The position numbers were made by a program, and so were the translations under genes. The notes beneath the pieces were generated by a model that saw nothing but the letters and a program-made list of their open reading frames with translations, had not been told where the DNA came from and did no database searches. A DNA stretch of 64,000 nt, taken from positions 14,963-78,962 of the forward strand of contig JBGATK010000005.1 in the NCBI GenBank assembly GCA_044229265.1. Direction: 5' to 3'. Positions 1 through 64,000 of the stretch are shown one piece after another (within the stretch, counting starts at the first letter, position 1; each line of letters opens with the position of its first letter). The stretch comes from Minisyncoccia bacterium. Its GTDB lineage: Bacteria; Patescibacteriota; Minisyncoccia; Phycocordibacterales; UBA9973.

Positions 1-163
1 TATTTAAATCAAAACTACCGTCATAGTTTATTTTAATTGGGATAACTTCGTATTTATTTTTATTTATAGCATCTATCACATTTTTAGAAGAATTTATAGA
101 CACCTCGTGCTCTGCACTTCTACCACCAAAAAGTATTGCTATCTTTAGTTTATTTTTACTCAT
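1..163 (-). CDS. ddl: D-alanine--D-alanine ligase, N-terminal part; gene continues beyond window start
   Basis: Minus-strand translation from the ATG at 163 reads MSKNKLKIAILFGGRSAEHEVSINSSKNVIDAINKNKYEVIPIKINYDGSFDLN, which matches the conserved Ddl N-terminus (AxLFGGxSxEHEVS). There is no stop before position 1. Confidence 0.6.
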   Translation of the reverse strand, partial: MSKNKLKIAILFGGRSAEHEVSINSSKNVIDAINKNKYEVIPIKINYDGSFDLN

Positions 164-177
164 AACTTTATTATATA

Positions 178-942
178 CTAAACTTCTAAAACTGCATTTT
201 TGAAATCTTTTGGCATTTTGGTTATGTTTTCTGCGCCTTTTGTTTTGATAACCATCATGTCTTCTATGCGTACACCACCGAGGCCTCGAATGTATATACC
301 GGGCTCTATCGTCATCACGCAACCTACTGGCAGAGTGTCAGTAGTATTTGGCTTGAAATTCGGCCATTCGTGGATGACTGTGCCCACGCCGTGCCCTAGA
401 CCATGCTTGAAATTATTTTTATATTTTTGTGCGAGGAAAGACCTCGCACAAGTGTCTACTTTTTTAGCATCTTTCTCCCCTTTTTCAAGTAGCTTGATGG
501 CTAGTTCATTTGCACGCAAGACATCTTTATAAATTTTAAAAAGTTTTTCTTGTTTTATTTTTCCTTTTTTATCAATTGATAGTCCAAAGAAAAATGTGCG
601 AGTCATGTCTGAGCAATAATGATTCACTGTGGTACCAAAGTCTAGCATGATAATGTCACCCAATTTTAACTTTGTATCATTTGGCTCGTGGTGAATATTG
701 GCAGTATTTTTTCCAAAGGCCACTATCGGCGTAAAAGAAAGTATCGGCGCATCGTATTTTACAAATTGATTTTTGATGAAATTTTGAACTTCTAATTCAC
801 TTATATTTAGCTTAAGAAATTTCAAAACATCAGCCAGAACTTTCTCAGATATCCTTTGCGCTTTGATAATATTTGCGAGCTCTGCTTTAGTTTTAGGCGC
901 CCTAACTTCATGTATTAATTTAGTGTTATTATTTTTTCCCAT
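178..942 (-). CDS. M24 family metallopeptidase (Xaa-Pro aminopeptidase/prolidase-like catalytic domain)
   Basis: HGLGHGVGTVIHEWP matches the M24B signature H-G-x-G-H-x-x-G-x-x-V-H-E. DFG...D metal ligands are present, and the 254-aa length is that of the catalytic domain alone. Confidence 0.7.
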   Translation of the reverse strand: MGKNNNTKLIHEVRAPKTKAELANIIKAQRISEKVLADVLKFLKLNISELEVQNFIKNQFVKYDAPILSFTPIVAFGKNTANIHHEPNDTKLKLGDIIMLDFGTTVNHYCSDMTRTFFFGLSIDKKGKIKQEKLFKIYKDVLRANELAIKLLEKGEKDAKKVDTCARSFLAQKYKNNFKHGLGHGVGTVIHEWPNFKPNTTDTLPVGCVMTIEPGIYIRGLGGVRIEDMMVIKTKGAENITKMPKDFKNAVLEV

Positions 943-2006
943 GGCAAATTTTCTTTTCCAAAGTGGCCGTATTTGGCAGTTTGGCTGTAAATTGGCTTTT
1001 CTAATTCTAATTTTTCGATTATGGCTCTCGGGCGGAAATCAAAATTCTTTTTTACTACAATGCTCAAGTCTTCACCTTTTTCATTTATAGCTTCTATCAT
1101 GAGGGGCTCAGCCATGCCTATAGCATAAGCTACAGATACGAGGGCTTCTTTTGCAAAACCATTTGCTACTAAATTCTTAGCCACAAACCTACACATATAA
1201 GCACCGCTTCTGTCTACCTTGGTAGCATCTTTGCCAGAAAAACACCCTCCGCCGTGCGGTATGAGGCCACCATAAGTATCTACCATGATTTTGCGACCAG
1301 TCAGCCCTGTGTCAGCATAAAAACCACCAGTAGTGAATGAACCAGAAGGATTAACAATAATTTCTACGCCTATAAAATCTGCCCCTAGAACTGGCGCAAT
1401 TATTTTTTCAGTAATTTCTTTTTTAATTTCTTCGTTGGTTATATTTACATCATGCTGAGTACTTACGAGTACGGTTTTTACTTTACCACCTATTATTGTT
1501 ATTTGTGTTTTGCCATCAGGTAAGAGCCATGCTATTTCGCCGGACTTTCTTTTTTCTTCCAAAGCTTTCGCGAGTTTGTGGGCAAGCACTACACCTCTAG
1601 GTAAATATTCTGAAGTTTCATCTATAGCAAAACCGTACATTATGCCTTGGTCGCCAGCACCACCTGTGTCTACTCCGCCTGCTATCTCGCGGGATTGAGT
1701 AACCACTTGCACAGCGATATCTAGCTCTTCTTTGTAGCCGATATTTTTGTAAACATCTTTTGCAATTTGTGCGTAATTTATTTTAGCATTTGTAGTTATC
1801 TCGCCACCTATAACGAGGTGTCCGTGCCCGCCAAAAACTTCGACAGCCACACGACTCTTTGGATCTTCGTTTAGACAAGCGTCCAAAATAGCGTCAGAAA
1901 TTTGGTCGCAAACTTTATCAGGGTGTCCTTCGGTTACAGATTCGACTGTGTAATTGTCATTGTGTTTATAAAACATAAAATTCAGTATAGCATTAATTTT
2001 TTGCAT
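915..2006 (-). CDS. metK: S-adenosylmethionine synthetase
   Basis: Contains the GHPDKVCDQISDAILDA motif and is 363 aa, the typical MetK length. Confidence 0.9.
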   Translation of the reverse strand: MQKINAILNFMFYKHNDNYTVESVTEGHPDKVCDQISDAILDACLNEDPKSRVAVEVFGGHGHLVIGGEITTNAKINYAQIAKDVYKNIGYKEELDIAVQVVTQSREIAGGVDTGGAGDQGIMYGFAIDETSEYLPRGVVLAHKLAKALEEKRKSGEIAWLLPDGKTQITIIGGKVKTVLVSTQHDVNITNEEIKKEITEKIIAPVLGADFIGVEIIVNPSGSFTTGGFYADTGLTGRKIMVDTYGGLIPHGGGCFSGKDATKVDRSGAYMCRFVAKNLVANGFAKEALVSVAYAIGMAEPLMIEAINEKGEDLSIVVKKNFDFRPRAIIEKLELEKPIYSQTAKYGHFGKENLPWEKIITLN

Positions 2007-2034
2007 TAAAAAGTATATCTGTTAAGATTAAGAC

Positions 2035-2964
2035 ATGCCTAAAAATACAAAAAACAATAAAGAAAAAACAGAAATAAAATCTATAATAAATGAGAAAAAC
2101 ATATCAAATGCTGATGTGGTGTTCCTTTCTTGTTCTTACGACAAAACGGCATCCAGCCATAAAGGCACAGCTATGGGACCAAAAAAGGTTATAGAAATGC
2201 TCGAGAGTCAAATTGAATTTTATGACAGATCTTTAAATGTAGAGATGATTGATTATATAAAAAGTGCACATAAAGACATGGGTAATTTGAATAAATTCTC
2301 GCCCGATGATGTTTTACGCAAAATTCACGCTACTGCTGAAGAATTAGTAAATATGGATAAGTTTGTTTTCGTGCTTGGAGGTGAGCATTCTGTACCACTT
2401 GGACTTTACCAAACTCTTGCGGATAAATACAATCCGAAGGATGTGACCATACTGCAAATAGATGCACACCTCGACATGCGCAACGACGATAGCGATTACA
2501 GTAAGAATCCTACGCACCTCGCCCACTCGACCATAATGCGCAGAGCTCATGAGTTAGGATTTAATATAATAAATGTCGGAGCTCGAAGCTTTTCGAAAGC
2601 TGAATTAGATTATGCAAATAGTTTCAAAAATATAAAAGTCTTTCAATTTGGACACCCAATGAAGAAGCCAGAAAAAGAAGAAATCCTAAAAGCTATCAAG
2701 ACAAAATATTTATACATCACCATAGATGTGGATGGTTTTGATCCATCTGTAATGCCTGGCACCGGCACTCCAGTCCCTGGTGGCCTAAAGTGGAACTATG
2801 GTATGAAGCTCATAACAAAAGCCATAAATAAAAAAGGCACCACATTAATTGGTGCCGACATAGTCGAAGTCTCTCCGCAAAAAGAAACAGTTATAACCGA
2901 ATACGCTTCTGCGCAGCTCGCTTATAGTATAATCTGCGAAAAATTCAAAACTAGAGTGAAATAA
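2035..2964 (+). CDS. Arginase/agmatinase/formimidoylglutamase family hydrolase
   Basis: Carries the GGEHS, DAHLDMRN and DVDGFDP manganese-binding motifs of the ureohydrolase family. Confidence 0.7.
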   Translation: MPKNTKNNKEKTEIKSIINEKNISNADVVFLSCSYDKTASSHKGTAMGPKKVIEMLESQIEFYDRSLNVEMIDYIKSAHKDMGNLNKFSPDDVLRKIHATAEELVNMDKFVFVLGGEHSVPLGLYQTLADKYNPKDVTILQIDAHLDMRNDDSDYSKNPTHLAHSTIMRRAHELGFNIINVGARSFSKAELDYANSFKNIKVFQFGHPMKKPEKEEILKAIKTKYLYITIDVDGFDPSVMPGTGTPVPGGLKWNYGMKLITKAINKKGTTLIGADIVEVSPQKETVITEYASAQLAYSIICEKFKTRVK

Positions 2965-3019
2965 AAAAATCCCCGGCAGTTTATTACCAGGGAAATAATT
3001 GTTTACAATAGGTCTTTCT

Positions 3020-3715
3020 TTATGCGGTCTTCAAAAACAAAAAGAAGTTTTTGAAAAATTTATAAACACTTGAGAACACAAATCTTAATGTGAACCCAAA
3101 TGTTGCACCGAGGATAAATGGCAGGTTTTTAAATAGTCCAGACTTAATCATTGCTAAAATGTAGTACTTAAATCTCAAACAATTGCCAAATTTCCTAATT
3201 TCCTCATCTTTATTCCACTTATCAAATGAAATAAGATTAATAAATAATAAAGAAAGTGAGGACATTGCAAATCCTAAAATAATGTAAGTTCCTAAAAAGG
3301 TTATTAATCCATTAATTAAATTGGACAATGGGCCATACTTTAAATAAAACAAGTCAACAAAAGCAAATACTAATGGATATACCATCATAATACTAAAAGA
3401 AAGTATTGTAACAATTGCTACTCCAACTCTGGCATTGTACTTTTGTTCAATTGCAATCGAGTCAGTGTTTGGTTCTCTTCCGAAAATTTCATCTTTCTCA
3501 TTCCAAATGAAAGCGATAATGAAAATTAAAGGGAAGAAAATCAAATTCCACCAGTGGGAAATTTGAAGTGCATTAGGAAGATTTATCTCCCAAGTATCCC
3601 AAATGATTAAGGTTTTTTCATACAATGGTGTAGCTCTTGTAGCCAACAACACTGTGTAAGTGACCATGGTCATAAATGTAAACCAAAGGTACAAAGAAAA
3701 CTGTTTCCAATTCAT
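3020..3715 (-). CDS. Polytopic membrane protein, function unknown
   Basis: 231-aa ORF with multiple hydrophobic helices. No recognisable family. Confidence 0.4.
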   Translation of the reverse strand: MNWKQFSLYLWFTFMTMVTYTVLLATRATPLYEKTLIIWDTWEINLPNALQISHWWNLIFFPLIFIIAFIWNEKDEIFGREPNTDSIAIEQKYNARVGVAIVTILSFSIMMVYPLVFAFVDLFYLKYGPLSNLINGLITFLGTYIILGFAMSSLSLLFINLISFDKWNKDEEIRKFGNCLRFKYYILAMIKSGLFKNLPFILGATFGFTLRFVFSSVYKFFKNFFLFLKTA

Positions 3716-3907
3716 AAAAAATTAATTAATATGTGAAAGAAATTTTGCGTCTACTCTCTTTGATTATGCTGATTTTCAACGCACCACTCAGCGAATTCTT
3801 ATATAGAATAGCACACTTAGTAGTAAAAGTCAAGTTTATTGTCCTAAATAAAAAAAATAGTCACTTAAATTTAAGCGACTATTTGTATCTTATTGCAGAG
3901 AATAATT

Positions 3908-4144
3908 TTAATCTTCTGCGTATTTTACACTCAAGGCAATTACCCTAAGTGTATCTTCAGGGCAATTCTTTTTTATTAAAAAATATTCCATAGTATCTTT
4001 TTTTGTAATCTGAAATATTTGATCCCCTTCAACCGGGGTGTATTCTTTACTGTTAGCTGCTCCCACAACAACTCCAGCAACAAACCAGCAGGAAGTTAAA
4101 GTAAACATAAAAGATACGACGATAAGAAATAATACTTGTTTCAT
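3908..4144 (-). CDS. Small putative lipoprotein
   Basis: Signal peptide followed by LTSC (lipobox-like). 78 aa. Confidence 0.35.
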   Translation of the reverse strand: MKQVLFLIVVSFMFTLTSCWFVAGVVVGAANSKEYTPVEGDQIFQITKKDTMEYFLIKKNCPEDTLRVIALSVKYAED

Positions 4145-4308
4145 TTTTAATTGATTTAGTTAGGTAAAAAATAATATCCCATTTATATGAGGTGCTATTT
4201 TTTTCCTAACTAAATTTCTATTTCAAAGAACTACTTAATTACACATAAAGTATACCATACTTAATGATAAAAGTCAAGCATATTTGCTATTTTTCTTATA
4301 GAATAAGG

Positions 4309-5166
4309 CTATAATCCTTCTTCTTTTAGCTTTTCGAGTAATTCTTTAGCTTTATTTGAGATTTTGTGCGGGAGCTTGATATGGATTTTTACATACAAAT
4401 CCCCTTTTGTACCTTTAAAAACAGCTTCGCCTTTGCTAGACATTTTCAAAGTCTCACCACTATGCACACCAGCTGGTACTGGAATAGTTATTTCTTCAGT
4501 TTTTTTCAAAATTCCTTTTCCTCTGCATTCATCACAAACTTCTTTTGGAATTTCACCAGATCCAAAACAATAATCGCATAAACGAGTATTATTTATATTG
4601 CCGAGTATAGTTCTTTTAACTTCATGAATTTTTCCTTTGCCGCCGCAAGTTTTACAAGTATCCATCTTACTACCCTTTTTTGCACCACTACCACTACAAT
4701 TATCACATTCACTATTTTTTGTAACTGTAATTTTTTTATTTACACCGAGTATTGCTTCTGTAAAAGATATATTTATTTCAGTTTGCAAATCTCTTCCGCG
4801 ACGAGATTGCGCACGAGAGCCGCCACCGAAAAAGTCTGAAAAAATATCATTGAGGTCAAATTCTATTCCGCCCCCCTGACCAAAGCCACCGCCAAAGTCG
4901 AAGCCTTCAAAACCACCAAAGCCACCGCCTTGATTTGATCCACCACCCATATTTGCGTACTGCGAGCCAAATCTGTCGTACTGAGCGCGTTTTTGGTCAT
5001 CAGAGAGGGTCTGGTAAGCTTCATTTGCTTCTTTGAATTTAGTTTCATTGCCTTCCTTTTTGTCAGGGTGATACTTGTGGGCGAGCTTATAAAACGCTTT
5101 TTTAATTTCGTCTTTAGTGGCTCCTTTATTTACACCTAAAATTTGGTAATAATCTTTATTACTCAT
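4309..5166 (-). CDS. dnaJ: Chaperone DnaJ (compact form)
   Basis: J domain (DYYQILGV...HPD), Gly/Phe-rich region, four CxxCxGxG zinc-finger repeats and a C-terminal GDLYVKIHIKLP motif. It is about 90 aa shorter than canonical DnaJ. Confidence 0.8.
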   Translation of the reverse strand: MSNKDYYQILGVNKGATKDEIKKAFYKLAHKYHPDKKEGNETKFKEANEAYQTLSDDQKRAQYDRFGSQYANMGGGSNQGGGFGGFEGFDFGGGFGQGGGIEFDLNDIFSDFFGGGSRAQSRRGRDLQTEINISFTEAILGVNKKITVTKNSECDNCSGSGAKKGSKMDTCKTCGGKGKIHEVKRTILGNINNTRLCDYCFGSGEIPKEVCDECRGKGILKKTEEITIPVPAGVHSGETLKMSSKGEAVFKGTKGDLYVKIHIKLPHKISNKAKELLEKLKEEGL

Positions 5167-5208
5167 AGTTTTTATATATTAACAGAATTCTAATAAAATT
5201 CAATTTTC

Positions 5209-6672
5209 TTAAATCATCGGCTCTGATTCTACTTCTTTTTGATTTTCTTTTTCTTCGTCATTCTTACTTCCATGTCCTCTGATTGCAGATTTTTCCTCTG
5301 CACTACGAATTATAGTTGCCTCTTCTTCTTCGATAAGTTTTCTGGCTGAATCTTTTGGAATCGCGTATTTTCTACGAGAGGCCGCGATGATTTCTTCTTT
5401 GTATGAAGGGTGCGTAGGTGGTAATACACGCAAGGTTTCAGCAGAAAATGGATCATAACTCTCGCCATCAATAGTCATTTTGACATAAAATTCTCCTACA
5501 GCTAGGTTGATCAAATCTTTAATATCAAAAATAGGGGCGAACTCTGGTTTTAATTTTACAGCATCTTCGCCACCTACACGAAATGCAATAACCGAACCCA
5601 CATTACCTAGAACTGCTTGATGAACTTTTGGAATTATTTGCCCTACGTATTGATGCGCCATAGTTAAATTGAGTCCATATTTACGAGCTTCCGAAAGAAT
5701 ATTTTCAAAAGTTTGAGTTACGATATTTTGGAACTCGTCCACATATAAATAAAAATCATAACGCTGATGCTCGGGTATAGCTGCGCGTTCCATACCTGAC
5801 TGTTTGATTTTTGTTAAAAACATCGAACCAAAAAAACTAGAGTTCTCTTCACCAATGCGTCCTTTGGAAAGATTAATCAAAATAATTTTCTTATTATTCA
5901 TCAGTTCTGAGATAGAAATTTTATTTTCTCTCTGGCCGAAAATATTTCGAAGGAGTGGATCAGACAGGAATTGGCCTAATTTATTTACAAGTGGAATAAT
6001 AGCATCGGTATCGAACTTCTCAGACCAATCAGCGAATTCGATAGCGAAGAATCTTTTAACCATATCATCTTGAATATATTCCACTACTTTTTGACGATAA
6101 TTTCTATCCGTAAGCATGCTGATCATACCGCGCATTGTGGCATAAGGATAGTCGAGTAGTGCGAGGCAAGTAAAACGAAATACGTGTTCGAGACGAGGAG
6201 TCCAGTTTGCACCGAATTGCTTTTGGAGGACTTCGATGAGTCCTTGAGTAAGTTGGAATTTAAACATCGGATCCACATTGGAAAGTGGATTAAATGATGC
6301 TGGATATTCTGTATCTGAAGGGTCTATAATACATACATCCTCGATACGCTCCCGTGGAATATAATCCAAGATTTGATCTATGAGTTCACCGTGTGGATCT
6401 ATAACACAAAGTCCATGGCCATAAGAAACATCTTGCCTGATAAAAAGTTCGAGTAATTTGGATTTGCCAACTCCGGATTTTCCTATGATATATAAATGCC
6501 TACGCCTGTCGACACGCTTGAGTCCAAAAATAAATTTCTTTTCTTCAAGAGCAGCTACGTAATTTGTACGCCCAATAAAAGAAGCTTCTTCCGGCCTAAC
6601 TTTACCAAATATCGGAAGCTCTGGTGGTGGTGGAGCGTATTTAATTATCTGCACTCTATTACCCTTTGCCAT
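5209..6672 (-). CDS. P-loop NTPase, VirD4/TraD/TraG coupling-protein-like (possibly HerA/DUF87-like) ATPase
   Basis: Walker A GKSGVGKSK, a VIDPHGE motif, Walker B FYLYVDEFQN and MAHQ. 487 aa. The family assignment is inferred by eye only. Confidence 0.45.
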   Translation of the reverse strand: MAKGNRVQIIKYAPPPPELPIFGKVRPEEASFIGRTNYVAALEEKKFIFGLKRVDRRRHLYIIGKSGVGKSKLLELFIRQDVSYGHGLCVIDPHGELIDQILDYIPRERIEDVCIIDPSDTEYPASFNPLSNVDPMFKFQLTQGLIEVLQKQFGANWTPRLEHVFRFTCLALLDYPYATMRGMISMLTDRNYRQKVVEYIQDDMVKRFFAIEFADWSEKFDTDAIIPLVNKLGQFLSDPLLRNIFGQRENKISISELMNNKKIILINLSKGRIGEENSSFFGSMFLTKIKQSGMERAAIPEHQRYDFYLYVDEFQNIVTQTFENILSEARKYGLNLTMAHQYVGQIIPKVHQAVLGNVGSVIAFRVGGEDAVKLKPEFAPIFDIKDLINLAVGEFYVKMTIDGESYDPFSAETLRVLPPTHPSYKEEIIAASRRKYAIPKDSARKLIEEEEATIIRSAEEKSAIRGHGSKNDEEKENQKEVESEPMI

Positions 6673-6723
6673 ATGTTCTTTTATTTTAACATAAATACAA
6701 AATTTTGTATTTATAAAATTTAA

Positions 6724-7473
6724 TTGTATTATATAATTATGAAATTACACAGATTTATCGGAGAGTATAATTTGAATCAAAATTTGGTAGAAATCACAAA
6801 TCCTGAAAATATCAAGCAAATAAAGGGTGTTTTGCGGTTAAAAGAAGGAGAGAGTGTTGTTTTGTCAGATGGACTTGGATCTCAAGTAGAAGCCAAGATC
6901 ACTTCTCTTGCGCATGATAAAATAATTTGTGAAATAATTAGAAAATTAGAAAGTTCAGAGCCGAAGAAAAAAGTCAGTCTTTGCCTCGCTATACTTAAAA
7001 AAGAAAACTTCGAACTAGCAGTACAAAAAGCTGTCGAATGCGGTGTGAGTGAAATAATTCCCATAATTACAGAAAGGACAATCAAGACTGGGCTCAATAT
7101 GGAAAGGTTAAATAAAATAATTCTAGAAGCGAGCGAGCAATGCGAGCGAAGTGTGGTACCAAAACTTCATGAAATAATTAAATTCGAAGACGCTATCAAG
7201 GGCGGAGGCAATTCCTCCGCTAGTTTAGAGAAAGTAATTTTCACCCCGTCACTCGCGAGCGACAGGGTAAATACAGAAAATTCTACAGAGTATACACCGA
7301 ACAAAAATGCCAGTGATGCTAGTATTTTTATTGGTCCTGAAGGTGGGTTTACAGAAAATGAAATAATTCTTGCAAATAAATATGGCTACACTGTCGCTTC
7401 TTTAGGAAACTTAATATTACGCGGAGAAACTGCAGCGATAGTCGCTACCTATCGTGTTGTAAACGGAGTTTAA
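6724..7473 (+). CDS. rsmE: 16S rRNA (uracil1498-N3)-methyltransferase RsmE
   Basis: N-terminal HRFIGEY motif and C-terminal IFIGPEGGFTENE SAM-binding motif typical of RsmE. Confidence 0.75.
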   Translation: MYYIIMKLHRFIGEYNLNQNLVEITNPENIKQIKGVLRLKEGESVVLSDGLGSQVEAKITSLAHDKIICEIIRKLESSEPKKKVSLCLAILKKENFELAVQKAVECGVSEIIPIITERTIKTGLNMERLNKIILEASEQCERSVVPKLHEIIKFEDAIKGGGNSSASLEKVIFTPSLASDRVNTENSTEYTPNKNASDASIFIGPEGGFTENEIILANKYGYTVASLGNLILRGETAAIVATYRVVNGV

Positions 7474-7474
7474 A

Positions 7475-8089
7475 TTATTTTTTAAATTCGTAAACTTTTA
7501 CTTTGGCAGGTCTTAAAATCTTGTCTTTCATTTTATAGCCAACTTGAATAATACTTTCTATTTTATGATCTTTTTCTGGTACATCTGTAGAAACAAGCTC
7601 AACCGATTCGTGAAGATTTGGATCGAAAATGTCACCCACAGAGCCCAAGCTCTTTACTCCATATTCTTCGAAAATAGAATTCATTTGATTGTAAATATAT
7701 TCTACTCCCACTCGCCAAGCAGGATCTACTTTTTCCCAAGCATTTTTATTTGCAAAAGCCATACTAAAGCTATCAGCTAATGCTAAAAAACTTTCAAGTA
7801 TTTGTTCCCGAATAGTTTCCTTGCGACGTTCCAACCTATCATTTTCTTCTTTTTTGTAATTAGCAAAATCTGCTCGCTCCTTCTGCCAGCCAGTCAAATA
7901 TTCTTCCTTTTCTTTCTTTGCCTGCTTTAAATCATTACGGAGTTTCTTTAAAGTCTTCTTCAAATCTTCCTCACCATCATCGTTAAATTCAAATTCTAAA
8001 ATGTCATCTTCTGCCTCCTCGGGAATTTCAGCCTCTACAACTTCCTCATTTTTTAAATCTAGATTTTTTGTATTTTCTTCATCTTGCAT
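7475..8089 (-). CDS. grpE: Nucleotide exchange factor GrpE
   Basis: RADFANYKKE (GrpE ADFxNYRKR motif), a coiled-coil N-terminus and a C-terminal beta domain. Confidence 0.8.
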   Translation of the reverse strand: MQDEENTKNLDLKNEEVVEAEIPEEAEDDILEFEFNDDGEEDLKKTLKKLRNDLKQAKKEKEEYLTGWQKERADFANYKKEENDRLERRKETIREQILESFLALADSFSMAFANKNAWEKVDPAWRVGVEYIYNQMNSIFEEYGVKSLGSVGDIFDPNLHESVELVSTDVPEKDHKIESIIQVGYKMKDKILRPAKVKVYEFKK

Positions 8090-8104
8090 AAGTGCATTTT
8101 AGCA

Positions 8105-8136
8105 CAAAAAAATCCCTTCGAAAAGGGATTTTTTTG
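8105..8136 (-). terminator. Rho-independent terminator after rpsI
   Basis: ATCCCTT-CGAA-AAGGGAT hairpin (8112-8129) flanked by an A-run and a T-run, immediately downstream of the rpsI stop on the minus strand. Confidence 0.5.
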
Positions 8137-8148
8137 TGTATTTTTATT

Positions 8149-8553
8149 TTAACGTTTTGACCATTGTGGAGCTTTGCGGGCTTTTTTGAGACCGAATTTT
8201 CGGCGTTCTTTTGCACGAGGATCACGCTTTAAGTATCCAGCTTCTTTGAGCTCACCACGGATATTGCCATCGTGCAATACAAGAGCACGAGCGAGTCCAT
8301 GACGTACAGCTTCAGCTTGAGAATGATGTCCTCCGCCAGAAACTTTTACTTCTACAGAGAATTTTAATTTACCTTTAGATAATGCAGTAGCAAGCATAAC
8401 ACGTTCTTCTTCTGTCTTGAAAAATTCTTTTATATCTGCGCCGTTTATTACAAAACTAGTTTTAGCAGCTTCACGAATGCGAACACGAGCAGTAGAGGTT
8501 TTTCTGCGACCCAATCCTTCAAAATATTCTGATTTTTTTTCTTTCTTTTCCAT
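8149..8553 (-). CDS. rpsI: 30S ribosomal protein S9
   Basis: C-terminus KRDPRAKERRKFGLKKARKAPQWSKR. Confidence 0.95.
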   Translation of the reverse strand: MEKKEKKSEYFEGLGRRKTSTARVRIREAAKTSFVINGADIKEFFKTEEERVMLATALSKGKLKFSVEVKVSGGGHHSQAEAVRHGLARALVLHDGNIRGELKEAGYLKRDPRAKERRKFGLKKARKAPQWSKR

Positions 8554-8564
8554 TTTTATTAAAA

Positions 8565-8933
8565 TTAATTTTCTATTTTTAAATTCTTTACCATTTCCTT
8601 GTGAAGTTTATTTTTTGGAAGCATACGGTCTACAGATAACAAAAGTAGTGCTCCGTATCCTTTCTTCTCTACTGTTTCTTTTGCTGTAATAGAACGAAGT
8701 CCACCTGGATATCCTGAATAACGTTCATGAGTTATCGATGCAAGTTTTGTTGGAGAAATTGACATTTTTGAGGCATTTATAACCTTTACTGGAGAACCAG
8801 AAAAAACATTTCTTTCAAAAGAAACTTTGTCTTTACCCATAAGAGCTGTAGCTATGGAAGTAGCCACCCTGCCTAAACTCTTACCTGTTGCGTCTATTAT
8901 TTTTTCTTCTTTTTTTATCATATATTTATACAA
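8565..8933 (-). CDS. rplM: 50S ribosomal protein L13
   Basis: IDATGKSLGRVATSIATAL... matches the L13 N-terminus. Confidence 0.95.
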   Translation of the reverse strand: MYKYMIKKEEKIIDATGKSLGRVATSIATALMGKDKVSFERNVFSGSPVKVINASKMSISPTKLASITHERYSGYPGGLRSITAKETVEKKGYGALLLLSVDRMLPKNKLHKEMVKNLKIEN

Positions 8934-9279
8934 ATTCTATTTGTGCCATAGGTGCGCCATCCGACTTACGAACGCCTAATTTAAGAATACGAACATATCC
9001 GCCAGTTCTATCAGTATATTTTGGAGCAATTACTTCAAAAAGCTTTTTCGCATCACGCTTATTGTTGTCTAACTTTGCTACAACTAATTTTCGATTTGCA
9101 AGCGTATCTTTCTTTGCTTTGGTCAACAATTTTTCAACAAATGGTCGTAGCTCCTTTGCTTTTATAAGTGTAGTTTTCATTTTTTCGCGCACTATCAAAT
9201 TACGTGCAAGCGAAGAAACTAGTGCATCACGCTTAGACATTGTTCTCCCGAATTTTCTTTTGTTATTATGGTGTCTCAT
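8926..9279 (-). CDS. rplQ: 50S ribosomal protein L17
   Basis: MRHHNNKRKFGRTMSKRDAL is an L17 signature. Confidence 0.95.
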   Translation of the reverse strand: MRHHNNKRKFGRTMSKRDALVSSLARNLIVREKMKTTLIKAKELRPFVEKLLTKAKKDTLANRKLVVAKLDNNKRDAKKLFEVIAPKYTDRTGGYVRILKLGVRKSDGAPMAQIEFV

Positions 9280-9303
9280 ATCCTTTTTTAAAAATTAAAT
9301 AAA

Positions 9304-10290
9304 TTATTCCTTCAAATTAAGACCGAAAGCAGTCAATGCTTTTTTAATTTCTGAAATACCTTTTTCACCTATGCCTTCGATCTCAAGCAAATCTTCACGC
9401 TTCTTACGAGCAAGTCCACCAAGTGTGCGGATATTTGCGCCTGTAAGTGCGTTCAGTGTGCGAGTCGAAAGATCCATAGTATCAATACGGGTTTTTAAAA
9501 CATCAGAAAGTTCGTCTTTTTTATCTTCGGATTCATCTCTCTCTCCTCCTTCTTCTTTATTATTTGATTTTTTTTCTATTTTTATTTCTTCTTCCTCTTC
9601 TTCTTTAAAATCAACAACTGCTTTTAATTGCATAATCATTATTTTTACAGATTCAGATAATGCTTCACGAGGAGAAATAGTGCCGTCAGTCTCGATAGTA
9701 ATACGAAGACGGTTGTGGTTTGTCTTATCACCTACACGCATATTTTCTACTTCATAAGAAACACGGCGTATAGGTGTGAAAATAGCATCGACAGCTATAG
9801 TGCCGATATCTACTTTTTCTTTTTGCATTATTTCTTTTGGAATAAAGCCTAAACCTTTTTCAATGCGAAGTTCTATATCTAAGGAAACTTTACCTGTAAC
9901 TGTAGCTATATAAGAATCTGGATTTAAAATTTCAACTTGACCAGAAGCTTTGATGTCTTTTGCGTATATTTCTTTTGGTCCTTTTATAGATAGAGTTATA
10001 TTTTGTGGTTCATCAGAGAGAAGTTTGAAACGAACCTTTTTTAGATTTAAAATCATAACTATTACATCTTCTTTGACACCTTCGATTGTCTCAAATTCAT
10101 GTGAGACGCCAGAAATTTTTACAGAAACAATACTAGCTCCTTCTAAAGAAGAAAGTATAATACGACGCAAACTATTACCCAAAGTATGACCATACCCTGG
10201 ATATAGACCATCGATCTCGAATACTCCTTTGTTCCCTTCTTCGGAAACAACTTTAGGCTTTGAGGGCAAAATTATTTTATTTAGAGACAT
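9304..10290 (-). CDS. rpoA: DNA-directed RNA polymerase alpha subunit
   Basis: RpoA N-terminal and C-terminal domains are present, with an acidic Glu/Lys-rich insertion in the interdomain linker. Sits in the conserved rpsD-rpoA-rplQ order. Confidence 0.95.
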   Translation of the reverse strand: MSLNKIILPSKPKVVSEEGNKGVFEIDGLYPGYGHTLGNSLRRIILSSLEGASIVSVKISGVSHEFETIEGVKEDVIVMILNLKKVRFKLLSDEPQNITLSIKGPKEIYAKDIKASGQVEILNPDSYIATVTGKVSLDIELRIEKGLGFIPKEIMQKEKVDIGTIAVDAIFTPIRRVSYEVENMRVGDKTNHNRLRITIETDGTISPREALSESVKIMIMQLKAVVDFKEEEEEEIKIEKKSNNKEEGGERDESEDKKDELSDVLKTRIDTMDLSTRTLNALTGANIRTLGGLARKKREDLLEIEGIGEKGISEIKKALTAFGLNLKE

Positions 10291-10345
10291 ATGTTATAAA
10301 AATTCTTAATTTATAAAACTTATAATAAAAAACAAAATAAATAAA

Positions 10346-10939
10346 TTAACGACTATAAAACTCAAGCACTGCGTTAAAATCTATAAAAGTTTCTGCATTT
10401 TTCGGCTTTGCCAAAACTTTACCTTCCATCTGATCGATATTAAAAGAAAGCCAAGTAGGTACGGTATAATCTTTCATTTTTTCAGCGAGGTTAGAAAAAA
10501 TCTTTTTTCCTTTTGAGCCTTCGCGAACTACGAATACATCCCCTTGCTTGGTTTTATATGAAGGCACTGTAGTGCGCTTACCATTTATAACAAAGTGTCC
10601 GTGGGAAACCATTTGTCTTGCTCCACGTCTTGAAGGAGCGAGCCCCATGCGATACACTACATTGTCTAGTCTGGATTCTAATTCTTCAAAAAACTTTTCG
10701 ACAGTACCTGCGCCTTTTAATTTTGAGGCTTCTTTCACATAATTAGACAATTGTTTTTCTGTGATACCGTAAGAAAAACGAACTTTTTGTTTTTCCAAAA
10801 ATTGTGTACCGTATTCAGACAAAGCCTTTGGCCTTTTTGTGCCAATGCCTTTTGCCATATTAAACTTTGGAGTTTGAGTTTTATCAAATACTCCTGCGCC
10901 TAATCGTCTTGCAATTTTGAATTTTGGTTTGTTTATCAT
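10346..10939 (-). CDS. rpsD: 30S ribosomal protein S4
   Basis: S4 N-terminus (MINKPKFKIARRLG) and S4 RNA-binding domain. Confidence 0.95.
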   Translation of the reverse strand: MINKPKFKIARRLGAGVFDKTQTPKFNMAKGIGTKRPKALSEYGTQFLEKQKVRFSYGITEKQLSNYVKEASKLKGAGTVEKFFEELESRLDNVVYRMGLAPSRRGARQMVSHGHFVINGKRTTVPSYKTKQGDVFVVREGSKGKKIFSNLAEKMKDYTVPTWLSFNIDQMEGKVLAKPKNAETFIDFNAVLEFYSR

Positions 10940-10969
10940 TTGTCTAATTTTACTTTGTAATGTTTATAA

Positions 10970-11407
10970 CTATACTCTACGTGGTTTTTTTGCTTTTGGA
11001 CCATTGTGCGGAACTGGTGTTTTATCTTTAATAGAAGTGATTTCGATACCATGAGCCATGAATGCCCTCACTGCTGGTTCGCGACCACTACCTACACCCT
11101 TTATAACAATATCCGCTTCTTTTACTCCGATACCCAAAGCTTTTGCGCCCACAATATCACCAACTTTACTAGCTGCAAATGGTGTGCCTTTCTTTGCGCC
11201 TTTAAAACCTAGAGCTCCTGAAGAAGACGAAAAAAGTGCATTACCACCCTTATCTGTAAACACTACTTTGGTATTATTAAATGTAGCTTCTACAGACAAA
11301 ATACCAGCAGAAATTTTCTTTTTAGAAGTCTTTATTGCAGCAGACTTTTCTTCACCTTCTGTTTTTTTCTCTACTTTTTCTTCAGTTGTTGCTTTAGCTT
11401 TTGGCAT
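10970..11407 (-). CDS. rpsK: 30S ribosomal protein S11
   Basis: S11 core (VHNGPKAKKPRRV C-terminus) with a lysine-rich N-terminal extension. Confidence 0.9.
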   Translation of the reverse strand: MPKAKATTEEKVEKKTEGEEKSAAIKTSKKKISAGILSVEATFNNTKVVFTDKGGNALFSSSSGALGFKGAKKGTPFAASKVGDIVGAKALGIGVKEADIVIKGVGSGREPAVRAFMAHGIEITSIKDKTPVPHNGPKAKKPRRV

Positions 11408-11465
11408 GTTTTTAAATAAATTTTCGTTTTTTCATTAATAAATAAATAATTGTGAATATTTTTCT

Positions 11466-11846
11466 TTATGTCTTACTTTCTTTTCGGCGACCAGATGCCA
11501 TAGTCTTACGGACATTTCCACGGACAGTTCTGGAATTTGTCTTAGTGCGTTGACCATTTACAGGTAGACGCTTCATGTGCCTCACACCTTTATAACTTTT
11601 TATATCTTTAATTCTTTTTATATTTGCAGAAATTTCACGTTTTAAATTTCCTTCTATGGTTTTGCCTTCGATAATAGCACGAATTTTATTTTCTTCAGCT
11701 TCAGTCAAATCTCCAGCTTTTTTACTGTGAGCAATGCCGACTTGATCTAAAATCTTCTTTGCACTCGAGCGACCAATGCCGAAAAGCACGGTCAAGCCTA
11801 TTTCTAATCTTTTTTCATTTGGAACAGTTATACCGAGGATTCTCAT
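11466..11846 (-). CDS. rpsM: 30S ribosomal protein S13 (start adjusted to MRILGI)
   Basis: MRILGITVPNEKRLEIGLT is the S13 N-terminus. The ORF-track start at 11888 would overlap rpmJ. Confidence 0.9.
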   Translation of the reverse strand: MRILGITVPNEKRLEIGLTVLFGIGRSSAKKILDQVGIAHSKKAGDLTEAEENKIRAIIEGKTIEGNLKREISANIKRIKDIKSYKGVRHMKRLPVNGQRTKTNSRTVRGNVRKTMASGRRKESKT

Positions 11847-11847
11847 T

Positions 11848-11958
11848 TTATTGTTTTTGTTTATGCTTAGGATTAACACAAATAACACGCAAATGTCTTT
11901 GACGCTTTACTAACTTACATTTTGCACATATTTTTTTTACCGACGCTTTGATTTTCAT
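11848..11958 (-). CDS. rpmJ: 50S ribosomal protein L36
   Basis: Hand translation gives [36 protein letters not shown] with the C..C..C..H zinc ribbon. It falls below the ORF-track length cutoff and sits between infA and rpsM as in canonical operons. Confidence 0.85.
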
Positions 11959-12056
11959 GTTTTAATAAAATTTTAATTAACTTTTTTATATTGAACAGTT
12001 ATCCACAATTTAAAAAACATAAATTACAGATATCTTTTCCATATAACACAATAAAA

Positions 12057-12074
12057 ATAAGGAAAAACCCTTAT
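12057..12074 (-). terminator. Hairpin between infA and rpmJ (putative terminator)
   Basis: ATAAGG-AAAAAC-CCTTAT hairpin with flanking A/T runs in the 180-bp infA-rpmJ spacer. Confidence 0.35.
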
Positions 12075-12136
12075 TTTTCAATACTTTATAACCTTTTAAC
12101 TAACGTAATTACTATGATACACTATTTTCAAAAAAA

Positions 12137-12373
12137 TTACAACCTTTTGATAATACGCCCCTTGCCTCCGTATTCATCTAGGAAAATTTCAACATTATCT
12201 CCTACTAAAACTTTGATTCTATTCATACGCATTTTACCAGCAAGATAAGCTAAAATTTCTTTTTCTCCACCTGTTTCTTTATCGGCAATCATTACTCGAA
12301 AAAGTGTAGACGGCAATGCTTCGGAGACTACTCCTCGCGCAGTTAAATTTTTTTCATTTCTTGAATCACTCAT
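12137..12373 (-). CDS. infA: Translation initiation factor IF-1
   Basis: 78-aa S1-like OB-fold protein (GVVSEALPSTLFRV...KMRMNRIKVLVGD). Confidence 0.9.
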   Translation of the reverse strand: MSDSRNEKNLTARGVVSEALPSTLFRVMIADKETGGEKEILAYLAGKMRMNRIKVLVGDNVEIFLDEYGGKGRIIKRL

Positions 12374-12420
12374 TTGTATACCTTAATTCTACACAGAATA
12401 ATTAGTTTAGTCAAATTATT

Positions 12421-13746
12421 TTAATGAGGATAATTTATTTCTATTGAAATAGCTTTTAAATTACTTGGAAATTTTTGAAGCCAGAAAGGTTTTAAAGATA
12501 ATTCTGCAGATTTTATACTAGGGAAATTAGGTAATATTTCAGATAATATGTTTTTTTGTTTACCTAGAAGTTCGTTTTTTAATTTTTCTTCATCTACTTT
12601 AAAAACTACAACTATGTTTCCAGTAAGTCCAAAATCCAAATCTTTTATTTCATTAAGAGGAATATCCGAATTTTTAAACTCAAATTTTAAATCACGTATT
12701 TGTGGAATAAAAATAGGAGCATCGGTATATTGATCGATTTGTTTTTGAGCAATCTTTTTAGCTAATTCAGACTCTTTTATCAGAATACCGTAAAATGTCG
12801 CCTTCATAAATGCCTTGGCTTCCCCACCTGATACTATGGGTCCTATATTTTCTTCGTTTATCGTAAAACTAATAGCATCCTTATATAGGATAACATCAGC
12901 TGGTATTTGACTCTCAGCTTTTTCAAGTAGTTTTTTCTTTAACTTATTTTTTAATTCACCAAAAACTGCTAATTTCTCTAACTCTCCGAGCTCAATACGA
13001 GTGCCTACAAAACCACCGGTAATTTCACCTTTTGATTTTACAAAAAACTTTTCATATTTTGATGTTCCTTTAAAACCCAAAATTTGCAAATCAAGCGGGC
13101 CACTATTGTAATCGACTCCTGCTTTTTCTGCCCAAATACCTACTTCGACAGAACCTGGAGTTCCATCTTTTTTAAGTCCTGGAACTAAAACTTTTTTATC
13201 AGTTTTATATATTTTTCCATTTGTAGCTATTAATCTTGTATCAACATTTAAATTTTGAGGGGCGGAACTATAAGAATTATAAATTATGACTTTTCCATAA
13301 GCTTTTTCTTCAACATTTTTTTCTGTACCTCCTGAAACAGGGATACTTTCTTCGTCAGATAAAGAAACTGTGTCAAAAGATAAATTTTCAATTGTTGTGG
13401 AATTTTTAACTGCAGAAAAAGATTCATTGAGAGCGATGGCCTTTGCTTCTGGTTCTACTTTTACAATAGCTTTGCTAAAGAAAAAAGAAACTGAGAAGAA
13501 AAGTCCTACTATGGCTATTACTGCGACTATCCAAAAAGCATATTTATTACCACTTCCTTTTTGTCTTTCTATCGGTATTTCTACAGAAACATCTATTTTG
13601 GAAGGTTTCCTTTTTGGTATCTTATAATTAATTTCTTTTTCCGCGATAACAGGTAATTTACTCAAGGTATTTTTTGAGTTTGATTTTGTGTTTGCATCTT
13701 GTTTAACGCGAACCATGTCTTGAAATAAATTTTTATTTTTTGCCAT
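12421..13746 (-). CDS. Bitopic membrane protein with large extracytoplasmic domain, unknown function
   Basis: Basic N-terminus, a single TM helix (FWIVAVIAIVGLFFSVSFFF) and a ~350-aa extracellular domain. Confidence 0.4.
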   Translation of the reverse strand: MAKNKNLFQDMVRVKQDANTKSNSKNTLSKLPVIAEKEINYKIPKRKPSKIDVSVEIPIERQKGSGNKYAFWIVAVIAIVGLFFSVSFFFSKAIVKVEPEAKAIALNESFSAVKNSTTIENLSFDTVSLSDEESIPVSGGTEKNVEEKAYGKVIIYNSYSSAPQNLNVDTRLIATNGKIYKTDKKVLVPGLKKDGTPGSVEVGIWAEKAGVDYNSGPLDLQILGFKGTSKYEKFFVKSKGEITGGFVGTRIELGELEKLAVFGELKNKLKKKLLEKAESQIPADVILYKDAISFTINEENIGPIVSGGEAKAFMKATFYGILIKESELAKKIAQKQIDQYTDAPIFIPQIRDLKFEFKNSDIPLNEIKDLDFGLTGNIVVVFKVDEEKLKNELLGKQKNILSEILPNFPSIKSAELSLKPFWLQKFPSNLKAISIEINYPH

Positions 13747-13758
13747 ATTATCTATATT

Positions 13759-14946
13759 TTATTTTAAAAATCGATTAATGTAAATGGAATCAATTATGAT
13801 AAAAGGATCTTTTTTAGTTTCTTCGGGAACTTCAGCGATACCACCGAGTGCACTGGAATTCAAAAAAATCAATCTAAATTTTGATTCGGTTAAAGTATAT
13901 TGATTAAATTGTTCCGTGCGAATAGTTTCTGAAAAGAATTTTGCTAAACTAGGGTCAACAGTTATAAATACTGTAGCTGGTATTGAAATATCGGACGAAA
14001 GTGAAGAAAGAGTGGATTGAAATTTAGCGAGCCATTCCCCGCGCAATTTTTTAAGACTATCTTGAAAAACAACTTCATTCTTTTGTAGCATATTACCAGA
14101 TTCATATAACATTACAGATGAATATGCATCTTCGATGGAACACGTAAGAGATTTAGAAATACCTCGAGTTATAAAATGAGAACCCATTGGAAAAGTTGCT
14201 GCTTCTTTTAATACATCTTCTTTGACTATAGCTATATCAGTAACTTCGCCACCGATATTTATAAGTAAAAAGCTATTGTTATTTATAAACATATCCCGTG
14301 CGAGAGAAAACGAAGCCACGAGGAATGAAGAGAATTTAATTTCAAGGTGTGGAAAATGTCGCCAAATAGCCTCTTCTATTTCAGCTAGCACAGATTCTTC
14401 GCTCATCGAAACGAAAATAGTCATTTTTAAATTTGTAGCTTTTTGATTTATAGGATTTGAAGTCGTATAACCATTTAGCATGGTTTTCATATTGCGTAAT
14501 TCTATTGCTCTTACAGTATTTGGACCTTCACTACCTATGCCATGTTCTTCTTCGAAAATTTTTATTTCTGATGCGATGAGACTATCTGCGAGTTTTTGAG
14601 TAAAAATAAAAGATGCATTTTTTTCATAATTAATTACACGTGTTTGTGATGCATACCAAGGACTAGCGAGTACGCAAAAGATTCTTTTGGGTGCGCCTAA
14701 ATTGCTATCGCACATTTTTTTAACAACTTTATGAAGTGTGTGCATAGCGTATACACGAAAACGATCTACATTTAGAACTTCTTCTAATCGAATTGGTTCA
14801 CGAATCGATTTTATTACTTTTGGTGCAAGAGAAGGAGAAAGCTCAACAAAAGCCCCGCCGATAGACGAAGAGCCAATATCGAAAATTAAAACAAGTTCTT
14901 TTTTTTCTTTCTTTCTAAAAAAACTCATATGGAAATTATAACACAA
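13759..14946 (-). CDS. Actin-like ATPase fold protein (PilM/FtsA-like)
   Basis: Contains LIFDIGSSSIGGAFVEL (phosphate-1) and LINIGGEVTDIAIV (phosphate-2/adenosine) motifs of the ASKHA superfamily. The canonical ftsA lies elsewhere in the window. Confidence 0.45.
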   Translation of the reverse strand: MCYNFHMSFFRKKEKKELVLIFDIGSSSIGGAFVELSPSLAPKVIKSIREPIRLEEVLNVDRFRVYAMHTLHKVVKKMCDSNLGAPKRIFCVLASPWYASQTRVINYEKNASFIFTQKLADSLIASEIKIFEEEHGIGSEGPNTVRAIELRNMKTMLNGYTTSNPINQKATNLKMTIFVSMSEESVLAEIEEAIWRHFPHLEIKFSSFLVASFSLARDMFINNNSFLLINIGGEVTDIAIVKEDVLKEAATFPMGSHFITRGISKSLTCSIEDAYSSVMLYESGNMLQKNEVVFQDSLKKLRGEWLAKFQSTLSSLSSDISIPATVFITVDPSLAKFFSETIRTEQFNQYTLTESKFRLIFLNSSALGGIAEVPEETKKDPFIIIDSIYINRFLK

Positions 14947-14951
14947 AGATT

Positions 14952-16709
14952 TTATTCGAGCACAGCTTTAATACGGCGGATGCCTGAAGCCACAGCTTCT
15001 TCTTTTTGGATTTTGAAATGAGTGAGTTCACTAGTGTTTGATACATGCGGTCCACCACAGAATTCTTTGGAAATAGGGTTGCCATTCTCGTCTTCTATAA
15101 AATACACAGACACAGTCTCTGGATATTTTGCACCGAATTCCATCTCGGCACCGAGCTTTTCTGCATCTACGAAAGGCATTTCGCGCCTGACTACATTTAG
15201 TTTTTGATTTATCTTTTCATTTACCCAATCTTCTACTTTCTTTTTTTCTTCATCTGTAAGTTTGTGGTCGCACAAAAAGTCTATTCTTAATCTTTCTTCA
15301 GTTATGTTACTTCCCCTCTGTTTTATACTTTTATCTACAATATTTTGTAATCCAGCAAGGAGTAAATGATGCGCAGTGTGAAGACGAACAGTCTTTTCAT
15401 TATGATTTGCAAGGCCACCTTTGAACATGCCGGCACTAGCTGTCTGCGAGAGCTTTTGGTGTTCTGCCATTTTGTTATTAAAATCTTGCATATCTACCTC
15501 TATACCCTTTTCTTTAGCAAGCTCTTGTGTGAGCTCTATCGGGAAGCCATAAGTAGTAGCTAAAATAAATGGGTCTATGCCTTTTTCGAATTCTTTTATG
15601 CCTTGAGCTAATGTTTTTGTAAACTTAATTTCTTCTTCTTCAATAATCTTTCGTGTTTTTTCAATATTTTTTTCAACTTCAGGATAAGTATCTTTATATG
15701 TTTTAACAATTTCATTTATAACTCCATACAAATTTGAATGACCAGCAATTTCTCCTTTACCATTTGCTCTGTATATAGCTCTCCTCAATAATCTACGCAA
15801 TACATATCCTTGCCCTGTATTCCCTGGAATAACTCCGTCAGATATTAAAAATACAGATGTTCTCATATGATCAGCAATTATTCTTTTTGATTTTTCATTT
15901 AAATGTGAACCAGTAAACAAAACAGATGAAAAAATATCTTCAAACAAATCCGTATCATACGCGGTTTTTTTACCTTGCATTACTGCGGTCATGCGCTCGA
16001 GACCAGCGCCTGTATCTACATTTTTTTGTTTTAATTTACCTATGACTTTGCCGTCCTTTTTTTCGTATTCCATAAAGACATCATTCCATATCTCTATGAT
16101 AGTTTCTTTTTTAGTTTCTTCTATGAATTTTTCTTTATTTATTTCTTGACCGACAAATTGCCCATCCATATCATAAAACATTTCACTGCAAGGTCCGCAT
16201 GGCCCATTGTCCCCCGGACTCCACCAGTTGTCATCAGCCGGCAATGCATAAATCCTATTTTCAGGTATTCCCAAACTCATCCAGATCTTTTTTGATTCCT
16301 CGTCTAGCTCTGCATTTTCATCTCCTTCAAAGACAGTAAAATAAAGTCTGGCAGGATCAAGACCCAATCCTTCTTCTTTACTAGTTAGGAATTCATAACT
16401 CCATTTTATGGCTTCATCTTTAAAATAATCTCCGAGTGACCAATTGCCAAGCATTTCAAAAAATGAAAAATGCCTATTGTCCCCTATGTCATCCAAGTCG
16501 CCAGTGCGGACGCATTTCTGCACATTTGCAATACGTTTGCCCATTGGGTGAGTTTGACCTAGGAGGTAAGGCACGAGGGGTTGCATGCCTGCTGTATTGA
16601 ATAAAACTGAGGGGTCATTCTCAGGCACAAGTGAAGCCGAAGGGATGATGGCATGTCCCCTTTTTTCAAAAAATTTTAAAAATCTATTTCTTATCTCGCT
16701 TGACTGCAT
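14952..16709 (-). CDS. alaS: Alanyl-tRNA synthetase (short form lacking C-terminal domain)
   Basis: AlaRS N-terminus FLKFFEKRGHAIIPSASLVPENDPSVLFNTAGMQP and editing HxxxH (HTAHHLL). 585 aa. Confidence 0.85.
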   Translation of the reverse strand: MQSSEIRNRFLKFFEKRGHAIIPSASLVPENDPSVLFNTAGMQPLVPYLLGQTHPMGKRIANVQKCVRTGDLDDIGDNRHFSFFEMLGNWSLGDYFKDEAIKWSYEFLTSKEEGLGLDPARLYFTVFEGDENAELDEESKKIWMSLGIPENRIYALPADDNWWSPGDNGPCGPCSEMFYDMDGQFVGQEINKEKFIEETKKETIIEIWNDVFMEYEKKDGKVIGKLKQKNVDTGAGLERMTAVMQGKKTAYDTDLFEDIFSSVLFTGSHLNEKSKRIIADHMRTSVFLISDGVIPGNTGQGYVLRRLLRRAIYRANGKGEIAGHSNLYGVINEIVKTYKDTYPEVEKNIEKTRKIIEEEEIKFTKTLAQGIKEFEKGIDPFILATTYGFPIELTQELAKEKGIEVDMQDFNNKMAEHQKLSQTASAGMFKGGLANHNEKTVRLHTAHHLLLAGLQNIVDKSIKQRGSNITEERLRIDFLCDHKLTDEEKKKVEDWVNEKINQKLNVVRREMPFVDAEKLGAEMEFGAKYPETVSVYFIEDENGNPISKEFCGGPHVSNTSELTHFKIQKEEAVASGIRRIKAVLE

Positions 16710-16714
16710 AAAAT

Positions 16715-17188
16715 TTAATCAAATTTATCTGTATATCTACGAATAGGTTTTTCTAATATTGCCATGATGGTAAAAATGGAAAGTACGAAAAATGTCGCAA
16801 TGCCGGCAAGAGAAAAGAAACCAAAACCAGAAGCCATACCGATACCAGCAGTAACCCAAAGGCCGCTAGAAGTAGTGAGGCCCTTTACTCTGTCGCCCTG
16901 AAGCATTATAGAACCAGCTCCTAAAAAGCCAATACCTACTATTACTTGCGAAGCAATACGTGAAGCATCAAAACCTGCTACACCACCGTATTTTATAGCT
17001 AAAATTTCAGAAATAATAATAAATAAAGAAGCACCCATAGATACCAATGCATGAGTTTTCATACCTGCTTCTTTGTGCATAAATAAGCGCTCGAGCCCAA
17101 TAATAGTTCCCAATATCAAAGCTACTCCTAATCTAATAAAAATATCACTATTTTGTGAAAAAAATTCTGTCATGTTGATATTATACAC
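16715..17188 (-). CDS. MgtC/SapB family membrane protein
   Basis: RLGVALILGTIIGLERLFMHKEAGMKTHALVSMGASL matches the MgtC N-terminal domain. Confidence 0.7.
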   Translation of the reverse strand: MYNINMTEFFSQNSDIFIRLGVALILGTIIGLERLFMHKEAGMKTHALVSMGASLFIIISEILAIKYGGVAGFDASRIASQVIVGIGFLGAGSIMLQGDRVKGLTTSSGLWVTAGIGMASGFGFFSLAGIATFFVLSIFTIMAILEKPIRRYTDKFD

Positions 17189-17209
17189 TAATAAATTAAA
17201 AAATAAAAT

Positions 17210-18895
17210 TTAACTTTGGTGAGGCATGCCGTGGTCTTCACGAGCAATATGATCACGAATATAATCTATAGAACCAGCAACTTTTTTACCAGGATTAAAA
17301 ATATTTTTTGAGTCAAAAATATTTTTAGTTTGAGAAAAAAGTTCTAAAATTTTTGGACTGAAAATTTTATATAAATATGGTGTTCTGATAATACCGTCAT
17401 TGTGTTCAGCAGTAGTCGAACCATGATATTTCGCAACTAAATCATAAACTTTTTCTCCAAGCTCAAGAATTATTTTTGATGTATCTTCCCGTGAAAAATC
17501 CATAAGGGGAATAATATGGAAATTACCATCACCTGCATGTCCAGCTATGGTGAAAGTAATATCGTATTGTTCTAAAATTATATCAATTTCTGGTAAGAAT
17601 TTTGGCAAAAATTCTGGACGAACTATTATGTCATCGATGAATGGTGCGGTATGTTTATCTTTGACATGCTGGCGAAGTAGAGCAAAACTCTGACGACGAA
17701 TATCCCAATACTTACCTGCTTCAGCTTCGCTTTTAGTTATGTGTGTTTTTAAACGGAAATGACGAATTTTTTCTTTTAATTTTTTACATTCTAAATCTAC
17801 ATCTTTTTCATTTTGCCCAGCAAATTCAACAAGTAAAATAAGTTTTGGAAAGCCACTAGAAACCATCATCCAAAATTCTGGCAAAAAGCTCCACATGAAT
17901 TTTACCATTCCAATCAATCCTTTATTTTTCAAAAAATCTGGGAAAAAATTCACAGCGAGCTTCATGGTCTTGTCGTCATAAGTCTCCAGTGTCTCAGGCT
18001 TCATTTCTAAAATTTCATCTACAAGTCTACCAAGTGGACCCAAATCTTTCATAAAAACTACAACTAATTTTGAATGTTTGTGCTCAGGCACTAAACGAAA
18101 AGTTATCTCTGTAGTAATTCCAAGTGTGCCTTGCGAACCGACTAATAATTTATTTAAATCAAAAATATTTTCTTTATTTACATTCCATAAATAATATCCA
18201 GCGGAATTTTTGCTAACTTTTGGTTTAGCTTTGGCGAGCTCATTTTCGTTTGCTTTTACTAAATTAAAAATATTTTTATAAACCTGGCCTTCAAAATCAT
18301 TTTGGGCAATTTTCTTTTGTAATTCTTCTTCGTTCAATGGCTTTACTACATATTCATTGCCATCAGCAAAAATTACTTTGGCTTCCATAACATAATCTTC
18401 CGTTTTTCCATATTTAAGTGTGCGTTCACCTGCAGAATTATTGCCATACATACCACCCATAGCATTTAAACTTTTCGAAGCAGTATAACAAGGCAAGATT
18501 AAATCCCTCTCGAGGGTTAATTTTTCAAAATCGCGGTAAAACATCCCAGGCTGTACAGTTATCCTATCCTCATGAAAAGAAATCATTTTATTCATATGGC
18601 GAGTAAAATCCATAATTATACTCTCGCCTATCGCTCCACCACTCATATCTGTACCCGCACAACGAGCCGTAATAGAAATATTCCCATATTTTTGTGCGAG
18701 GTCTTGCCTCGCACAATTTTCACTTACCCACTGTACTAATTTTTTAACATCATTTGCATCCACAGGAAAAACTACCAATTTTGGCATAACTTCAAAAACA
18801 CTCGCATCGCGCGAATATTTTTTTAATACCTCTGGAGAATCCTCCACCTCTCCATTAAAAAATTTTTGTATTTCTTCTTTCAGTGAAATTTCCAT
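17210..18895 (-). CDS. FAD-linked oxidase (GlcD/D-lactate dehydrogenase-like)
   Basis: PCMH-type FAD-binding domain plus a C-terminal FAD-oxidase domain. 561 aa. Confidence 0.7.
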   Translation of the reverse strand: MEISLKEEIQKFFNGEVEDSPEVLKKYSRDASVFEVMPKLVVFPVDANDVKKLVQWVSENCARQDLAQKYGNISITARCAGTDMSGGAIGESIIMDFTRHMNKMISFHEDRITVQPGMFYRDFEKLTLERDLILPCYTASKSLNAMGGMYGNNSAGERTLKYGKTEDYVMEAKVIFADGNEYVVKPLNEEELQKKIAQNDFEGQVYKNIFNLVKANENELAKAKPKVSKNSAGYYLWNVNKENIFDLNKLLVGSQGTLGITTEITFRLVPEHKHSKLVVVFMKDLGPLGRLVDEILEMKPETLETYDDKTMKLAVNFFPDFLKNKGLIGMVKFMWSFLPEFWMMVSSGFPKLILLVEFAGQNEKDVDLECKKLKEKIRHFRLKTHITKSEAEAGKYWDIRRQSFALLRQHVKDKHTAPFIDDIIVRPEFLPKFLPEIDIILEQYDITFTIAGHAGDGNFHIIPLMDFSREDTSKIILELGEKVYDLVAKYHGSTTAEHNDGIIRTPYLYKIFSPKILELFSQTKNIFDSKNIFNPGKKVAGSIDYIRDHIAREDHGMPHQS

Positions 18896-18902
18896 AAAAA
18901 AA

Positions 18903-19808
18903 TTATAACATATTTAATTTCAAAATTTTGGTGCGGATTTCTTTGCGGAGCCAGAGTTTTGTGGTTTTACCTATGTCGCCATCAAATTTTATATCTATAA
19001 TTTGCGAAAGCAAATCTTTCAAAAAATCACTTTCTGTATAAATATAATTAATTCCTTCCTTTATGCTAGGCACTGAAAGCATCCAATTAATGTTGCCTAT
19101 ATTCTCTAGGGTTTCTTTGATTTCTTTTTGATTTTTTTGAATAAAATTCGCACCGTTCCAAAGCTCAATTTGCGCAAAAGTTATATCGCTAACTATGCCT
19201 TTGGTATCTTCTACTATAGCCTTTATTGGATTTTCCTCTACGGATTTGGTTTGCTCATTAAAGTAATCTTCTTTCCAACTTTTTGGCAAATGAGTATATT
19301 CTTGTAATTCTTTGAAAGCTGATAAATCTCTATCAGTAGTGACGGAGGATTTCAAATCCAAAGTATTTGAAACTATAGCTAAAATAAGTAAATTTGCATT
19401 TAAAAAATCAATTTCTATCTTTTCTTTTTTATATTCTTCCCAAATCAAAGTAGCACAAGCACCTACCATTTCTATTTTAGATTTTTCATTTAAAACATTT
19501 TTCCAATGATCTACAAAACCATATCTATGATCAAAAATCTCTATAATATTATTTTCATTTACTCCACTCGCTATTTGTGCCGGCTCAGAAACATCGACAA
19601 CTACAAACTTGTCCTCCTCCATAATAGAAATTTGTGTTTCAAAATCAATATCCCATTCTAAAATAGAGTTAGTAATACTAGAATTTAAAACACCGGGTAA
19701 ATAAATTTTGTTTTCAATTCCTTTTTCTCTTAATAAATGACTGTAGGCAACAGCACAAGCAAAAGCATCTATATCTGTCCACGACTGTCCTGAAGTTATG
19801 TAAAGCAT
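18903..19808 (-). CDS. DHH/DHHA2 family protein resembling family II inorganic pyrophosphatase, with atypical active-site motifs
   Basis: Collinear with PpaC (TDIDAFACAVAYSHLL; VVVDVSE; IEIFDHRYGF; GACATLIWEEY...SNTLDLKSSVTTDRD). Motif I is GQSWTD instead of GHQNPD, and motif III is DHR instead of DHH. Confidence 0.5.
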   Translation of the reverse strand: MLYITSGQSWTDIDAFACAVAYSHLLREKGIENKIYLPGVLNSSITNSILEWDIDFETQISIMEEDKFVVVDVSEPAQIASGVNENNIIEIFDHRYGFVDHWKNVLNEKSKIEMVGACATLIWEEYKKEKIEIDFLNANLLILAIVSNTLDLKSSVTTDRDLSAFKELQEYTHLPKSWKEDYFNEQTKSVEENPIKAIVEDTKGIVSDITFAQIELWNGANFIQKNQKEIKETLENIGNINWMLSVPSIKEGINYIYTESDFLKDLLSQIIDIKFDGDIGKTTKLWLRKEIRTKILKLNML

Positions 19809-19809
19809 T

Positions 19810-20700
19810 TTACTTTAGATTATTAAAAAGTTTTAAGCGGTTTTCTACTACTTTTTCTACAGCTTCTACTCCATGAATTGCTATTTTATATGGTGCAATT
19901 TCATTTGGATTTTCGTGCATGGCTTTATGCTCTGCTTCTACAAAAGCCTGCCTGATTTCACTGTTGATGTGCACGATAGCTACACCAGATGCTATAGCAT
20001 TTGTAAAATCCTCATCACGAAGTCCGGAACCACCGTGAAGCACGAGTGGCACACCTGCTACTTGCCTTATTTGTTTTGCGAGATCAGAATCTATGTGTGG
20101 TTTACCAGTTTTAATTAAACCATGCACAGAACCGATAGATGGAGCAAGTAAATCTATGCCTGTTTCTTCGACAAATCTTTTTGCATCTTCCATTTTGGTT
20201 AAAACACCAGCACCTTCGGGAATGCTTTCTTTGATATCACTACCTTTACCTATGAATCCCAGTTCTGACTCTACTAAAATATCTCTGCCTGTTTGCATAG
20301 ATACTTGTCGTGCGTAATCCACGCATTTTTTTGCAAGAGCTACATTTTCTTCAAATGGCAAACCTGCACTGTCTATAATCACAGCATCGAAACCTGCATC
20401 GATACATTTCTTTACACTTTCAAAATTTTCATGATGATCAGCGTTTAAAAATATCGGGTAATTATCGCGCTCACGAATTGTTTTAACGAGTGCCACTACT
20501 TCTTCGATACCTAAAAATTTCTCTTCTCCTGGTGATACACCAATAATCACAGGCACACTTAAGTTCTTTGCAGCATTATAAATAGCATGCAAGCCTTCTA
20601 AATTTGAAATATTAAAATGCCCTATAGCCACACCCTTTTCCTCTGCTTCTTTTATATACTCGCGCAGTGATTTTAGTTTTTCCATGTAAATATTATACAA
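19810..20700 (-). CDS. fba: Class II fructose/tagatose-bisphosphate aldolase
   Basis: VAIGHFNISNLEG...PVIIGVS and LVLHGGSG class II aldolase motifs. Confidence 0.8.
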   Translation of the reverse strand: MYNIYMEKLKSLREYIKEAEEKGVAIGHFNISNLEGLHAIYNAAKNLSVPVIIGVSPGEEKFLGIEEVVALVKTIRERDNYPIFLNADHHENFESVKKCIDAGFDAVIIDSAGLPFEENVALAKKCVDYARQVSMQTGRDILVESELGFIGKGSDIKESIPEGAGVLTKMEDAKRFVEETGIDLLAPSIGSVHGLIKTGKPHIDSDLAKQIRQVAGVPLVLHGGSGLRDEDFTNAIASGVAIVHINSEIRQAFVEAEHKAMHENPNEIAPYKIAIHGVEAVEKVVENRLKLFNNLK

Positions 20701-22180
20701 GCTCTTTAAGTAATTTCATAACCAATTGTGGATTTGCAGAGCCACCACTCTCTTTGATGACCTTACCTACGAGAGACATAATCGCATTTTCTTTACCACT
20801 TTTATACGTAGCTACAATTTCAGGATTTTCACCAATTATTTTCTGAACTATTTCTTTTAGGGCGCCTTCATCGTTTTGTTGAAGCAGATTTTTCTCTGTC
20901 GCTATCTTCATAGGGCTTTCGTCATTCAAAACTATCATAGCCAAAATGTCTTTTGCTCCGCGTGATGAGATTTTATTTTCGGCAAATAGTGTTATTAACT
21001 CAGCAAAATTTTCAGTACTTGGAATACCAACCTCACCCGACCTACGGCCACCCTCTCCTGTCCAGGAGAGGGGCTGGGGGTGAGGTGAATTTTTAAATAG
21101 ACTTTTCAAGATACCCATCAAATCTGAAGTTATGAAATTCGAAGCGGTTTTAATAGTTTCTTTATTTTTTAATATTTCTGCCACTTCTTCAAACCAAGTT
21201 GCGAGCTCTTTATCATTTATATACACTTCAGTGTCTTCAGCTTTGATGCCGAAATCATTCATGTACCTTGCACGCTTTGCTACTGGTAGTTCTGGAAGTT
21301 CTGACTTCATTCTAACTAGATCAAAAGCCTCATGGAGTCTAAGTTTTGGTAAATCAGGATCTGGGAAATACCTGTAGTCTTCACTACTTTCTTTTTTTCT
21401 CTGCGATATTGTTTTTTGTTTGCCTTCATCCCAGCCACGAGTTTCTTTGACTATCTCACTTTCCCTGCCTTCTTCCCAGAGCTTGATCATTCTATCTACT
21501 TCATGCTTGATAGCCTTCTCTACACTCTTGAAAGAATTTAAATTTTTGACTTCCACATACGCAGACCATTTTTTGTCTTTATCTGGACTGACGGAGACAT
21601 TGGCCTCCACTCGCATTTCACCCTTTTCCATATTTGCATGACTTGCTCCCAAATATTGCAAAAGCAACTGATACTCTTTAGCAAAATTACTTGCCACACG
21701 AGAAGCTTCGTCAACACTTTCGAAAGTATGAGGCTCGGTAACGAGCTCTGAGAGTGGCACACCTGCACGATTGAAATCTATCAAAGAATTTTCACCCACA
21801 TGCTTGTTATTCCCTGTGTCTTCTTCTAAATGCACGCGAGTTATGTCCATGTCTGCCAATTTGCCACCCTTCACTATCGGGTATTTATACTGCGAGATCT
21901 GATAGCCCTTGGGTATGTCAGGATAAAAATAATTCTTGCGATCGAATTCAGAAAAGTCGGCTATTTCACCATTTACCGCTAGCCCTATTTGAATCATCTT
22001 TTCTATAGCACCCTTATTCGGCACAGGCAAAGTTCCTGGGTGCGCCATACATACTGGGCAGACATTTTTATTTGGCTTCTCCTCCTCTGGATCATTCTTG
22101 CAAGAGCAAAACATCTTGGTTCTAGTCGCCAGTTCCGCGTGAATCTCGAGCCCTATAGTTGTGTAATACTTTTTCTCCAT
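20693..22180 (-). CDS. gatB: Asp/Glu-tRNA amidotransferase subunit B
   Basis: YYTTIGLEIHAELATRTKMFCSC N-terminus and a GatB/YqeY C-terminal domain. Carries an in-frame GC-rich insertion (see repeat 21031..21085). Confidence 0.9.
   Translation of the reverse strand: MEKKYYTTIGLEIHAELATRTKMFCSCKNDPEEEKPNKNVCPVCMAHPGTLPVPNKGAIEKMIQIGLAVNGEIADFSEFDRKNYFYPDIPKGYQISQYKYPIVKGGKLADMDITRVHLEEDTGNNKHVGENSLIDFNRAGVPLSELVTEPHTFESVDEASRVASNFAKEYQLLLQYLGASHANMEKGEMRVEANVSVSPDKDKKWSAYVEVKNLNSFKSVEKAIKHEVDRMIKLWEEGRESEIVKETRGWDEGKQKTISQRKKESSEDYRYFPDPDLPKLRLHEAFDLVRMKSELPELPVAKRARYMNDFGIKAEDTEVYINDKELATWFEEVAEILKNKETIKTASNFITSDLMGILKSLFKNSPHPQPLSWTGEGGRRSGEVGIPSTENFAELITLFAENKISSRGAKDILAMIVLNDESPMKIATEKNLLQQNDEGALKEIVQKIIGENPEIVATYKSGKENAIMSLVGKVIKESGGSANPQLVMKLLKELV
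21031..21085. repeat. GC-rich nested imperfect palindrome inserted in-frame in gatB
   Basis: Outer arms CCTCACCC/GGGTGAGG and inner arms CCCTCTCCTG/CAGGAGAGGG around a short loop. The local GC is far above surrounding sequence. It encodes ...HPQPLSWTGEGGRRSGEVG... within GatB. Confidence 0.6.
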
Positions 22181-22183
22181 AAA

Positions 22184-23179
22184 TTATTTCCCTAAAATTT
22201 TTGATAATTCGTGTTTGAATTCTTCTACTGAGGCATCATCGTAAAGAGACAATGTAAAAACTTGTTTTTTAAGTTTTGCAAATTCTTTTTTGATTTTCTC
22301 TATTTTCTTTGCATCGGGTATCATATCTGTTTTAGTCAGGATTATGATTTCTTCTTTATGTGCCAAACCATCATCATTTATTAAATTATTTTTCTTATCG
22401 TATTCTTCGAGCTCATTGCGTATTTCTTTGTAAACTTTCATTGGCTCAGCATTTTCTAGAGACACGAGGTGTGCAAGCATTTTAGTTCTTTTTATATGTC
22501 GCAAAAACTTTATACCGAGGCCTTTACCTTCGGATGCTCCTTCGATAAGTCCTGGCAAGTCTGCCAGAATATGACCAAAGAAATCTCCTAGATTTGGATC
22601 AAGAGTAGTGAAAGCATAATTACCTACTTTTGCTTGTGCATTAGTTATAGAATTAAGAAGTGATGATTTCCCTGCATTAGGCAAACCAACTAAACCAACA
22701 TCAGCAAAAAGTTCAAGTTCTACGTGAAAGTTTGCATGCTCTCCGTCTTGTCCATTGTTCTGTTCTATAGGAGTAGTATTTACAGAACTTTTAAAATGCT
22801 CATTGCCATAACCACCGTAGCCACCTTTTAATATCAAAAACCTTTCTTCAGGATTATTTAATTCCCATTTTTCGCCCGAGTCAATATTAGTCACAATAGA
22901 GCCAATAGGAAGTTTCAAAACGAAGTTTTCACCATTTTTACCATGCAAACTTTTTTTACCACCATCCTCACCGCGCTCGGCTATAAATTCATTCTTATGT
23001 CTATAATGAGCGAGTATACCGATATCGCGAACAGCTTCTATGTAAAAATCCCCGCCCCTGCCACCATCGCCACCTGCGGGCCCACCCCTAGGTACGAATT
23101 TTTCTTGGCGCCAGCGCACCACACCATCGCCACCCCTGCCTGCTTCTCCGTAAAAATTTAATTCATCTATAAATGCCAT
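22184..23179 (-). CDS. obg: GTPase Obg
   Basis: Obg fold with Gly-rich GGDGGRGGD and GTPase motifs GLPNAGKSS and DLPG. Confidence 0.9.
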   Translation of the reverse strand: MAFIDELNFYGEAGRGGDGVVRWRQEKFVPRGGPAGGDGGRGGDFYIEAVRDIGILAHYRHKNEFIAERGEDGGKKSLHGKNGENFVLKLPIGSIVTNIDSGEKWELNNPEERFLILKGGYGGYGNEHFKSSVNTTPIEQNNGQDGEHANFHVELELFADVGLVGLPNAGKSSLLNSITNAQAKVGNYAFTTLDPNLGDFFGHILADLPGLIEGASEGKGLGIKFLRHIKRTKMLAHLVSLENAEPMKVYKEIRNELEEYDKKNNLINDDGLAHKEEIIILTKTDMIPDAKKIEKIKKEFAKLKKQVFTLSLYDDASVEEFKHELSKILGK

Positions 23180-23189
23180 AAAATTGATA

Positions 23190-24113
23190 TTAGTTTAATA
23201 AAGCTTTCTCTGCAAATTCTATTGCATGTTCTTTTGAATCCAAATTTGCTAAATAACCATTATTGTGAACAAAAAAAATTCCCTCTATACCTTCTATCGA
23301 AGCTGTAAGATTTTCTTCAGATCTAATAAATCCACGCCAAGATTCTGGAAATGGTTTTCGGCTCTCCATCACTCCTGGGCTTTTACTAATAGCTTCTACT
23401 TTCCAGTTTGTACTGTGTCCGCTTGGATAGACTAAATAAATAGGCTCAGGAAAACTTGAAAGAACACTTTGGTATAAATATCTAGGGAATGAAGTTTCTA
23501 AAAAAATTATTCTTTTATCCTCAGCTTTTTCGTAAGCTGTTTTTATAATTTCTCTACCCTCAGCATCATCTAAGGCAACCATAATTTCGCGCTTTAAAAG
23601 TTCTACGACTTTTTTTACTTGTTCAAAAAAAACATGATCTGTAGCATTTGCATCTTCTTTCCAGGTAGGTTCAAAAATAGAAAATACTCTCGCCCCAGGA
23701 TATGGCTTTACATCATGAAATTTAAGTTCGCCTATATCTACACCATTATCATTTGCATCTATGGGACTCGCTATTTCCTCATCGATAATTTTCCAAGCAT
23801 CCATATTTCCAGCGCAAAGTTTTAAGCCAAAATGTTTCCAAACCAAACCGAAAGATGCATAAGGTATGCCATTTGACCTTACACCTGCACCACCTTTTTG
23901 ATGGTGGTCGTATCTATTTGTATCAGGATTATATTCCCCGCCCACATCGAAAACATAATCAGCATTTTTTATCATTTCCAAATCACGAGTGCGGATTATT
24001 TCAAAAGGCGTATTTTCATTTTGCATTACTAAGGCAAGAACACCTGCAGCAAAAAGATCGTCTGCATGAAAAGTGCCATTATGTGTTATTAATTTTTTTT
24101 TATTATTTTCCAT
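23190..24113 (-). CDS. UPF0160/MYG1 family metal-dependent hydrolase
   Basis: N-terminal HNGTFHADD motif of the MYG1/GAMM1 family. Confidence 0.7.
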   Translation of the reverse strand: MENNKKKLITHNGTFHADDLFAAGVLALVMQNENTPFEIIRTRDLEMIKNADYVFDVGGEYNPDTNRYDHHQKGGAGVRSNGIPYASFGLVWKHFGLKLCAGNMDAWKIIDEEIASPIDANDNGVDIGELKFHDVKPYPGARVFSIFEPTWKEDANATDHVFFEQVKKVVELLKREIMVALDDAEGREIIKTAYEKAEDKRIIFLETSFPRYLYQSVLSSFPEPIYLVYPSGHSTNWKVEAISKSPGVMESRKPFPESWRGFIRSEENLTASIEGIEGIFFVHNNGYLANLDSKEHAIEFAEKALLN

Positions 24114-24118
24114 CCAAT

Positions 24119-24571
24119 TTAAAATAAACCGTCAACTACTTCCTTAACTACATTTCCATCAGCCTTGCCTTTCAGATCACGCATCATAGCTGCCATAAGC
24201 ACACCTTTTTTACTAGCATCTTCGATATTTAATTCAAATTTTTTTGCGAGGGCTATGCCTTCTATCTCGCTCCTGTCCATCATTTTCGGTAAATATTGTT
24301 CGAGAATTTTTAATTGAGCCTCTTCTTCTGCTACCAAATCTTCGCGTCCACCTTTAGTGAATTGCTCTATACTATCTTTGCGTTGTTTGGCTGTACGCAT
24401 TATTACTGCTAAGACTTCTTCATCATTTAATAAATCTTGCGGAGTTTTGCCTTTAGCTACAACTTCGTTCATCATAGCGGTCGAGAGAGCACGCATAACT
24501 TCAAGACGAACTTTGTCTTTCGCCATCATCGCTTCTTTTATATTTGATTTTATTTGTTCATGTAAGTTCAT
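24119..24571 (-). CDS. GatB/YqeY domain protein
   Basis: 150-aa protein with YqeY-like helical domain motifs (KEAMMAKDKVRLEVMRAL). Confidence 0.75.
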   Translation of the reverse strand: MNLHEQIKSNIKEAMMAKDKVRLEVMRALSTAMMNEVVAKGKTPQDLLNDEEVLAVIMRTAKQRKDSIEQFTKGGREDLVAEEEAQLKILEQYLPKMMDRSEIEGIALAKKFELNIEDASKKGVLMAAMMRDLKGKADGNVVKEVVDGLF

Positions 24572-24679
24572 ATAGTCATTATAGCAAATTATGTTAAAAT
24601 ATAGAAACTTGTCCCGTACTAAAATTTTGATTACGGGATATGGCCGACATTTATTAACTTTTAAATTTTAAGTACTGGG

Positions 24680-25399
24680 ATGAATAAGAAAATAATATTT
24701 TTTGATACTGAAACTACTGGTAATACAGACAAAGATTTTATTTGCCAAATTGCCTATATGAATGATGGGGAAAAATTTGAGGCATTATACAAGCCTGAAA
24801 ATAAAATTCCCCCAGAAGCATCTGCTGTGCACCATATAACAAACAAAATGGTGGCTGATAAGCCTGCCTTTAAAGAAAGTACTGATTATAAAAAAATCAA
24901 AGAACTTTTTGAAGATACCAATACTGTAGCTGTAGCCCACAATGCCCTTTTTGATATTGCTATGTTTAAAAAAGAAGGTATTGAAATAAAAAACTTTATC
25001 TGCACACTTCGCTTAGCACGTGCCCTCGACCCCGAAGAAAAGATAGAACGCTACAATCTGCAATATTTGCGCTACCTCCTTGAAATAGAAGTCGAAGCAC
25101 AAGCTCATGATGCTATGGGCGACGTTATGGTCCTCGAGCAACTTTTCGGTAGACTTAAGAAAAAAATTATCGAAAGTGAAAATTTGAGCGAAGAAGAAGC
25201 CATAAATAAAATGCTGGAAATTTCCAGCCGTCCATCACTCCTGCGTACTATTCGTTTTGGTAAACATGCAGGTAAAAAAATGGAAGAAATACTAAAAATA
25301 GATCGCGGATACCTCGAATGGCTTTACGGTGAAAAGATCAAAGAAGAATCTCCTGACGAAGATTGGATATATACGCTGAAATATTATTTGGGGAAATAA
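24680..25399 (+). CDS. DEDD-family 3'-5' exonuclease (DnaQ-like)
   Basis: Exo I FFDTETTG, Exo II HNALFDIAM and Exo III HDAMGDV. Confidence 0.75.
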   Translation: MNKKIIFFDTETTGNTDKDFICQIAYMNDGEKFEALYKPENKIPPEASAVHHITNKMVADKPAFKESTDYKKIKELFEDTNTVAVAHNALFDIAMFKKEGIEIKNFICTLRLARALDPEEKIERYNLQYLRYLLEIEVEAQAHDAMGDVMVLEQLFGRLKKKIIESENLSEEEAINKMLEISSRPSLLRTIRFGKHAGKKMEEILKIDRGYLEWLYGEKIKEESPDEDWIYTLKYYLGK

Positions 25400-25445
25400 A
25401 AAAAGGCCGTAGCGTGCGCTCGTGCCTTAAAATCTTTTTTTGGTT

Positions 25446-25608
25446 ATTTTCTAAAATCAAATAACCAAACTAATGGATACAACCACCAACCAAAGATAAA
25501 CGCAAATCTATATTTAAACTGATTTAATCTTCGATCTTTTTCATCTTGAATCTCAATCAAGATTGCAGTGATCCCTAAATAAACAAGAATAAAAGTTGCT
25601 ATTTCCAT
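25446..25608 (-). CDS. Small hydrophobic peptide (54 aa), possible membrane protein
   Basis: ATG 2 nt after the stop of the upstream gene. Sequence MEIATFILVYLGITAILIEIQDEKDRRLNQFKYRFAFIFGWWLYPLVWLFDFRK. Below the ORF-track cutoff. Confidence 0.25.
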
Positions 25609-25609
25609 A

Positions 25610-26029
25610 TTACAAAATTTTCTTTTTGAAAGGAATAAAAACTCCCGCCGATAATACTACCTGCATTTTCCTCTCATAGAGAGTTCCAAGCTCTAAAAAA
25701 AGAGCTGCCTGAGTTTTTGGGACTGGAAAGGTATGGCCAATTCCTAAAAAATTACTTTCTCCTGCAGTATTTACCAAATGCACCGCATACCAATTTTCGT
25801 ATATGAATGCATTTACTAAATTATCCGTAAGAACAGTATACCCTCCTGCTATGGTTATTTTTTCAGAAATTTGATACCAAACCAAAGTATGGACTGGGTT
25901 GAATTGCTTTGGTTTTTTAAAATCCACAGTATATATTTGTGGAGCTAAATTAATCCCAATTGAAAGTTTCTGCGCACTAAGGTTTAAACCGAAAGCACAA
26001 AATAAAAAGAGAAAACAAATATTTTTCAT
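25610..26029 (-). CDS. Secreted hypothetical protein
   Basis: N-terminal signal peptide (MKNICFLFLFCAFGLNLSA), an aromatic-rich body and a beta-strand-like C-terminus. Confidence 0.4.
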   Translation of the reverse strand: MKNICFLFLFCAFGLNLSAQKLSIGINLAPQIYTVDFKKPKQFNPVHTLVWYQISEKITIAGGYTVLTDNLVNAFIYENWYAVHLVNTAGESNFLGIGHTFPVPKTQAALFLELGTLYERKMQVVLSAGVFIPFKKKIL

Positions 26030-26134
26030 GGTAAATTTTTTAAAGGTGAAAGGAAAAATTCAAATATAAACTAGCACGAGAATTTATATTTGTCAACCCT
26101 ATTTTGCTTAGTAAAATATTGCTAAAATGTATAG

Positions 26135-27196
26135 ATGGAAAATATTATCGGTATTTTAATAGCATTTTTGATTGGAGGCATTATTGCCTTTTTTGTGTTT
26201 TATAAAAAAAGCAATGTTGCAAGTGAAGAAAAAAAAGATGACATCGGCCTACAGCTAATACTCACCCAGCTCAATGAACTCGCGAGGACTGTGGATAATA
26301 AGATAGGAGAAAGCCATAAACAAGTGCGCGATAGTTTGCAATTCCATTCTAGTGAATCAAATAAAATCATCCGTGATGTGACAGAGAAACTTACGAGACT
26401 CGATGAGACGAATAAGCAAGTCATCTCCTTTGCTGACCAACTGCAAAGCCTAGAAAACATTTTGAAAAATCCAAAACAACGCGGAATCCTCGGTGAATAT
26501 TATCTCGAAACTGTCCTCAAAAATGTCCTCCCCCCTGGCTCATACCAAATGCAATACCCCTTCCCAGACGGCACCATAGTCGACGCTGTAGTATTTGTGA
26601 AAGACAAGATCATCCCTATCGACTCCAAATTCTCGCTTGAAAATTACAATAAAATGATAGAGGAGAATAATGAAGCCGAGAAGAAAAAGCTCGAAACTAT
26701 ATTTGTAAATGATTTAAAAAATCGTATTACCGAGACAGCTAAATACATTCAGCCAAATGAAGGCACTACAGACTTTGCTTTTATGTTTATTCCACACGAA
26801 GCTATATATTACGATTTAATAACAAATAAAATTGGTGGCTTAAAAGACGAAGAAAATGAGACTTTAATTCAACGCGCTTCTGGCAAATATAAAGTCATCA
26901 TCACTAGCCCCACATCATTTCTCGCATACCTCCAAACAGTCTTGCAAGGCCTTAAAGCAATGCAAATAGAAGAGAGTGCAAAAGAGATAATCAAGCGTGT
27001 CGAAGAGCTAGGCAAGCACTTAAAAAGCTACGATGAATACCATACCAAGCTCGGCAACTCACTCTCGACAGTGGTAAACCATTACAATGCTTCAAATAAA
27101 GAGCTGAAAAAGATAGATAAAGACGTCTTGCGTATAGCTGGCGCAAGCCCCGAGCTCTCGTCCCTTTCCATAGATAAGCCTCGCGAGGAAGAATAA
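26135..27196 (+). CDS. rmuC: DNA recombination protein RmuC
   Basis: N-terminal TM helix, coiled coil and RmuC nuclease-like core DFAFMFIPHEAIYYD. Confidence 0.75.
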   Translation: MENIIGILIAFLIGGIIAFFVFYKKSNVASEEKKDDIGLQLILTQLNELARTVDNKIGESHKQVRDSLQFHSSESNKIIRDVTEKLTRLDETNKQVISFADQLQSLENILKNPKQRGILGEYYLETVLKNVLPPGSYQMQYPFPDGTIVDAVVFVKDKIIPIDSKFSLENYNKMIEENNEAEKKKLETIFVNDLKNRITETAKYIQPNEGTTDFAFMFIPHEAIYYDLITNKIGGLKDEENETLIQRASGKYKVIITSPTSFLAYLQTVLQGLKAMQIEESAKEIIKRVEELGKHLKSYDEYHTKLGNSLSTVVNHYNASNKELKKIDKDVLRIAGASPELSSLSIDKPREEE

Positions 27197-27209
27197 AAAC
27201 AGAAAAAAC

Positions 27210-27237
27210 TTGACATTTTCTACAGAAAGAGTATAAT
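27210..27237 (+). promoter_or_regulatory. Near-consensus sigma70-like promoter (TTGACA-16-TATAAT)
   Basis: TTGACA at 27210-27215 and TATAAT at 27232-27237. Confidence 0.35.
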
Positions 27238-27408
27238 ATTGACTATATATGCTATTTGTGTTGATATTTATATCAAAACAAAGTTGACAATTTTTTTAAC
27301 CAAAAAAATCCTTCTACATGAAGAAAGCTAAACCTCCTCCCTGTTGTAGTAAAAAACCTATAACTACACCTAACTAAAATTATTTTCTTTTTTTAAAAAA
27401 ACTCAAAC

Positions 27409-27708
27409 ATGACAGCAGTTCATTTAGCCTTGCGGATCAAGGATGATCCAAAAAATCACATATTAGCGGTTAATAATTTTACTAGCGACCCCAAAAACCA
27501 AATTCCTTCCAACTTTAGCGAGCTACACCAGACCTTAAAATTTATAGCCCAACAAAAAAAGGAATCTATAGATGCTAAGAAAACAATTAGTTATCTAGCT
27601 AAAGAAGCCGTAAAGGCTACCGAAGCTGGATTACTCCAGGATGCTCTAAATTTACGCAAAAAAATTACTGGATTAATGCCAGTTGCTTTTGCAACAAATT
27701 TAGCTTAG
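27409..27708 (+). CDS. Hypothetical protein
   Basis: 99-aa ORF followed by a terminator. No recognisable family. Confidence 0.4.
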   Translation: MTAVHLALRIKDDPKNHILAVNNFTSDPKNQIPSNFSELHQTLKFIAQQKKESIDAKKTISYLAKEAVKATEAGLLQDALNLRKKITGLMPVAFATNLA

Positions 27709-27739
27709 CAATGTAAAAGTTTTATTTAAACATCACCTA

Positions 27740-27771
27740 ACAGCGTCTCTATCGAGGCGCTGTGTTTTTTT
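27740..27771 (+). terminator. Rho-independent terminator
   Basis: ACAGCG...CGCTGT stem followed by TTTTTTT. Confidence 0.55.
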
Positions 27772-27803
27772 ATTTAATTTTTTGTGTTATATTATTTTCT
27801 ATT

Positions 27804-27875
27804 GGCTCTATCGTCTAACGGTTAGGACACATCCTTCTCAAGGATGGAATCAGGGTTCGATTCCCTGTAGAGTCA
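27804..27875 (+). tRNA. tRNA-Glu (anticodon CTC)
   Basis: Cloverleaf folded by hand: acceptor GGCTCTA/TAGAGTC, anticodon stem CATCC/GGATG, loop TTCTCAA, T-arm CAGGG-TTCGATT-CCCTG. CCA is not encoded. Confidence 0.8.
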
Positions 27876-27928
27876 CAAATCCAATTTTCAGGTGTTCGAC
27901 ACCCGATAAGCTATATTTTATAAGGGTT

Positions 27929-29245
27929 TTATTTTCTTTTTAACCACTCAGGTTCTTGGCGCACGAGGAGGTGGGATTTATTTTTTGTATCTTTTAGAAT
28001 TCGCTCTACTGCACGTTCCATGCGCATACCTTGTGAGCCTTTTACTAAAACCAAATCACCCTTTTTTACAAATAAATGAAGAAAGTCGCCAGCTTCACGG
28101 GAATTATTGAATTCAAAAACATTTGTAGCTCCTTCTAAGAAATCACCATTACCCATACCATACTTTTCTGCTTCTTCTTTTATGAATTTTGCGCGAGGAC
28201 CTACTACTACCAAAACATCAGCTACTTTGGCTACTAAGGCGCCTATTTCTCTGTGTGCTTCTTCGGTATGACGGCCGAGCTCGAGCATGTCACCCAAAAC
28301 TGCAATATTGCGCCCTTTATTTTTAATTTCTTTTAAAGTTTTAAGAGCAAATTTAAGTGCAGTAGGTGAAGAATTATAAGTATCATCTAAAATCAAACTA
28401 TCGTTTATGCCGTAAAGTAAACAAAGTCGGCCTGGTGGAAAATTATAAGTTTCAAGAGCGCTGATAGCTTCTATGATATTAAAATTACTTGCATAGGCTA
28501 CAGAAAGGCCAGCGAGCGTAGCATAAATATGATTGCGTCCAAAAACACCACGCAAAACTACTGGCAAACTTTTACCTTCGATATTTACATGAAAAGAAAG
28601 ACCTTCAGGATTTTTATCTTTGCCATAAAAAATACTTTCATTTTCAGCAGAAAGAGTAGCTTCTTTGTCAAAACCAAAAGTAACGGTTTTATTTTTAGAT
28701 TCTAGGCGCATATCATACACGGATTCATCATCACGATTTAAAATAAGTGTGCCCTCTTTTTTTAGAGTTTTAATTAAAGCAGATTTTTCTGCTATTAGGT
28801 GTTCGCGTGAATTAAAGAATTCTATATGCACCGGAGTTTCTCCTATGGCTGTTTCAATAACTATATCGGTCTTGAGCCAAGAAGCTGTTTCGGCCATATC
28901 GCCAGGCTTGCCTACACCTACTTCTAAAACTAAAGTTTTCGGATATTTATGAGGATAAATTATAAGCCAGAAGCCACGAATAATGTTCCAAATCCAAGAA
29001 ATTGGGTTGTTCCACGCATTCGGCAGGCCAAGTATAGTAAGGGGTAAACCTATTTCACTATTATAACTTTTGGCACTTTTACGAACATAAGTAAAACGAG
29101 AAAGCACAGCAAAAACAGCATCTTTGGTTGAAGTTTTACCAACCGAACCAGTAATAGCTATAATTTTTGGTTTGTATTTTGCTATAACTAATTTTGATTG
29201 AAAACGTAAAATCCTATAAATAATTTTTTTAAAATATATTTTCAT
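27929..29245 (-). CDS. murF: Mur ligase, probably UDP-MurNAc-tripeptide--D-Ala-D-Ala ligase
   Basis: ITGSVGKTSTKD P-loop. Sits immediately downstream of ftsI in the dcw cluster, and is the only Mur ligase in this cluster. Confidence 0.55.
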   Translation of the reverse strand: MKIYFKKIIYRILRFQSKLVIAKYKPKIIAITGSVGKTSTKDAVFAVLSRFTYVRKSAKSYNSEIGLPLTILGLPNAWNNPISWIWNIIRGFWLIIYPHKYPKTLVLEVGVGKPGDMAETASWLKTDIVIETAIGETPVHIEFFNSREHLIAEKSALIKTLKKEGTLILNRDDESVYDMRLESKNKTVTFGFDKEATLSAENESIFYGKDKNPEGLSFHVNIEGKSLPVVLRGVFGRNHIYATLAGLSVAYASNFNIIEAISALETYNFPPGRLCLLYGINDSLILDDTYNSSPTALKFALKTLKEIKNKGRNIAVLGDMLELGRHTEEAHREIGALVAKVADVLVVVGPRAKFIKEEAEKYGMGNGDFLEGATNVFEFNNSREAGDFLHLFVKKGDLVLVKGSQGMRMERAVERILKDTKNKSHLLVRQEPEWLKRK

Positions 29246-29252
29246 GGCTAGT

Positions 29253-30959
29253 TTATCTATCTGGTGGAACTTCGTAATAATTTATTAAAAATTTACTAAT
29301 ACGTGAAAATGGATCAGCCCAAGTTTGGCTAGCATAAGGCACACCTTTTGGATGCACAGCATACAGAAATACTATAAATTTTGGGTCAAAAGCTGGAAAA
29401 TAACCGAAAAATGAATGAGTATTCCTATCTTCATAGTAGCCTCCCTCGTCCAAATTCGCAACTTGCCCAGTTCCTGTTTTTATAGCCACGCTATAATGCT
29501 CGAGTTTCAGTTCGCCATTTCGCAGTGATTTGTCCATAACCCCAACTAGCATTCTACTTATCTCTTCGCTAGTATTTTTAGTAATTTTTGTTTGCACATT
29601 TTCATATTTTAATTCTTTAAAAGTTCCATCACTATAACGAATTTTTGAAACTAAATGCGGAGTGACCAACAAGCCACCATTGCCAAGTGATGCCAGTGCT
29701 CGCACAAGCTCAAATGGAGTAAGTGCAATACCTTGCCCGAAAGATGCATTGGCATACTCTAAATCACGTGGAGAATTTAAATTCGCTACAAGGCCAGAAG
29801 TTTCATTTGGTAAATCTATACCGGTTTTATTTTTTATTCCATAGCCCAGCATATAATCACGAAATTTTTCTTTGCCGAGTTTTTGATATACAAAAACCAT
29901 ACCAGTATTAAGTGATTGGTTGAGCACATCTTGCATACTGGTATTTGGGCCACGGCCCTTTTTGTCAAAATTAAAAATTTCTTTTTTATCTATTATTACC
30001 GAACCTTTATCAGTATATGTAGTATCAGATTTTAAAACACCTTCATTTAGTGCGCTAGCCATTACCAATGGTTTTACTACTGAACCAAATTCAAGGACAT
30101 TTTCGACTAGTGGATTAGAAAAAGTTTTTGTATTTTCAACTTTTGAAAAATTATTTAAATCAAAATCTGGTTTTACTGAAAGCGCATATATTGAACCATC
30201 TTTTGGATTCATAATTATAGCCCCCAGAGAATCGGGATTATATTTATCGTATACTAGTTTTAGTTCGCGCTCTAAATTTGCTTGCACTACAGGTTCGATA
30301 GTACTAACAAGATCACCCTCCCGATTATCATTTTCAAAAAAAGTTTTATTGATATTTGAAAAAACTTCAGCAAAAAAATTCACATAAGGATTCTCGATTT
30401 TACGTGAAAGCTCGGTATTGTAATACCGCTCTAAACCATAACGGCCAGATAAATCATCGCCATTATAAGCCACAAAACCAATAGAGTGAGATGCTAAATT
30501 ATCTCCTGGATAAAAACGCCACTTTTCTTTAAAAACAGAAATACCTTTCAATTTCAGTGCTGAAATTTTATCAGCTTCTTTTTTATCTAATTTATGAATC
30601 ACTTCTTCGTAGCTATCAGTCGGACTTATTTTATCGAAATTCTCCTTGGAAAAATTTTTAATAGAATTTAATTTTTCATAGACCGCCTCACGATCTTTGA
30701 TTTTCGTCATATCCACGGCTACCTTGTAACCTGAGAGCTGAGTTGCCCCAGAAATTAGTTTGCCATCTTTACGAGTAAGTAAAATTGCTCCGCGCTCGAA
30801 TACATCGCTCGTTGGTGTAGCGTATTGCCTATCGGCCAAATCACGATAAGTATTTTTATTTATAATTTGCAGTAAAAAAAGCTTACCTATTAGGATAAGC
30901 GCGAAAAGTAGTATGAGAAAAGAAAAAATTCTATTACGTGAAAAAATTTTAGCGAACAT
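29253..30959 (-). CDS. ftsI: Penicillin-binding protein 2/FtsI-type transpeptidase
   Basis: N-terminal TM anchor, PBP dimerisation domain and transpeptidase motifs SVVK (SxxK) and KTGT. Confidence 0.85.
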   Translation of the reverse strand: MFAKIFSRNRIFSFLILLFALILIGKLFLLQIINKNTYRDLADRQYATPTSDVFERGAILLTRKDGKLISGATQLSGYKVAVDMTKIKDREAVYEKLNSIKNFSKENFDKISPTDSYEEVIHKLDKKEADKISALKLKGISVFKEKWRFYPGDNLASHSIGFVAYNGDDLSGRYGLERYYNTELSRKIENPYVNFFAEVFSNINKTFFENDNREGDLVSTIEPVVQANLERELKLVYDKYNPDSLGAIIMNPKDGSIYALSVKPDFDLNNFSKVENTKTFSNPLVENVLEFGSVVKPLVMASALNEGVLKSDTTYTDKGSVIIDKKEIFNFDKKGRGPNTSMQDVLNQSLNTGMVFVYQKLGKEKFRDYMLGYGIKNKTGIDLPNETSGLVANLNSPRDLEYANASFGQGIALTPFELVRALASLGNGGLLVTPHLVSKIRYSDGTFKELKYENVQTKITKNTSEEISRMLVGVMDKSLRNGELKLEHYSVAIKTGTGQVANLDEGGYYEDRNTHSFFGYFPAFDPKFIVFLYAVHPKGVPYASQTWADPFSRISKFLINYYEVPPDR

Positions 30960-31380
30960 TTTTAGCCAATTTTACATTATCAATATTTAAGCGAGTAGCA
31001 TAAAAAATTTTAGTATCTTTAAAACCAAGACTATGTGAGTAATCCAGATCAATAATGCTACCTTTTTCTAAATATTCAAGTTCAAGTGCGCTTAAAACAT
31101 TTGTGAGATCCCTCGCTTCTATTTCAAGTGTTCTTCGCTCTATAATATTTGTAACTAAATTCCCTAATATAAATACATAACCCAAAGCCAAAAGACCAAA
31201 AGCATAAAAAATAGATTTTAAAATACGTGCATTCAAATCTACATGGTGTATCACAGTAGCGTTATTTGCGTATTTATTTATATGCACATTTATTTTATTC
31301 ATATTTTTATTTTTATAATTTTTCAATAATTCGTAATTTTGCACTTCGAGAACGAGGATTTTCTTTCTTTTCTGCGTCAC
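30949..31380 (-). CDS. FtsL-like bitopic cell-division protein
   Basis: Small protein with a single TM helix, lying between rsmH and ftsI. The true start is possibly an internal Met. Confidence 0.4.
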   Translation of the reverse strand: MTQKRKKILVLEVQNYELLKNYKNKNMNKINVHINKYANNATVIHHVDLNARILKSIFYAFGLLALGYVFILGNLVTNIIERRTLEIEARDLTNVLSALELEYLEKGSIIDLDYSHSLGFKDTKIFYATRLNIDNVKLAKNVR

Positions 31381-32212
31381 TCGCCTCTATGGGTTTTTTA
31401 TTAATTAATTTTGCAAAATTATCTTGGCTAAGATTTCTAAAAAAATTCTTTACAATCCGATCCTCTAAGCTATGGAAACTAATCACGGCTATTCTGCCTC
31501 CAGAATTTAAAACTTTTACTCCTTTATACAGTCCTTCAGAAAGTGCTTGCAATTCATCGTTTACGGCTATACGCAAAGCCTGAAATGTGCGAGTAGCAAA
31601 ATGAATTTTTTGTCTTTTATAAAATGCAGGCAAAGCTTCATCAAGCACATTTACTAAATCAAAAGTAGTTTCAAATTTCTTTATCTTGCGATGTTCTACT
31701 ATAGCTTTGGCTATTTTTCGTGAAAATCTTTCCTCGCCATAACCATAAATAATACTTGCTATATTTTCTTCGTCCCAAGTATTTAAAATTTCTTTTGCGG
31801 TTAAAGTAGCCTTGGTAATTTTTGAAGACAAAGTCATAAGTAATGGCTCATCTTTTTTAAAAGAAAAACCTCTGCCCACTTCATCTAATTGGTCGCTCGA
31901 GAAACCGAGGTCCATCATCACGGCATCTACGCCGCCCTCTACTACTTCATCTAAATTGCGAAAATTTATATTATGAAAAGTAATTTCGCAAGAAAGATCT
32001 TTAAATTTATCTCCAGCTCTATCAAAAGCCCCAGCATCTTGATCTATAGCGATAATATTTATATCTTTATATCTTCTGCAAATTTCGCTACTATGCCCAC
32101 CGCCACCAAAAGTAGCGTCCAATACTGTAGCACCATCAGACAAATTCAAACCATCTATAACTTCATTTAAAAGAACACTAATATGCACACTACTCTTTTC
32201 TTTATCTATCAT
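31313..32212 (-). CDS. rsmH: 16S rRNA (cytosine1402-N4)-methyltransferase RsmH/MraW
   Basis: HISVLLNEV...DATFGGGGHS motif. Position follows mraZ. Confidence 0.9.
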   Translation of the reverse strand: MIDKEKSSVHISVLLNEVIDGLNLSDGATVLDATFGGGGHSSEICRRYKDINIIAIDQDAGAFDRAGDKFKDLSCEITFHNINFRNLDEVVEGGVDAVMMDLGFSSDQLDEVGRGFSFKKDEPLLMTLSSKITKATLTAKEILNTWDEENIASIIYGYGEERFSRKIAKAIVEHRKIKKFETTFDLVNVLDEALPAFYKRQKIHFATRTFQALRIAVNDELQALSEGLYKGVKVLNSGGRIAVISFHSLEDRIVKNFFRNLSQDNFAKLINKKPIEASDAEKKENPRSRSAKLRIIEKL

Positions 32213-32651
32213 TTCTTTTTTGGGCTAATTTTTCTGCTAATTCGGCTGAATCTTTTTCTGACTTTTCTTTATACTCTGCCCAAACTTTATCGTTCCAGAT
32301 TTCGAGGCGATCCTCTACGCCTACTATAGCAACACTGCCTTTTAGCTTTAACTTTTCTTTCAAAAATTCTGGAATTAAAATTCTGCCAATACTATCTACC
32401 TCGACTTCTGCGGCACGGCCAAACATGTATCTATTAAAACTACGCTGATCGCTCTCTAAAAATGAAAGCTCTCCTTTACTGCTAGTTAAATTTTTAACCA
32501 CATTTACCCAATCAGAATTTTTGAAAACGAATAAACAATTATCAATGCCTGGAGTGATAATGATTTTCTTGCCCAATTCCTTGCGGAATTTCACCGGCAT
32601 AGAAACACGGTTCTTTTCATCTATTGTGTGAATATATTCGCCGATAAGCAT
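32202..32651 (-). CDS. mraZ: Transcriptional regulator MraZ
   Basis: MLIGEYIHTIDEKNRVSMPVKFRKEL with duplicated MraZ domains. First gene of the dcw cluster. Confidence 0.9.
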   Translation of the reverse strand: MLIGEYIHTIDEKNRVSMPVKFRKELGKKIIITPGIDNCLFVFKNSDWVNVVKNLTSSKGELSFLESDQRSFNRYMFGRAAEVEVDSIGRILIPEFLKEKLKLKGSVAIVGVEDRLEIWNDKVWAEYKEKSEKDSAELAEKLAQKRNDR

Positions 32652-32693
32652 AAAATTTTTGCTAAAAAATCATTATCACTACTAAACATTGAT

Positions 32694-32748
32694 TTCCCAC
32701 TTTTTCCCACTTGATATACATTATACGCCACTTGTTCCCACTGAGCAA
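32694..32748 (-). promoter_or_regulatory. Candidate mraZ promoter with MraZ operator repeats
   Basis: Minus-strand GTGGGAA boxes at 32700-32694, 32710-32704 and 32741-32735, plus a GTGGC half-box near 32731-32727, on ~10-bp phasing. A minus-strand TATAAT (32725-32720) and TTGCTC (32748-32743) with 17-bp spacing are interleaved with them, 43-97 bp upstream of the mraZ start. Confidence 0.45.
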
Positions 32749-33009
32749 AATCCCCTATTGTGGATAACTTATTTCACCAGATTTTGCATTTTTTTCTCTT
32801 TTATGGCATAATAAAATTAGAAAAAATATTGTTTAACCTTTAAAAAATTCCTTATGGGAAAACATAAAAAAATATTGGAGAAAATTTTAAAAAAAATTAT
32901 TATTGCAATACCAGCTGCATATTACAATGGCTGTTTAAGCACAGTAATGCATCTTGAAGTGCAAAAAGAAAGAACTTTAATTTTGTTAAACCAATAAAAA
33001 AAGTAATGT

Positions 33010-33216
33010 ATGAGAAAATGGACTTTGTTTTCAATAAAGAATCTTTTGACACAAGAAGAAATTAAATTAGTTTCTGCTGTAAAAAATACAGATGGCGAAA
33101 TTAATTGGGGTATCACAAAAGAACCTCGAAGATTTAAAAACACAAACGCAAAAGTATCGGGCGTTTGGGATGTTGTAAATAATCCGCAATTCTTCCAAAT
33201 CAAAAGATTAGATTAA
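33010..33216 (+). CDS. Hypothetical small protein (68 aa)
   Basis: Hydrophilic, non-repetitive ORF ending just before a strong bidirectional terminator. The opposite-strand ORF 32922..33203 looks low-complexity. Confidence 0.3.
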   Translation: MRKWTLFSIKNLLTQEEIKLVSAVKNTDGEINWGITKEPRRFKNTNAKVSGVWDVVNNPQFFQIKRLD

Positions 33217-33251
33217 AAAAACATTTTTCATAATATAAAAATTTCATAATA

Positions 33252-33283
33252 TAAAAACCCGGACTTGTTCCGGGCTTTTTTTA
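33252..33283. terminator. Bidirectional Rho-independent terminator (lysS and the small plus-strand ORF)
   Basis: CCCGGA-CTTGT-TCCGGG hairpin flanked by AAAAA and TTTTTTT. Confidence 0.6.
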
Positions 33284-33293
33284 TTTCCAAAAT

Positions 33294-34760
33294 TTATTCA
33301 ATATTGTGTTTCGGGCGCATGAGGGGGAAAAATTGGGTTTCGCGTATAGGTTTGTCGGCAAGGAAAGCAAAAAGCATTTCACCAAAACCAAAGCCACAAG
33401 TAGGTGGCATGCCGTATTCCAGCATTTCGACGAATTCATAATCTGGCATCATGGCCTCTTTATCACCTTTTGCTATTAAATCTTGCTGGACCTCAAAACG
33501 CCTAGCTTGATCTATAGGGTCATTTAATTCAGAAAAACCGTTTCCCACTTCAGAGCCAGCAATGATAACCTGAAATCTTTCAGTTAGTTCAAAATTTTCT
33601 TGCATAGATTTTGAAAGCGGAGATACGAGTTTTGGGTGGCCAGTCAAAAATACTGGGCCTGAAATTTTCTTTCTACAATATTTCCAAAGTGTATCGACAA
33701 GGCGCTCCATAGTATCGCCATCGTAAACTACACCTAGACTTTCAAGTTTTTTCTTTACTTCTTCATATGTAGTATCGAGTACATCTATACCAGTTTCTTT
33801 CTTTACAGTTTCTCTATAATCTATCTTTTCCCACCGCCCTCCCAAATCAAATTTATGACCACGAGTTTCAAATTCTGTTTTACCAAATACATCAAGTGCA
33901 ATTTTTTTATAAAGTTCTTCTACTAATTTCATGCCGTCTTTATAATTCGCATAAGCCCAGTAAAATTCCATATTCATAAATTCTTGCAAGTGATTCGCAT
34001 CCGAACCTTCGTTTCGATAAGCTCGCCCTATCTCAAAAGTTTTCATAAAACCAGCCGCCATTAACCTTTTTTGCCAAAGTTCGCCGATAGATATACGCAA
34101 ATAAAGCGGAAGTTTAAAATCTTCATTATAAGTTTTAAATGGCGTAGCTTCGGCGCCGCCTGTAGTTACTTCAAGAGTTGGCGTTTCTATTTCTGTAAAA
34201 CCATGCTCTTTCATAAAATTGCGAGTAGTTTCCCAAAATTTAGTTTTCTTCATTAATAAATCTTTAACTTCTGTGTCTGTGAGTATGTCTAAATATCTTT
34301 TGCGAAAACGCTCTTCGATATCAGTAAGCCCACTCCATTTCTCAGGAAGTGGTAAGAGGGATTTGGTTAAAATATTCCAATCGACAGCTTCGATACTCTT
34401 CTCGCCTCTTTTAGTTATGAAAAGTTTGCCTTTTATTTCAACAAAGTCACCAATATCGATAACTTCATTCCAAAAATTAAGTTTCTCTTCTCCTAAAACA
34501 TCTAATTTTAATAAGCCTTGAAAATTCGCAGAGCCATCAAAAAGCGTCGTAAAAATTATCGCGCCTTGGCCACGAAGTGACATAACTCTACCGCCCAGCC
34601 ACACTTCCTCGCCACTTTTTTCTAAGTTTTCAAAATTCAAAATAGCCTCATTTAAGGACATAGAGATATGGGTTTCTGCAGGATAAGGATTTATACCCTT
34701 GTCTTGTATAACTTTTAACTTTTTTATGCGAACATCTCGAATCTCATCTATAGATGACAT
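33294..34760 (-). CDS. lysS: Lysyl-tRNA synthetase, class II
   Basis: N-terminal OB anticodon-binding domain plus class II core motifs (FMEIETPTLE, YLRISIGELWQKRL, GFGFGEMLFAF). Confidence 0.9.
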   Translation of the reverse strand: MSSIDEIRDVRIKKLKVIQDKGINPYPAETHISMSLNEAILNFENLEKSGEEVWLGGRVMSLRGQGAIIFTTLFDGSANFQGLLKLDVLGEEKLNFWNEVIDIGDFVEIKGKLFITKRGEKSIEAVDWNILTKSLLPLPEKWSGLTDIEERFRKRYLDILTDTEVKDLLMKKTKFWETTRNFMKEHGFTEIETPTLEVTTGGAEATPFKTYNEDFKLPLYLRISIGELWQKRLMAAGFMKTFEIGRAYRNEGSDANHLQEFMNMEFYWAYANYKDGMKLVEELYKKIALDVFGKTEFETRGHKFDLGGRWEKIDYRETVKKETGIDVLDTTYEEVKKKLESLGVVYDGDTMERLVDTLWKYCRKKISGPVFLTGHPKLVSPLSKSMQENFELTERFQVIIAGSEVGNGFSELNDPIDQARRFEVQQDLIAKGDKEAMMPDYEFVEMLEYGMPPTCGFGFGEMLFAFLADKPIRETQFFPLMRPKHNIE

Positions 34761-34774
34761 TGTTTTAAAAAAAA

Positions 34775-35242
34775 TTATGCTACGTTTGTAATTTTATATT
34801 CCACTTTTCCTTTTGGTGTACTTACTTCTACTTTATCACCTTTTTTCTTGCCAAAAAATGCTTCACCGAGTGGAGAGCGATTGGAAATTTTACCTTGAGA
34901 CATATCTGCTTCTTCACTGCCAACTATTTGAAATACTTTTTCATCTTTATTGTCAGTGCGAATTGTGGTCACCATTGAGCCTATCTCGATAATATCTCCG
35001 CCTCCACCAGAAACAGTTTCTGAAGATTGTAAGACTTCTTCTATTTTAGAAATTCGTTCTTCTAATTTAGCTTGATCTTCACGAGCTTGATGATATTCAG
35101 CATTTTCTGATAAATCACCCAAACTTTTAGCATATGCCAGTGCCTCTAATATTTCCTTTCTCTTTGCGCCTTTTAAATCAGCGAGTTCAACCTCGAGAGA
35201 TGTCCTCTTTTCTTTTGTTATATAATCTTTTCCTTTTTGCAT
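34775..35242 (-). CDS. greA: Transcription elongation factor GreA
   Basis: GDLSENAEY acidic finger motif and a C-terminal FKBP-like domain. Confidence 0.9.
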   Translation of the reverse strand: MQKGKDYITKEKRTSLEVELADLKGAKRKEILEALAYAKSLGDLSENAEYHQAREDQAKLEERISKIEEVLQSSETVSGGGGDIIEIGSMVTTIRTDNKDEKVFQIVGSEEADMSQGKISNRSPLGEAFFGKKKGDKVEVSTPKGKVEYKITNVA

Positions 35243-35306
35243 AACTAAAGCATATACTTTTTCCTAAAATATTGCAATAAATTTTAAATATGGTAATATT
35301 TCCTGT

Positions 35307-35534
35307 ATGTCAAAAACAGTTATAGAAATCAAGAAAAATCCAAATGAAAACAATGCTTCAGTATTGCGTCGTTTTTCTCGTAAAGTTCAAGAATCTAGTA
35401 TCATCCAAAAAGTAAAAGGTGGTCGCTATAATGAACGCAAAGAAAGTAAGGTTAAAGTAAAGAAAAGCACACTCAAGCGCCTGGCTCGTCGTAAAGAAGT
35501 AGAGAAGTTAAAAAAACTCGGTAAGATAAAATAA
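35307..35534 (+). CDS. rpsU: 30S ribosomal protein S21
   Basis: LRRFSRKV motif and a basic C-terminus. 75 aa. Confidence 0.7.
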   Translation: MSKTVIEIKKNPNENNASVLRRFSRKVQESSIIQKVKGGRYNERKESKVKVKKSTLKRLARRKEVEKLKKLGKIK

Positions 35535-35990
35535 ATGCATAGTGAGAAATTTTCAATAATAAATAAAACAAAGGGCAAGCTTGTAAGCTTGCCCTTTCCT
35601 CGTATCAAAGATGATATTTTGGGAAAAAATTATGAATTGTCTCTGGTAATAGCTACACCAAAAATTTCCAAAGAACTGAATTCTGAATATCGTGCGAAAA
35701 ATTATCCGACCAATGTATTATCTTTCTCTTTAGAGAAAAATTCTGGTGAAATAATATTATGCCCTTCTGTTATAAAAAAAGAAGCTATAAATTTTGAAAA
35801 AACTTTTACTGAATTTTTTGGTTTTTTAGTTATCCACGGAATGCTTCATTTGAAAGGAATGACGCATGGGAGTATAATGGATAAACAAGAACAAAAATAT
35901 TATGCGAAGTATTTCAGTAGGAATAGATATAGGCTCGAAGACCACAAAAGTCGTCGTAGCGGAGTTCGTAAAGGGAGAAAAAAATCCTAA
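35535..35990 (+). CDS. ybeY: rRNA maturation endoribonuclease YbeY
   Basis: HGMLHLKGMTH zinc-binding motif (HxxxHxxGxxH). The C-terminus overlaps the ftsA start in another frame. Confidence 0.75.
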   Translation: MHSEKFSIINKTKGKLVSLPFPRIKDDILGKNYELSLVIATPKISKELNSEYRAKNYPTNVLSFSLEKNSGEIILCPSVIKKEAINFEKTFTEFFGFLVIHGMLHLKGMTHGSIMDKQEQKYYAKYFSRNRYRLEDHKSRRSGVRKGRKKS

Positions 35991-37062
35991 AATTTTAGGC
36001 GTTGGTGAATTTGAAAATAAAGGTATGCGTGATGGATATGTAATATCTCCTCGTGAAGCAATTTCTTCTCTTAAGAATGCAATAGCCCAAGCCGAAAAAA
36101 CATCTGAGGTTAAAATCCGCCGAGGAATACTAGCCCTATCTGGCGCAACTCTGCGCGGAGATGTAGTCATGGGTAGTGCAATTATTTCAAAAGCCGATGG
36201 TGAAGTTACAAATTTGGATATATCAAAAGCTTTAAATGAAGCAGAAAGTAATGCGAATCTAACAAATAGAAAAACAGTTCAAGTATTACCTATTGCCTAC
36301 AAATTAGACGGCAAAGAAATTTTAGGACGTCCACATAATATGCATGGAAATAAGTTAGAAGTAAAAGCTTTGGTGATTTCTTGCTCTGAACAACACTTAG
36401 ACGATATGCTAGAAGTAGCTGTGAAATCTGGAATAGAAATTTTAGACGTAGTGCCGAGTGCAATATCAGCTAGTGAATACGCATTATCTGCTAAACAAAA
36501 ACAAGTAGGAGTTATGCTGGTAAATATAGGTGCTGAAACCACTTCTCTTATAGTTTACGAAAATGGCACCATTGTTTCCCTTTATACTTTTCCTATCGGT
36601 GGTGAAGACATTACAAATGATGTAGCTCTAGGATTAAAAGTATCACTAGAAGATGCAGAAAAAATAAAATTAGGAGAAATTGCTGGTAGTATTTCCAAAA
36701 GAAAAGTAGATGAAATCATAGAAGCACGCTTAGCTGATATTTTTGAAACAATAGATAATCATTTAAAAAAAATAAAACGTTCCGAATTATTACCTGCTGG
36801 AGTTTTCTTTGTAGGTGGCACAGCAAATATAGCCGGCCTCGAAGAATTATCTAAAGATTATTTGCGATTACCCGCACGCATAGGTACGACAGAAATTTTT
36901 GGAAATATTAAAACAAAACTACGTGATCCTGCATGGCTACCTGTACTTGGACTTTTAAATAGTGAAAAAACTCACAATGGTTTCGATGAAAGTAAGACTC
37001 ATAATATTTTTAAAGAATTTAAACAAATAATTCGTTCATTTACCAGGCAACTGATGCCTTAA
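35902..37062 (+). CDS. ftsA: Cell division protein FtsA
   Basis: VGIDIGSKTTKVVVAE N-terminus with actin-like ATPase motifs. Immediately precedes ftsZ. Confidence 0.85.
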   Translation: MRSISVGIDIGSKTTKVVVAEFVKGEKNPKILGVGEFENKGMRDGYVISPREAISSLKNAIAQAEKTSEVKIRRGILALSGATLRGDVVMGSAIISKADGEVTNLDISKALNEAESNANLTNRKTVQVLPIAYKLDGKEILGRPHNMHGNKLEVKALVISCSEQHLDDMLEVAVKSGIEILDVVPSAISASEYALSAKQKQVGVMLVNIGAETTSLIVYENGTIVSLYTFPIGGEDITNDVALGLKVSLEDAEKIKLGEIAGSISKRKVDEIIEARLADIFETIDNHLKKIKRSELLPAGVFFVGGTANIAGLEELSKDYLRLPARIGTTEIFGNIKTKLRDPAWLPVLGLLNSEKTHNGFDESKTHNIFKEFKQIIRSFTRQLMP

Positions 37063-37169
37063 TTGTCAAATTACTAACGTATATATGTATATTTGCTTTT
37101 TTTTGGGAAAGAGCTATTATGAATTTGTTAATTAATATTAAATCTGCTTTGCAGAAAAGAAGTAAATAT

Positions 37170-38393
37170 ATGCCTAAAATAAACCCTGAAATAGAAAGTT
37201 TTGCTCGAATTATGGTCATCGGCGTCGGTGGCTCTGGTAAAAATGCAGTAAACCACATGATATCTTCAAAAGTAAAAGGAGTTTCTTTTATCTGCATGAA
37301 TACCGATACTCAAGACTTGCACCACTCCCTCGCAGAAAAGAAAATTCATATTGGTAAGAACTTAACTAAAGGCTTAGGTGCTGGTATGAATCCAGAAATA
37401 GGTAAAAAAGCTGCCGAAGAAACTAAGTCAGAAATCCAAGATGTAGTCAAAGGTGCAGATATGATATTTATAGCTTGCGGTATGGGTGGAGGCACAGGCA
37501 CAGGTGCTGCACCTATCGTAGCTCGTATAGCACGTGAACAAGGTATACTAACCGTAGCTGTAACCACCAAGCCATTTATTTTCGAAGGTGCTCATCGTAT
37601 GCGCCTAGCTGAAAAAGGAATTGAGGAGCTAGCTCGTGAAGTAGATGCAATAATAACTATTCCAAATGACAAGCTATTGCAACTAGCAGATAAAAATACA
37701 AATTTCAAAGATGCTTTCGCAATGTGCGACAATATTTTGCGCCAAGCAGTCGAAGGTATTTCTGACCTTATAACTACTCCTGGTATTATCAATGTAGACT
37801 TTGCTGACATTAAAGCAGTGATGCAAGACGCGGGATCAGCCCTCATGGGCATAGGTATAGCTAGTGGTGAAAAACGTGCAGAACAAGCAGCATTGCAAGC
37901 TATCAATTCCCCACTTCTCGAAGTTTCTATAAATGGTGCTAAGGGTGTACTCTTTGCTATTTCTGGTGGCGACGATATCACTATTCATGAAATTCAAGAA
38001 GCTGCTAAAATAATTACAGAATCTATCGATAAAGATGCGAAAGTTATTTTTGGGACTATTCGTGATGAAAAAATGAAAAAAGGTGAAATCAAAGTTACTG
38101 TTATCGCTACCTCTTTTGGTACTGATGCTCCAAAGAGAAGCTTATTTGCTGGCACACCTCTTACAAATCAAACTCCAGTAAAAGAAGAAACTGCACCAAT
38201 TGTAAAAAAAGAAGTTCGAAATACTATTGAACAAAATATAAACCCAAATCCTGCACCTACTCCAATACAAAATCCAGGAAGTGAATTCTTGCGTAAAGTA
38301 GAGAAAAAAATAGAACCAGAAGAAATAATTATAGATGATGACAATGACGATTGGTCTGCAGTGCCTGCATTTCTCCGCAGAAACAAAAAGTAA
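37170..38393 (+). CDS. ftsZ: Cell division protein FtsZ (start chosen at MPKINPE)
   Basis: GVGGSGKNAVN and the tubulin signature GGGTGTGAAP. The ORF track begins at an upstream in-frame ATG (37119). Confidence 0.9.
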   Translation: MPKINPEIESFARIMVIGVGGSGKNAVNHMISSKVKGVSFICMNTDTQDLHHSLAEKKIHIGKNLTKGLGAGMNPEIGKKAAEETKSEIQDVVKGADMIFIACGMGGGTGTGAAPIVARIAREQGILTVAVTTKPFIFEGAHRMRLAEKGIEELAREVDAIITIPNDKLLQLADKNTNFKDAFAMCDNILRQAVEGISDLITTPGIINVDFADIKAVMQDAGSALMGIGIASGEKRAEQAALQAINSPLLEVSINGAKGVLFAISGGDDITIHEIQEAAKIITESIDKDAKVIFGTIRDEKMKKGEIKVTVIATSFGTDAPKRSLFAGTPLTNQTPVKEETAPIVKKEVRNTIEQNINPNPAPTPIQNPGSEFLRKVEKKIEPEEIIIDDDNDDWSAVPAFLRRNKK

Positions 38394-38400
38394 ATTCTTA

Positions 38401-38426
38401 AAAAACCACAGAAATGTGGTTTTTTA
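38401..38426 (+). terminator. Rho-independent terminator after ftsZ
   Basis: AACCACA-GAAA-TGTGGTT hairpin followed by a T-run. Confidence 0.5.
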
Positions 38427-38458
38427 ATTTATTTGACATATATGTTATAATGCAATAT

Positions 38459-39391
38459 ATGACATACGATTTAATAATTATTGGGGGCGGACCAGCTGGA
38501 GTATCAGCTAGTGTTTATGCTTCTCGCAAAAGATTAAATACCCTTTTTATAACTGCAGAATGGGGCGGGCAAAGTATAGTATCAGACACTATTTACAACT
38601 GGATAGGAACTCCTGCTATTTCTGGACATGAACTCGCAGAAAATTTCAAAAAACACGTCATGGTAAATTCAGGCGAAGGACAAACTCTAAAAGTCAAAGA
38701 AGGTAATAAAGTAAACAAAATAGAGAAAAAAGAAAATAATTTTTTAGTTTATACTGACGATGGCGAAAATTTTGAAACTAAAACTGTGCTCATAGCTACT
38801 GGATCAAATCGCCGTCAATTAAATGCTAAAAATGCAGATACTCTAGAACACAAGGGACTTACCTATTGTGCTTCTTGTGATGGGCCACTTTTTTCTGATA
38901 TGGATGTAGCTGTCATAGGTGGAGGTAATGCTGGTTTTGAAACAGCAGCTCAATTGCTCGCTTACTGTAAATCTGTAACCCTCATAAATAGGACAGACAC
39001 TTTTCGAGCTGATGAAATAACCGTAGAAAAAGTTTTAGCGAATCCAAAAATGTCAGTTATAAAAAATGCGGAAATTCTAGAAATTTTAGGCGATAAATTT
39101 GTATCAGGATTAAAATACAAAGACACACTCACTAATGAAGAAAAAGAATTATCTGTTTCAGGAATATTTGTAGAAATAGGACAAATACCAGCGACAAGTT
39201 TTGCAAAAGACTTAGTCGAGCTCGATGAACTGGGCCGAGTAAAAATCAACTATGCAAATCAACAAACAAGCACTCCTGGCGTTTGGGCTGCTGGCGATTG
39301 CACTAATATACTCTACCACCAGAACAATATAGCCTCTGGCGATGCTGTCCGCGCCCTAGAAGACATATATTTGTATATCCACACTAGATAA
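38459..39391 (+). CDS. trxB: Thioredoxin-disulfide reductase (start chosen at MTYDLIIIGGGPAG)
   Basis: FAD GxGxxG (IIIGGGPAG), redox-active CASCDG and NADPH-binding GGGNAG motifs. Confidence 0.8.
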   Translation: MTYDLIIIGGGPAGVSASVYASRKRLNTLFITAEWGGQSIVSDTIYNWIGTPAISGHELAENFKKHVMVNSGEGQTLKVKEGNKVNKIEKKENNFLVYTDDGENFETKTVLIATGSNRRQLNAKNADTLEHKGLTYCASCDGPLFSDMDVAVIGGGNAGFETAAQLLAYCKSVTLINRTDTFRADEITVEKVLANPKMSVIKNAEILEILGDKFVSGLKYKDTLTNEEKELSVSGIFVEIGQIPATSFAKDLVELDELGRVKINYANQQTSTPGVWAAGDCTNILYHQNNIASGDAVRALEDIYLYIHTR

Positions 39392-39422
39392 TATTGCCAA
39401 AAACACCCCTTTGTGGTAATTT

Positions 39423-39456
39423 AAACAACAGATTTAAATCTGTTGTTTTCATTTTT
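39423..39456 (+). terminator. Perfect 26-bp palindrome hairpin after trxB (putative terminator)
   Basis: AAACAACAGATTT/AAATCTGTTGTTT followed by a T-rich stretch. Confidence 0.45.
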
Positions 39457-39478
39457 CACACAATTAAAAACTTAAGTT

Positions 39479-39799
39479 ATGAACAAAAAATCATCTCCTG
39501 CTTTTTCTGTAACAGGAACTAGCGACCAGGGTTTATTTGAAATTAAACCTGAAAAATTCTTCTCCATTTCCGGTTATGGAAAAGGTAAACACAAAGTTGT
39601 CTTGATTGGGGAGGTAAAAAGAGGCGTAGTTCAAAATGACAACACCATTGCATTAAGTAATGGGAAAAAAATCTTGACAGCTAGAGTAGTCCGGATTGAA
39701 ATGAACAATCAAAAACTTCAAGAAGCCGTGCCGGGAGAAAGTATAGGTATTCAGCTTTCTGGAGTAAGAATCCAAGAGTTAAGGGAGTTGACTGCTTAA
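39479..39799 (+). CDS. Standalone EF-Tu domain II-like beta-barrel protein
   Basis: FSISGYGKG..V.GEVKRGVV...ARVVRIEM..QKLQEAVPGESIGIQLSGV aligns by eye to EF-Tu domain 2 (FSISGRGTVVTGRVERG...TGVEMF.K.LDEGRAGENVGVLLRGI). 106 aa with no GTPase domain. Confidence 0.5.
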   Translation: MNKKSSPAFSVTGTSDQGLFEIKPEKFFSISGYGKGKHKVVLIGEVKRGVVQNDNTIALSNGKKILTARVVRIEMNNQKLQEAVPGESIGIQLSGVRIQELRELTA

Positions 39800-39818
39800 G
39801 AGTCTAAAAATTAAAAAT

Positions 39819-39845
39819 AGCGGATACAAATTATTTGTTTCCGCT
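39819..39845. terminator. Bidirectional hairpin terminator
   Basis: AGCGGATACAAAT...ATTTGTTTCCGCT extended stem flanked by A and T runs, between convergent ORFs. Confidence 0.4.
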
Positions 39846-40065
39846 ATTTCTTTTTGTCTTTTTTATGATGTGGATGGTGAATAATAATGAGAGCTAAGCC
39901 GCTCAAAATCATAATACCTATACCTGTCAATGCATCTTTTTCCCAATCCCCTTTCTTGATGCAGGTCATTAGAAGCCATACTAAACTTCCTAAAAATAAT
40001 AATTCATAAATATAAGCCAAAATACGGTAGCCTATATGATGTTTTGGTTCATCCTCCCTCTCCAT
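39844..40065 (-). CDS. Small two-helix membrane protein
   Basis: 73 aa with two hydrophobic helices and a His/Lys-rich C-terminus (HHPHHKKDKKK). Confidence 0.35.
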   Translation of the reverse strand: MEREDEPKHHIGYRILAYIYELLFLGSLVWLLMTCIKKGDWEKDALTGIGIMILSGLALIIIHHPHHKKDKKK

Positions 40066-40147
40066 AATTTTGGTTTTGAATTAAAAAATAAAAAGCTATG
40101 TCGGAATACATACTACCATTTTTATGAATTATTTCAATTTTAAAATT

Positions 40148-40175
40148 TTGTGTTTATTTTTCTTTGTGTTATAAT
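40148..40175 (+). promoter_or_regulatory. Sigma70-like promoter with extended -10 upstream of tRNA-Glu(TTC)
   Basis: TTGTGT (40148-40153), a 16-nt spacer, then TGTTATAAT (40167-40175), about 18 nt before the tRNA 5' end. Confidence 0.45.
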
Positions 40176-40193
40176 CTTTTTTGTATAAATAAT

Positions 40194-40265
40194 GGCCTCA
40201 TCGTCTAGTGGTTAGGACAGCGGGTTTTCAATCCGTTAACGGGAGTTCAATTCTCCCTGAGGTCA
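40194..40265 (+). tRNA. tRNA-Glu (anticodon TTC)
   Basis: Cloverleaf folded by hand. The D-arm is identical in type to the other tRNA-Glu. Anticodon stem GCGGG/TCCGT has two G-U pairs, loop TTTTCAA, T-arm GGGAG-TTCAATT-CTCCC. No CCA encoded. Confidence 0.8.
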
Positions 40266-40278
40266 CAAATACAAAAAA

Positions 40279-40638
40279 ATGAACAAAAAGAAAAACGGTA
40301 GTCCGGATTTGGATAAAAAAATCAAAAATTATTTAATAGACATAGATGGCACAATTTGCGAAGATATTCCAAACGAAGAGGCGTATCGAATGCCAAAAGC
40401 CAAGGAACTTCTAGGGGCGAAAAACTGGGTAAATAATTTGTATAAAAAAGGTCACATTATCACCTTTTTTACTTCTCGCACAGACGCGCACAAAAAAGCC
40501 ACAATAGGATGGCTGAAAGAACATGGTTTTAAATACCACACCATTATTTTCAACAAACCTCGTGGTGGAAACTATATTTGGCTAGACGACAAAAAAACTA
40601 AAACCATACTTTTTAAAGGCAAATTTCCAAAAATTTAA
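40279..40638 (+). CDS. Minimal capless HAD-superfamily phosphatase-like protein
   Basis: Motif I LIDIDGTI (DxDGT), motif II FFTSR, a later Lys and motif IV WLDD. Only 119 aa. Confidence 0.5.
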   Translation: MNKKKNGSPDLDKKIKNYLIDIDGTICEDIPNEEAYRMPKAKELLGAKNWVNNLYKKGHIITFFTSRTDAHKKATIGWLKEHGFKYHTIIFNKPRGGNYIWLDDKKTKTILFKGKFPKI

Positions 40639-40693
40639 ATAAAAAGTCAAAGTCCTTTTAATTTAGCACAAAAATGCTATAATCTTCCCTATT

Positions 40694-41443
40694 ATGACAA
40701 GCAATGTGCAAATTATAATATTGGCAGCTGGCAAAGGAACACGAATGGAAACCGATAACCCAAAAGCCCTAACTCTACTCTCTGGTAAGACTTTTTTAGC
40801 GCATGTGCTCGACACTGTAGCCAAACTTAATTTACCGTTAAAACCCATAATCGTAGTTGGCTATCAAAAAGAAAAAATAATAGAAACTTTGGGTAATGTG
40901 TATCATTTTGCAGAACAAAAAGAACAGCTTGGTACAGGTCATGCAGTACTTGTGGCAAAAGAAAAAGCTGAAAGTGATCATGACGTAGTAGTGGTTCTTT
41001 ATGCGGATCACCCGCTCATAAGCTCACAAACTATTTTAAATATGATAAAAAAACAAAAAGAAACTGGAGCGCCAGTAGTCATGGCACCAACCATTATTCC
41101 AAATTATGAAAATTGGTATTCATCATTTATAAAATGGGGACGAATAAAAAGAGATAGTGCTGGAAAAATCTCTGGAATTGTAGAATACAAAGACGCAAAT
41201 GATGAAGAAAAAAATATTACAGAAATTACTCCAGGGTATTTTGCTTTTGATGCAAAGTGGATGTGGGAGAATTTGAAAAAACTAGACAACAATAATGCGC
41301 AAAATGAATATTATCTAACCTATCTTGTAAATATTGCCCTTGCAGAAAATAAAATTGTAGAAAGTATTCAAATCCCTCCCGAAGAAGCCATCGGGGCGAA
41401 TTCAAAAGAAGAATTAGAAATTCTTGAAAAACTCATAAAATAA
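40694..41443 (+). CDS. Sugar-phosphate nucleotidyltransferase (GlmU N-terminal-domain-like)
   Basis: LAAGKGTRM (G-x-G-T-R) nucleotide-binding motif and a Rossmann-like fold. 249 aa with no acetyltransferase LbH domain. Confidence 0.65.
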   Translation: MTSNVQIIILAAGKGTRMETDNPKALTLLSGKTFLAHVLDTVAKLNLPLKPIIVVGYQKEKIIETLGNVYHFAEQKEQLGTGHAVLVAKEKAESDHDVVVVLYADHPLISSQTILNMIKKQKETGAPVVMAPTIIPNYENWYSSFIKWGRIKRDSAGKISGIVEYKDANDEEKNITEITPGYFAFDAKWMWENLKKLDNNNAQNEYYLTYLVNIALAENKIVESIQIPPEEAIGANSKEELEILEKLIK

Positions 41444-41517
41444 CTATTTTGCAAAAAACAAAGTGCAGAGTATAATAAATACTCATTAATATTAATCCGC
41501 TTTGCGGGAATAAACAT

Positions 41518-42747
41518 ATGCACAATCCATTTGAGAATGCCATGGCTCAGCTAGACAAAGTAGCTAAAATAAAAGACTTTGGTAGTGAATTTATAAACCA
41601 ACTACGTGCTCCAAACCGCGACATACGGATTTCTATCCCTGTAAAAATGGACGATGGCACTCAAAGGATTTTTGAAGGCTACAGAGTGGAATATAATGAC
41701 GCTCTTGGACCTTACAAGGGTGGCATTCGTTATCACTCTCTAACTGAAATCAACGAAGTCAAAGCTCTTGCTTTTTGGATGGCTATCAAATGTGCTGTAG
41801 CTGGCATACCTATGGGTGGAGGCAAAGGTGGCATTACTGTTGACCCGAAAGATTTATCCAAAGCTGAACTAGAAAGACTTTCTCGTGGCTGGGTAAAAAG
41901 ACTTTATGAAATACTTGGGCCACATAAAGATGTGCCTGCGCCGGATGTGAATACTACTGGTGAGATAATGAACTGGATGAATGATGAATACATGAAGCTC
42001 TCTGGCGAAAAAACTCTCGCTACTTTTACTGGCAAACCCCTTAGCTCTGGTGGATCAGAAGGCCGTGAGAGTGCTACAGGCCTCGGAGGATACTATGTTT
42101 TTAAAGCTCTGCAAGAAAAACTAGGCTTACCAGAAAAATGCTCTGTAGTTATACAAGGCTTTGGCAATGTAGGCTCTTTTGCCATGAAAAGCTTTGTAAA
42201 TGGAGGACATAAAGTCATGGCTATCTCAGACTCTAAAGGTGGAGTTTACAGTGAAGCTGGGCTTGATTTTGAGGCTTTGGTGGCACACAAAAAGGCTACA
42301 GGGTCGCTCGCAGACTATCCTGGTGCAAAAAATGTAAGTAATGAAGAACTGCTCGAAATACAGTGCGATGTGCTCGTGCCAGCAGCTTTTGAAAATCAAA
42401 TTACAGATAAAAATGCAAATAATATAAAAGCTAAAGTAGTGCTAGAACTTGCAAATGGTCCAACCACACCAGAGGCTGATGAAATACTATCTGGTAAGGG
42501 TATCGCTGTGATTCCTGATGTGCTCGCGAATTCTGGTGGAGTAACTGTCTCGTATTTCGAATGGGATCAAAATTTAAAAAATGAAAAATGGAATGAAGCT
42601 GATGTAAATATCAAGCTAGACGAAATCCTAAAAGATTCTGCAAGTAAAATTTTTGATATTTCAAAAGAACACAATACTACCCTGCGCAACAGCGCTTTTA
42701 TACTAGCCCTCGACAGAATTAAAGCAAAAACCCCGACGCATTTATAA
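41518..42747 (+). CDS. gdhA: Glutamate dehydrogenase (Glu/Leu/Phe/Val dehydrogenase family)
   Basis: KCAVAGIPMGGGKGG catalytic Lys/Gly-rich motif and NAD(P) GFGNVG motif. Confidence 0.9.
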   Translation: MHNPFENAMAQLDKVAKIKDFGSEFINQLRAPNRDIRISIPVKMDDGTQRIFEGYRVEYNDALGPYKGGIRYHSLTEINEVKALAFWMAIKCAVAGIPMGGGKGGITVDPKDLSKAELERLSRGWVKRLYEILGPHKDVPAPDVNTTGEIMNWMNDEYMKLSGEKTLATFTGKPLSSGGSEGRESATGLGGYYVFKALQEKLGLPEKCSVVIQGFGNVGSFAMKSFVNGGHKVMAISDSKGGVYSEAGLDFEALVAHKKATGSLADYPGAKNVSNEELLEIQCDVLVPAAFENQITDKNANNIKAKVVLELANGPTTPEADEILSGKGIAVIPDVLANSGGVTVSYFEWDQNLKNEKWNEADVNIKLDEILKDSASKIFDISKEHNTTLRNSAFILALDRIKAKTPTHL

Positions 42748-42779
42748 AAATGGTCGGGGAGCCGACTTAAACGTCGGCT
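42731..42779. repeat. CCCCGAC-family GC-rich double hairpin (copy A)
   Basis: CCCCGAC-(15 nt)-GTCGGGG immediately followed by AGCCGAC-TTAAAC-GTCGGCT. Overlaps the last gdhA codons and ends 10 bp before the GIY-YIG start. Confidence 0.6.
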
Positions 42780-42788
42780 TGTAATATA

Positions 42789-43049
42789 ATGCCGTGTGTT
42801 TATATATTAAAAAATAAAAATGGAAACTTTTATATAGGTAGCACTATCAATTTAGAAGTTCGTATAAAGCAACACTTATCAGATTATTGTAAAACAACAA
42901 AAAGATTGGGTGCCTACGAGCTGGTATTTCATCAAAATTATGAAAATATAAAAGATGCTAGAAGAATTGAATATAAATTAAAACAATTGAAAAGAAAGGA
43001 TTATATTGCTAATATAATAAAAGATGGTTTTATTAAGATAAAACCATAG
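42789..43049 (+). CDS. Small GIY-YIG nuclease family protein
   Basis: MPCVYILKNKNGNFYIGSTINLEVRIKQH... contains GIY(x10)YIG with a conserved Arg and Glu. 86 aa. Paralogous to 55364..55642. Confidence 0.8.
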   Translation: MPCVYILKNKNGNFYIGSTINLEVRIKQHLSDYCKTTKRLGAYELVFHQNYENIKDARRIEYKLKQLKRKDYIANIIKDGFIKIKP

Positions 43050-43052
43050 TTT

Positions 43053-43125
43053 GGGCGGTTAGCTCAGTTGGTAGAGCGCAATATTGACGTTATTGATGTC
43101 AGAGGTTCGAATCCTCTACCGCCCA
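43053..43125 (+). tRNA. tRNA-Val (anticodon GAC)
   Basis: Acceptor GGGCGGT/ACCGCCC, D-arm GCTC-AGTTGGTA-GAGC, anticodon stem CAATA/TATTG, loop TTGACGT, T-arm AGAGG-TTCGAAT-CCTCT. Starts 4 nt after the GIY-YIG stop. Confidence 0.75.
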
Positions 43126-43197
43126 CTAGAATTGTAATTAGCGGTTTATTCAAAACAAATAGCTTATCGCACACAGAAAATATGCTACTATAAGGAT

Positions 43198-44025
43198 ATG
43201 CAAAATATTCACTTTTTGAATGGGAAATTTGTTAGTGAGGAGGAACTCCTTATCTCCCCTCGAGATTTGGGTTATACGCGTGGTTATGCTGTATTTGATT
43301 TCTTGCGTACTTACAATGGCAAACCATTTCACCTAAGTGAACATATAGAACGACTTTTAAATTCAGCAAAGCTTATTGATCTAAAAATTCCTTATACAAA
43401 AGAAGAAATAGAAAAAATAGTTTTAGAAACTTTAAATAAAAATAATAAAGACACAGAAAAAGCTATTAAAATCATAGCTTCAGGTGGCATTTCGAGCAAA
43501 ATGACTCAAATAGGTTCCCCTACTTTTATGATTTGGATTGATGACATGCCACCTGTGCCACAAGAGTACTATGAAAATGGCATAGGCATAATTACAGTCA
43601 AATACAAAAGATACATGCCAGAAGCTAAAACGAATAATTATATAGAAGGAGTAAAACAAACCCAAATAGCAGAAAGTGTGGGTGCACTCGAGCCGGTGTA
43701 TTTTGACGACGATGGTTTATATGAAAGCTCAAATAGTAATCTTTTTATAATTAAAAATGGCAAAATCTATACTCAAAAAGAAAATATGCTAATTGGTATC
43801 ACTAGGAAAGTTTTAATAGAAATTCTAAAACCTGAATTTATAGTCGAAGAAAAAAATCTAAAAATAGAAGATTTGCTCGGAGCTGATGAAGCATTTTTGA
43901 CAGGCAGTGCCAAAGAGATTTTGCCGATAGTCAAAATAGATGGCAAAATTTTTAGCCTAGGCGTGGTTGGTGAAAATACTAAAAAAATCTTAGAAATATG
44001 GAAGAAATATACAAATAAATATTAA
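43198..44025 (+). CDS. Class IV (branched-chain/D-amino acid) PLP-dependent aminotransferase
   Basis: Fold-type IV aminotransferase length and motifs (..RGYAVFDFLRTYNGKPF...EAFLTGSAKEILPI). Confidence 0.75.
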   Translation: MQNIHFLNGKFVSEEELLISPRDLGYTRGYAVFDFLRTYNGKPFHLSEHIERLLNSAKLIDLKIPYTKEEIEKIVLETLNKNNKDTEKAIKIIASGGISSKMTQIGSPTFMIWIDDMPPVPQEYYENGIGIITVKYKRYMPEAKTNNYIEGVKQTQIAESVGALEPVYFDDDGLYESSNSNLFIIKNGKIYTQKENMLIGITRKVLIEILKPEFIVEEKNLKIEDLLGADEAFLTGSAKEILPIVKIDGKIFSLGVVGENTKKILEIWKKYTNKY

Positions 44026-45167
44026 CTTTCATTAGACAAAGAGTCGTACTTCTTTTCCAATTTACTCTCCCAAAATGATGTTTTAGATCCATTTTTGCGG
44101 GCATCTTGTTCTATGAAAAGAGCATCTTTGTGATCTAACAAATTTATTACCTTAAAACCACCTATCTGAAAATCTGGATGATAAAATTTAATATTTATTT
44201 TCTTTATATTTTTCTCTTGAGTTAATTTTAAAACTTCTTGCATTAAAGAATCATATTCTTCTCTTGAAGATACATCGTTATCTGGTTCATCGGTAATAAG
44301 TAAAATTTCATTATCACTACTGTCTTGTTTTTCTAATTTTGATAATACATGAATCAAAGTACGCAAATGAGCCTCCTGGTTTCCGCCTTCTAAATTTACG
44401 ACTTCAATATTTTTATTGTATGTTTTGTTAATTTCCTGCACTGATTTAATTGCCTCCCCTGCTTCCCCTGCCATAGATTTCGAATGATCTACAATAACTC
44501 TAACTACATTCTTATAAAGGTCTGGAATTTTTTTTATATTATCGGGTTCTATTTCTAAAATCTTTTTTAAAGAAATATCGATACCTTGAGTTCTATCTTT
44601 TAATATTTCTTTCATTTCTTCACTCATATCTTGAATTTGTTCCTCTGTAAAACCCAAATCCAATATGGATTTCTCTAAAGATGAAGATTCTATTTTAATC
44701 TTCTCTATTTCCTCAGGCGAAAAACGTTCAGCTAAAACTTCATTTACCATTTCCAAACCTAATTCCTTTCTTGCTTCACGCAATTCATTATTTTTAGGTG
44801 TAGGCCTTTCTTTAGAACAAAGACCGGTTATGGTTATAATATTTTTTTCAAAATTTACATTTTTTAAGAATTCTCGAATAGCATTCTTGGCATTTTCTCT
44901 AGCATTTGAATCAAAAAATTCCGTAGTGCCTGTTTTGCAAAATTTAGCTATATTCAGACTATCTGAAAATTCTATTTTTTTATTGATATCATAAGTCTCA
45001 GAATCTGATATCTTTGTTTTTTCATTTTTTATTTCAATCTTATTAGGATCTAGTGATTTAGAATCAGAAGCTTTTGTTTCTGTGGCTACACCTAAAGAAC
45101 CAAGCATAGCTGTTCCAACAAGCACCTCTTTTGCATTTTTTCTAAAATTTTTAAAAATATTTTCCAT
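44022..45167 (-). CDS. Secreted von Willebrand factor A (vWA) domain protein
   Basis: Signal peptide, MIDAS-like DHSKSM (DxSxS) and LLITDEPDN motifs. Lies immediately downstream of the NHL giant protein on the same strand. Confidence 0.55.
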   Translation of the reverse strand: MENIFKNFRKNAKEVLVGTAMLGSLGVATETKASDSKSLDPNKIEIKNEKTKISDSETYDINKKIEFSDSLNIAKFCKTGTTEFFDSNARENAKNAIREFLKNVNFEKNIITITGLCSKERPTPKNNELREARKELGLEMVNEVLAERFSPEEIEKIKIESSSLEKSILDLGFTEEQIQDMSEEMKEILKDRTQGIDISLKKILEIEPDNIKKIPDLYKNVVRVIVDHSKSMAGEAGEAIKSVQEINKTYNKNIEVVNLEGGNQEAHLRTLIHVLSKLEKQDSSDNEILLITDEPDNDVSSREEYDSLMQEVLKLTQEKNIKKINIKFYHPDFQIGGFKVINLLDHKDALFIEQDARKNGSKTSFWESKLEKKYDSLSNES

Positions 45168-45181
45168 TAAATCAAAAATAA

Positions 45182-48100
45182 TTAAACCTTAAAATCTTTC
45201 TTTAGATAACCCTTAGTAATTTGAATTCCTTCTTCACTATGGACTTTGGTATAAGAACCGTCAGCATTTTTTTGCTCTATAGAAATATTGTAATTACCAT
45301 TTGGAGCCAAACAGAAATAATTGCCGAGGCGATCGATAATTTTATGAGTAATTTCTGTACCACTTTGCTTAGAGAATACACGTAAAATTCCATAAGCTAT
45401 AGGAGCGCCAATTTTAAACATAGCTTTGCCTTTAGCATTATTACCAAACTCTGTATGATTAAAAGCAAATAATATACCGTAAAGTGCAAATATGATTACA
45501 TTGTAATCTTTAATTTGACTACCGAGCAAAGTGATACCAGAAACAATAAAACCTACTAAAAAGAATATATCTACTATTTGCCCTACTGCTTTATCACTAC
45601 GCTTATACCAACGCAAACGATGTTGTTCTAATTTTGCATATTCATTCCAATCAAAACCTATTCTATCCATAGGAATATTTTTACTAATCACTTCTCCGAA
45701 TTCTTTTATTTCAATATAATTTCCATAATAAAGATCAGTATAAACTTCGTCTCTATCTCTACTATTTAATTTACTTGATGGGAAAACATAATGGGTTTTT
45801 TCAGCAATAATATGATAATGACCTGGCTCTACTAAAAATCCATACCTACCATCTATATCTGTAAAACAAGTTGCTAAAGTTTTCTTTTCTATGTCTACAA
45901 GTTTTAAATACACAGGATCGAGAGGTTGTTTGGTTTGTGAATCAAACACTACGCCCCATGGCTTGTGGCGTTTTTTAATACCAAAACCATAGAGGAACAT
46001 GGACCATGCTCGCATAGCGAGGTCTGTAATTCCAAGTGGATTTGTAAATACAAGTCGCACAAGATTCAGCGCAATAGTAGAAGCAGCTCCTAAAATAACT
46101 AAGGTTTTGGTAATTGCACTACCTAATATATCAGAAATTATTTCAAAAATTCCTTTTCCTGTATTTACACCAGAATTTTCATTTTGGTTTTCGCTACTAG
46201 GATTATTATTAGGATTTTGATTTGGATTATTGCCTGACGGAATATTTGGATTATTTGGTGGCGTATTTGGATTACTTGGATTATTACCTGATCCGCCATT
46301 TGGGGTAGTTGGATTATTATTTGGAGTTGTCGGAGTATTTGGAACAGATGGATTGCCACTTGGTGTATTTGGAGGATTTGTTGGTGGTGTAGGTATTGGA
46401 TTATCTGGAGTATTTGGTGGTATATTTGGATTTGAAGTATCACTATCTGTGGTTGAGACAGAAAAAATTACATCTGCTACACCATCATAACTAGTAGCCG
46501 AAAGTTCATCTATAACAGAAATAATAATATTATAACTTTGATTTCCATCAACCACTCCATCTGAAATACCAGTCAAAGTTATAGTTTGTGGTGTATTCCA
46601 ATTATTATTACTAAAAGTAATAGTTGCCGGCGAAACAGTGCCTTCATTTGTATTGCTAGAAGTAATAGATAAAACTACATCACTAGTGATATTTGATTTT
46701 AGCGATATGGTAAAAGTATCTGTGGTATTTTCAGAAACCATAGTTCCACCCTCTGTATGAACTACATTTATTCCTGGTTGCTGTCCACCGCCTCCACCCC
46801 CACCACCTCCTCCACCAACAGTTTCAGATACATCAAAAACCATAATACGATGATGTCCTGCATCAGCTTCATACAAATAATCATGAACACTATCATATCT
46901 AAGACCATTTGGATTACCTATACCAGATTGAGAAAGAGTAGGACTACCTGTTGTAAAATTTCCTTTACCTAAAACTTTTACCGCATTTTCTCCGTCAATA
47001 ATAGTAGATACATCAAAAGTTAAAACACGGTGATTAGCAACATCGGAAACAAAAAGTGTGTTATCCGAGCTACGCAGAGCAAGACCAAAAGGAAGATTAA
47101 ATTTCGATTGAGTAAGGCCGCTACTTCCAGTAGTAAAATTACTTTGTCCTAAGACATTTACAGCATTTTCGCCGTCAGTTATTGTAGCTACATCAAAGAC
47201 CATGACTCTATGATTATTACCATCAGCTACATAAAGTTTGTGATTAGTATTATCATACAAAACACCAAAAGTTGTATTGAATTTTGCTACTGTATTTCCT
47301 GTAGTTCTAGTAGTAAAATTGTTTTGTCCAATAACATTCACCGCGTTTTCGCCATCAGTGATAGTAGCTACATCAAAAGTTAAAACACGATGATTGTAAG
47401 TATCAGAAACGAAAAGTCTATTATTGGTAGAATCAAAAGATAAACCGTAAGGATAATACATCCTGGATTGAGTTACACCATTTAATGCATTTGTGAAATT
47501 GGGTTGCCCTAAAACATTTACTGCATTTTCACCGTTTACAATAGTAGTAGTATCAAAAACCATTACACGAGAATTTGTGGTATCAGAAACAAAAAGCCTA
47601 TTATTTACATCATCAAAAGCAAGCATAGTCGGATGATTTAATCCGGACTGTGTTGTAGTAGTTTCCCTTGAATTAAAATTAGGCTGACCTAAAACATAGT
47701 CTGGGATACGGTCCATCAGCAGATCATCAGAAGTTAAATTGTAAACTAACACTCTATGATTCCCATTATCTACCACGAATAAACGGTGATTGGTGTGGTC
47801 CATTGCAATATCTACAGGCTGATCGAGTCCTATTGCATTCGGCGTATCTGTAGATGAAAAATAAAACGGAACAGGATCAGTGAAATTGGTGCCATCGTAT
47901 TTACCAATCAAATCAACAGCGTTTTCACCGTTTGTAATAGTAGTTGTATCAAATATCATTATGCGATTATTATTATAATCACCTACGAACAAATAATCAT
48001 TAACTTCATCAAAAGCTAAGCTTTGAGGTGAAATTAATTTAGATTGACTAGTGTTGCCAGTTGAAGTTGTAAAATCTGTTTGACCTAGAACTTTTACTGC

Positions 48101-50356
48101 ATTTTCGCCATCAGTAATTGCGGTAGTATCAAAAACCATAATTCTATTATTATCTGAATCTGATACAAATAAACGATTATTTCCATCGAGAAGTAAAGCA
48201 TTTGGATTACTAAATCCATTAATAGTAGTTGCTACTGTATTTGAATAAAAATTAGATTGACCTAATACATTGTCTGGAACAAGGTCTTCCAATTCATTTG
48301 TGATTGATAAATCATAAACCAAAACACGATGATTCCCTGTATCTAAGACAAAAAGTCTATGATTTATAGTATCTATTACTTGGCCAGTGGGGTTAGATAA
48401 TCCCAATCTATTTGGAGCATCATCTATTCTCTGTGTTGTATAAATAGGATATGGACTAGAAACAGAAGTTTGATCGTATTGACCTATCGCATCACCAGCG
48501 TCCATACCATTTACCATTTCATCTTGTGCGGCAAATTGTAGCATACGATGCAAACTAGAATCTGTTACAAAAACACCTGCATTCTCAGGTAAGCTTACAG
48601 CTATGCCTTCAGGAGTATATATACCATTTTGATCTACATCTAAATTCTGGCTAGTAAAATTACTCTGGCCTAGAACATGCACTGCATTTTCACCATCTGT
48701 AATTGTATTTACATTATATTGAGTTATTCGCGAATTATTTTTTTCAGAAACAAATAAAGTTCCATCATTGTCAGCACCGTTCGCACCATCTCCAAAATAA
48801 GCTACATCGTGAGGATGATTCATGGTGGACTGCGTAATATCTCCGCTATTACTAATAAAGTCTGGTTGACCAAGTACATTTACTGCATCTTCACCGTCAG
48901 TAATAGTATTTACATCAAAGACTAGAACACGATTATTGTCTGCATCTGCCACAAAGAGTCTACCTGTTGCATAATCTATCGAAACACCTTTTGGAGAAGC
49001 CATACCATTTACCGTTGTCGTATAATTACTACTTACAAAATCACTTTGGCCTAAAACTTTTGTTGCATCTTCACCATTTGTTATACTAGCAACATCAAAG
49101 ACTAGAACACGATTATTGTAAACATCAGCTACATATAAAAAATTTTCTGAAAATAATATTCCCTCTGGGTAATTAATACCTGACTGCGAAAGATTTGAAT
49201 TATTACTAACAAAATCCACTTGTCCGAGAACTGCCATAGCATCTTCACCGTCTGTTATACCATCACTTAAATCATAAGCTAAAATACGATTATTTCCTGT
49301 GTCGGAAACAAAAAGTCGAGAATTTAAATAATCAAAAGTAAGACGAGTTGGGTTATTTAAAGAAGATATTGAAGTTCCTGAATTATTAGTATAATAATTT
49401 GACTGCCCTAAAACATAGTCCGGTATTCTGTCTGTGCTAGAAAAACTATTATGTACATCCAAATTATAAACCAAAATACGATTATTTGAGCTATCTGCTA
49501 AGAATAAAAAACCTCCACCTATAGCCACACCTTTAGGTGTATTAAATCCCAATCTATTTGGTGAATTATTCGCTCTATTTGAAGTATAAAGAGATGTAAG
49601 ATTACTGTAATCTGTTTCATCATATTGACCAAGCAACTTTGTTGCATCTTCACCATTTGTTATACTAGCAACATCAAAAACTAAAACTCTATGATTTGCA
49701 GAATCAGAAACATAAAGTAAATTATTAGTGTCGTCTAAGGATAATCCTTTTGGACTACTTAAACCCCACGCAGTAGCATTGTTTCCGCTGCTAACAAAAT
49801 CACTTTGACCTAAAACATTTATCGCTGTTTCGCCATTGGTAATTTCAGCAACATTAAAAATCATTATACGATTATTAGAAGAATCAGAAACATAAAGTAA
49901 ATTATTTACTGAATCAAAAACCAAATTACTAGGATTGTTTAAACCTGATTCCGTTGTATTAATAGTATTAGTGTAAAAATTAGATTGACCAAGTACATTA
50001 TCTGGAACATGATCTACAAGTAAATCTCCTGCTGTTAAATCAAAAACTAAGATACGATTATTTGCTGAATCAGAAACAAAGAGTCTATGATTCACAGAAT
50101 CAACGACTTGACCATATGAACCAGTAAAACTAAATAAATTTGGTAAATTGTTTACACGGCTAGACGTATAAAGTGGATTTGGATTTGGATAACCAGTTTC
50201 ATCAAATTGACCTAGTCCATTTGTAGCATTAGGACCATCGGAAAAAGAATTTATATTAATAACAAAATAAATAGACAAACCTACACCAAGAAGAATAGAT
50301 AAAGTAGCGAGAAAAAAATGTTTAGTTTTCATATTATTCATAGGATATATGTACAT
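45182..50356 (-). CDS. Giant surface protein with ~18 NHL (beta-propeller) repeats, a poly-Gly tract, an Ig/Calx-like segment, a Pro/Thr/Asn-rich linker and a C-terminal membrane anchor
   Basis: N-terminal signal/TM segment. Recurring ~45-aa units (N[NH]R[IV][LM]VFD...ITDGENAVNVLGQ.NFT). Other segments are GGGGGGGGGGG, PNTPDNPIPTPPTNPPNTP... and a DGRYGF carboxypeptidase-regulatory-like segment. Several hydrophobic helices lie near the C-terminus. Confidence 0.8.
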   Translation of the reverse strand: MYIYPMNNMKTKHFFLATLSILLGVGLSIYFVININSFSDGPNATNGLGQFDETGYPNPNPLYTSSRVNNLPNLFSFTGSYGQVVDSVNHRLFVSDSANNRILVFDLTAGDLLVDHVPDNVLGQSNFYTNTINTTESGLNNPSNLVFDSVNNLLYVSDSSNNRIMIFNVAEITNGETAINVLGQSDFVSSGNNATAWGLSSPKGLSLDDTNNLLYVSDSANHRVLVFDVASITNGEDATKLLGQYDETDYSNLTSLYTSNRANNSPNRLGFNTPKGVAIGGGFLFLADSSNNRILVYNLDVHNSFSSTDRIPDYVLGQSNYYTNNSGTSISSLNNPTRLTFDYLNSRLFVSDTGNNRILAYDLSDGITDGEDAMAVLGQVDFVSNNSNLSQSGINYPEGILFSENFLYVADVYNNRVLVFDVASITNGEDATKVLGQSDFVSSNYTTTVNGMASPKGVSIDYATGRLFVADADNNRVLVFDVNTITDGEDAVNVLGQPDFISNSGDITQSTMNHPHDVAYFGDGANGADNDGTLFVSEKNNSRITQYNVNTITDGENAVHVLGQSNFTSQNLDVDQNGIYTPEGIAVSLPENAGVFVTDSSLHRMLQFAAQDEMVNGMDAGDAIGQYDQTSVSSPYPIYTTQRIDDAPNRLGLSNPTGQVIDTINHRLFVLDTGNHRVLVYDLSITNELEDLVPDNVLGQSNFYSNTVATTINGFSNPNALLLDGNNRLFVSDSDNNRIMVFDTTAITDGENAVKVLGQTDFTTSTGNTSQSKLISPQSLAFDEVNDYLFVGDYNNNRIMIFDTTTITNGENAVDLIGKYDGTNFTDPVPFYFSSTDTPNAIGLDQPVDIAMDHTNHRLFVVDNGNHRVLVYNLTSDDLLMDRIPDYVLGQPNFNSRETTTTQSGLNHPTMLAFDDVNNRLFVSDTTNSRVMVFDTTTIVNGENAVNVLGQPNFTNALNGVTQSRMYYPYGLSFDSTNNRLFVSDTYNHRVLTFDVATITDGENAVNVIGQNNFTTRTTGNTVAKFNTTFGVLYDNTNHKLYVADGNNHRVMVFDVATITDGENAVNVLGQSNFTTGSSGLTQSKFNLPFGLALRSSDNTLFVSDVANHRVLTFDVSTIIDGENAVKVLGKGNFTTGSPTLSQSGIGNPNGLRYDSVHDYLYEADAGHHRIMVFDVSETVGGGGGGGGGGGQQPGINVVHTEGGTMVSENTTDTFTISLKSNITSDVVLSITSSNTNEGTVSPATITFSNNNWNTPQTITLTGISDGVVDGNQSYNIIISVIDELSATSYDGVADVIFSVSTTDSDTSNPNIPPNTPDNPIPTPPTNPPNTPSGNPSVPNTPTTPNNNPTTPNGGSGNNPSNPNTPPNNPNIPSGNNPNQNPNNNPSSENQNENSGVNTGKGIFEIISDILGSAITKTLVILGAASTIALNLVRLVFTNPLGITDLAMRAWSMFLYGFGIKKRHKPWGVVFDSQTKQPLDPVYLKLVDIEKKTLATCFTDIDGRYGFLVEPGHYHIIAEKTHYVFPSSKLNSRDRDEVYTDLYYGNYIEIKEFGEVISKNIPMDRIGFDWNEYAKLEQHRLRWYKRSDKAVGQIVDIFFLVGFIVSGITLLGSQIKDYNVIIFALYGILFAFNHTEFGNNAKGKAMFKIGAPIAYGILRVFSKQSGTEITHKIIDRLGNYFCLAPNGNYNISIEQKNADGSYTKVHSEEGIQITKGYLKKDFKV

Positions 50357-50424
50357 ATAATAATAGCATTACGAGCATTTAAATAAAAGTGGAAAAAAGT
50401 TAGAAAATAAGGTAAGTTAAGATT

Positions 50425-51558
50425 ATGATAGTTTTAAGCATAGAAACCTCGTGCGATGATACGGGCATAAGCATATTAGAAATAAAAGACTTGAGAACCA
50501 AAGCTGTATTTTCAGTATTGGCGAATTTCGTATCTTCCCAAACTGCTATACACTCTCCTTATGGCGGAGTTTTTCCTGCGCTTGCCAAACGTGAACATAT
50601 AAAAAATTTGCCAATATTATTAGAAAAAGCTCTAAAAAAAGCAAAAATTAAAATAGAGGATTTAGATTTAATTTGTGTGACAAGTGGCCCAGGACTCGAA
50701 CCTGCTCTTTGGACTGGAATAGTCTTTGCTAAAGAACTAACCAAAAAATACAAAATTCCCATAACTGCTGTAAACCATATGGAAGGCCACATACTATCTG
50801 TATTTGCAAAAAGTAAAAATTTTGAAATTCCAAAAGAGGCAAGCAAGGTAGGATTTCCTATGATTTCGCTTTTAGTTTCGGGCGGGCATACTGAACTTGT
50901 ATTAGTAGAAGCTTGGGGTAAATACAAGATTTTAGGCAAAACTCTCGACGACGCTGTTGGTGAAGCTTTCGATAAGGTAGCGCGCATGCTAGGCCTGCCA
51001 TACCCTGGAGGACCAGAAATTTCAAAATTAGCAGAAGAAAATAGGAAGATTGTGAATTTAAGAACCCTTGCGCAGGCTGACGAGCCGAGCAGAGCAATTT
51101 TTCAGCAGAAAAATATGCGTGGTGAGAAAATTCATAATCTTCCTATTTTCACCCTCCCTCGCCCAATGATGTATAGCAAAGATTTTAATTTCTCATATTC
51201 AGGACTCAAAACTGCAGTACTATATTTAATAAAAAAAATTGATGTTTTAGATGAAAATACAAAAAAAGCTATAGCATTAGAATTTGAAAATGCAGCCATA
51301 GAACCACTATTACATAAAACTAAAAAAGCTATAGAAAAATACAATGCAAAAACATTAATTGTCGGCGGAGGTGTAGCTCAAAATAAACATTTACAAAGAA
51401 TCTTAAAAAAAGAAATAAAAAAAACTAAAATCTTCTTCCCTGTTCGTGCTTTAGCTTCTGACAACGCTCTGATGATAGGTATTGCTGGCACACTATCATA
51501 TCTCAAGAAAAAAAAATCGTCAAAAAATGTAAAAGCCGAGGGTAATCTATCATTGTAA
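50425..51558 (+). CDS. tsaD: tRNA N6-adenosine threonylcarbamoyltransferase TsaD
   Basis: MIVLSIETSCDDTGISILE N-terminus and Kae1/TsaD HxEGH metal motif (NHMEGH). Confidence 0.85.
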   Translation: MIVLSIETSCDDTGISILEIKDLRTKAVFSVLANFVSSQTAIHSPYGGVFPALAKREHIKNLPILLEKALKKAKIKIEDLDLICVTSGPGLEPALWTGIVFAKELTKKYKIPITAVNHMEGHILSVFAKSKNFEIPKEASKVGFPMISLLVSGGHTELVLVEAWGKYKILGKTLDDAVGEAFDKVARMLGLPYPGGPEISKLAEENRKIVNLRTLAQADEPSRAIFQQKNMRGEKIHNLPIFTLPRPMMYSKDFNFSYSGLKTAVLYLIKKIDVLDENTKKAIALEFENAAIEPLLHKTKKAIEKYNAKTLIVGGGVAQNKHLQRILKKEIKKTKIFFPVRALASDNALMIGIAGTLSYLKKKKSSKNVKAEGNLSL

Positions 51559-51609
51559 AAAAATAAATTTTTATTTGGAAAAACATACTAAAAATGTTAT
51601 ATTTTTTAT

Positions 51610-53766
51610 ATGGAAATTAATGAAAAATTACTAAAACCTTATAATGCAAAAGACACCGAGGGCAGAATTTACAAGGAATGGGAAGATTCTGGTTTTTTCA
51701 ATCCAGATGTATGTATAGAAAAAGGCGTCATACCTAGCACCGCTGAAGCATTTTCTATTGTACTTCCCCCACCAAATGCAACTGGAGTCCTCCACCTCGG
51801 CCACGCACTCGAGACTTCAATGCAAGACGCTATGATACGCTACAATCGTATGCAAGGTAAAAAAACCTTATGGCTTCCAGGAACTGATCACGCAGCCATA
51901 GCTACTGATGCCAAAGTTACCAAAATTTTAGAAAAAGAAGGTTTAAAAAAGAAAGATATTGGCAGAGAAAAATTTTTGGAGAGAGTAGAGGTATTTGTAG
52001 AAGATAGTAGGAAAACTATTACAAGCCAACTTCGAAACATGGGTGCTAGCCTAGATTGGTCACGTGAAGCTTTTACCTTAGATGAAAAAAGGCATATTGC
52101 CGTAAATACTGCTTTCAAAAAAATGTACGATGATGGTTTAATTTATCGCGGGCACCGTATTGTAAACTGGGATCCCAAAGGCCAAACTGTAATTTCTGAC
52201 GACGAATTAGTTTACGAAGAAAAAAAGGGTAAATTTTATACTTTTAAGTATGGTCCATTCAATATAGGCACTGCCCGCCCTGAAACAAAATTTGGCGATA
52301 AATATGTAGTAATGCATCCAGATGATATTCGTTATAAAGAATATATGCATATGCAGAAAATAAATTTAGAATGGATAAATGGCCCGATTGAGGCGACTAT
52401 TATTAAAGATGAAATGATAGATATGGAATTCGGCACAGGAGTCATGACCATTACTCCATGGCACAGCCACGAAGACTTTGCTCTAGCAGAAAAATATAAA
52501 TTAGAAAAAGAGCAAATTATCGACAAATACGGCAAGCTACTCCCTATCGCTGGTGAATTCGCAGGTATGAAAATAAGTGATGCGAGAGAAAAAATTGTAG
52601 AAAAATTAAAAGAAAAAGGTTTACTTGTGTCAGTAGACGAAAACTATACAAATCGTGTAGCTACTGCCGAGCGCACTGGTGGCACAATAGAGCCTCAAAT
52701 CATGGAGCAATGGTTTATAGATGTAAATAAAAAAATAAAAGACAGAGACAATAAATCTCTCAAAGAGCTCATGCTATCTCCTGTGCAAAATAGCGAAATA
52801 AAAATCCTACCAGATAGATTTGAAAAAGTGTATTACAACTGGGTAGAAAATTTACGCGACTGGTGTATTTCAAGGCAGATTTGGTATGGACACAGAATTC
52901 CTGTTTGGTATCGAGGGGAAGAAATTTTTGTAGGAGAAAATCCAGGCGAAAATTGGACTCAAGACCCTGATAGCCTAGACACATGGTTCTCTTCTGGACT
53001 TTGGACCTTTTCTACGCTAGGCTGGCCAGAAAATACAAATGACTTAAAAAAATTCCACCCGACAAGTGTTGTGAATCCTGGATATGAAATTCTATTCTTT
53101 TGGGTTGCTCGTATGATACTTATGTCTAAATATTTGCTAGACGAAATTCCATTTAAAACAGTTTATCTACACGGCATGCTTCGTGATGCAAAGGGTCAAA
53201 AGTTCAGCAAGTCACTGGATAATGGCATAGACCCAATAAAAGTTATTGAAGAATACGGAGCTGATGCACTGCGTATGTCGCTCATCGTTGGCATTGCTCC
53301 TGGTATGGATAGTAAATTCGATATTCAAAAAGTAAAAGCTTACAGTAAATTTGCAAATAAGATCTGGAATGCAACTCGTTTTGTCTTAGAACAAACACAA
53401 GACCTAGATTTAAATAATTTAGCAAATACAGATTTAGACGAAGAAGACAAAAAGTCTCAGGAAGAATTAAATAAACTTTTGCAAGAAATAACATTAGAAA
53501 TGGAAGAATATAAATTCTACATAGTTGCTGAAAAGCTTTACCATTATTTTTGGCATACTTTTGCAGACATAATAATTGAACGCTCAAAAAAGAAAATTTT
53601 AGAAAATAACAACACAAAAAGTGCTAAAACTATACTTGTAATGCAACTAGAAATACTAATTAAAGCTCTTCACCCATTTATGCCTTTTGTTACAGAAGAG
53701 CTTTGGGCTATAATGAATAAGAAGGATATGCTAATGGTATCTCCTTGGCCAACAAATAATGTTTAG
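51610..53766 (+). CDS. valS: Valyl-tRNA synthetase (short form)
   Basis: PPPNATGVLHLGHA (HIGH), ...WLPGTDHAAIAT, and KFSKS (KMSKS). 718 aa, lacking the C-terminal coiled-coil. Confidence 0.85.
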   Translation: MEINEKLLKPYNAKDTEGRIYKEWEDSGFFNPDVCIEKGVIPSTAEAFSIVLPPPNATGVLHLGHALETSMQDAMIRYNRMQGKKTLWLPGTDHAAIATDAKVTKILEKEGLKKKDIGREKFLERVEVFVEDSRKTITSQLRNMGASLDWSREAFTLDEKRHIAVNTAFKKMYDDGLIYRGHRIVNWDPKGQTVISDDELVYEEKKGKFYTFKYGPFNIGTARPETKFGDKYVVMHPDDIRYKEYMHMQKINLEWINGPIEATIIKDEMIDMEFGTGVMTITPWHSHEDFALAEKYKLEKEQIIDKYGKLLPIAGEFAGMKISDAREKIVEKLKEKGLLVSVDENYTNRVATAERTGGTIEPQIMEQWFIDVNKKIKDRDNKSLKELMLSPVQNSEIKILPDRFEKVYYNWVENLRDWCISRQIWYGHRIPVWYRGEEIFVGENPGENWTQDPDSLDTWFSSGLWTFSTLGWPENTNDLKKFHPTSVVNPGYEILFFWVARMILMSKYLLDEIPFKTVYLHGMLRDAKGQKFSKSLDNGIDPIKVIEEYGADALRMSLIVGIAPGMDSKFDIQKVKAYSKFANKIWNATRFVLEQTQDLDLNNLANTDLDEEDKKSQEELNKLLQEITLEMEEYKFYIVAEKLYHYFWHTFADIIIERSKKKILENNNTKSAKTILVMQLEILIKALHPFMPFVTEELWAIMNKKDMLMVSPWPTNNV

Positions 53767-54442
53767 TGACCCAAAAATTTTAGGATTAGCTTTTATAGGA
53801 GGAACTGTTCCTGCTCTGATTTGGCTGTGGTTTTGGCTTAAAGAAGACAAGCATAACAAGGAACCTCGTGGACTTCTAACTATGATATTTATCATGGGTA
53901 TGCTCGGAGTGATATTAGTTTTACCTATACAAAAAATAATTCAAAATATCGGATTCTCTTCTGACACAGAAACTATTCTCTGGGCACTAGCAGAAGAATT
54001 AATAAAATTTTTAGCTATAATTGTTGTCTTAGTTAAGACTAACTTTATAGATGAACCTGTAGATTGGCCAGTTTATCTAATAACCGGAGCGCTAGGCTTT
54101 GCTGCACTTGAAAATAGTCTTTTTATTTTAAAACCACTTTCACTAGGTGATGCAACTGTAAGTATAGTAACTAGCCAGCTTCGCTTCCTCGGTTCGACAT
54201 TGCTTCACGCTGTATCTAGTGGAATCTTGGGAGTTTTTCTTGGACTTGCCTTCCATTTAAAACCATTTTTCAAAAAAATTTATTTTCTTTGTGGAATTAT
54301 TTTTGCAACCGCCTTGCATAGTATCTTTAATTTTTTTATAATTAAAGGAGATGGTAATAATTTTCTAGAAACTTTAGCTTTCCTTTGGGTTATCACCATT
54401 ATACTCATGCTACTTTTCGAAAAATTACGAAGAATGAGTTAG
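53759..54442 (+). CDS. PrsW-family intramembrane metalloprotease-like protein
   Basis: Polytopic protein with EELIK (EExxK), LLHAVSSG and HSIFN (HxxxN) motifs. Confidence 0.5.
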   Translation: MFSDPKILGLAFIGGTVPALIWLWFWLKEDKHNKEPRGLLTMIFIMGMLGVILVLPIQKIIQNIGFSSDTETILWALAEELIKFLAIIVVLVKTNFIDEPVDWPVYLITGALGFAALENSLFILKPLSLGDATVSIVTSQLRFLGSTLLHAVSSGILGVFLGLAFHLKPFFKKIYFLCGIIFATALHSIFNFFIIKGDGNNFLETLAFLWVITIILMLLFEKLRRMS

Positions 54443-54474
54443 TAATTAATATTTTTAATAAACAAAACAAAACT

Positions 54475-54936
54475 ATGAGTAAAAAAAGAAGTTTTTTTGA
54501 AAGATTAACAGGTAGTATAAATGTCGATGAAGAGATCGAAGAAGAAAAGCCCACAAAAGGAAATGACAAGAAAGGTGGTATGGAATGGATGGAAGAAGAA
54601 AATGAAGAAGCGGAGCTAGCTGTCGATGTATACCAAACTCGCTCTGATATCGTAATACAGACCATGGTAGCTGGTGTAAAGCCTGAAGACCTAGACCTGA
54701 CTATCGCTCGCGATATGGTTACCATAAAAGGTAAACGTGAAGAAAATAAAAATATCGATGATGATGATTATTTTACTAAAGAGTTATACTGGGGCGCATT
54801 TACTCGCACCATTCTCCTACCTCAAGAAATAGAACCAGAAGAAACTGAAGCCACAGAAAAACATGGCCTACTCACCATCAAACTCCAAAAAATAGATAAA
54901 GAAAAGAAAACTTCTGTGAAAGTTAAATCTTTGTAG
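54475..54936 (+). CDS. Hsp20/alpha-crystallin small heat-shock protein (start set to MSKKR)
   Basis: Alpha-crystallin domain (VDVYQTRSDIVIQTMVAGVKPEDLDLTI...GLLTIKLQK). The ORF-track start at 54385 overlaps the upstream gene. Confidence 0.8.
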   Translation: MSKKRSFFERLTGSINVDEEIEEEKPTKGNDKKGGMEWMEEENEEAELAVDVYQTRSDIVIQTMVAGVKPEDLDLTIARDMVTIKGKREENKNIDDDDYFTKELYWGAFTRTILLPQEIEPEETEATEKHGLLTIKLQKIDKEKKTSVKVKSL

Positions 54937-54955
54937 CAAAAACTTAAATTGATAC

Positions 54956-55297
54956 ATGCGATCAGTTTTACATGCAAAAATTCATAAAGCCACAGTAACG
55001 GAAGCAGATTTGAGCTATATCGGTAGTATTACTATTGATCAAGAATTAGCCGAAAAGGTTGGCCTTTGGGATGGCGAAAAAGTCATGGTGGTTTCTAATA
55101 CCTCGGGTAACCGCCTAGAAACTTATGTAATCTACGGAGCTAGGAATTCTGGCATCATATGCATGAACGGCGCCGCAGCTCACCTAATAAAAAAAGGAGA
55201 TGAAATAATAATTATGGGCTTTGAACTTACAGATAAACCCATCAAAGCTACCAACATACTTGTCGATAAACAAAACAAATTTGTTAAGTTTTTGTAA
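54956..55297 (+). CDS. panD: Aspartate 1-decarboxylase (pyruvoyl-dependent)
   Basis: MRSVLHAKIHKATVTEADLSYIGSITID matches the PanD N-terminus including the Gly-Ser self-cleavage site. 113 aa. Confidence 0.9.
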   Translation: MRSVLHAKIHKATVTEADLSYIGSITIDQELAEKVGLWDGEKVMVVSNTSGNRLETYVIYGARNSGIICMNGAAAHLIKKGDEIIIMGFELTDKPIKATNILVDKQNKFVKFL

Positions 55298-55298
55298 A

Positions 55299-55373
55299 TG
55301 GTGCCGGGGGTGAGAATCGCACTCACGACCTATCCCTCTTCAGGGGAGAGCTCTACTACTGAGCTACCCCGGC
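55299..55373 (-). tRNA. tRNA-Phe-like (anticodon GAA), non-canonical features
   Basis: Minus-strand sequence GCCGGGGTAGCTCAGTAGTAGAGCT CTCCC CTGAAGA GGGAT AGGTC GTGAG TGCGATT CTCAC CCCCGGC A CCA. CCA is encoded. There is a C-U mismatch at 27-43, G at position 37 and G at T-loop position 55. Confidence 0.6.
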
Positions 55374-55642
55374 ATTTTTATTTTAACAAAACCATCTTTT
55401 ACTATCTTCTCTATGTAATCATGTCTTTTAAATTTTTTCAACCTTTTCTCAATATATCTTACCTCACTCAATGTTTCAAATTTTTGTGAAAAAACTAATT
55501 TTAATTTTCCCATCTTACTGGTTGAAGGTGTATAACCTCCATTATGATGCCTAATTCTTTCATCTATATCAGTAGTGCTACCTATATAGTAATTCCCCTT
55601 TTCACTTTGTAATATATATACGTATGGCATATATTTTAACAC
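55364..55642 (-). CDS. Small GIY-YIG nuclease family protein (paralog of 42789..43049)
   Basis: MPYVYILQSEKGNYYIGSTTDIDERIRHH..., ending in KDGFVKIKMPG. The last three codons and stop overlap nt 1-10 of the tRNA. An alternative start at 55630 gives MPYVYIL, as in the paralog. Confidence 0.8.
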   Translation of the reverse strand: MLKYMPYVYILQSEKGNYYIGSTTDIDERIRHHNGGYTPSTSKMGKLKLVFSQKFETLSEVRYIEKRLKKFKRHDYIEKIVKDGFVKIKMPG

Positions 55643-55644
55643 TG

Positions 55645-55698
55645 AGCCCCGACGCTTTCGGTCGGGATCCCGACTTTACGTCGGGGCTACCCCGGCAT
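55645..55698. repeat. CCCCGAC-family nested palindrome (copy C) plus a 13-bp duplicate of the tRNA 5' end
   Basis: AGCCCCGAC-GCTTTCG-GTCGGGA|TCCCGAC-TTTAC-GTCGGGGCT, then GCTACCCCGGCAT (55686-55698), which is identical to 55363-55375 at the tRNA 5' end. Confidence 0.6.
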
Positions 55699-55712
55699 AT
55701 ATGAATAATAGA

Positions 55713-55958
55713 TTAAGGCACTAAATCTTTTAATTTTTGAAAAGATGAATTGGTTTCTTTTACTGTGTTTTGCAATTGCTCTACAAAAGGTTGTAGAAAA
55801 TAAAAAGTACCAACTGAAACACCTACAATCAAAATCCAATAAAAAATCTTAAAAAATAGGTTCCATTTTTGGATGCCTCTTACTTTTTTAAGCATTTCAT
55901 TGTTCTCTTTTACTAATGCTAAAGTTTCCTCTAGCATTTGCTTTTCTTCTGTATCCAC
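55713..55958 (-). CDS. Small membrane protein, unknown function
   Basis: 81 aa with an N-terminal coiled/charged region and one hydrophobic helix. Confidence 0.35.
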   Translation of the reverse strand: MDTEEKQMLEETLALVKENNEMLKKVRGIQKWNLFFKIFYWILIVGVSVGTFYFLQPFVEQLQNTVKETNSSFQKLKDLVP

Positions 55959-55982
55959 TCAAATATATTATCATAAAGAATT

Positions 55983-56013
55983 AAAAAAGCCAACTTGGGT
56001 ATTTGGCTTTTTT
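55983..56013. terminator. Bidirectional hairpin terminator
   Basis: AGCCAA-CTTGGGTAT-TTGGCT flanked by AAAAA and TTTTT. Confidence 0.45.
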
Positions 56014-56053
56014 ATGTTAAATTATATAAGGTTTTTTATTGTTTCGCCCTCAT

Positions 56054-56095
56054 AGCCCCGACGTAAAGTCGGGGAGCCGACAAGTATCGTCGGCT
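56054..56095. repeat. CCCCGAC-family double hairpin (copy B), solo copy upstream of tRNA-Arg
   Basis: AGCCCCGAC-GTAAA-GTCGGGG followed by AGCCGAC-AAGTATC-GTCGGCT. Same architecture as copy A. It ends 15 bp before the tRNA 5' end. Confidence 0.6.
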
Positions 56096-56110
56096 TTCAA
56101 TAGACAAAGC

Positions 56111-56182
56111 GTCCTTGTAGTTAAATGGATATAACTTCCCCGTCCTAAGGGGACATTGCAGGTCCGATTCCTGCCAAGGACA
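56111..56182 (+). tRNA. tRNA-Arg (anticodon CCT)
   Basis: Acceptor GTCCTTG/CAAGGAC, D-arm GTTA-AATGGATA-TAAC, anticodon stem TCCCC/GGGGA, loop GTCCTAA, T-arm GCAGG-TCCGATT-CCTGC (C at position 55). No CCA encoded. Confidence 0.7.
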
Positions 56183-56185
56183 CAA

Positions 56186-56419
56186 TTAGACTCCCAAAAG
56201 ACTCGATATTTTTTGTTTATCAAAACCTACGATTAAATCATTCTCTATAAGTATAACTGGCACGCCTAACTGGCCGGATTTTTCTACCATTTCTTTGCGT
56301 TTATCCATATCACTCGCTACATCGTGCTCGGTATAAGCTACATTGTTTTCTTTAAAGAACTCTTTCGCCATTTGGCAAAAATGACAACTAGGTGTGGAAT
56401 ATATTGTTACGTTTTTCAT
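56186..56419 (-). CDS. Glutaredoxin/NrdH-like thiol-disulfide protein
   Basis: 77 aa with CHFC active site and a thioredoxin fold (TIYSTPSCHFCQMAKEF). Confidence 0.75.
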   Translation of the reverse strand: MKNVTIYSTPSCHFCQMAKEFFKENNVAYTEHDVASDMDKRKEMVEKSGQLGVPVILIENDLIVGFDKQKISSLLGV

Positions 56420-56481
56420 AAATTTTTATCTGCCCAAGGCAGTAATTAATTCTTAATAATACTATTATATCATATTTACCC

Positions 56482-56853
56482 TTACTTGAACCAGTTTTTT
56501 ATTTTTGTAATAAAGTTCTCTTTTTCTTGTGTAATTGGCACAAAGTTTGGATCTTCTACTACTACTATGAGCTGTTCACCCTCTTTTACAAGCCCATATT
56601 TTTCACGAATACTAGCTTCAATGCCTTTTTCGTTACTCAACTTTTCTATATCCGATTTTAATTTAAGTTCATTTTCTTTTAATTCTAAAACTCGATTTTC
56701 AGCAATGTCTAATTTTTTTTGAGTTTCATTCCTTTTTTCCCAAAAATTAAGCATATTCCAAAAGAAAAACATAAGTAATACAAAAAATAAAATTAAAGCC
56801 GGCTTGGATTCTAGTATTTTTACAAAACTTGGTTTTTCTTGAAAATTCTTCAT
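56482..56853 (-). CDS. FtsB/DivIC-like septum formation initiator
   Basis: N-terminal TM helix followed by a coiled coil (LELKENELKLKSDIEKLSNEKG). Confidence 0.45.
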   Translation of the reverse strand: MKNFQEKPSFVKILESKPALILFFVLLMFFFWNMLNFWEKRNETQKKLDIAENRVLELKENELKLKSDIEKLSNEKGIEASIREKYGLVKEGEQLIVVVEDPNFVPITQEKENFITKIKNWFK

Positions 56854-56985
56854 ATTTTTGTTATTATAATTATATGCTTTTTAATAGAAAACATCAAAAA
56901 AAGGTTCAATTTATATTTGCCACCATAAGCTTACTCGTAATTGTGAGTATGATTTTGCTTTATTTCCCTTCCCTTTGGAGATAAA

Positions 56986-58809
56986 TTATTTATCACTACC
57001 TCGAATCATTTTCAAGAAAACTTCCTGAGGGATGTTTATTTTTCCCATACCTCTTTCTTTCATTCGGGCTTTGCCTCTTTTTTGTTTTTCAAGTAATTTT
57101 TTCTTACGGGAGACATCACCTCCACCCACAACTTTGGATCCATGCATAAGAACGTCTTTACGAAAAGATGACACTGATTCCGAAGCTATAATGCGCCCCA
57201 ATGCCTTGGCTTGAATTTTGAAAGCAAATTGTTGGCGTGGCATAACTTTTTGCAAATTCTCAACCTGAGTGCGAGCTTCTTCTTCGAGTCTTCGACGAGA
57301 TACCACTCTGCAAAAAGCTGCCACAGGCTCATCAGCTACGAGTATATCCATACGTATTACATCAGCTTCTTTATATTCAGTCATTTCATAAGATATAGAA
57401 CCATAACCAGAAGTAATGCTTTTTAGGTCATCAAAAAAATTCCGCATTAGTTCACGCAGTGGCATTTCTAATTTTATAGCACTACGATTATCTCCAAAAT
57501 TTTCAGCACCGAAAACATTTGCCTCATGATCAAACAAAAATGGCATAAGCACACTAGAATAATTTGCTGGTGCAATAATTTTAACATTTACCCAAGGTTC
57601 ATAAACTTTTATTATTTGACCATCTTCTGGAAATAAATGCGGGGAATAAACTATTTCTTCTTTATTATTTTTTAAAAGAATTTTGTATGTAATAGAAGGC
57701 ATCGTAACAACAAGATTAAGATCGAATTCTCTGCGCAAACGCTCGGTAATAATTTCAAGATGAAGCATTCCTAAAAATCCACATCTAAATCCTTTACCAA
57801 GTGTACCTGAAGATTCTTCTTCAAAAGAAAAAGCAGAGTCAGATAATCTAAGTCGCCCGAGAGCGAGTTTTAATTCTGGAAAATCATCTGCATCTTCTGG
57901 GTAAATCGAAGCCCAAACTACTGGTTTTGGATTCATATATCCCGGTAGTGGCATACTTGGTTTTCTAGCAAGAGTTATTGTATCACCCACTGAAGCCACA
58001 CCTGAACGCTTGATACCTGTTACTATATAGCCTATCTCTCCTGCAGTTATAGATCCTGTGCTATGCTCGCCTGGGGCAAAATAACCTACTTCTAATGATA
58101 TAAATTTTTCACCAGCTACAGCGAAATACAAACTATCACCTTTTTTTACAGCTCCATCAAAAACACGAACATAAACAATAACTCCTCGATGTGAATCGTA
58201 TTTAAAATCAAAAACCAAAGCTTTTGCCGTATCTGCATTTTCTAAGTGCTCACTTTTTGGCGGTGGAATTCTTTTTATGATTTCCGAAAGTAAATTTTCT
58301 ACACCAAAACCTGTTTTACCGGAAACTTCCATAATAGAATCAGGGTCGATATCAAGCAAAATAGCTACTTCCATTTTTACTTCATCAATACGCGCTAGTG
58401 GTGAATCGACTTTTGAAAGAACAGGAATAATAACCAGGCCCGATTCACGTGCTAATTCAAGAGTAGTCAAAGTCTGGGCCTGCACACCCTGAGTAGAATC
58501 TACGAGAAGTATTGAACCTTCTACCGCTTTTAGTGCCCGTGAGACTTCATAAGAGAAGTCTATATGCCCCGGAGTATCTATCAAATTCATTTGATAGTCT
58601 TTATCTTCATAATTAAAATTCATGCGCACTGGTTGCATTTTGATAGTAATACCTCGCTCACGCTCTAGATCCATAGAGTCTAATACTTGCTCGCGCATTT
58701 TACGCGCCTCAATAGTGTGGGTTATTTCGAGCATTCGATCAGCTAATGTGGATTTACCATGATCAATGTGTGCAATAATTGAAAAATTTCGAATATTTTC
58801 TAATTTCAT
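56986..58809 (-). CDS. lepA: Elongation factor 4 (LepA)
   Basis: IRNFSIIAHIDHGKSTLADR G1 motif plus the LepA-specific C-terminal domain. 607 aa. Confidence 0.95.
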   Translation of the reverse strand: MKLENIRNFSIIAHIDHGKSTLADRMLEITHTIEARKMREQVLDSMDLERERGITIKMQPVRMNFNYEDKDYQMNLIDTPGHIDFSYEVSRALKAVEGSILLVDSTQGVQAQTLTTLELARESGLVIIPVLSKVDSPLARIDEVKMEVAILLDIDPDSIMEVSGKTGFGVENLLSEIIKRIPPPKSEHLENADTAKALVFDFKYDSHRGVIVYVRVFDGAVKKGDSLYFAVAGEKFISLEVGYFAPGEHSTGSITAGEIGYIVTGIKRSGVASVGDTITLARKPSMPLPGYMNPKPVVWASIYPEDADDFPELKLALGRLRLSDSAFSFEEESSGTLGKGFRCGFLGMLHLEIITERLRREFDLNLVVTMPSITYKILLKNNKEEIVYSPHLFPEDGQIIKVYEPWVNVKIIAPANYSSVLMPFLFDHEANVFGAENFGDNRSAIKLEMPLRELMRNFFDDLKSITSGYGSISYEMTEYKEADVIRMDILVADEPVAAFCRVVSRRRLEEEARTQVENLQKVMPRQQFAFKIQAKALGRIIASESVSSFRKDVLMHGSKVVGGGDVSRKKKLLEKQKRGKARMKERGMGKINIPQEVFLKMIRGSDK

Positions 58810-58875
58810 AAATATTTCTACATACTAACAGAAAAAGGAGAAAAATGAAATAAATAAAAATTGAAAGGCATATTT

Positions 58876-60555
58876 TTAGACAGTATCTTCGCTTGGAGGC
58901 AATACTCCATTTCGCCAGAATTTAGTTTTAAAAGTTTTAAGTAATTCTAAAAATTCTTCATTTTTCAAAAAAAATAAAATTACAGCACAAGTAATTATAC
59001 CTATAATTCCTGACAAAAAGCCTTGCAAGAATATTCCAAAAAAAGTATTCAAATTAAAAACCGAAGAAAATGCATTGAGTGCTAAGTACGCAGAGAATCC
59101 CAAGAAAAAAGAAGCGGACAAACTTTGGAAAAAACTTTTAAATATAAAAGGCTCCTTATGAATAAAATCTTTTTTAATATAAATCCAAAGAAAAATAAAA
59201 TTCATAATTGTGCCGAGTGAATACGCAAGTGGGAGCATTAATACTTCGGTTCCAGAAATATCTGAAACCTTAAATAAAGATTCAATAAAATACCGAAAAC
59301 CATCGAAAGTTTTAAATATATTTATAAAGATATATGCGAAAACGATTATCGATAATGAAGAAAATAAATTTATATAGAGTGGCGTCTTTGTATTACCTCC
59401 AGCATAATAAGCTCTAGCAAAAAGAGAGATAAGGCATTGAGCTACTATAGATATTGAAAACATAGCGAGTGATGCCGCCACGAGCCGTGTATTATCCCAA
59501 GAGAAACCAGATGATCCTAATATAACACGGACTATCTGAGCTCGAAGCACAATAAATAAAAATGCTATCGGCAAAGACCAGAAAATGATCTGCCTAGAAG
59601 CTCCAATCAAATTATTTTTAAATTCAGCTAAATTGCCATCTTTATACGAACGAGAAAGCGATGGAAAAGCTGCTGCTGCATAGGAAATACCAATAACTCC
59701 AAGTGGCACGGATTGAATATTAATAGAAAAGGTAAAAATCGAAATTGAGCCACTTTGCAAAAAAGAAGCAAAAGAAACAATTACAATAAGAGCTATATTA
59801 TTAAGTGAAAGTCCGAGAGTCCGAGGAAGCGATACTATTATAACACTACGCACTTGCTCCCAATTTATTTTTGTCCTAATTTTAAAAGTAAAATGTGCAA
59901 ATTTAACTGAGAAAAACTGTATACAGAAATGCATAATAGCACCTAAAACTACGCCGATAGCAACTCCATAAATACCCCATAAAGGGTATAAAAATACTAC
60001 ACCTATGATTATACCTAGATTATAAAATATTGGACTAAGTGCATAAATAAAAAATCTCTTGAACATTTGAGTTAATGTTCCAAGTAAATTTGAAAGTCCG
60101 AGGAGTATTGGAGAGAGAAGCATTATACGAGAAAGTTCTACAACTTTATCTTGCATTTCAATTTCAAAACCAGGAACTAAAACTTTAACAATAATTGGCA
60201 TTAAGAAAAAAATAATTACAGAAACCCCGACTAAACCATACAAAAAAGCTGAGAAAATATTCTGCAAAAATGATTCTGCTTCACTGCTTAATTCATTGCC
60301 CTTCATTCTATTTAACAGAAATGGTATGAGGACTGTAATTGAAGCAAGAGATGCTATAGAAATAAAAACAAAATCAGGCACACGGAAAGCTGCATAATAA
60401 GTGTCGAGTGCAATAGAAGGCCCAATATAATGAGCTATTAACCTATCACGAAAAAGTCCAAGCACTTGTGAAAATAAGGTAAAAAAACCAAGCAGGAGCG
60501 CTGCTTGGTTTAAATTACCATATTCTTTGCCGAAAAATTTAAAAATTCGCTCCAT
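58876..60555 (-). CDS. murJ: Lipid II flippase MurJ/MviN
   Basis: 14-TM MOP-superfamily protein with a MurJ N-terminus (LGLFRDRLIAHYIGPSIALDTYYAAFRVPDF). Confidence 0.8.
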   Translation of the reverse strand: MERIFKFFGKEYGNLNQAALLLGFFTLFSQVLGLFRDRLIAHYIGPSIALDTYYAAFRVPDFVFISIASLASITVLIPFLLNRMKGNELSSEAESFLQNIFSAFLYGLVGVSVIIFFLMPIIVKVLVPGFEIEMQDKVVELSRIMLLSPILLGLSNLLGTLTQMFKRFFIYALSPIFYNLGIIIGVVFLYPLWGIYGVAIGVVLGAIMHFCIQFFSVKFAHFTFKIRTKINWEQVRSVIIVSLPRTLGLSLNNIALIVIVSFASFLQSGSISIFTFSINIQSVPLGVIGISYAAAAFPSLSRSYKDGNLAEFKNNLIGASRQIIFWSLPIAFLFIVLRAQIVRVILGSSGFSWDNTRLVAASLAMFSISIVAQCLISLFARAYYAGGNTKTPLYINLFSSLSIIVFAYIFINIFKTFDGFRYFIESLFKVSDISGTEVLMLPLAYSLGTIMNFIFLWIYIKKDFIHKEPFIFKSFFQSLSASFFLGFSAYLALNAFSSVFNLNTFFGIFLQGFLSGIIGIITCAVILFFLKNEEFLELLKTFKTKFWRNGVLPPSEDTV

Positions 60556-60560
60556 TTATA

Positions 60561-62633
60561 CTAATTGTTTTTATTATCATCTTTCTTGTCTTCTACCTCA
60601 ATTATTTTTGCTGATTTAAAACTAGCTACGTAATCTATGAGGTCTTGATTATTTGGAAGTATTCGAAGAGCTTGCTCGGCATATTTTAATGCTTCATCTC
60701 TTTGACCTTCACGCTTTGCAATTTGTGAAAGAAAAATCAAAGCATCGACATAATCCCCTTTTAGCGACAATGCTTTTGAAGCAGAAGTTTTTGCTTCTTT
60801 TAGTTTATTGTCAGATAAATATACTTGTGATTTATTTAATTCTAGGCCTGGATTTAGAGGATTGAGTGCTATTGCTTTATCTAAAGCTTTTATTGCTTCA
60901 TCTACCGCGCCTTCTACGCCAAGCGGAGCTACGGTCGAATACACAGTAGCGAGCGAACGGTGATTGATATAATTACTTGAATCATAATTCACTGCTGCTC
61001 TGCTAGCTGTTTGTGCTTTATTGAAACTATCTAGTATATCTTTTTTATCTTGTTCAGATAATTCAGATTTTGAGGCCAAAGAATTTAATTTGATTAAATA
61101 AACTTGAGAAAAAGTACGCAAATATAAATCATTTGGATAAAGTGATACAGCTTTATTGATAGAACTTTCAGCTTTTTGAATTTCCTTCGCAGAAAGAGCA
61201 TTTCTAAAATACGATACTGAAGCAAATTTTTCTACATATTTAAATGTAGCACCAGCAGAAATTACCATAAATAAGATGAGAGCCAAAATCGCAAAGAAAC
61301 TTTTTCTAGGATCTCCTAAAAAGGAAATATGAAGCTCACCTTTTTCTTTATGCATATATACCAAACCTATAGCAATGCCTAGATAAGCAAATATAAGCAA
61401 AAATATAGAATTACTTACTGAATAAAAAAGACTATAAACCAAAAGCATTGCGGAAGAAAATACAAAAAAAGGAATTTCCCATTTTATATTTTCTTTATGT
61501 GCAGAAAATAAAACTTTAAACATAAAAAATAAAAACAATCCTATGAATAAAGTCCAAGCGAGTGTTCCTAATATTCCCGTAGTAAGTGCCATAGTTGGCA
61601 ATAATCCTGAGCCTACACTAAAAGATGTATCCCAAAATTGAGTTCCATTTATATTTTGTGGCTTATATAAAGCCCAGATTTCTGTAAATTTATTTGGACC
61701 AATACCAAAAAGTGGATCTTTCGCTAGTGAAGCTTTGCTTACTGAAAAAGTCGCACCAAATGAAGGTCCTACTTCTATACTACTAATACCTAGACTATTC
61801 GGTAAATAAGAACCTATGAATTGTCCTGACATAAAAAATAACAGTGCAATCATGACTAATCCAAAAGAGTATGCCGGAAATGCAAATTTATGATTTTCTT
61901 GTTCTTTCTTGTTAAAAATAGAAACTTTGTATACGAATACAAGCAAAGCAAAAATTCCAATTACTTGCCAAGAAAGTGGAAAATTCACTGCCATGACAAA
62001 AAACAAAGACAATACTGCCATGACTGTAACAATTATTTTGCCACGCTTTTTTAAATTAAAAAATTCTAAAATCAACACAGCTCCTAAAAGAGACAATGAT
62101 GCCATGATTCCGAGAGAATTCCATGAACCAAAAATGTTATCTGTTTTTGATTCTAATGCACCGAAAGAAAATACAGATGGGGATATCATGCGTAAAATTT
62201 GAAACAAAAATACAATAGTAAAAGCAAGCATAGAACCAAACATTACTTGTTTAGCTTTACTAGCATCTTTAAATAAAATAGATGACATTAAGAGTAGTAA
62301 AAAGGCCACCAATACAAAAAGTGCTGTGCCTGTATCAAACATAACTCCGAAAAGTGAAGCCTTTATTGAGCTTGAAAAAAATGCCGATAGGAATGTAGCT
62401 ACTACTACAGCAAGGCCAGATAATAATATAGAGGCTTTAGCGACTACTATCTTACCATCAGCAAAACGTGCTCCCAAATACGCAATAATAGATACTGCGA
62501 GGCCGACAACCACCAAAAAACCTTTTCCTATTTCTACCGGTATATTGAATACTGGGAAAAAAAATAAAGGGAGTAATACTACTACAAGGAATAAAGACCA
62601 ATAAGAAATTCTATCTAAGATGTTTGACCACAT
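60561..62633 (-). CDS. O-antigen ligase/polymerase-like polytopic membrane protein with C-terminal TPR repeats
   Basis: About 12 TM helices (Wzy/O-antigen ligase-like) then ~250 aa of TPR-like repeats (ALKYAEQALRILPNN, AIALNPLNPGLELNKSQVYL). Confidence 0.6.
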   Translation of the reverse strand: MWSNILDRISYWSLFLVVVLLPLFFFPVFNIPVEIGKGFLVVVGLAVSIIAYLGARFADGKIVVAKASILLSGLAVVVATFLSAFFSSSIKASLFGVMFDTGTALFVLVAFLLLLMSSILFKDASKAKQVMFGSMLAFTIVFLFQILRMISPSVFSFGALESKTDNIFGSWNSLGIMASLSLLGAVLILEFFNLKKRGKIIVTVMAVLSLFFVMAVNFPLSWQVIGIFALLVFVYKVSIFNKKEQENHKFAFPAYSFGLVMIALLFFMSGQFIGSYLPNSLGISSIEVGPSFGATFSVSKASLAKDPLFGIGPNKFTEIWALYKPQNINGTQFWDTSFSVGSGLLPTMALTTGILGTLAWTLFIGLFLFFMFKVLFSAHKENIKWEIPFFVFSSAMLLVYSLFYSVSNSIFLLIFAYLGIAIGLVYMHKEKGELHISFLGDPRKSFFAILALILFMVISAGATFKYVEKFASVSYFRNALSAKEIQKAESSINKAVSLYPNDLYLRTFSQVYLIKLNSLASKSELSEQDKKDILDSFNKAQTASRAAVNYDSSNYINHRSLATVYSTVAPLGVEGAVDEAIKALDKAIALNPLNPGLELNKSQVYLSDNKLKEAKTSASKALSLKGDYVDALIFLSQIAKREGQRDEALKYAEQALRILPNNQDLIDYVASFKSAKIIEVEDKKDDNKNN

Positions 62634-62711
62634 ATTTTATTTAAATTAATTAATATTAAAATTACATTACGCCTGATAACTTGTTCAATTATACTATAAA
62701 AACTAAGGATT

Positions 62712-64000
62712 TTAAATTACGATGTTAATAAGTCTGCCTTTTACATATATTACCTTTTTTATTTCTTGATCACTAAAGTATTTTTTAGCTTGCTCATTTT
62801 CTAGTGCTTTATTTTTTATTTCATCTTCACTCTCATCTGCTCCTACTAAAATTTCTCCTCTTACCTTTCCATTTACCTGAATAATAATTTTCACCTCTTC
62901 ATCTACTATCATACCCTCATCATACTTTGGCCAAGAAGATATGTGTATAGAATTTTCTTCTCCGAAACTATGCCAAAGTTCTTCGGCAACATGTGGCGCA
63001 AAAGGTGCGAGAATTTGTAAGAATTTTTTGAAATCTTCACTTGATATTTCTTCTATCTTTACTTCATTCATAAAAATCATCAGAGTAGATACTGCTGTAT
63101 TGAATTTAAAATTCTCTATATCTTCTGACACTTTCTTGATAGTTTTATGTAGAATTTTTTGCGAAGCAAAGTGTTCTTTATTTTCTATGGTGTGGGTCCC
63201 ACCCGGTACTCCGGGAAGGGTTAAGCCATGAAAATCAAGAACATTTTGTGCAGCCTTCCAAACTCTCTCTAAAAATCTATAAGTCCCCACCATGCCGTCC
63301 TCATTAAAAGGCACAGTATTTTCAAAAGGGCCAATAAACATTGTGTACAGACGAAATGCATCCGCGCCGAAACGCTCTACCATATCGTCTGGATTTATGA
63401 CATTGCCCCACCTTTTACTCATCTTCCTGCCATCTGGTGCAAGTATAAAACCGAGGAATTCAAGCCTTGGGAATGGCTCTTCTGTACTCACTACACCTAT
63501 ATCAAAAAGAAATTTATGCCAAAAGCGGGCATAAATGAGGTGCCTTGTAGCGTGATCGCCTCCTACATAAACATCCACAGGCATAAAAGCTTTTTCTTTA
63601 CCTAAATCCACGCAAGATAAATCATTTTTTGGATCAATGTATCTCAAATAATACCAAGAACTTCCTGCCCATTGTGGCATAGTATTCGTCTCACGTTTTG
63701 CATCACCGGCACACTTTGGACATTTTGTATTTACCCAATCAATGATATTTGCTAGCGGACTCTCGCCTGTACCAGAGGGCTCATAATTTTCTACTTCAGG
63801 AAGTTTGATCGGCAAATCTTTTATATCTACCGGTATAACTCCGCAACTATCGCAATGCACCATGGGTATCGGCTCACCCCAATACCTCTGACGAGAAAAT
63901 ACCCAATCTTTAATTTTATAATTTATTACTTTTTTACCATTTACTTTTTTTATTATTTCTTCTGTATCAACAAAATCTTTTTCTACTATTGGAATATTAT
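62712..64000 (-). CDS. leuS: Leucyl-tRNA synthetase, C-terminal part; 5' end lies beyond window
   Basis: KMSKRWGNVINP (KMSKS) and zinc knuckle CPKCAGDAK. The reading frame stays open upstream of the ORF-track ATG (…FSRQRYWGEPIPMVHCDSCGV…) to position 64000 with no stop. Confidence 0.85.
   Translation of the reverse strand, partial: NIPIVEKDFVDTEEIIKKVNGKKVINYKIKDWVFSRQRYWGEPIPMVHCDSCGVIPVDIKDLPIKLPEVENYEPSGTGESPLANIIDWVNTKCPKCAGDAKRETNTMPQWAGSSWYYLRYIDPKNDLSCVDLGKEKAFMPVDVYVGGDHATRHLIYARFWHKFLFDIGVVSTEEPFPRLEFLGFILAPDGRKMSKRWGNVINPDDMVERFGADAFRLYTMFIGPFENTVPFNEDGMVGTYRFLERVWKAAQNVLDFHGLTLPGVPGGTHTIENKEHFASQKILHKTIKKVSEDIENFKFNTAVSTLMIFMNEVKIEEISSEDFKKFLQILAPFAPHVAEELWHSFGEENSIHISSWPKYDEGMIVDEEVKIIIQVNGKVRGEILVGADESEDEIKNKALENEQAKKYFSDQEIKKVIYVKGRLINIVI

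Follow-up and report, generated by a model that had tools for sequence, protein, structure and literature searches.

[quoted passage not shown] Within its reading frame Pfam finds GatB_N (PF02934) at residues 8-285 (E = 2e-100) and GatB_Yqey (PF02637) at residues 334-494 (E = 6e-31), a sequence search of the PDB matches the product to GatB chains (E = 3e-110), and an AlphaFold2 model of the protein compares with known GatB structures at TM scores of 0.66-0.75. At 21030-21086 the minus-strand gatB frame contains a nested GC-rich palindrome of 57 bases. The features discussed below are:

20693..22180, minus strand: gatB coding sequence, 495 aa, the host gene (open reading frame list, Pfam, PDB sequence matches, structure comparison)
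20990..21136, minus strand: mosaic patch of about 45 codons (approximately codons 349-397) with the element inside; its sequence departs from that of the nearest relative, and its left flank resembles the patch of P0008
21029..21085, minus strand: insert as read in gatB, 19 codons CCT...GTT giving P366-V384, PHPQPLSWTGEGGRRSGEV, with no stop (codon comparison with the empty orthologue L001)
21030..21038, no strand assigned: left arm of the outer stem, ACCTCACCC, also the family's terminal inverted repeat AACCTCACCCC...GGGGTGAGGTT (sequence and fold; the termini recur in many copies elsewhere)
21039..21049, no strand assigned: hairpin 2, the variable module, GACC-TAC-GGCC on the plus strand and GGCC-GTA-GGTC on the coding strand (fold)
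21051..21072, no strand assigned: hairpin 1, the conserved family core, CCCTCTCCT-GTCC-AGGAGAGGG, 9 bp (sequence and fold)
21078..21086, no strand assigned: right arm of the outer stem, GGGTGAGGT, the second G-rich block in the triplex-motif reading (sequence and fold)
21051..21086, plus strand (antisense to gatB): canonical BoxC/PIT/TMECO reading, CCCTCTCCT-GTCC-AGGAGAGGG-GCTG-GGGGTGAGGT (published consensus and E. coli copy)

The palindrome and its place in GatB

The palindrome is about 70% GC, compared with 34.6% (0.346) across the whole window, and its local GC content (0.67 in a 60-nt window, 0.72 in a 40-nt window) ranks it with the top GC islands. On the plus strand ACCTCACCC (21030-21038) is complementary to GGGTGAGGT (21078-21086), and within these outer arms hairpin 1 is formed by CCCTCTCCT (21051-21059) and AGGAGAGGG (21064-21072) around a GTCC loop. 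The 81-nt stretch has a minimum free energy of -36.7 kcal/mol versus -25.4 +/- 2.9 for shuffled sequences (z = -3.9), and none of 200 shuffles equaled it. The 22-nt core occurs once in the window, where shuffles (n = 100) lead one to expect 0.00 matches. Three of the palindrome's six frames are open. It belongs to no known RNA family: Rfam searches, run over the whole window at the gathering score and over 20900-21200 with an E cutoff of 10, gave nothing beyond chance hairpin hits (miRNA, snoRNA). The gatB gene with its insert is also identical, base for base, in a Logan assembly made independently from run SRR28480387, so the insert is not an assembly artefact.

The original prediction had described an imperfect, GC-rich nested palindrome of ~55 bp in gatB, and both its coordinates and its arm sequences proved accurate. 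Its expectation of an in-frame read-through adding 15-20 residues also agrees with the 19 stop-free codons at P366-V384, although translation as part of the protein is something that we infer from the intact frame. The placement of the segment between the catalytic and C-terminal domains needs correction: it falls within the PF02637 region (334-494), between two helices of the helical part, and the PF02637 match spends 161 residues on 144 profile positions. The AlphaFold2 model, built with 26 orthologues (mean pLDDT 78.8), predicts helices at 340-363 and 389-400 flanking the insert, and residues 365-382 have pLDDT values below 50 and no predicted secondary structure. Solved GatB structures have only a short loop at this position. 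The suggestion that the insertion might lie in a surface loop is thus consistent with the modeling, which places the 19 extra residues in a disordered, length-variable surface loop of GatB's C-terminal helical region. The C-terminal helical and tail domains of GatB bind tRNA (GatCAB/transamidosome structures 2F2A, 3AL0 and 3KFU); these three structures are among the sequence or structure matches of the window protein.

Kinship with the BoxC/PIT/TMECO repeats

The three stems of the element, CCCTCTCC / GGAGAGGG / GGGTGAGG, match the BoxC/PIT/TMECO "intrastrand triplex motif" repeats, a G/C-rich "triplex motif" now called TMECO and earlier named BoxC and PIT (Bachellier et al., 1990s; Hoyne et al., 2000; Holder et al., 2015, PMC4666352; Kaplan et al., 2016, PMC5100583). 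The published consensus is CCCTCNCCC N3-6 GGGNGAGGG N3 GGGNGAGGG with one stem mismatch permitted; 3,610 such motifs were counted in 262 proteobacterial genomes, similar G/C-rich motifs are plentiful in cyanobacteria, and copy number differs among strains (PMC4666352). According to the same work, the copies in E. coli K-12 are "always located intergenically"; the motif has no transposon association or known transposase, shows neither promoter nor terminator activity and is linked with raised local variability, and for the E. coli sequence the triplex was shown in vitro and went undetected in vivo (PMC4666352).

For direct comparison we read CCCTCTCCC-TTCC-AGGGTGAGGG-CTG-GGGGTGAGGG from the entC-fepB spacer of E. 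coli, a copy located with a 63-nt blastn query against 5,426 E. coli genomes; it was the one match, and a weak one (35 nt, 83%, E = 5), the database being too large for so short a query. The 8-nt cores of the window element are identical to those of both the consensus and the E. coli copy, and on the plus strand at 21051-21086 the three blocks follow the consensus order with a first loop of 4 nt and a second of 3-5 nt. Each 9-nt block departs from the consensus in its outer base, which leaves the element just outside the strict published pattern. The resemblance extends to the blocks themselves (CCCTC(T)CC(C), GG(G)AGAGGG and GGGTGAGG(G), in equal order with short loops), to the occurrence of nested or palindromic double forms that are GC-rich regardless of host composition, and to patchy copy number, the lack of a known transposase and a tie to local sequence variability. 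The differences are that the window stems have 8 perfect bases rather than 9 (at 9 there is one mismatch per block), that T/A instead of C/G closes the block following CCCTCTCC (a low-GC variant), that described copies are intergenic whereas this one appears to be read in the essential gene gatB, and that Patescibacteria are missing from the host phyla listed in PMC4666352. The sequence comparisons place the window element in the BoxC/PIT/TMECO family, in a Y form whose outer stem encloses one conserved and one variable hairpin.

Pattern scans show how widely the family is spread. A general-form pattern scan of viral contigs returned at least 120 stretches on contigs ranging from 0.33 to 0.73 in GC content, and the low-GC variant (…CCT…AGG…GGGTGAGGTT) also gave at least 120 stretches among one-genome-per-species contigs. 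The low-GC genome matches listed come from Cyanobacteria, Chloroflexi, Armatimonadota, Bacteroidota/Ignavibacteria, one archaeon and many Patescibacteria, the last with 15 loci. The viral and genome matches listed contain 358 copies in 240 loci, in which the stems are conserved and the loops variable. The spacer before the last block is bimodal over these 358 copies (2-7 nt or at least 9 nt), and the 103 distinct long spacers, although unrelated in sequence, almost always form a hairpin of their own (minimum free energy -6.9 versus -2.5 kcal/mol when shuffled, p = 5e-16); the window copy, with its hairpin 2, is accordingly a typical Y-form member. Copies of full length begin and end with AACCTCACCCC…GGGGTGAGGTT. 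By eye, no target duplication was visible in the flanks of ~20 full-length copies. No site turned up in both a filled and a cleanly empty version, and the termini, like any target duplication, are deduced from the comparison of copies alone. The original prediction had proposed a search for further copies of the palindrome: related ones turned up in hundreds of other contigs, and the window holds just the one.

Most copies elsewhere are intergenic, whereas among 16 copies from Patescibacteria loci 5 fall within long reading frames, four of them with Pfam domains on both sides. The in-frame copies outside gatB are:

MurG: L156, Patescibacteria, Pfam domains on both sides
Fpg: L191, Patescibacteria, Pfam domains on both sides
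UvrC: L151, Patescibacteria, Pfam domains on both sides
MgsA/RarA: L224, Patescibacteria, Pfam domains on both sides
Giant protein: L198, Patescibacteria, within a long reading frame
TilS: L129, Dehalococcoidia, Pfam domains on both sides

For thirty years the BoxC/PIT/triplex-motif repeats have been on record with neither a function nor a mode of movement established, and they have been described as strictly intergenic. Here the family is seen within coding sequence and in a phylum from which we found no description of it; a literature search on in-frame palindromic elements in Patescibacteria or the Candidate Phyla Radiation likewise returned no specific description. The copies show that the family extends into Patescibacteria and can be carried in frame in the essential genes gatB, murG, fpg, uvrC and rarA. 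For annotation, this offers an account of odd GC-rich, Pro/Gly/Arg/Glu-rich loops in proteins of uncultivated bacteria.

Distribution among gatB alleles and the surrounding patch

We compared the best 120 GatB orthologues, of which the named ones are nearly all Patescibacteria or Paceibacteria. Nearly all of them have a short loop, with little variation in length, between SDYxGxKK and LPxxxNFAELI, and the insert segment is missing from 116, including the closest, P0002 (475 aa, ~91% identical over conserved columns). Three of the 120 carry the element; besides the window, a comparable segment is found among them only in P0046 and P0050, which are distant orthologues; in their DNA homologous elements occupy this loop too, with matching orientation. 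These three carriers are scattered over the GatB tree, each with insert-free relatives at 77-91% identity. Their elements have the common form CACCTC[A/T]CCC..GA-CCCTCTCCTTGG.AAGGAGAGGG-[hairpin 2]-GGGTGAGGTT, in which hairpin 2 shows no sequence likeness from copy to copy and yet always keeps its pairing (GGCC/GGTC, GCC/GGC and GCACCAGT/ACTGGTGC). As judged from this alignment, the insert is present in a lineage-specific manner, as the original prediction had anticipated.

Homologous in-frame copies in the same gatB loop come from three other samples, and the gatB copies (window, L003, L004 and L281) are all in frame and free of stops. L281, a close relative of L004, was the one true gatB copy among 47 stretches matching the element-gatB junction in a metagenome scan, so the gatB insertion is rare in that metagenome collection. 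Between these two the element is 53/54 identical and the flanks 397/444 (p = 0.018, from one close pair), a difference that might hint at constraint or at recent conversion. A profile of the three insert-bearing GatB segments, run against 5.8 billion proteins, returned only short, element-free GatB fragments, an outcome with no bearing on recurrence. P0008 (gene L002) has an AT-rich 15-residue insert at the same gatB position; aligned with the element under a scheme allowing GC-to-AT decay, it scores z = 0.5-1.8 (p = 0.05-0.33), too little to mark it as a decayed copy. Other gatB orthologues contain different in-frame GC-rich palindromes in other loops: L296 and L297 have one with a 19-bp stem in the NNKH loop of the catalytic domain, and L295 has a Y-shaped element after residue 337 with different stems (CTCCCCCT / AGGGGGAG / GGGGGTGGGAG).

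The DNA around the element is itself unusual. Compared with its nearest relative, L001, the window gene is 85% identical upstream and 99% downstream of a patch in which identity drops to 64% (56/87; p = 1e-8). The same pattern is seen for L002 and its 94% relative L294, which are 96% identical upstream, 93% downstream and 57% in the patch (p = 3e-25). The window agrees with L002 at 43/54 positions of the left flank, although the two genes are only 72-75% identical overall; on the right flank the window is 33/48 to both L002 and L001 and does not group with L002. All four insert-bearing proteins have D-L/M-x-G-x-L before the insert, and L at the first such position occurs in 2 of the 116 others (hypergeometric p ~2e-6). 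These comparisons delineate a mosaic patch around the element. A divergence of 43% inside a gene that is otherwise ~95% identical exceeds local neutral drift, which points to a short tract with the long loop having moved between gatB genes by homologous recombination, and the element probably arrived, or spread, on such a recombination patch. No donor was found among the gatB alleles compared. The original prediction of an insertion event is thus upheld in that the segment looks like an in-frame palindromic insert, and has to be amended in that the surrounding ~45 codons are mosaic: the closest relative's allele did not simply receive a clean insertion.

Origin of the insert

The reading that we favor, with a probability of roughly 0.7, is that a selfish BoxC/PIT/TMECO palindrome is carried as an in-frame passenger in a tolerant gatB loop and was spread by a recombination patch. 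A copy of this repeat, selfish DNA of a non-coding type without a gene of its own, would have ended up in frame inside gatB and survived there on three grounds: its length is a multiple of three, the frame in which it is read is open, and the site is a disordered surface loop of variable length. Together these would allow 19 residues to be carried as a passenger, and the peptide itself may have no function in GatB. The copy would have reached the window allele, or moved among Paceibacteria gatB alleles, on a short gene-conversion tract rather than by clean transposition, while the primary spread of the family may proceed through single-stranded hairpin DNA and a factor acting in trans. Counting against this reading are the single copy in the 64-kb window, the lack of a transposase known for the family, the lack of a clean pair of filled and empty sites and of a donor among the alleles compared, and a right flank that does not group the window with L002. 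In L004 and L281, moreover, conservation of the element slightly exceeds that of the flanks, which could hint at selection.

Independent, transposition-like insertion directly into the same permissive loop in each lineage would explain why the three element-bearing genes differ in their junctions, in the loop codons retained and in hairpin 2, with the flank differences then reflecting imprecise, repair-associated insertion followed by compensatory substitutions. The raised local variation that Holder et al. (PMC4666352) noted next to the motifs fits such a process, and the other palindromes in other gatB loops suggest that insertion into these loops is recurrent. We nevertheless think it unlikely, given that the four insert-bearing alleles have flank states in common that are almost absent elsewhere, that the window's left flank is so close to L002 despite the overall divergence of the two genes, and that the L002 and L294 patches are 43% different within genes that are 93-96% identical. 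It is very unlikely that the extra peptide is functional, for example a Gly/Arg-rich GEGGRRSGEVG that adds a tRNA contact and is kept by selection. The p = 0.018 excess of element over flank identity in two related lineages and the tRNA-binding role of GatB's C-terminal region would suit this idea, but the segment is absent from 116/120 orthologues and predicted to be disordered, the same DNA yields unrelated peptides in unrelated proteins, and even the gatB peptides differ between carriers (PLSWTGEG versus PLLGKER) because the spacing shifts the frame of hairpin 1.

Fainter still is the chance that the segment goes untranslated because ribosomes bypass it or because it is cut out of the mRNA, in the manner of the GC-rich 'byp' elements in Magnusiomyces mitochondria or of the phage T4 gene 60 gap. 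The hairpin, very stable and GC-rich within an AT-rich coding sequence, does have a general byp-like look. Skipping would make it needless to keep the frame and avoid stops, however, and this is what is seen in the gatB (window, L003, L004 and L281), murG, fpg, uvrC and rarA copies; moreover, the flanks of the element have no matching take-off and landing codons, and no Rfam family matches. Inteins, introns and programmed bypass were also considered as candidates and rejected: the segment is too short, catalytic motifs are absent and the frame is always kept. Hardest of all to credit is a chimeric join, made during assembly or binning, with GC-rich DNA of another organism. The window does come from a metagenome-assembled genome, and co-occurring Cyanobacteria and Chloroflexi commonly have the repeat, but the SRR28480387 assembly gives the identical sequence, in-frame homologues occupy the same loop in three other samples, and frame and flanks are exactly preserved.

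The passenger reading has a precedent in the Rickettsia palindromic elements (RPEs), reported by Ogata and colleagues in 2000, which are said to be palindromic selfish DNA lying in frame within housekeeping genes. RPEs are ~100-150 bp long, are confined to Rickettsia and are not GC-rich motifs of the triplex type. The likenesses are palindromic selfish DNA placed in frame within housekeeping genes, a host genome that is small and AT-rich, toleration in surface loops and a patchy presence among orthologues. What sets the window element apart from the description of RPEs is its length of 57 bp, its cross-phylum family and its Patescibacteria-type host. By analogy, then, the element works like an RPE and is not a member of that group: the original prediction's parallel with an RPE-like event holds for an in-frame palindrome in a housekeeping gene, and the element itself is assigned to BoxC/PIT/TMECO. 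Read in this way, "selfish DNA inside proteins", familiar from Rickettsia, would be widened to another reduced, AT-rich lineage.

REP, BIME and REPIN sequences are similar in being short (20-60 nt), imperfect, highly repeated palindromes that occur singly or in inverted pairs, cause no target duplication and act as folded single-stranded DNA. They are mobilized by RAYT transposases (TnpA-REP, HUH Y1), and REPs have a conserved 5' GT[AG]G and flank their cognate RAYT gene (PMC3116915, PMC6006769). In contrast, the window element ends in AACCTCACCCC...GGGGTGAGGTT with no terminal GTAG; the one GTAG that it contains is in the loop of hairpin 2, which varies among copies. REPs are also extragenic by definition, whereas this element is in a coding sequence. 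Of the two marks of transposase-derived MITEs, terminal inverted repeats and a target-site duplication, the element has the repeats; by eye no duplication is visible in the flanks of ~20 full-length copies.

More tentatively, and with far more doubt than confidence, BoxC/triplex-motif palindromes may be pan-bacterial, ultra-small mobile DNA that routinely colonizes the loops of essential proteins in gene-dense Patescibacteria and spreads by short gene-conversion tracts, in a homing-like manner without a nuclease of its own. If so, they would act throughout Patescibacteria as a general cause of length variation in proteins and of mosaicism in housekeeping genes. The gatB copy, which sits in a short mosaic tract common to otherwise distant alleles, offers a testable handle on how the repeat spreads, through presence and absence alleles with defined flanks.

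Mitochondria provide a further parallel. Yeast mitochondria contain GC clusters as well as 'byp' elements; the ribosome skips byps, whose frame need not hold. Like these, and like the coding palindromes of Nematomorpha mitochondria (PMC6649704), the window element is a GC-rich palindrome that has invaded an AT-rich coding sequence. Elements of the window type differ from byps, which are organellar and unrelated in sequence, in keeping the frame in every copy.

Other insertions in gatB orthologues

The GC-rich nested palindrome of the window is not the only in-frame element carried by gatB genes. In two orthologues (proteins P0018 and P0048, from loci L296 and L297), a palindrome with a stem of ~19 bp (CCCCAGGTCGGACCTGTG...CACAGGTCCGACCTGGGG, -42.7 kcal/mol) is read through in the loop 3′ of the NNKH motif, lengthening the GatB catalytic domain by 15-19 residues. 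These two palindromes are homologous to one another despite the different lineages of their hosts, and they belong to a family other than that of the window element. A third orthologue (P0101, locus L295) carries a Y-shaped element in frame after residue ~337, organized as TCTCCCCCT-GCCGG-AGGGGGAG-hairpin-GGGGGTGGGAG. Its architecture is the same as that of the window element, but the stems are different; the NNKH loop of this gene also contains an additional small GC hairpin, CGGGTGT-TGG-ACACCCG.

The loop that holds the window element is also occupied in the gene for P0008 (L002), in this case by an AT-rich insert of 15 residues, NSSNNDHKEVEDGII, with flanks that resemble those in the window (GILKSLFK.S ... 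GIP). The tract around this insert is only 57% identical to that of the nearest relative, versus 93-96% for the remainder of the gene.

BoxC / PIT / TMECO-type copies in long ORFs and at contig ends

Among the genome loci matching the low-GC pattern of the BoxC / PIT / TMECO repeat, three cyanobacterial ones (L164, from Dolichospermum, L174 and L157) carry it in frame, in tandem or repeated, within very long ORFs: QQPHPQPLSYQGV occurs five times within a 762-aa ORF, and KPHPNPLLEKKPHPNPLL is found within ORFs of ~1,800 aa. In a Kerfeldbacteria locus (L198), a copy lies in frame within a giant-protein ORF of >2,600 aa, directly after residues (C-V-T-G-D-T...) that resemble an intein N-terminus. 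A Vampirovibrionales contig of 7,720 nt (L193) has Y-form copies with near-identical long hairpins at both of its ends, in inverted orientation; the assembly probably broke at a repeat there.

Further GC-rich repeats in the window

Two other sets of GC-rich repeats were found in the window:

55364-55642, - strand: GIY-YIG-like ORF, 92 aa, adjoining the inverted repeats
55644-55699 and 56045-56094: GC-rich inverted repeats, 41 nt, 80% complementary
427-451: GC-rich hairpin, copy 1, 10-bp stem (TTGTGCGAGG-loop-CCTCGCACAA)
18692-18716: GC-rich hairpin, copy 2, identical 10-bp stem

The inverted repeats enclose ~360 nt with an 81-aa ORF and are located between two tRNA genes; an Rfam search gave no match. 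The hairpin pair may represent another family of small repeats or else a terminator common to both sites.

What the first reader, a model, noticed from the sequence alone, without database searches (positions are those of the whole stretch)
42731..43125. Second GIY-YIG paralog in the same configuration: palindromic repeat, then GIY-YIG gene, then tRNA-Val
An independent copy has the same architecture. A CCCCGAC double hairpin overlaps the end of gdhA and stops 10 bp before the GIY-YIG start. The 86-aa GIY-YIG ORF (MPCVYIL...KDGFIKIKP) ends 4 nt before the 5' end of tRNA-Val on the same strand. Two paralogous small nuclease genes each glued to the 5' side of a different tRNA gene, each preceded by the same GC-rich repeat family, argues for a dispersed element family rather than chance.
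Basis: seen in the sequence. Interest (0 to 1): 0.7.

Follow-up and report, generated by a model that had tools for sequence, protein, structure and literature searches.

The report
Tiny nuclease cassette invading tRNA genes
The hairpin pair, 86-residue GIY-YIG nuclease gene and tRNA-Val are one copy of a widespread, apparently undescribed family of about 330-bp selfish cassettes in ultra-small (CPR/Patescibacteria) bacteria that sit in the 5' part of tRNA genes and leave an intact tRNA behind them.

Summary
Two 7-bp hairpins (42731-42779) overlap the gdhA stop. An 86-aa GIY-YIG ORF (42789-43049) follows, then tRNA-Val(GAC) 3 nt later.

The same unit recurs at tRNA-Phe (55299-55698, minus strand). 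An ORF-less relic lies before tRNA-Arg (56046-56109).

The pattern holds well beyond this genome:
- In 80 homologous loci from diverse CPR lineages, about 87% of the ORFs abut a same-strand tRNA of more than 15 anticodon types.
- About 74 of the 80 carry a CCGAC..GTCGG hairpin pair just upstream.
- The hairpins are embedded precisely in a partial copy of that same tRNA's 5' part, at nt 10|11, 15|16 or 33|34, or in place of the anticodon arm.

About 25 relatives have gdhA directly abutting tRNA-Val with no hairpins and no ORF. One relative holds a decayed copy. The cassette is therefore gained and lost.

The protein is a minimal Slx1/UPF0213-like nuclease with all catalytic residues conserved.

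Best reading: a homing-like mobile cassette that targets tRNA genes and keeps a working tRNA. What the nuclease cuts, and what the hairpins do, is inferred, not shown. Seven full-text searches found no description of it.

The parts
41518..42747 (+). gdhA (glutamate dehydrogenase, 409 aa). Its last five codons (TPTHL*) are encoded by hairpin 1. Relatives without the cassette end ...RIKEKML* about 10 nt before tRNA-Val.
42731..42779 (+). Double hairpin. hp1 is CCCCGAC/GTCGGGG with a 15-nt loop. hp2 is AGCCGAC/GTCGGCT with a 6-nt loop. This is the conserved 5' module of the cassette.
42780..42788 (+). TGTAATATA, the probable degenerate remnant of tRNA D-arm nt 16-24 (TTGGTAGAG in better-preserved loci). 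The tRNA 5' fragment that precedes the hairpins elsewhere is missing here, as it is in L004.
   Evidence: comparison; inferred
42789..43049 (+). 86-aa minimal GIY-YIG nuclease gene (Slx1/UPF0213-like). The catalytic residues Y5, Y15, R25, H29 and E61 are present.
43053..43126 (+). Intact tRNA-Val(GAC), 3 nt after the ORF stop.
55299..55373 (-). Intact tRNA-Phe(GAA) of the paralogous unit. The ORF stop codon TAG is tRNA nt 8-10.
55364..55630 (-). Paralogous GIY-YIG ORF (MPYVYIL..., 88 aa), 49% identical to the Val-linked copy.
55645..55688 (-). Double hairpin of the Phe unit, inserted between tRNA nt 10 and 11 of the leftover fragment.
55686..55698 (-). Leftover copy of the tRNA-Phe 5' end. ATGCCGGGGTAGC is an exact 13-nt direct repeat of 55363-55375, i.e. 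tRNA nt 1-11 plus 2 leader nt.
56046..56109 (+). ORF-less relic directly before tRNA-Arg(CCT). It consists of a degenerate 5' fragment GCCCTCATAG, a double hairpin (56056-56095) and a D-loop remnant TTCAATAGA.
   Evidence: compare L045
56111..56183 (+). Intact tRNA-Arg(CCT) downstream of the relic.

Best explanation
The feature is one copy of a family of small selfish cassettes (about 330 bp) found across CPR/Patescibacteria. Each cassette holds a conserved pair of CCGAC..GTCGG hairpins, a minimal 86-aa Slx1/UPF0213-like GIY-YIG nuclease gene, and an intact tRNA gene fused to the ORF's 3' end.

Shown:
- The cassette occupies the 5' part of a tRNA gene.
- The old 5' part of that tRNA is left upstream. 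The hairpins interrupt it at an exact nucleotide: 10|11, 15|16, 33|34, or in place of the anticodon arm, depending on the protein clade.
- A complete tRNA follows the ORF.
- The cassette is present or absent at orthologous sites and decays to relics.

Inferred:
- The nuclease stimulates recombination at tRNA-gene DNA, so that the cassette is copied into alleles of the same, or a similar, isoacceptor (homing-like spread).
- Because the cassette supplies a complete tRNA, in some loci demonstrably a different allele from the disrupted resident one, the insertion costs the host nothing.
- The ORF has no recognisable promoter or Shine-Dalgarno sequence of its own. It is probably expressed by read-through from the upstream gene or the tRNA promoter, with RNase P releasing the tRNA.
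- The hairpins are most likely the structure this domain-only, structure-specific-type nuclease binds. They may serve as its recognition site, or as an uncleavable operator-like copy of the target.
For: Family-wide adjacency:
- The gap from ORF stop to tRNA is -10 nt in 24 loci and 0 to +16 nt in about 35 more of 80 loci.
- 77 of 92 ORFs abut a tRNA, with at least three more rescued by Rfam.
- At least 15 anticodon types are used. Glu, Leu, Ser, Tyr and Gln never appear.

Hairpins:
- They lie upstream of the ORF in about 74 of 80 loci.
- The two outer base pairs covary: 169 of 185 and 163 of 185 are Watson-Crick with four pair types, and the third position out is unpaired.
- They are almost absent from GIY-free DNA of related genomes.

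Leftover tRNA copy:
- The hairpins sit inside a copy of the same tRNA's 5' part at discrete positions.
- The D-arm remnant matches the local tRNA type.
- The architecture in which a hairpin replaces the anticodon arm belongs to a separate protein clade.

Gain and loss:
- About 25 relatives have an empty gdhA|tRNA-Val junction. Three lineages are filled, one of them decayed (L106). The filled lineages are scattered in the gdhA tree.

Relics and cassette behaviour:
- L045 has a tandem unit whose second ORF is truncated to 9 nt.
- In L069 and L036 the resident tRNA-Ile is split around the ORF plus a different tRNA-Ile allele. The acceptor strands of the two resident halves are complementary.
- About 10 loci have a 5' fragment from a different allele than the intact tRNA.

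Active enzyme:
- Y5 is present in 81 of 82 sequences; Y15, R25, H29 and E61 in all 82.
- The AF2 model has pLDDT 88. Its best structural matches are UPF0213 BH0048, Slx1, UvrC N-terminal domain and I-TevI.
Against: - No cleavage site or substrate is known, and an 86-aa domain has no obvious way to read a specific tRNA gene.
- The regenerated tRNA recreates any target that lies wholly inside the tRNA. Classical homing-site disruption therefore does not explain immunity.
- I found no recent intragenomic transposition. Copies at different tRNAs are old (49% identity in the window).
- The Phe-linked copy is retained next to tRNA-Arg(CCT) in at least 10 lineages. That could also mean long vertical retention under selection.
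- The protein and gdhA trees are neighbour-joining trees on short or moderately diverged sequences. The count of independent gains is therefore uncertain.
Confidence: 0.6

Rival explanations
1. A hairpin-directed transposon. The nuclease acts on the folded hairpins in single-stranded DNA, as IS200/IS605 TnpA or REP/RAYT do. The cassette excises or copies out and integrates at D-arm or anticodon-loop positions of tRNA genes, for example Campbell-type through the short tRNA homology flanking the hairpins. This would be true transposition rather than allele-to-allele homing.
For: - The stem core is conserved and the outer pairs covary.
- Hairpins nest inside hairpin loops (L012, L018, L020, L024, L046, L064).
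- Hairpins lie on both sides of the ORF plus tRNA in L069, L036 and L049.
- Insertion positions are exact, with no loss of tRNA nucleotides.
- The protein's closest relatives include Slx1, a structure-specific nuclease.
Against: - Canonical units have hairpins on one side only.
- No near-identical copies occur at different loci within a genome.
- GIY-YIG enzymes are hydrolytic nucleases. None is known to catalyse strand transfer (my own knowledge).
- There is no fixed-length target-site duplication.
Confidence: 0.2
2. A host-beneficial, vertically inherited partner of tRNA genes, for example a factor for tRNA-gene maintenance, precursor processing or regulation. The fragments and hairpins would be regulatory sequences, not a selfish element.
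For: - Catalytic and C-terminal residues are under strong purifying selection.
- The Phe-linked copy is retained beside tRNA-Arg(CCT) in many Paceibacteria.
- The ORF is very probably co-transcribed with the tRNA.
- Dunin-Horkawicz et al. noted a GIY-YIG fusion to the tRNA methyltransferase TrmH in one bacterium (PMC1564403).
Against: - Presence is patchy at an orthologous site and includes a frameshifted, truncated relic.
- Most tRNAs in the same genomes lack the unit. Only 1 of 57 tRNAs in the gdhA-anchored loci carries one, and that copy is decayed.
- Duplicated and disrupted tRNA copies and heterologous alleles are hallmarks of invasion, not regulation.
Confidence: 0.12
3. The hairpins are an unrelated genome-wide palindromic repeat (REP/MITE) or plain terminators, and their position next to small GIY-YIG genes and tRNAs is coincidental.
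For: - The hairpins are GC-rich in an AT-rich genome and sit at gene ends.
- One hairpin set overlaps the gdhA stop.
- A solo copy exists without an ORF.
Against: - 93 of 112 clusters are at GIY-YIG ORFs, and only 4 single hits occur in 383 kb of related GIY-free DNA.
- The core sequence is the same across distant CPR phyla.
- No T-tract follows the hairpins. The only terminator-like call in the region is on the opposite strand.
- The insertion position correlates with the protein clade.
Confidence: 0.03
4. An RNA-level device. The hairpins are RNA processing or stability signals in a gdhA-ORF-tRNA precursor, and the GIY-YIG protein is a ribonuclease acting on that precursor.
For: - Co-transcription is likely, because in empty relatives gdhA abuts or overlaps tRNA-Val.
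- Hairpins occupy positions that are loops or arms of the cloverleaf.
Against: - No Rfam family matches.
- Mismatches in the stems show no strand bias towards G-U pairs.
- No GIY-YIG enzyme is known to be a ribonuclease (my own knowledge).
- This reading does not explain gain and loss or the tRNA duplications.
Confidence: 0.05

Closest known systems
Bacterial stand-alone Slx1-like / UPF0213 GIY-YIG proteins (BH0048, PDB 1zg2; EF2693, PDB 1ywl)
   Same: - A minimal GIY-YIG domain of about 85-100 aa with no auxiliary domain.
- No conserved C-terminal Asn.
- These are the best sequence match (E 4e-12) and best structural match (PMC1564403).
   Different: - The known members have no assigned function and no reported genomic association.
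- Identity is only about 34%.
- The family here has its own conserved C-terminal motif (LKxLKRxDY..G.I).
- It also has an obligate context of hairpins plus a tRNA.
Phage T4 SegB, a free-standing GIY-YIG homing endonuclease in the tRNA gene cluster (PMC2330249)
   Same: - A GIY-YIG gene lying free among tRNA genes.
[quoted passage not shown]
   Different: - By my recollection SegB is about 220 aa with a DNA-binding domain and cuts in the tRNA gene region of the related phage. I did not read the paper body to confirm either point.
- SegB is phage-borne.
- It has no hairpin module, no duplicated tRNA fragment and no fusion to a tRNA.
Non-intron insertions encoding GIY-YIG proteins in CPR rRNA genes (Tsurumaki et al. 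2024, PMC11270868)
   Same: - Same organisms and same nuclease superfamily.
- The insertions sit in structural-RNA genes and are neither group I nor group II introns.
   Different: - Those insertions lie inside rRNA genes, are described as sparse, and were judged outside the context of homing.
- No hairpins, gene duplication or tRNA link are reported for them.
- Whether the proteins are the same subfamily was not tested here.
Integrases of phages and genomic islands that target tRNA genes
   Same: Integration into a tRNA gene, with the element carrying a replacement copy of the displaced tRNA segment so that the gene stays intact.
   Different: - Those elements use tyrosine or serine recombinases and duplicate the 3' end of the tRNA. 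They are kilobases long (my own knowledge).
- Here a 0.3-kb cassette carries a hydrolytic nuclease and duplicates the 5' part.
IS200/IS605 and REP/RAYT systems (hairpin-recognising HUH enzymes)
   Same: A small enzyme gene associated with conserved short hairpins that can also occur as ORF-less copies.
   Different: - The enzyme family is different (GIY-YIG, not HUH).
- Hairpins are on one side only.
- The element is strictly tied to tRNA genes and to tRNA fragment duplication.

Membership tests
GIY-YIG nuclease superfamily (Pfam PF01541) | GIY and YIG motifs followed by conserved Arg, His/Tyr and metal-binding Glu | tested here: met
   Pfam E 8.5e-16 and 5.3e-14. Y5 is present in 81 of 82 sequences; Y15, R25, H29 and E61 in all 82.
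GIY-YIG nuclease superfamily (Pfam PF01541) | Three-stranded sheet flanked by helices (the GIY-YIG fold) | tested here: met
   AF2 model with pLDDT 88 and topology b-b-a-a-b-a-a. Foldseek hits to 1zg2, Slx1, UvrC N-terminal domain and I-TevI.
Bacterial Slx1-like / UPF0213 stand-alone GIY-YIG | Domain-only protein with no auxiliary domain and no conserved C-terminal Asn | tested here: met
   The protein is 86 aa and Pfam covers residues 1-70. No conserved Asn appears after E61. The criterion is taken from PMC1564403.
Bacterial Slx1-like / UPF0213 stand-alone GIY-YIG | Closest sequence relatives are UPF0213 proteins | tested here: met
   The profile search of the PDB gives 1zg2 at E 4.2e-12 and 1ywl at 5.7e-08, ahead of I-TevI, Slx1 and UvrC. 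No NCBIfam model reaches its cut-off.
Slx1-type structure-specific endonuclease (function) | Cleaves branched or hairpin DNA | not testable with these tools
   Needs biochemistry.
Canonical GIY-YIG homing endonucleases (I-TevI / Seg / TIGR01453) | N-terminal GIY-YIG domain plus linker plus C-terminal DNA-binding domain | tested here: not met
   The protein is only 86 aa. TIGR01453 scores 32 bits against a cut-off of 56 and matches the first 40 residues only.
Homing-endonuclease-type mobile element (behaviour) | Present or absent at an otherwise conserved orthologous site, with degenerate copies | tested here: met
   About 25 empty gdhA|tRNA-Val sites, 3 filled lineages and 1 decayed copy.
Homing-endonuclease-type mobile element (behaviour) | The enzyme cleaves the empty allele at or near the insertion site | not testable with these tools
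   No biochemical data. The cleavage site is unknown.
Group I / group II intron in a tRNA gene | A ribozyme core that Rfam models detect, with the tRNA interrupted by the insertion | tested here: not met
   There is no intron hit in 42500-43300 or 55200-56300 at E up to 10. The tRNA downstream is uninterrupted.
IS200/IS605 or REP/RAYT | HUH (Y1) transposase and hairpins at both ends | tested here: not met
   The protein is GIY-YIG. Canonical units have hairpins only 5' of the ORF.
tRNA-targeting integrative elements | Tyrosine or serine recombinase, and duplication of the tRNA 3' end | tested here: not met
   The unit has no recombinase ORF. The duplicated segment is the tRNA 5' part.

The most novel reading that the evidence does not exclude
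A natural 'cleave-and-rescue' element, and possibly the smallest autonomous mobile element known at about 330 bp. Under this reading, an 86-aa structure-specific GIY-YIG nuclease disables the resident essential tRNA gene. The hairpin pair marks the lesion at an exact cloverleaf position. The same cassette delivers a functional, nuclease-resistant copy of that tRNA glued to the nuclease gene, so cells must keep the cassette. L069 and L036 already show the predicted anatomy: the two halves of the resident tRNA flank the ORF plus a different allele of the same tRNA.
Probability: 0.25. Interest if true: 0.9.

Novelty: new variant of a known kind. Interest (0 to 1): 0.78.

Why it matters
- It would add a new architecture to the catalogue of prokaryotic mobile elements. 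A domain-only nuclease of 86 residues plus a 45-nt hairpin pair colonises essential tRNA genes without harming them, by duplicating or replacing the tRNA.
- It gives the first genomic context, and therefore the first testable function, for a branch of the large stand-alone Slx1/UPF0213 GIY-YIG group. Members of that group have been structurally solved but remain functionally orphan.
- It explains tRNA pseudo-fragments and tandem tRNA copies in these genomes. It may also explain frequent assembly breaks next to tRNAs in CPR genomes, and over-long gene calls for these ORFs.
- If the nuclease really reads a CCGAC hairpin or a cloverleaf-like DNA structure, it is a very compact structure- and sequence-specific nuclease of possible practical use.
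- It may connect to the unexplained GIY-YIG insertions in CPR rRNA genes.

Tried and rejected
1. Empty tRNA-Phe sites through the neighbouring panD gene. PanD is about 80% identical across CPR and even DPANN archaea, and it is not syntenic with tRNA-Phe elsewhere. This route gave no information.
2. Known RNA families for the hairpins. There are no Rfam hits, even at E up to 10.
3. The stop-codon overlap as a special feature of the element. The ORF stop falls on tRNA U8-A9-G10 in 24 loci. I rejected this as element-specific because gdhA itself ends that way in L090 and L096. It reflects tight packing.
4. Hairpins as intrinsic terminators. There is no T-tract on the coding strand.
5. Hairpins as a genome-wide REP. 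Rejected by their density in GIY-free DNA.
6. Strict one-clade-one-tRNA specificity. This holds only in part. Asn, His, Thr-GGT and Arg-GCG form clades, but Thr-TGT, Phe, Lys and Ile are interleaved.
7. Whether the 640-nt insert between gdhA and tRNA-Val in L109 and L119 is a divergent GIY-YIG. It is not. It is a 162-167-aa ORF on the opposite strand.
8. Seven full-text literature searches found no description of GIY-YIG genes fused to tRNA genes in CPR.
Full report
**1. The observation**

- Hairpin 1 (CCCCGAC 42731-42737 / GTCGGGG 42753-42759) contains the gdhA stop codon in its loop.
- Hairpin 2 (AGCCGAC 42760-42766 / GTCGGCT 42773-42779) ends 9 nt before the ATG of an 86-aa ORF (42789-43049).
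- The ORF stops 3 nt before tRNA-Val(GAC) at 43053-43126.
- The ORF matches Pfam GIY-YIG at E 8.5e-16.
- The hairpin region folds as DNA at -19 kcal/mol, z = -6.7.
- The pattern CCGAC-N3-14-GTCGG occurs 5 times in the window against 0.04 expected. All hits are at three tRNA-proximal sites.

The other paralog lies on the minus strand.
- It reads hairpins (55645-55688), then ORF (55630-55364), then tRNA-Phe (55373-55299). It is 49% identical to the Val-linked copy.
One copy is the 5' end of tRNA-Phe. The other lies immediately 5' of the hairpins (55686-55698).
- A third hairpin pair (56056-56095) sits directly before tRNA-Arg(CCT) without an ORF. A degenerate tRNA 5' fragment (GCCCTCATAG) and a D-loop remnant (TTCAATAGA) flank it.

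**2. The pattern is family-wide, not local**

The exact protein occurs in three further metagenome contigs with identical context. Homologs are annotated as Candidatus Paceibacterota and similar.

A scan of one genome per species returned 157 relatives from a single peptide pattern. I kept the best 80 loci, which span many CPR phyla.
- The distance from ORF stop to the next same-strand tRNA is -10 nt in 24 loci and 0 to +16 nt in about 35 more.
- With an HMM of the family, 77 of 92 ORFs abut an ARAGORN tRNA.
- Rfam rescued at least three of the exceptions. L061 and L025 have tRNA-Asn interrupted by a group I intron, and L080 has a tRNA that ARAGORN missed.
- More than 15 anticodon types are used: Thr-TGT most often, then Phe, Val, Asn, Arg-GCG, His, Ile-TAT, Lys, Ala, Pro and Gly.
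- Glu, Leu, Ser, Tyr and Gln never appear. These tRNAs lack the TAGCTCAG-type D-arm or have long variable arms.

A profile search of 1.84 billion cluster representatives finds 1,291 clusters at E <= 1e-10.

**3. The hairpins belong to the unit**

- In about 74 of 80 loci a CCGAC..GTCGG hairpin pair lies 10-60 nt upstream of the start codon.
- Among 185 distinct hairpins, the two base pairs outside the CCGAC core are Watson-Crick in 169 and 163 cases, with four different pair types. The next position out is unpaired. This describes a 7-bp stem selected for pairing, with a sequence-fixed core. The core is fixed partly by my search pattern, although CCGAT/ATCGG variants with compensating changes were also seen.
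- 93 of 112 hairpin clusters in 422 kb of GIY-anchored DNA are at a GIY ORF. In 383 kb of related DNA without the gene there are only four single pattern hits.
- The hairpins are therefore not a general repeat of these genomes. No Rfam family matches them.

**4. The hairpins sit inside a leftover copy of the tRNA**

The sequence 5' of the hairpins is a copy of the 5' end of the very tRNA that follows the ORF. The sequence 3' of the hairpins continues that tRNA without loss or duplication of a nucleotide.

Insertion points are discrete:
- between nt 10|11 (about 22 loci);
- between nt 15|16 (11 loci);
- between nt 33|34 (His clade);
- or a single hairpin replaces the anticodon arm, nt 28-43 (L049, L065, L073, L082).

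The leftover copy stops at about nt 16-27, or nt 53-59 in the anticodon-arm class. The ATG follows within 2-15 nt.

The D-arm remnant matches the local tRNA type, for example CTCAAT for Asn and TGGATAGGA for Arg-GCG. The anticodon-arm class forms its own deep clade in the protein tree. Protein and architecture have therefore evolved together.

In the window, the Phe unit has the 10|11 form. In the Val unit the 5' fragment is gone and gdhA now reads into hairpin 1, while TGTAATATA is probably the decayed TTGGTAGAG.

**5. Gain, loss and decay**

A metagenome scan with gdhA returned 80 loci.
- In about 25 of them (gdhA 68-75% identical) the gdhA stop is followed within -9 to +48 nt by tRNA-Val(GAC), with no hairpins and no GIY-YIG.
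- The cassette occurs only in the window lineage, in L004 (70% identical protein, with the same gdhA-hairpin fusion), and in L106.
- In L106 the hairpins and the first 10 codons or so are deleted and the rest is frameshifted.
- These three lineages are scattered in a gdhA neighbour-joining tree, among empty relatives.
- L095 is empty but keeps a degenerate 25-nt tRNA-Val fragment at the resident position, with the intact tRNA 39 nt further on.
- L045 carries a tandem second unit whose ORF is cut down to ATGCCATTT. This shows how ORF-less relics like the one before the window's tRNA-Arg arise.

**6. The ORF and the tRNA can arrive together**

- In L069 and L036, the 5' fragment upstream of the ORF (GGGCCAG.., GCGCCTG..) is complementary to the 3' acceptor strand of a hairpin-bearing tRNA-Ile remnant. 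That remnant lies downstream of a different, intact tRNA-Ile allele glued to the ORF.
- The resident gene has thus been split around an incoming ORF plus tRNA.
- In about 10 further loci the fragment and the intact tRNA are different alleles of the same isoacceptor. In 24 loci they are identical over the 7-nt acceptor strand.
- Mirror forms also exist: intact tRNA, then ORF, then TAGCTCAG, hairpins and the rest of a tRNA (L062, L074, L022).

**7. The protein**

- Y5 is present in 81 of 82 sequences; Y15, G17, R25, H29 and E61 are invariant in all 82.
- There is an additional conserved basic C-terminal motif and no conserved Asn. The missing Asn is the signature of the Slx1-like lineage (PMC1564403).
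- The AF2 model (pLDDT 88) is a bare GIY-YIG domain with one extra helix.
- The best matches are UPF0213 BH0048 and EF2693, then Slx1, UvrC N-terminal domain and I-TevI.
- No NCBIfam model reaches its cut-off.
- There is no DNA-binding domain, so this is not a canonical I-TevI/Seg-type homing endonuclease.

**8. Interpretation**

Shown:
- a conserved three-part unit fused to tRNA genes;
- a hairpin-marked leftover tRNA fragment;
- presence/absence and decay at an orthologous site;
- cassette-like replacement in some loci;
- an enzyme under purifying selection.

Inferred:
- nuclease-stimulated, homing-like spread among alleles of the same or similar tRNA genes;
- expression by read-through, because in empty relatives gdhA abuts or even overlaps tRNA-Val;
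- RNase P release of the tRNA;
- the hairpins as the structure the nuclease binds.

One precedent, from my own knowledge: I-TevI represses its own gene by binding an operator that mimics its homing site. A hairpin-interrupted tRNA fragment 9 nt from the ATG could play that part.

Two problems remain open.
- A target wholly inside the tRNA is regenerated by the intact tRNA. Immunity must therefore come from elsewhere, for example allele differences, structure or the hairpins.
- I saw no recent jumps between loci within a genome.

The main rival is a hairpin-directed transposition mechanism. A host function is less likely given the patchy distribution and the relics.

**9. Novelty**

Seven full-text searches found nothing on GIY-YIG genes fused to tRNA genes in CPR. 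The closest published items are:
- T4 SegB (PMC2330249);
- the unexplained non-intron GIY-YIG insertions in CPR rRNA genes (PMC11270868);
- group I introns in Patescibacteria tRNA genes (PMC13011429), which are a different thing.

I file the feature as a new variant of a known kind: a free-standing, nuclease-driven selfish element with an unusual architecture and minimal size. The library does not hold most subscription journals, so prior description elsewhere cannot be excluded.

Noticed in passing
L090 3715-3724 and L096 3718-3727 (relatives of window 42740-43060): In two relatives without the cassette, gdhA itself overlaps tRNA-Val by 9-10 nt. It uses the tRNA's U8-A9-G10 (TAG) as its stop codon. 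Protein-gene/tRNA overlaps of this kind therefore look like a general compaction feature of these genomes.
   Followed up: partly
L061 440-796; L025 3656-3903: A group I intron (Rfam RF00028, 80-85 bits) lies right after the GIY-YIG ORF. It presumably interrupts the tRNA-Asn that ARAGORN could not find there. If so, two different selfish elements occupy one tRNA gene.
   Followed up: partly
L015 3255-3328: ARAGORN calls the tRNA fused to the GIY-YIG ORF 'tRNA-Stop', anticodon TTA at position 35. Its 5' end resembles the tRNA-Lys of L050. This may be a mis-set anticodon loop rather than a suppressor tRNA.
   Followed up: no
L013, L022, L024, L033, L036, L045, L062, L066, L072, L074, L081: Many public contigs end within about 80-250 nt downstream of the GIY-YIG ORF. 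Assemblies may break at the duplicated tRNA and hairpin sequences, so the family may be under-counted in MAGs.
   Followed up: no
one search hit list; stop-to-stop ORFs: Many database proteins of this family are listed as 105-135 aa, with N-terminal extensions of 20-45 residues. The stop-to-stop frames I scanned run upstream to about where the hairpins and tRNA fragment lie. These extensions are probably over-long gene calls.
   Followed up: partly
L119 3782-4270 (-), L109 2990-3493 (-): In some relatives a 162-167-aa ORF on the opposite strand, of unknown function, separates gdhA from tRNA-Val by about 650 nt. This is a second, unrelated insertion at the same junction.
   Followed up: partly
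L049 about 3400-3520: Downstream of the intact tRNA-Arg lies a near-full-length pseudo-tRNA-Arg. Its anticodon arm is replaced by the hairpin GTCCGATG..CATCGGAC, and a second hairpin is inserted in the T-arm. This hairpin family differs from the CCGAC type.
   Followed up: partly
window 45182-50356 (-): A very long ORF (1724 aa) lies shortly downstream of the locus. I did not examine it.
   Followed up: no
L167 2226-2882 (-): A gene with faint LAGLIDADG Pfam hits lies near panD in an unrelated CPR contig. This may be another homing-endonuclease-type gene in these genomes.
   Followed up: no

Follow-up and report, generated by a model that had tools for sequence, protein, structure and literature searches.

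REP/REPIN sequences are short, GC-rich, dispersed palindromes of extragenic DNA, often arranged as inverted doublets, and the RAYT gene, which encodes a HUH/Y1 transposase, is flanked by REPs. Mitochondrial hairpin elements coexist with GIY-YIG and LAGLIDADG homing genes. The mitochondria of fungi and sponges, whose genomes are compact and AT-rich, carry GC clusters, double-hairpin elements and repetitive hairpin-forming elements, all of them single or double hairpins rich in GC; these lie in intergenic DNA (in the sponge Suberites, many on the 5' side of tRNA genes), in ORFs and in rRNA genes, and reportedly stay in transcripts (PMC2800124). Rickettsia palindromic elements (RPE), of about 100-150 bp and found in Rickettsia only, are inserted in frame in housekeeping genes (PMC10969869). 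SegB of phage T4 is a GIY-YIG homing endonuclease encoded in a tRNA gene cluster; it cleaves the tRNA gene region and is inherited with flanking tRNA genes (PMC2330249, PMC13096335). GIY-YIG ORFs have also been described in CPR rRNA genes, in non-intron insertion sequences at the tops or bases of stem-loops (PMC11270868), and a term search of that text found no mention of tRNAs, hairpins or palindromes.

The DNA analysed here is a 64,000-nucleotide stretch from a Minisyncoccia bacterium (the window), which carries three copies of a GC-rich double hairpin (DH) next to tRNA genes. We favour, with a probability of roughly 0.65, the reading that a GIY-YIG cassette with hairpin junctions targets tRNA genes and is accompanied by solo, MITE- or RPE-like hairpin copies. 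Like the mitochondrial elements, DH is a GC-rich double hairpin of an AT-rich genome, found in intergenic DNA, in ORFs and 5' of tRNA genes. Unlike DH, the mitochondrial elements belong to another domain of life and have other sequences, and neither a fixed combination of hairpin, nuclease ORF and tRNA nor split tRNA 5' remnants have been reported for them. Like the rRNA insertions, which come from the same bacterial group, the DH cassettes have GIY-YIG ORFs inserted in structured-RNA genes, but those insertions sit in rRNA genes (PMC11270868). No earlier description of a hairpin-tRNA-GIY-YIG cassette was found in the searchable literature.

Double hairpins at three tRNA genes of the window

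A covariance model made from 104 related copies and run over the 64 kb with filters off found exactly three DH copies, and the remainder of the window gave no other match above 6.5 bits. The parts of the three loci are as follows.

42728..42781, + strand: DH copy 1 (53.0 bits, E 1.1e-11; -29.4 kcal/mol, z -6.7)
42789..43049, + strand: GIY-YIG ORF 1, 86 aa, single domain, UPF0213/SLX1-like (Pfam PF01541, 8.5e-16)
43053..43126, + strand: intact tRNA-Val(GAC), downstream partner of module 1 (ARAGORN; Rfam tRNA 68.6 bits)
55686..55696, - strand: tRNA-Phe 5' remnant, positions 1-11, GCCGGGGTAGC (direct reading of the minus strand)
55645..55689, - strand: DH copy 2 (54.4 bits, E 4.9e-12)
55364..55630, - strand: GIY-YIG ORF 2, 88 aa (Pfam PF01541, 5.3e-14)
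55299..55373, - strand: intact tRNA-Phe(GAA), downstream partner of module 2 (ARAGORN; Rfam 64 bits)
56046..56056, + strand: diverged tRNA 5' remnant GCCCTCATAGC (sequence reading; compared by eye with tRNA-Arg(CCT) of L176 and L144)
56053..56097, + strand: DH copy 3, solo, without GIY-YIG ORF (54.3 bits, E 5.1e-12; -26.3 kcal/mol, z -5.8)
56111..56183, + strand: intact tRNA-Arg(CCT), downstream of the solo DH (ARAGORN; Rfam 56.4 bits)

All three copies are built alike, as two hairpins in tandem: CCCGAC-loop-GTCGGG-NNN-CCGAC-loop-GTCGG. The fold energies of the loci are -26 to -29 kcal/mol, with z-scores of -6.7 at locus 1, -2.9 to -3.8 at locus 2 and -5.8 at locus 3, and the GC content of the elements is 50-67% against 30-39% for the window. 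The window has seven CCCCGAC sites where 0.94 would be expected, six of them inside the DH loci, which also hold all six occurrences of CCGAC-N3-16-GTCGG (0.04 expected). An earlier, sequence-only reading had taken both CCCCGAC and GCCGAC as the shared arms; the former is indeed concentrated at the three loci, whereas GCCGAC by itself is not enriched in the window (12 against 6.9 expected). The three loci that it delimited are real, except that 55690-55698 lies outside the palindrome and is part of the tRNA-Phe 5' remnant.

DH copy 1 (CCCCGACG-loop-GTCGGGG, then AGCCGAC-loop-GTCGGCT) overlaps the end of the glutamate dehydrogenase ORF (42747) by its last five codons and stop codon. ORF 1 begins 8 nt past this copy and closes with a stop codon whose end is 3 nt short of tRNA-Val. 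At locus 2 the remnant GCCGGGGTAGC, which has the same sequence as the beginning of the intact tRNA-Phe, stands directly 5' of DH copy 2, which splits the remnant at about positions 10/11; the remnant then resumes as CTCAGTG (55646-55640). The final codons of ORF 2, ATG CCG GGG TAG, are positions -2 to 10 of tRNA-Phe, so that its stop codon is U8-A9-G10 of the tRNA (55366-55364). An 81-aa ORF lies upstream of this locus. At locus 3 the remnant GCCCTCATAGC, directly 5' of DH copy 3, is unlike the adjoining intact tRNA (acceptor strand GTCCTTG) and resembles the 5' ends of other tRNA-Arg(CCT) genes, e.g. GCCCTCGTAG in L176. The DH is followed there by TTCAATAGAC, a decayed remainder of the D-arm, and a short spacer. 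Loci 1 and 2, in which only a GIY-YIG ORF separates the DH from tRNA-Val or tRNA-Phe, are full cassettes; locus 3, 15 nt from tRNA-Arg, is an ORF-less version. The sequence-only reading had missed that the hairpins are embedded in leftover tRNA 5' fragments, and also that hairpins, GIY-YIG ORF and intact tRNA form a mobile module.

None of the three copies is followed by a T-run of five or more, in keeping with the earlier statement that they are not ordinary terminators. A terminator scan called none of them on the forward strand and, on the reverse strand, gave one weak 5-pair stem (42766-42753) within copy 1. In Rfam 15, searched over the window, the gathering score was reached by tRNAs alone, with no described RNA family for DH, and the sub-threshold matches in 55280-56200 included none that was meaningful.

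Fold and spread of the DH family

A single 22-base pattern matches the three copies of the window and at least 118 loci in species-representative genomes, and at least 92 of the loci listed carry CPR/Patescibacteria labels. The family, with elements of about 40-50 nt, is spread across the CPR (Patescibacteria), so that the dispersed palindrome family first proposed from the window is a real one. Pairs that the search pattern left free covary among the 104 copies: columns 4-31 (CG 63, UA 34), columns 32-54 (UA 42, CG 39, AU 13) and columns 33-53 (CG 56, GC 22, UA 20). Cells with both sides changed number 173 against 49 in shuffles, and none of 500 shuffles reached that value. This covariation supports the tandem-hairpin fold.

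A second arrangement, with one hairpin nested inside the other, had been described from the window. We rejected it, since the nested model scores like shuffled data over the 104 copies; nesting is an alternative fold, which is possible at the second locus because all four arms there are CCCGAC/GTCGGG.

GIY-YIG cassettes at tRNA genes

The context of the family was sampled at 80 loci of the small UPF0213/SLX1-like GIY-YIG subfamily, fetched by protein motifs alone. A same-strand tRNA was found within 60 nt after the ORF at 63 of the 69 loci with enough flank (91%), one or more hairpins in the 150 nt that precede the ORF at 59 of 69 (86%), and a covariance-model match just upstream of the ORF at 63 of 80 (79%). 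The location at tRNA 5' flanks, which holds for all three window copies, is therefore general, and the association with GIY-YIG genes that the sequence-only reading had proposed to check is strongly positive. Where present, the DH is always about 10-70 nt from the GIY-YIG start codon. Beside the DH, 43 of 70 loci have a copy of the first 11 nt of the tRNA with at most two mismatches, against about 2 of 70 by chance according to our own estimate. The DH is a clean insertion in this remnant at tRNA position 10/11 (about 21 loci), 13 (3 loci) or 15/16 (11 loci). Like that of ORF 2, the stop codon of the ORF is inside the tRNA at 33 of 70 related loci. Target-site duplications and an insertion consensus were looked for at the DH copies and were not found. 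Excision of the DH restores a full tRNA in only 4 of 265 hairpin clusters, and each of these four lies next to an intact gene for that same tRNA; a tRNA intron, expected in a gene that is otherwise complete and the sole copy, was rejected for DH on this ground.

The subfamily proteins are 85-90 aa long and consist of the catalytic domain only. Y5, Y15, G17, R25 and E61 are invariant in eight sequences, and the subfamily profile matches PDB 1zg2 and 1ywl (UPF0213) first and SLX1 next, while the match to TIGR01453 covers residues 3-38 only and is below the cut-off. Like SegB, they have a GIY-YIG catalytic domain with the conserved Tyr, Tyr, Arg and Glu, and their genes lie among or next to tRNA genes. 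Unlike SegB, they are of the UPF0213/SLX1 branch without a DNA-binding module, and the separate C-terminal DNA-binding domain that gives I-TevI and the Seg proteins their site specificity is absent from them. The cassette also differs from SegB, a phage gene, in being chromosomal and CPR-wide, in having its ORF fused to the tRNA 5' end, and in the conserved double hairpin that splits the tRNA 5' remnant at the junction. The proteins group by the anticodon of their tRNA (62.7% against 51.7% identity, a difference not attained by any of 2,000 label permutations), although 21 different anticodons are used across the loci. The closest homologues of ORF 2, whose partner is tRNA-Phe, are 84% and 75% identical and lie at tRNA-Thr in a different gene neighbourhood.

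The proS-rpsB-tsf-hyp-tRNA-Thr locus was compared between genomes. It is occupied by the cassette in L204-L207 and empty in L210-L212, where spacers of 33-53 nt have no DH at E<=1; in L208/L209, whose EF-Ts is 95% identical to that of L205, only the last 21 GIY-YIG codons are left. The occupied, empty and degenerate states at orthologous loci mean that the cassette has been gained or lost, the two directions not being separable from one locus. Like free-standing homing genes, the cassette is present or absent at an otherwise conserved locus and leaves degenerate copies.

In the favoured reading, DH would form the junction of a tiny mobile cassette whose target is the stretch of a tRNA gene that codes for the D-arm. 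The full cassette consists, in this order, of a 5' fragment left over from the resident tRNA (positions 1-10 or 1-15), the DH with a few more D-arm bases, the 86-90-aa GIY-YIG ORF and an intact tRNA, which would keep the host viable. From the retained catalytic residues and the structure-specific SLX1/UPF0213 branch we infer a protein that would break DNA in or beside the D-arm, or hairpin DNA; repair of the break may then copy either the whole cassette or just the DH from a donor, as in homing. The stop codon of the ORF often falls within the tRNA, and for this reason processing by RNase P would limit expression of the putative nuclease. If the D-arm were the sole recognition element, the cassette would be self-cleaving, because the adjoining intact tRNA has an uninterrupted D-arm. 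It also speaks against the cassette model that the 5' remnant matches the local tRNA even though cassettes change tRNA species.

At most loci the DH is on the upstream side only, and at 14 of about 70 a DH cluster also follows the intact tRNA. Seven of these both-side loci were read by eye. In five (L193, L167, L169, L152 and L185) near-identical direct repeats flank the GIY-YIG ORF and intact tRNA, while the copies of L125 differ more, and in four of the five one can recognise the outer sequences as the 5' and 3' parts of one tRNA type. The upstream 5' piece of L193 (GGGCACT) pairs 7/7 with the downstream 3' piece (AGTGCCC), whereas the intact tRNA between them has a different acceptor (GCGTCCT/AGGACGC); the outer pieces can be shown to be the two halves of a single older tRNA. 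L125 agrees, with a compensatory difference at pair 7:66, and L205 has serial remnants. These loci would fit an att-like recombination site, at which a circle carrying a single DH together with the GIY-YIG gene and a tRNA would recombine, DH-by-DH, into a tRNA gene holding a solo DH and so rescue the disrupted tRNA, in the manner of poison and antidote. We regard this as very unlikely in view of the prevalence of upstream-only copies and the near absence of DH-interrupted complete tRNA genes (the four restorable clusters above); GIY-YIG enzymes are not known to be recombinases. The split tRNAs of L193 and L125 speak for the favoured cassette reading too; it counts against that reading that a DH cluster follows the intact tRNA at only these 14 loci and that clear half-matching of the outer tRNA pieces was seen in just one or two of them.

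Solo copies in protein genes and intergenic DNA

At least 12 verified DH copies are in frame inside conserved ORFs of other CPR genomes, namely those of EF-G, GatB, SecA, Pth, HisRS, L4, PIF1, FBA, an exonuclease, SMC/RecN, XerC/D and RsmH. The insert adds about 13-18 residues (in EF-G, 18 aa relative to solved structures); in ten proteins Pfam domains span it, with a gap at that point in orthologues. DH copies also occur in intergenic DNA in many contexts. The resemblance to REP and RPE sequences noted earlier was thus apt. Like RPEs, the DH elements are palindromic selfish repeats in frame in unrelated housekeeping genes of a reduced genome, which are not destroyed by them. They are set apart from RPEs by size and host (40-50 nt, CPR), and RPEs have neither a known linked nuclease gene nor tRNA targeting. 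Like REP/REPIN, the DH elements are GC-rich palindromes in many copies with two mirror-image hairpin units, a dedicated nuclease gene is flanked by the repeat, and most copies are non-autonomous. Unlike REP/REPIN, they are not confined to extragenic DNA, are tied specifically to tRNA D-arm sequences and have a core sequence conserved across the whole superphylum; the gene next to them, in the window and at the 63 of 80 loci, encodes a GIY-YIG protein (PF01541) and not a HUH/Y1 transposase.

About 95% of the DNA-pattern matches listed have no adjoining GIY-YIG gene, so that mobilisation in trans has to be assumed for the cassette model. The same figure would suit an independent selfish MITE- or REP-like element, moved by another enzyme or by recombination, that piles up where it is harmless, including the defunct tRNA 5' ends that a GIY-YIG homing cassette unrelated to it left behind, and on this view the GIY-YIG protein does not act on DH. 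The many contexts in ORFs and intergenic DNA, and an unrelated second palindrome family in the same genomes that is also inserted in frame, agree with such independence. We nevertheless consider it unlikely. The linkage is too tight and positional for passive build-up, with DH at 79-86% of GIY-YIG loci at its narrow distance from the start codon; the remnant is entered in two or three exact registers, remnants without DH are rare, and the two copies of both-side loci are near-identical in the five loci named above.

A host function in cis is about as improbable as the att-like site. DH would then serve the tRNA/GIY-YIG unit by terminating or insulating transcription independently of a U-tract, by directing RNA processing or stability, or by binding a protein, and its spread would reflect that function. 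Its place 5' of this unit is constant and often 3' of a preceding gene (gdh at locus 1, the 81-aa ORF at locus 2), the hairpins are very stable with covarying stems, and canonical terminator-like sites are not enriched in the region (13 against 9.4 in shuffles). Against this, three copies among the many transcription units of 64 kb do not make a general terminator, and a terminator inside the essential ORFs of SecA, EF-G, L4 and HisRS would be harmful. The hairpins also break up tRNA pseudo-fragments and not plain spacer, the empty orthologous tRNA-Thr loci work without DH, and none of the Rfam families matches. An ordinary intrinsic terminator was rejected on the lack of a U/T tract, the copies inside these and other ORFs, and the three copies per 64 kb.

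The favoured cassette reading may be carried further, as a tentative proposal that we rate somewhat below even odds. The cassettes and solo hairpins might form an unrecognised class of mobile element, with a minimal 86-90-aa GIY-YIG nuclease of SLX1/UPF0213 type as mobiliser and a folded DNA double hairpin, or the hairpin-prone DNA of the tRNA D-arm, as substrate in place of a linear sequence. The autonomous form would break a tRNA gene and supply the replacement, which is addiction-like, while the non-autonomous hairpins would colonise the proteomes of the smallest bacterial genomes. If true, this would be a GIY-YIG counterpart of the REPIN-RAYT partnership and would give the widespread UPF0213/YhbQ-like proteins their first biological role.

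The palindrome inserted in gatB of the window (21031-21085) had been taken for a diverged relative of DH. It gives no match to the DH model even at E<=10 and is a member of the second palindrome family; a further genome (L114) contains a near-identical copy of it.

Double hairpins in the window and across genomes

The genomes of the CPR/Patescibacteria are among the most streamlined, and few mobile elements are thought to be present in them besides rRNA introns. In the window, which is AT-rich (30 to 39% GC per 2 kb), three GC-rich palindromic loci form a real family of double-hairpin (DH) elements. CCCCGAC occurs 7 times against 0.94 expected, with 6 of the 7 inside these loci, and CCGAC-N3-16-GTCGG occurs 6 times against 0.04 expected, two at each locus. 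Read toward the downstream gene, all three share the pattern CCCGAC-N5-15-GTCGGG-NNN-CCGAC-N6-7-GTCGG and are predicted to fold into two neighbouring hairpins (-26 to -29 kcal/mol). A covariance model run over the 64 kb with filters off returned exactly three copies (E ~1e-11 to 1e-12 each), and the best other score anywhere in the window was at most 6.5 bits. The copies and their associated open reading frames are as follows.

DH copies (placed by the covariance model) and GIY-YIG ORFs of the window
42728-42781, plus strand: DH copy 1
42789-43049, plus strand: GIY-YIG ORF 1, 86 aa, starting 8 nt past DH copy 1 and ending 3 nt ahead of tRNA-Val
55645-55689, minus strand: DH copy 2
55630-55364, minus strand: GIY-YIG ORF 2, 88 aa, after DH copy 2
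56053-56097, plus strand: DH copy 3

The sequence-only reading had described two arrangements, two tandem hairpins or one hairpin nested inside another. Locus 2 can indeed be drawn as a hairpin within a hairpin because all four of its arms share one sequence. We examined covariation in 104 distinct CPR copies at stem positions that the search pattern had left free. Columns 4-31 pair as CG (63) or UA (34), columns 32-54 as UA (42), CG (39) or AU (13), columns 33-53 as CG (56), GC (22) or UA (20), and the inner extension 12-24 as CG (58), AU (8) or UA (7). Cells changed on both sides numbered 173 compared with 49 in shuffles, a value reached by 0 of 500 shuffles, and pairing collapsed when partner columns were shifted by one to three. 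The nested model did no better on these copies than on shuffled data, two informative outer pairs being unpaired in 47/104 and 43/104 sequences, and it was rejected. What the copies conserve is therefore a tandem pair of hairpins, with a near-invariant unpaired G after the first CCCGAC and a mirror-image C before the last GTCGG. No Rfam family matches DH.

As the sequence-only reading had noted, none of the three window copies is followed by a T-run, and a terminator scan of the forward strand called none of them; on the reverse strand it called a single weak 5-pair stem (42766-42753) inside copy 1. Between an 81-aa ORF and DH copy 3, at 55985-56015, lies a hairpin of the classical terminator type, preceded by an A-run and followed by a T-run (AAAAAAGCCAAcTTGGGTATTTGGCTTTTTT), so the organism has ordinary T-tract hairpins, distinct from DH.

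The family is dispersed well beyond the window. A 22-base pattern scanned against one genome per species found at least 118 loci. Among the 118 matches listed, at least 92 were CPR/Patescibacteria by record title (Saccharibacteria, Paceibacterota, Nomura-, Kaiser-, Berkel-, Doudna-, Wolfe-, Adler-, Taylor-, Yanofsky- and Gottesmanbacteria, and Minisyncoccia), 8 were unclassified 'bacterium' MAGs, and about nine were very GC-rich genomes with the appearance of chance matches. Carriage by phages was considered and rejected: the pattern matched at only 4 places in 2.9 million viral contigs, each of them a GC-rich chance match lacking tRNA or module context. Three retrieved loci from 'uncultured Gammaproteobacteria' records (L031, L070, L087) are contigs of 46-53% GC with typical DH copies, and in L087 a DH splits a tRNA-Met 5' remnant; either these bins are mislabelled or contaminated, or DH also occurs outside CPR. 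Double hairpins with variant arms, TCCCGAC...GTCGGGATGCCGAC...GTCGGCAT, were seen away from tRNA genes in one Bacteroidetes MAG (L050 2904-2940, L093 1072-1108) and in Terrimonas (L065 7625-7663), and could be a non-CPR family related to DH or a case of convergence.

Module architecture: tRNA remnant, DH, GIY-YIG gene and intact tRNA

Locus 1 overlaps the final codons and stop of the glutamate dehydrogenase gene. The first hairpin of copy 1 (42733-42750) supplies the five C-terminal codons (T P T H L) together with the stop codon; DH copy 1 has remodelled the C-terminus of the host enzyme. Directly 5' of DH copy 2, GCCGGGGTAGC exactly matches positions 1-11 of tRNA-Phe, and 3' of the copy the tRNA-Phe sequence resumes as CTCAGTG; the hairpins therefore split a leftover tRNA-Phe 5' fragment. 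The final codons of ORF 2, ATG CCG GGG TAG, coincide with the first ten bases of the intact tRNA-Phe, so that its stop codon (55364-55366) is U8-A9-G10 of the tRNA. There is no ORF at locus 3, which is separated from the downstream tRNA-Arg(CCT) by 15 nt. The sequence around its DH, GCCCTCATAGC[...]TTCAATAGAC, is a tRNA-Arg-like 5' fragment that has decayed and is closer to other tRNA-Arg(CCT) alleles (L176) than to the adjoining tRNA gene.

The proximity to tRNA genes seen at the three window copies recurred in other genomes, where about 19 of ~120 pattern-found copies lay 12-100 nt from a tRNA gene, 18 upstream and 2 downstream. Beside a tRNA gene, the hairpins sit within an incomplete copy of the 5' portion of that tRNA, in two main registers: NNNNNNN-TAG[DH]CTCAGTTGG, at position 10/11 in the D-stem, or ...TAGCTCAG[DH]TTGGTAGAG, at position 15/16 in the D-loop. 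The remnant is followed by a spacer of 4-45 nt and then by the intact tRNA (examples are L105, L113, L075, L038, L087, L063, L056, L027, L022 and L009). DH is not an intron of functional tRNAs, since among 265 hairpin clusters only 4 gave a complete tRNA once the DH was removed, each beside an intact copy. No target-site duplication or insertion consensus beyond chance was found flanking DH, the only preference being A at -3 and T at +3/+4. Such remnants are also where DH would be found if it were an independent MITE accumulating in harmless tRNA fragments, a reading that we consider unlikely. Hairpin units are found at further tRNA positions as well. In L159/L160 (~1418-1500) a pseudo-tRNA-Pro keeps positions 1-27 and a single CCCCGAC hairpin replaces the anticodon arm, and in L119 (~1940-2030) a pseudo-tRNA-Lys has two, one within its D-stem and one 3' of the anticodon, both of them DHs.

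The GIY-YIG ORFs of pattern-selected loci fell into two groups, of which the tRNA-associated one has the C-terminal motif LKKLKRKDYIEKIVKDGFIKI. For an unbiased set, 80 loci were retrieved from metagenome contigs using two peptide motifs of the tRNA-associated subfamily alone; the query of the metagenome search was a 4-sequence GIY-YIG alignment. The association with GIY-YIG genes that the window had hinted at was borne out, with a covariance-model match directly upstream of the ORF in 63/80 loci, mostly in the ORF orientation. Where enough flank was available, a same-strand tRNA started within 60 nt of the ORF end in 63/69 loci (91%), and at least one CCGAC...GTCGG hairpin lay within 150 nt upstream in 59/69 (86%), with two or more hairpins in 44. 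The first 11 nt of the downstream tRNA were repeated beside the hairpins with at most 2 mismatches in 43/70 loci, compared with ~2/70 that we estimate by chance. In split alignments DH interrupts the tRNA sequence cleanly, at position 9-12 (22 loci), 13 (3), 15/16 (11) or 20-23 (3). Homology to the tRNA stops 5-12 nt past DH, and the start codon follows 3-34 nt further on. In 33/70 loci the ORF has no stop of its own and ends at the TAG of tRNA positions 8-10. Upstream of the GIY-YIG ORF in L144, L150, L176, L140/L141 and L168, each hairpin loop holds an extra CCGAC...GTCGG, giving elements of 58-72 nt; these nested elements suggest that DH is able to insert into itself.

The GIY-YIG protein is a bare catalytic domain in which Y5, Y15, G17, R25 and E61 are invariant in the 8 sequences compared. 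Among solved structures it is closest to the UPF0213 proteins 1zg2 and 1ywl, then to SLX1, I-TevI and UvrC, and its named database homologues are all from CPR, under generic names only. We know of no established function for stand-alone UPF0213/SLX1-like GIY-YIG proteins, and the module offers this orphan family a concrete candidate substrate. At the GIY-YIG loci 21 different anticodons are used. Proteins at tRNAs with the same anticodon are more alike (62.7% vs 51.7% identity; difference reached by 0 of 2,000 label permutations), and close protein pairs at different tRNAs also occur.

Split resident tRNAs, polymorphic loci and proposed mechanism

In 14 loci a DH cluster follows the intact tRNA within 130 nt. 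Where such loci were inspected by eye, the sequence beyond the second DH is the 3' portion of a tRNA of matching type. The two DH copies were near-identical in 5 of the 7 pairs compared by eye (L193, L167, L169, L152, L185) and differed more in L125. Acceptor-stem pairings of L193 and L125 were read by hand. In L193 the upstream 5' fragment GGGCACT pairs 7/7 with the downstream 3' fragment AGTGCCC, and the intact tRNA-Val between them has another stem, GCGTCCT/AGGACGC. In L125 the fragments share G7:C66 and the intact tRNA-Phe has A7:T66. ARAGORN was too permissive to discriminate chimeric half-tRNAs, as controls scored too. At these loci, an older resident tRNA has been split in the D-arm by a DH-bounded segment made up of a GIY-YIG gene and a replacement tRNA. 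DH might also be read here as an att-like recombination site, which seems to us quite improbable.

ORF 2, which lies at tRNA-Phe beside panD, has its closest homologues (84% and 75% identical) next to tRNA-Thr(TGT), downstream of proS-rpsB-tsf-hyp. Relatives of this locus were retrieved through EF-Ts and fell into three states.

States of the tRNA-Thr locus
Occupied: L204, L205-L207; DH and GIY-YIG gene present
Empty: L210, L211, L212; EF-Ts 78-80% identical, tRNA-Thr 33-53 nt after hyp, no ORF, no DH at E<=1
Degenerate: L208 (3735-3832) and L209 (same sequence); EF-Ts 95% identical to that of L205

In L208/L209, a deletion of ~400 nt took the remnant, DH and two-thirds of the ORF, and left its last 21 codons (LKNLKRHDYIEKIVNDGFIKI*) before tRNA-Thr. 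In L205, the native upstream spacer, common to L210, abuts the outermost 5' remnant. The insertion was therefore made inside the tRNA gene, with the intact tRNA displaced downstream. L205 also has, ahead of one GIY-YIG gene, two tRNA-Thr 5' remnants in series (2877-2992), the first (GCCACCTTAGCTCAG) with a truncated hairpin and the second (CCGGCATAGCTCAG) with a full DH, which suggests repeated invasion or rearrangement at one site. The three states fit the pattern of invasion, decay and loss expected of homing-type elements. Empty-site relatives of the window tRNA-Phe/tRNA-Arg locus, sought via PanD, were not found, as synteny is not kept; PanD itself is ~80% identical across many lineages. 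The window panD (54956-55297) encodes a protein 79-81% identical to homologues labelled as Woesearchaeota/Nanoarchaeota/Nanoarchaeia MAGs (P0217, P0229, P0246, P0253, P0275, P0309), which may be due to transfer of the gene between DPANN archaea and CPR, or to errors in binning.

We infer that the GIY-YIG protein, a putative nuclease, makes the initiating break. Its target would be folded DNA, either an extruded D-arm or a DH hairpin, rather than a long linear site, because its branch includes the structure-specific nuclease SLX1 and the insertion registers match the stem/loop boundaries of the D-arm. Repair from a donor locus would copy DH and the ORF along with either the 5' part of the tRNA or all of it, and the 5' end of the resident tRNA would stay behind as the remnant. 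Solo copies could arise when DH alone is copied into other breaks. Where the ORF stop lies inside the tRNA, an RNase P cut at the tRNA 5' end would yield a non-stop mRNA, plausibly a brake on nuclease expression; an unusual coupling of nuclease expression to tRNA processing is predicted from the overlap.

In-frame copies, related elements and a second palindrome family

Solo copies occur inside protein genes. Roughly a third of the CPR copies, by crude ORF calling, are in frame within long ORFs and encode peptides such as PRRPEGSGSRPQASG, APTPKGRGSDRSVG and SRRKVGTPTKASG. Twelve in-frame insertions were verified, in keeping with the earlier comparison to RPE-type elements. In EF-G (L116), ~18 extra residues lie between the conserved TxxxW and NIIDTPGH when compared with solved EF-G structures, and GatB of L106 has a DH where the window GatB has none. 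The remaining ten verified hosts, in which Pfam domains extend across the insert, are SecA, peptidyl-tRNA hydrolase, HisRS, ribosomal protein L4, PIF1 helicase, class II aldolase, an exonuclease, an SMC/RecN ATPase, a XerC/D recombinase and RsmH. Copies inside ORFs of essential genes, the few copies per genome segment and the functional empty sites argue against DH being a host regulatory, terminator or processing structure, to which we give little credence; copy number and ORF-internal copies rule out a general terminator.

In-frame insertion of this kind is like that described for Rickettsia palindromic elements (PMC10969869) and like the comparable behaviour of mitochondrial GC clusters and double-hairpin elements (PMC2800124). 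The nearest report to the module deals with non-intron insertions in CPR rRNA genes that contain GIY-YIG ORFs (PMC11270868), and the paper mentions neither tRNAs nor hairpins. In the literature on CPR palindromic or mobile elements, GIY-YIG, tRNA and the DH motif we found no description of DH or of the module, with coverage incomplete and an earlier report possible. We class the module as a homing-endonuclease cassette with MITE/REP-like hairpins; both kinds are known, and their association is unusual and specific. A superphylum-wide selfish system in tRNA genes, with hairpin peptides of 13-18 residues in such essential proteins as SecA, EF-G, HisRS and L4, would change the interpretation of these streamlined genomes and of the unusual insertions in their proteins. 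Annotation is affected at tRNA pseudo-fragments, short 'hypothetical' ORFs and ORF ends, such as the gdh stop within a hairpin. The nuclease could also serve as a compact tool specific for structure or for tRNA genes.

The window gatB (minus-strand ORF 20693-22180) has an in-frame insertion of ~20 residues (...SPHPQPLSWTGEGGRRSGEVG...) at 21031-21085, which is absent from GatB of L106. The sequence-only reading had taken this palindrome for a possible diverged relative. The covariance model of DH gave no match to it at E<=10, and its GC-rich pattern is CCTCACCC...CCCTCTCC-loop-GGAGAGGG...GGGTGAGG; it belongs to a second family of inserted palindromes and is no diverged DH. A Paceibacterota MAG has a near-identical copy (L114 3963-4016), and related CCTCTCC...GGAGAGG...GGGTGAGG elements occur at eight other places in seven other loci (L029, L062, L072, L148, L151, L170 with two, and L065 from a Terrimonas genome).
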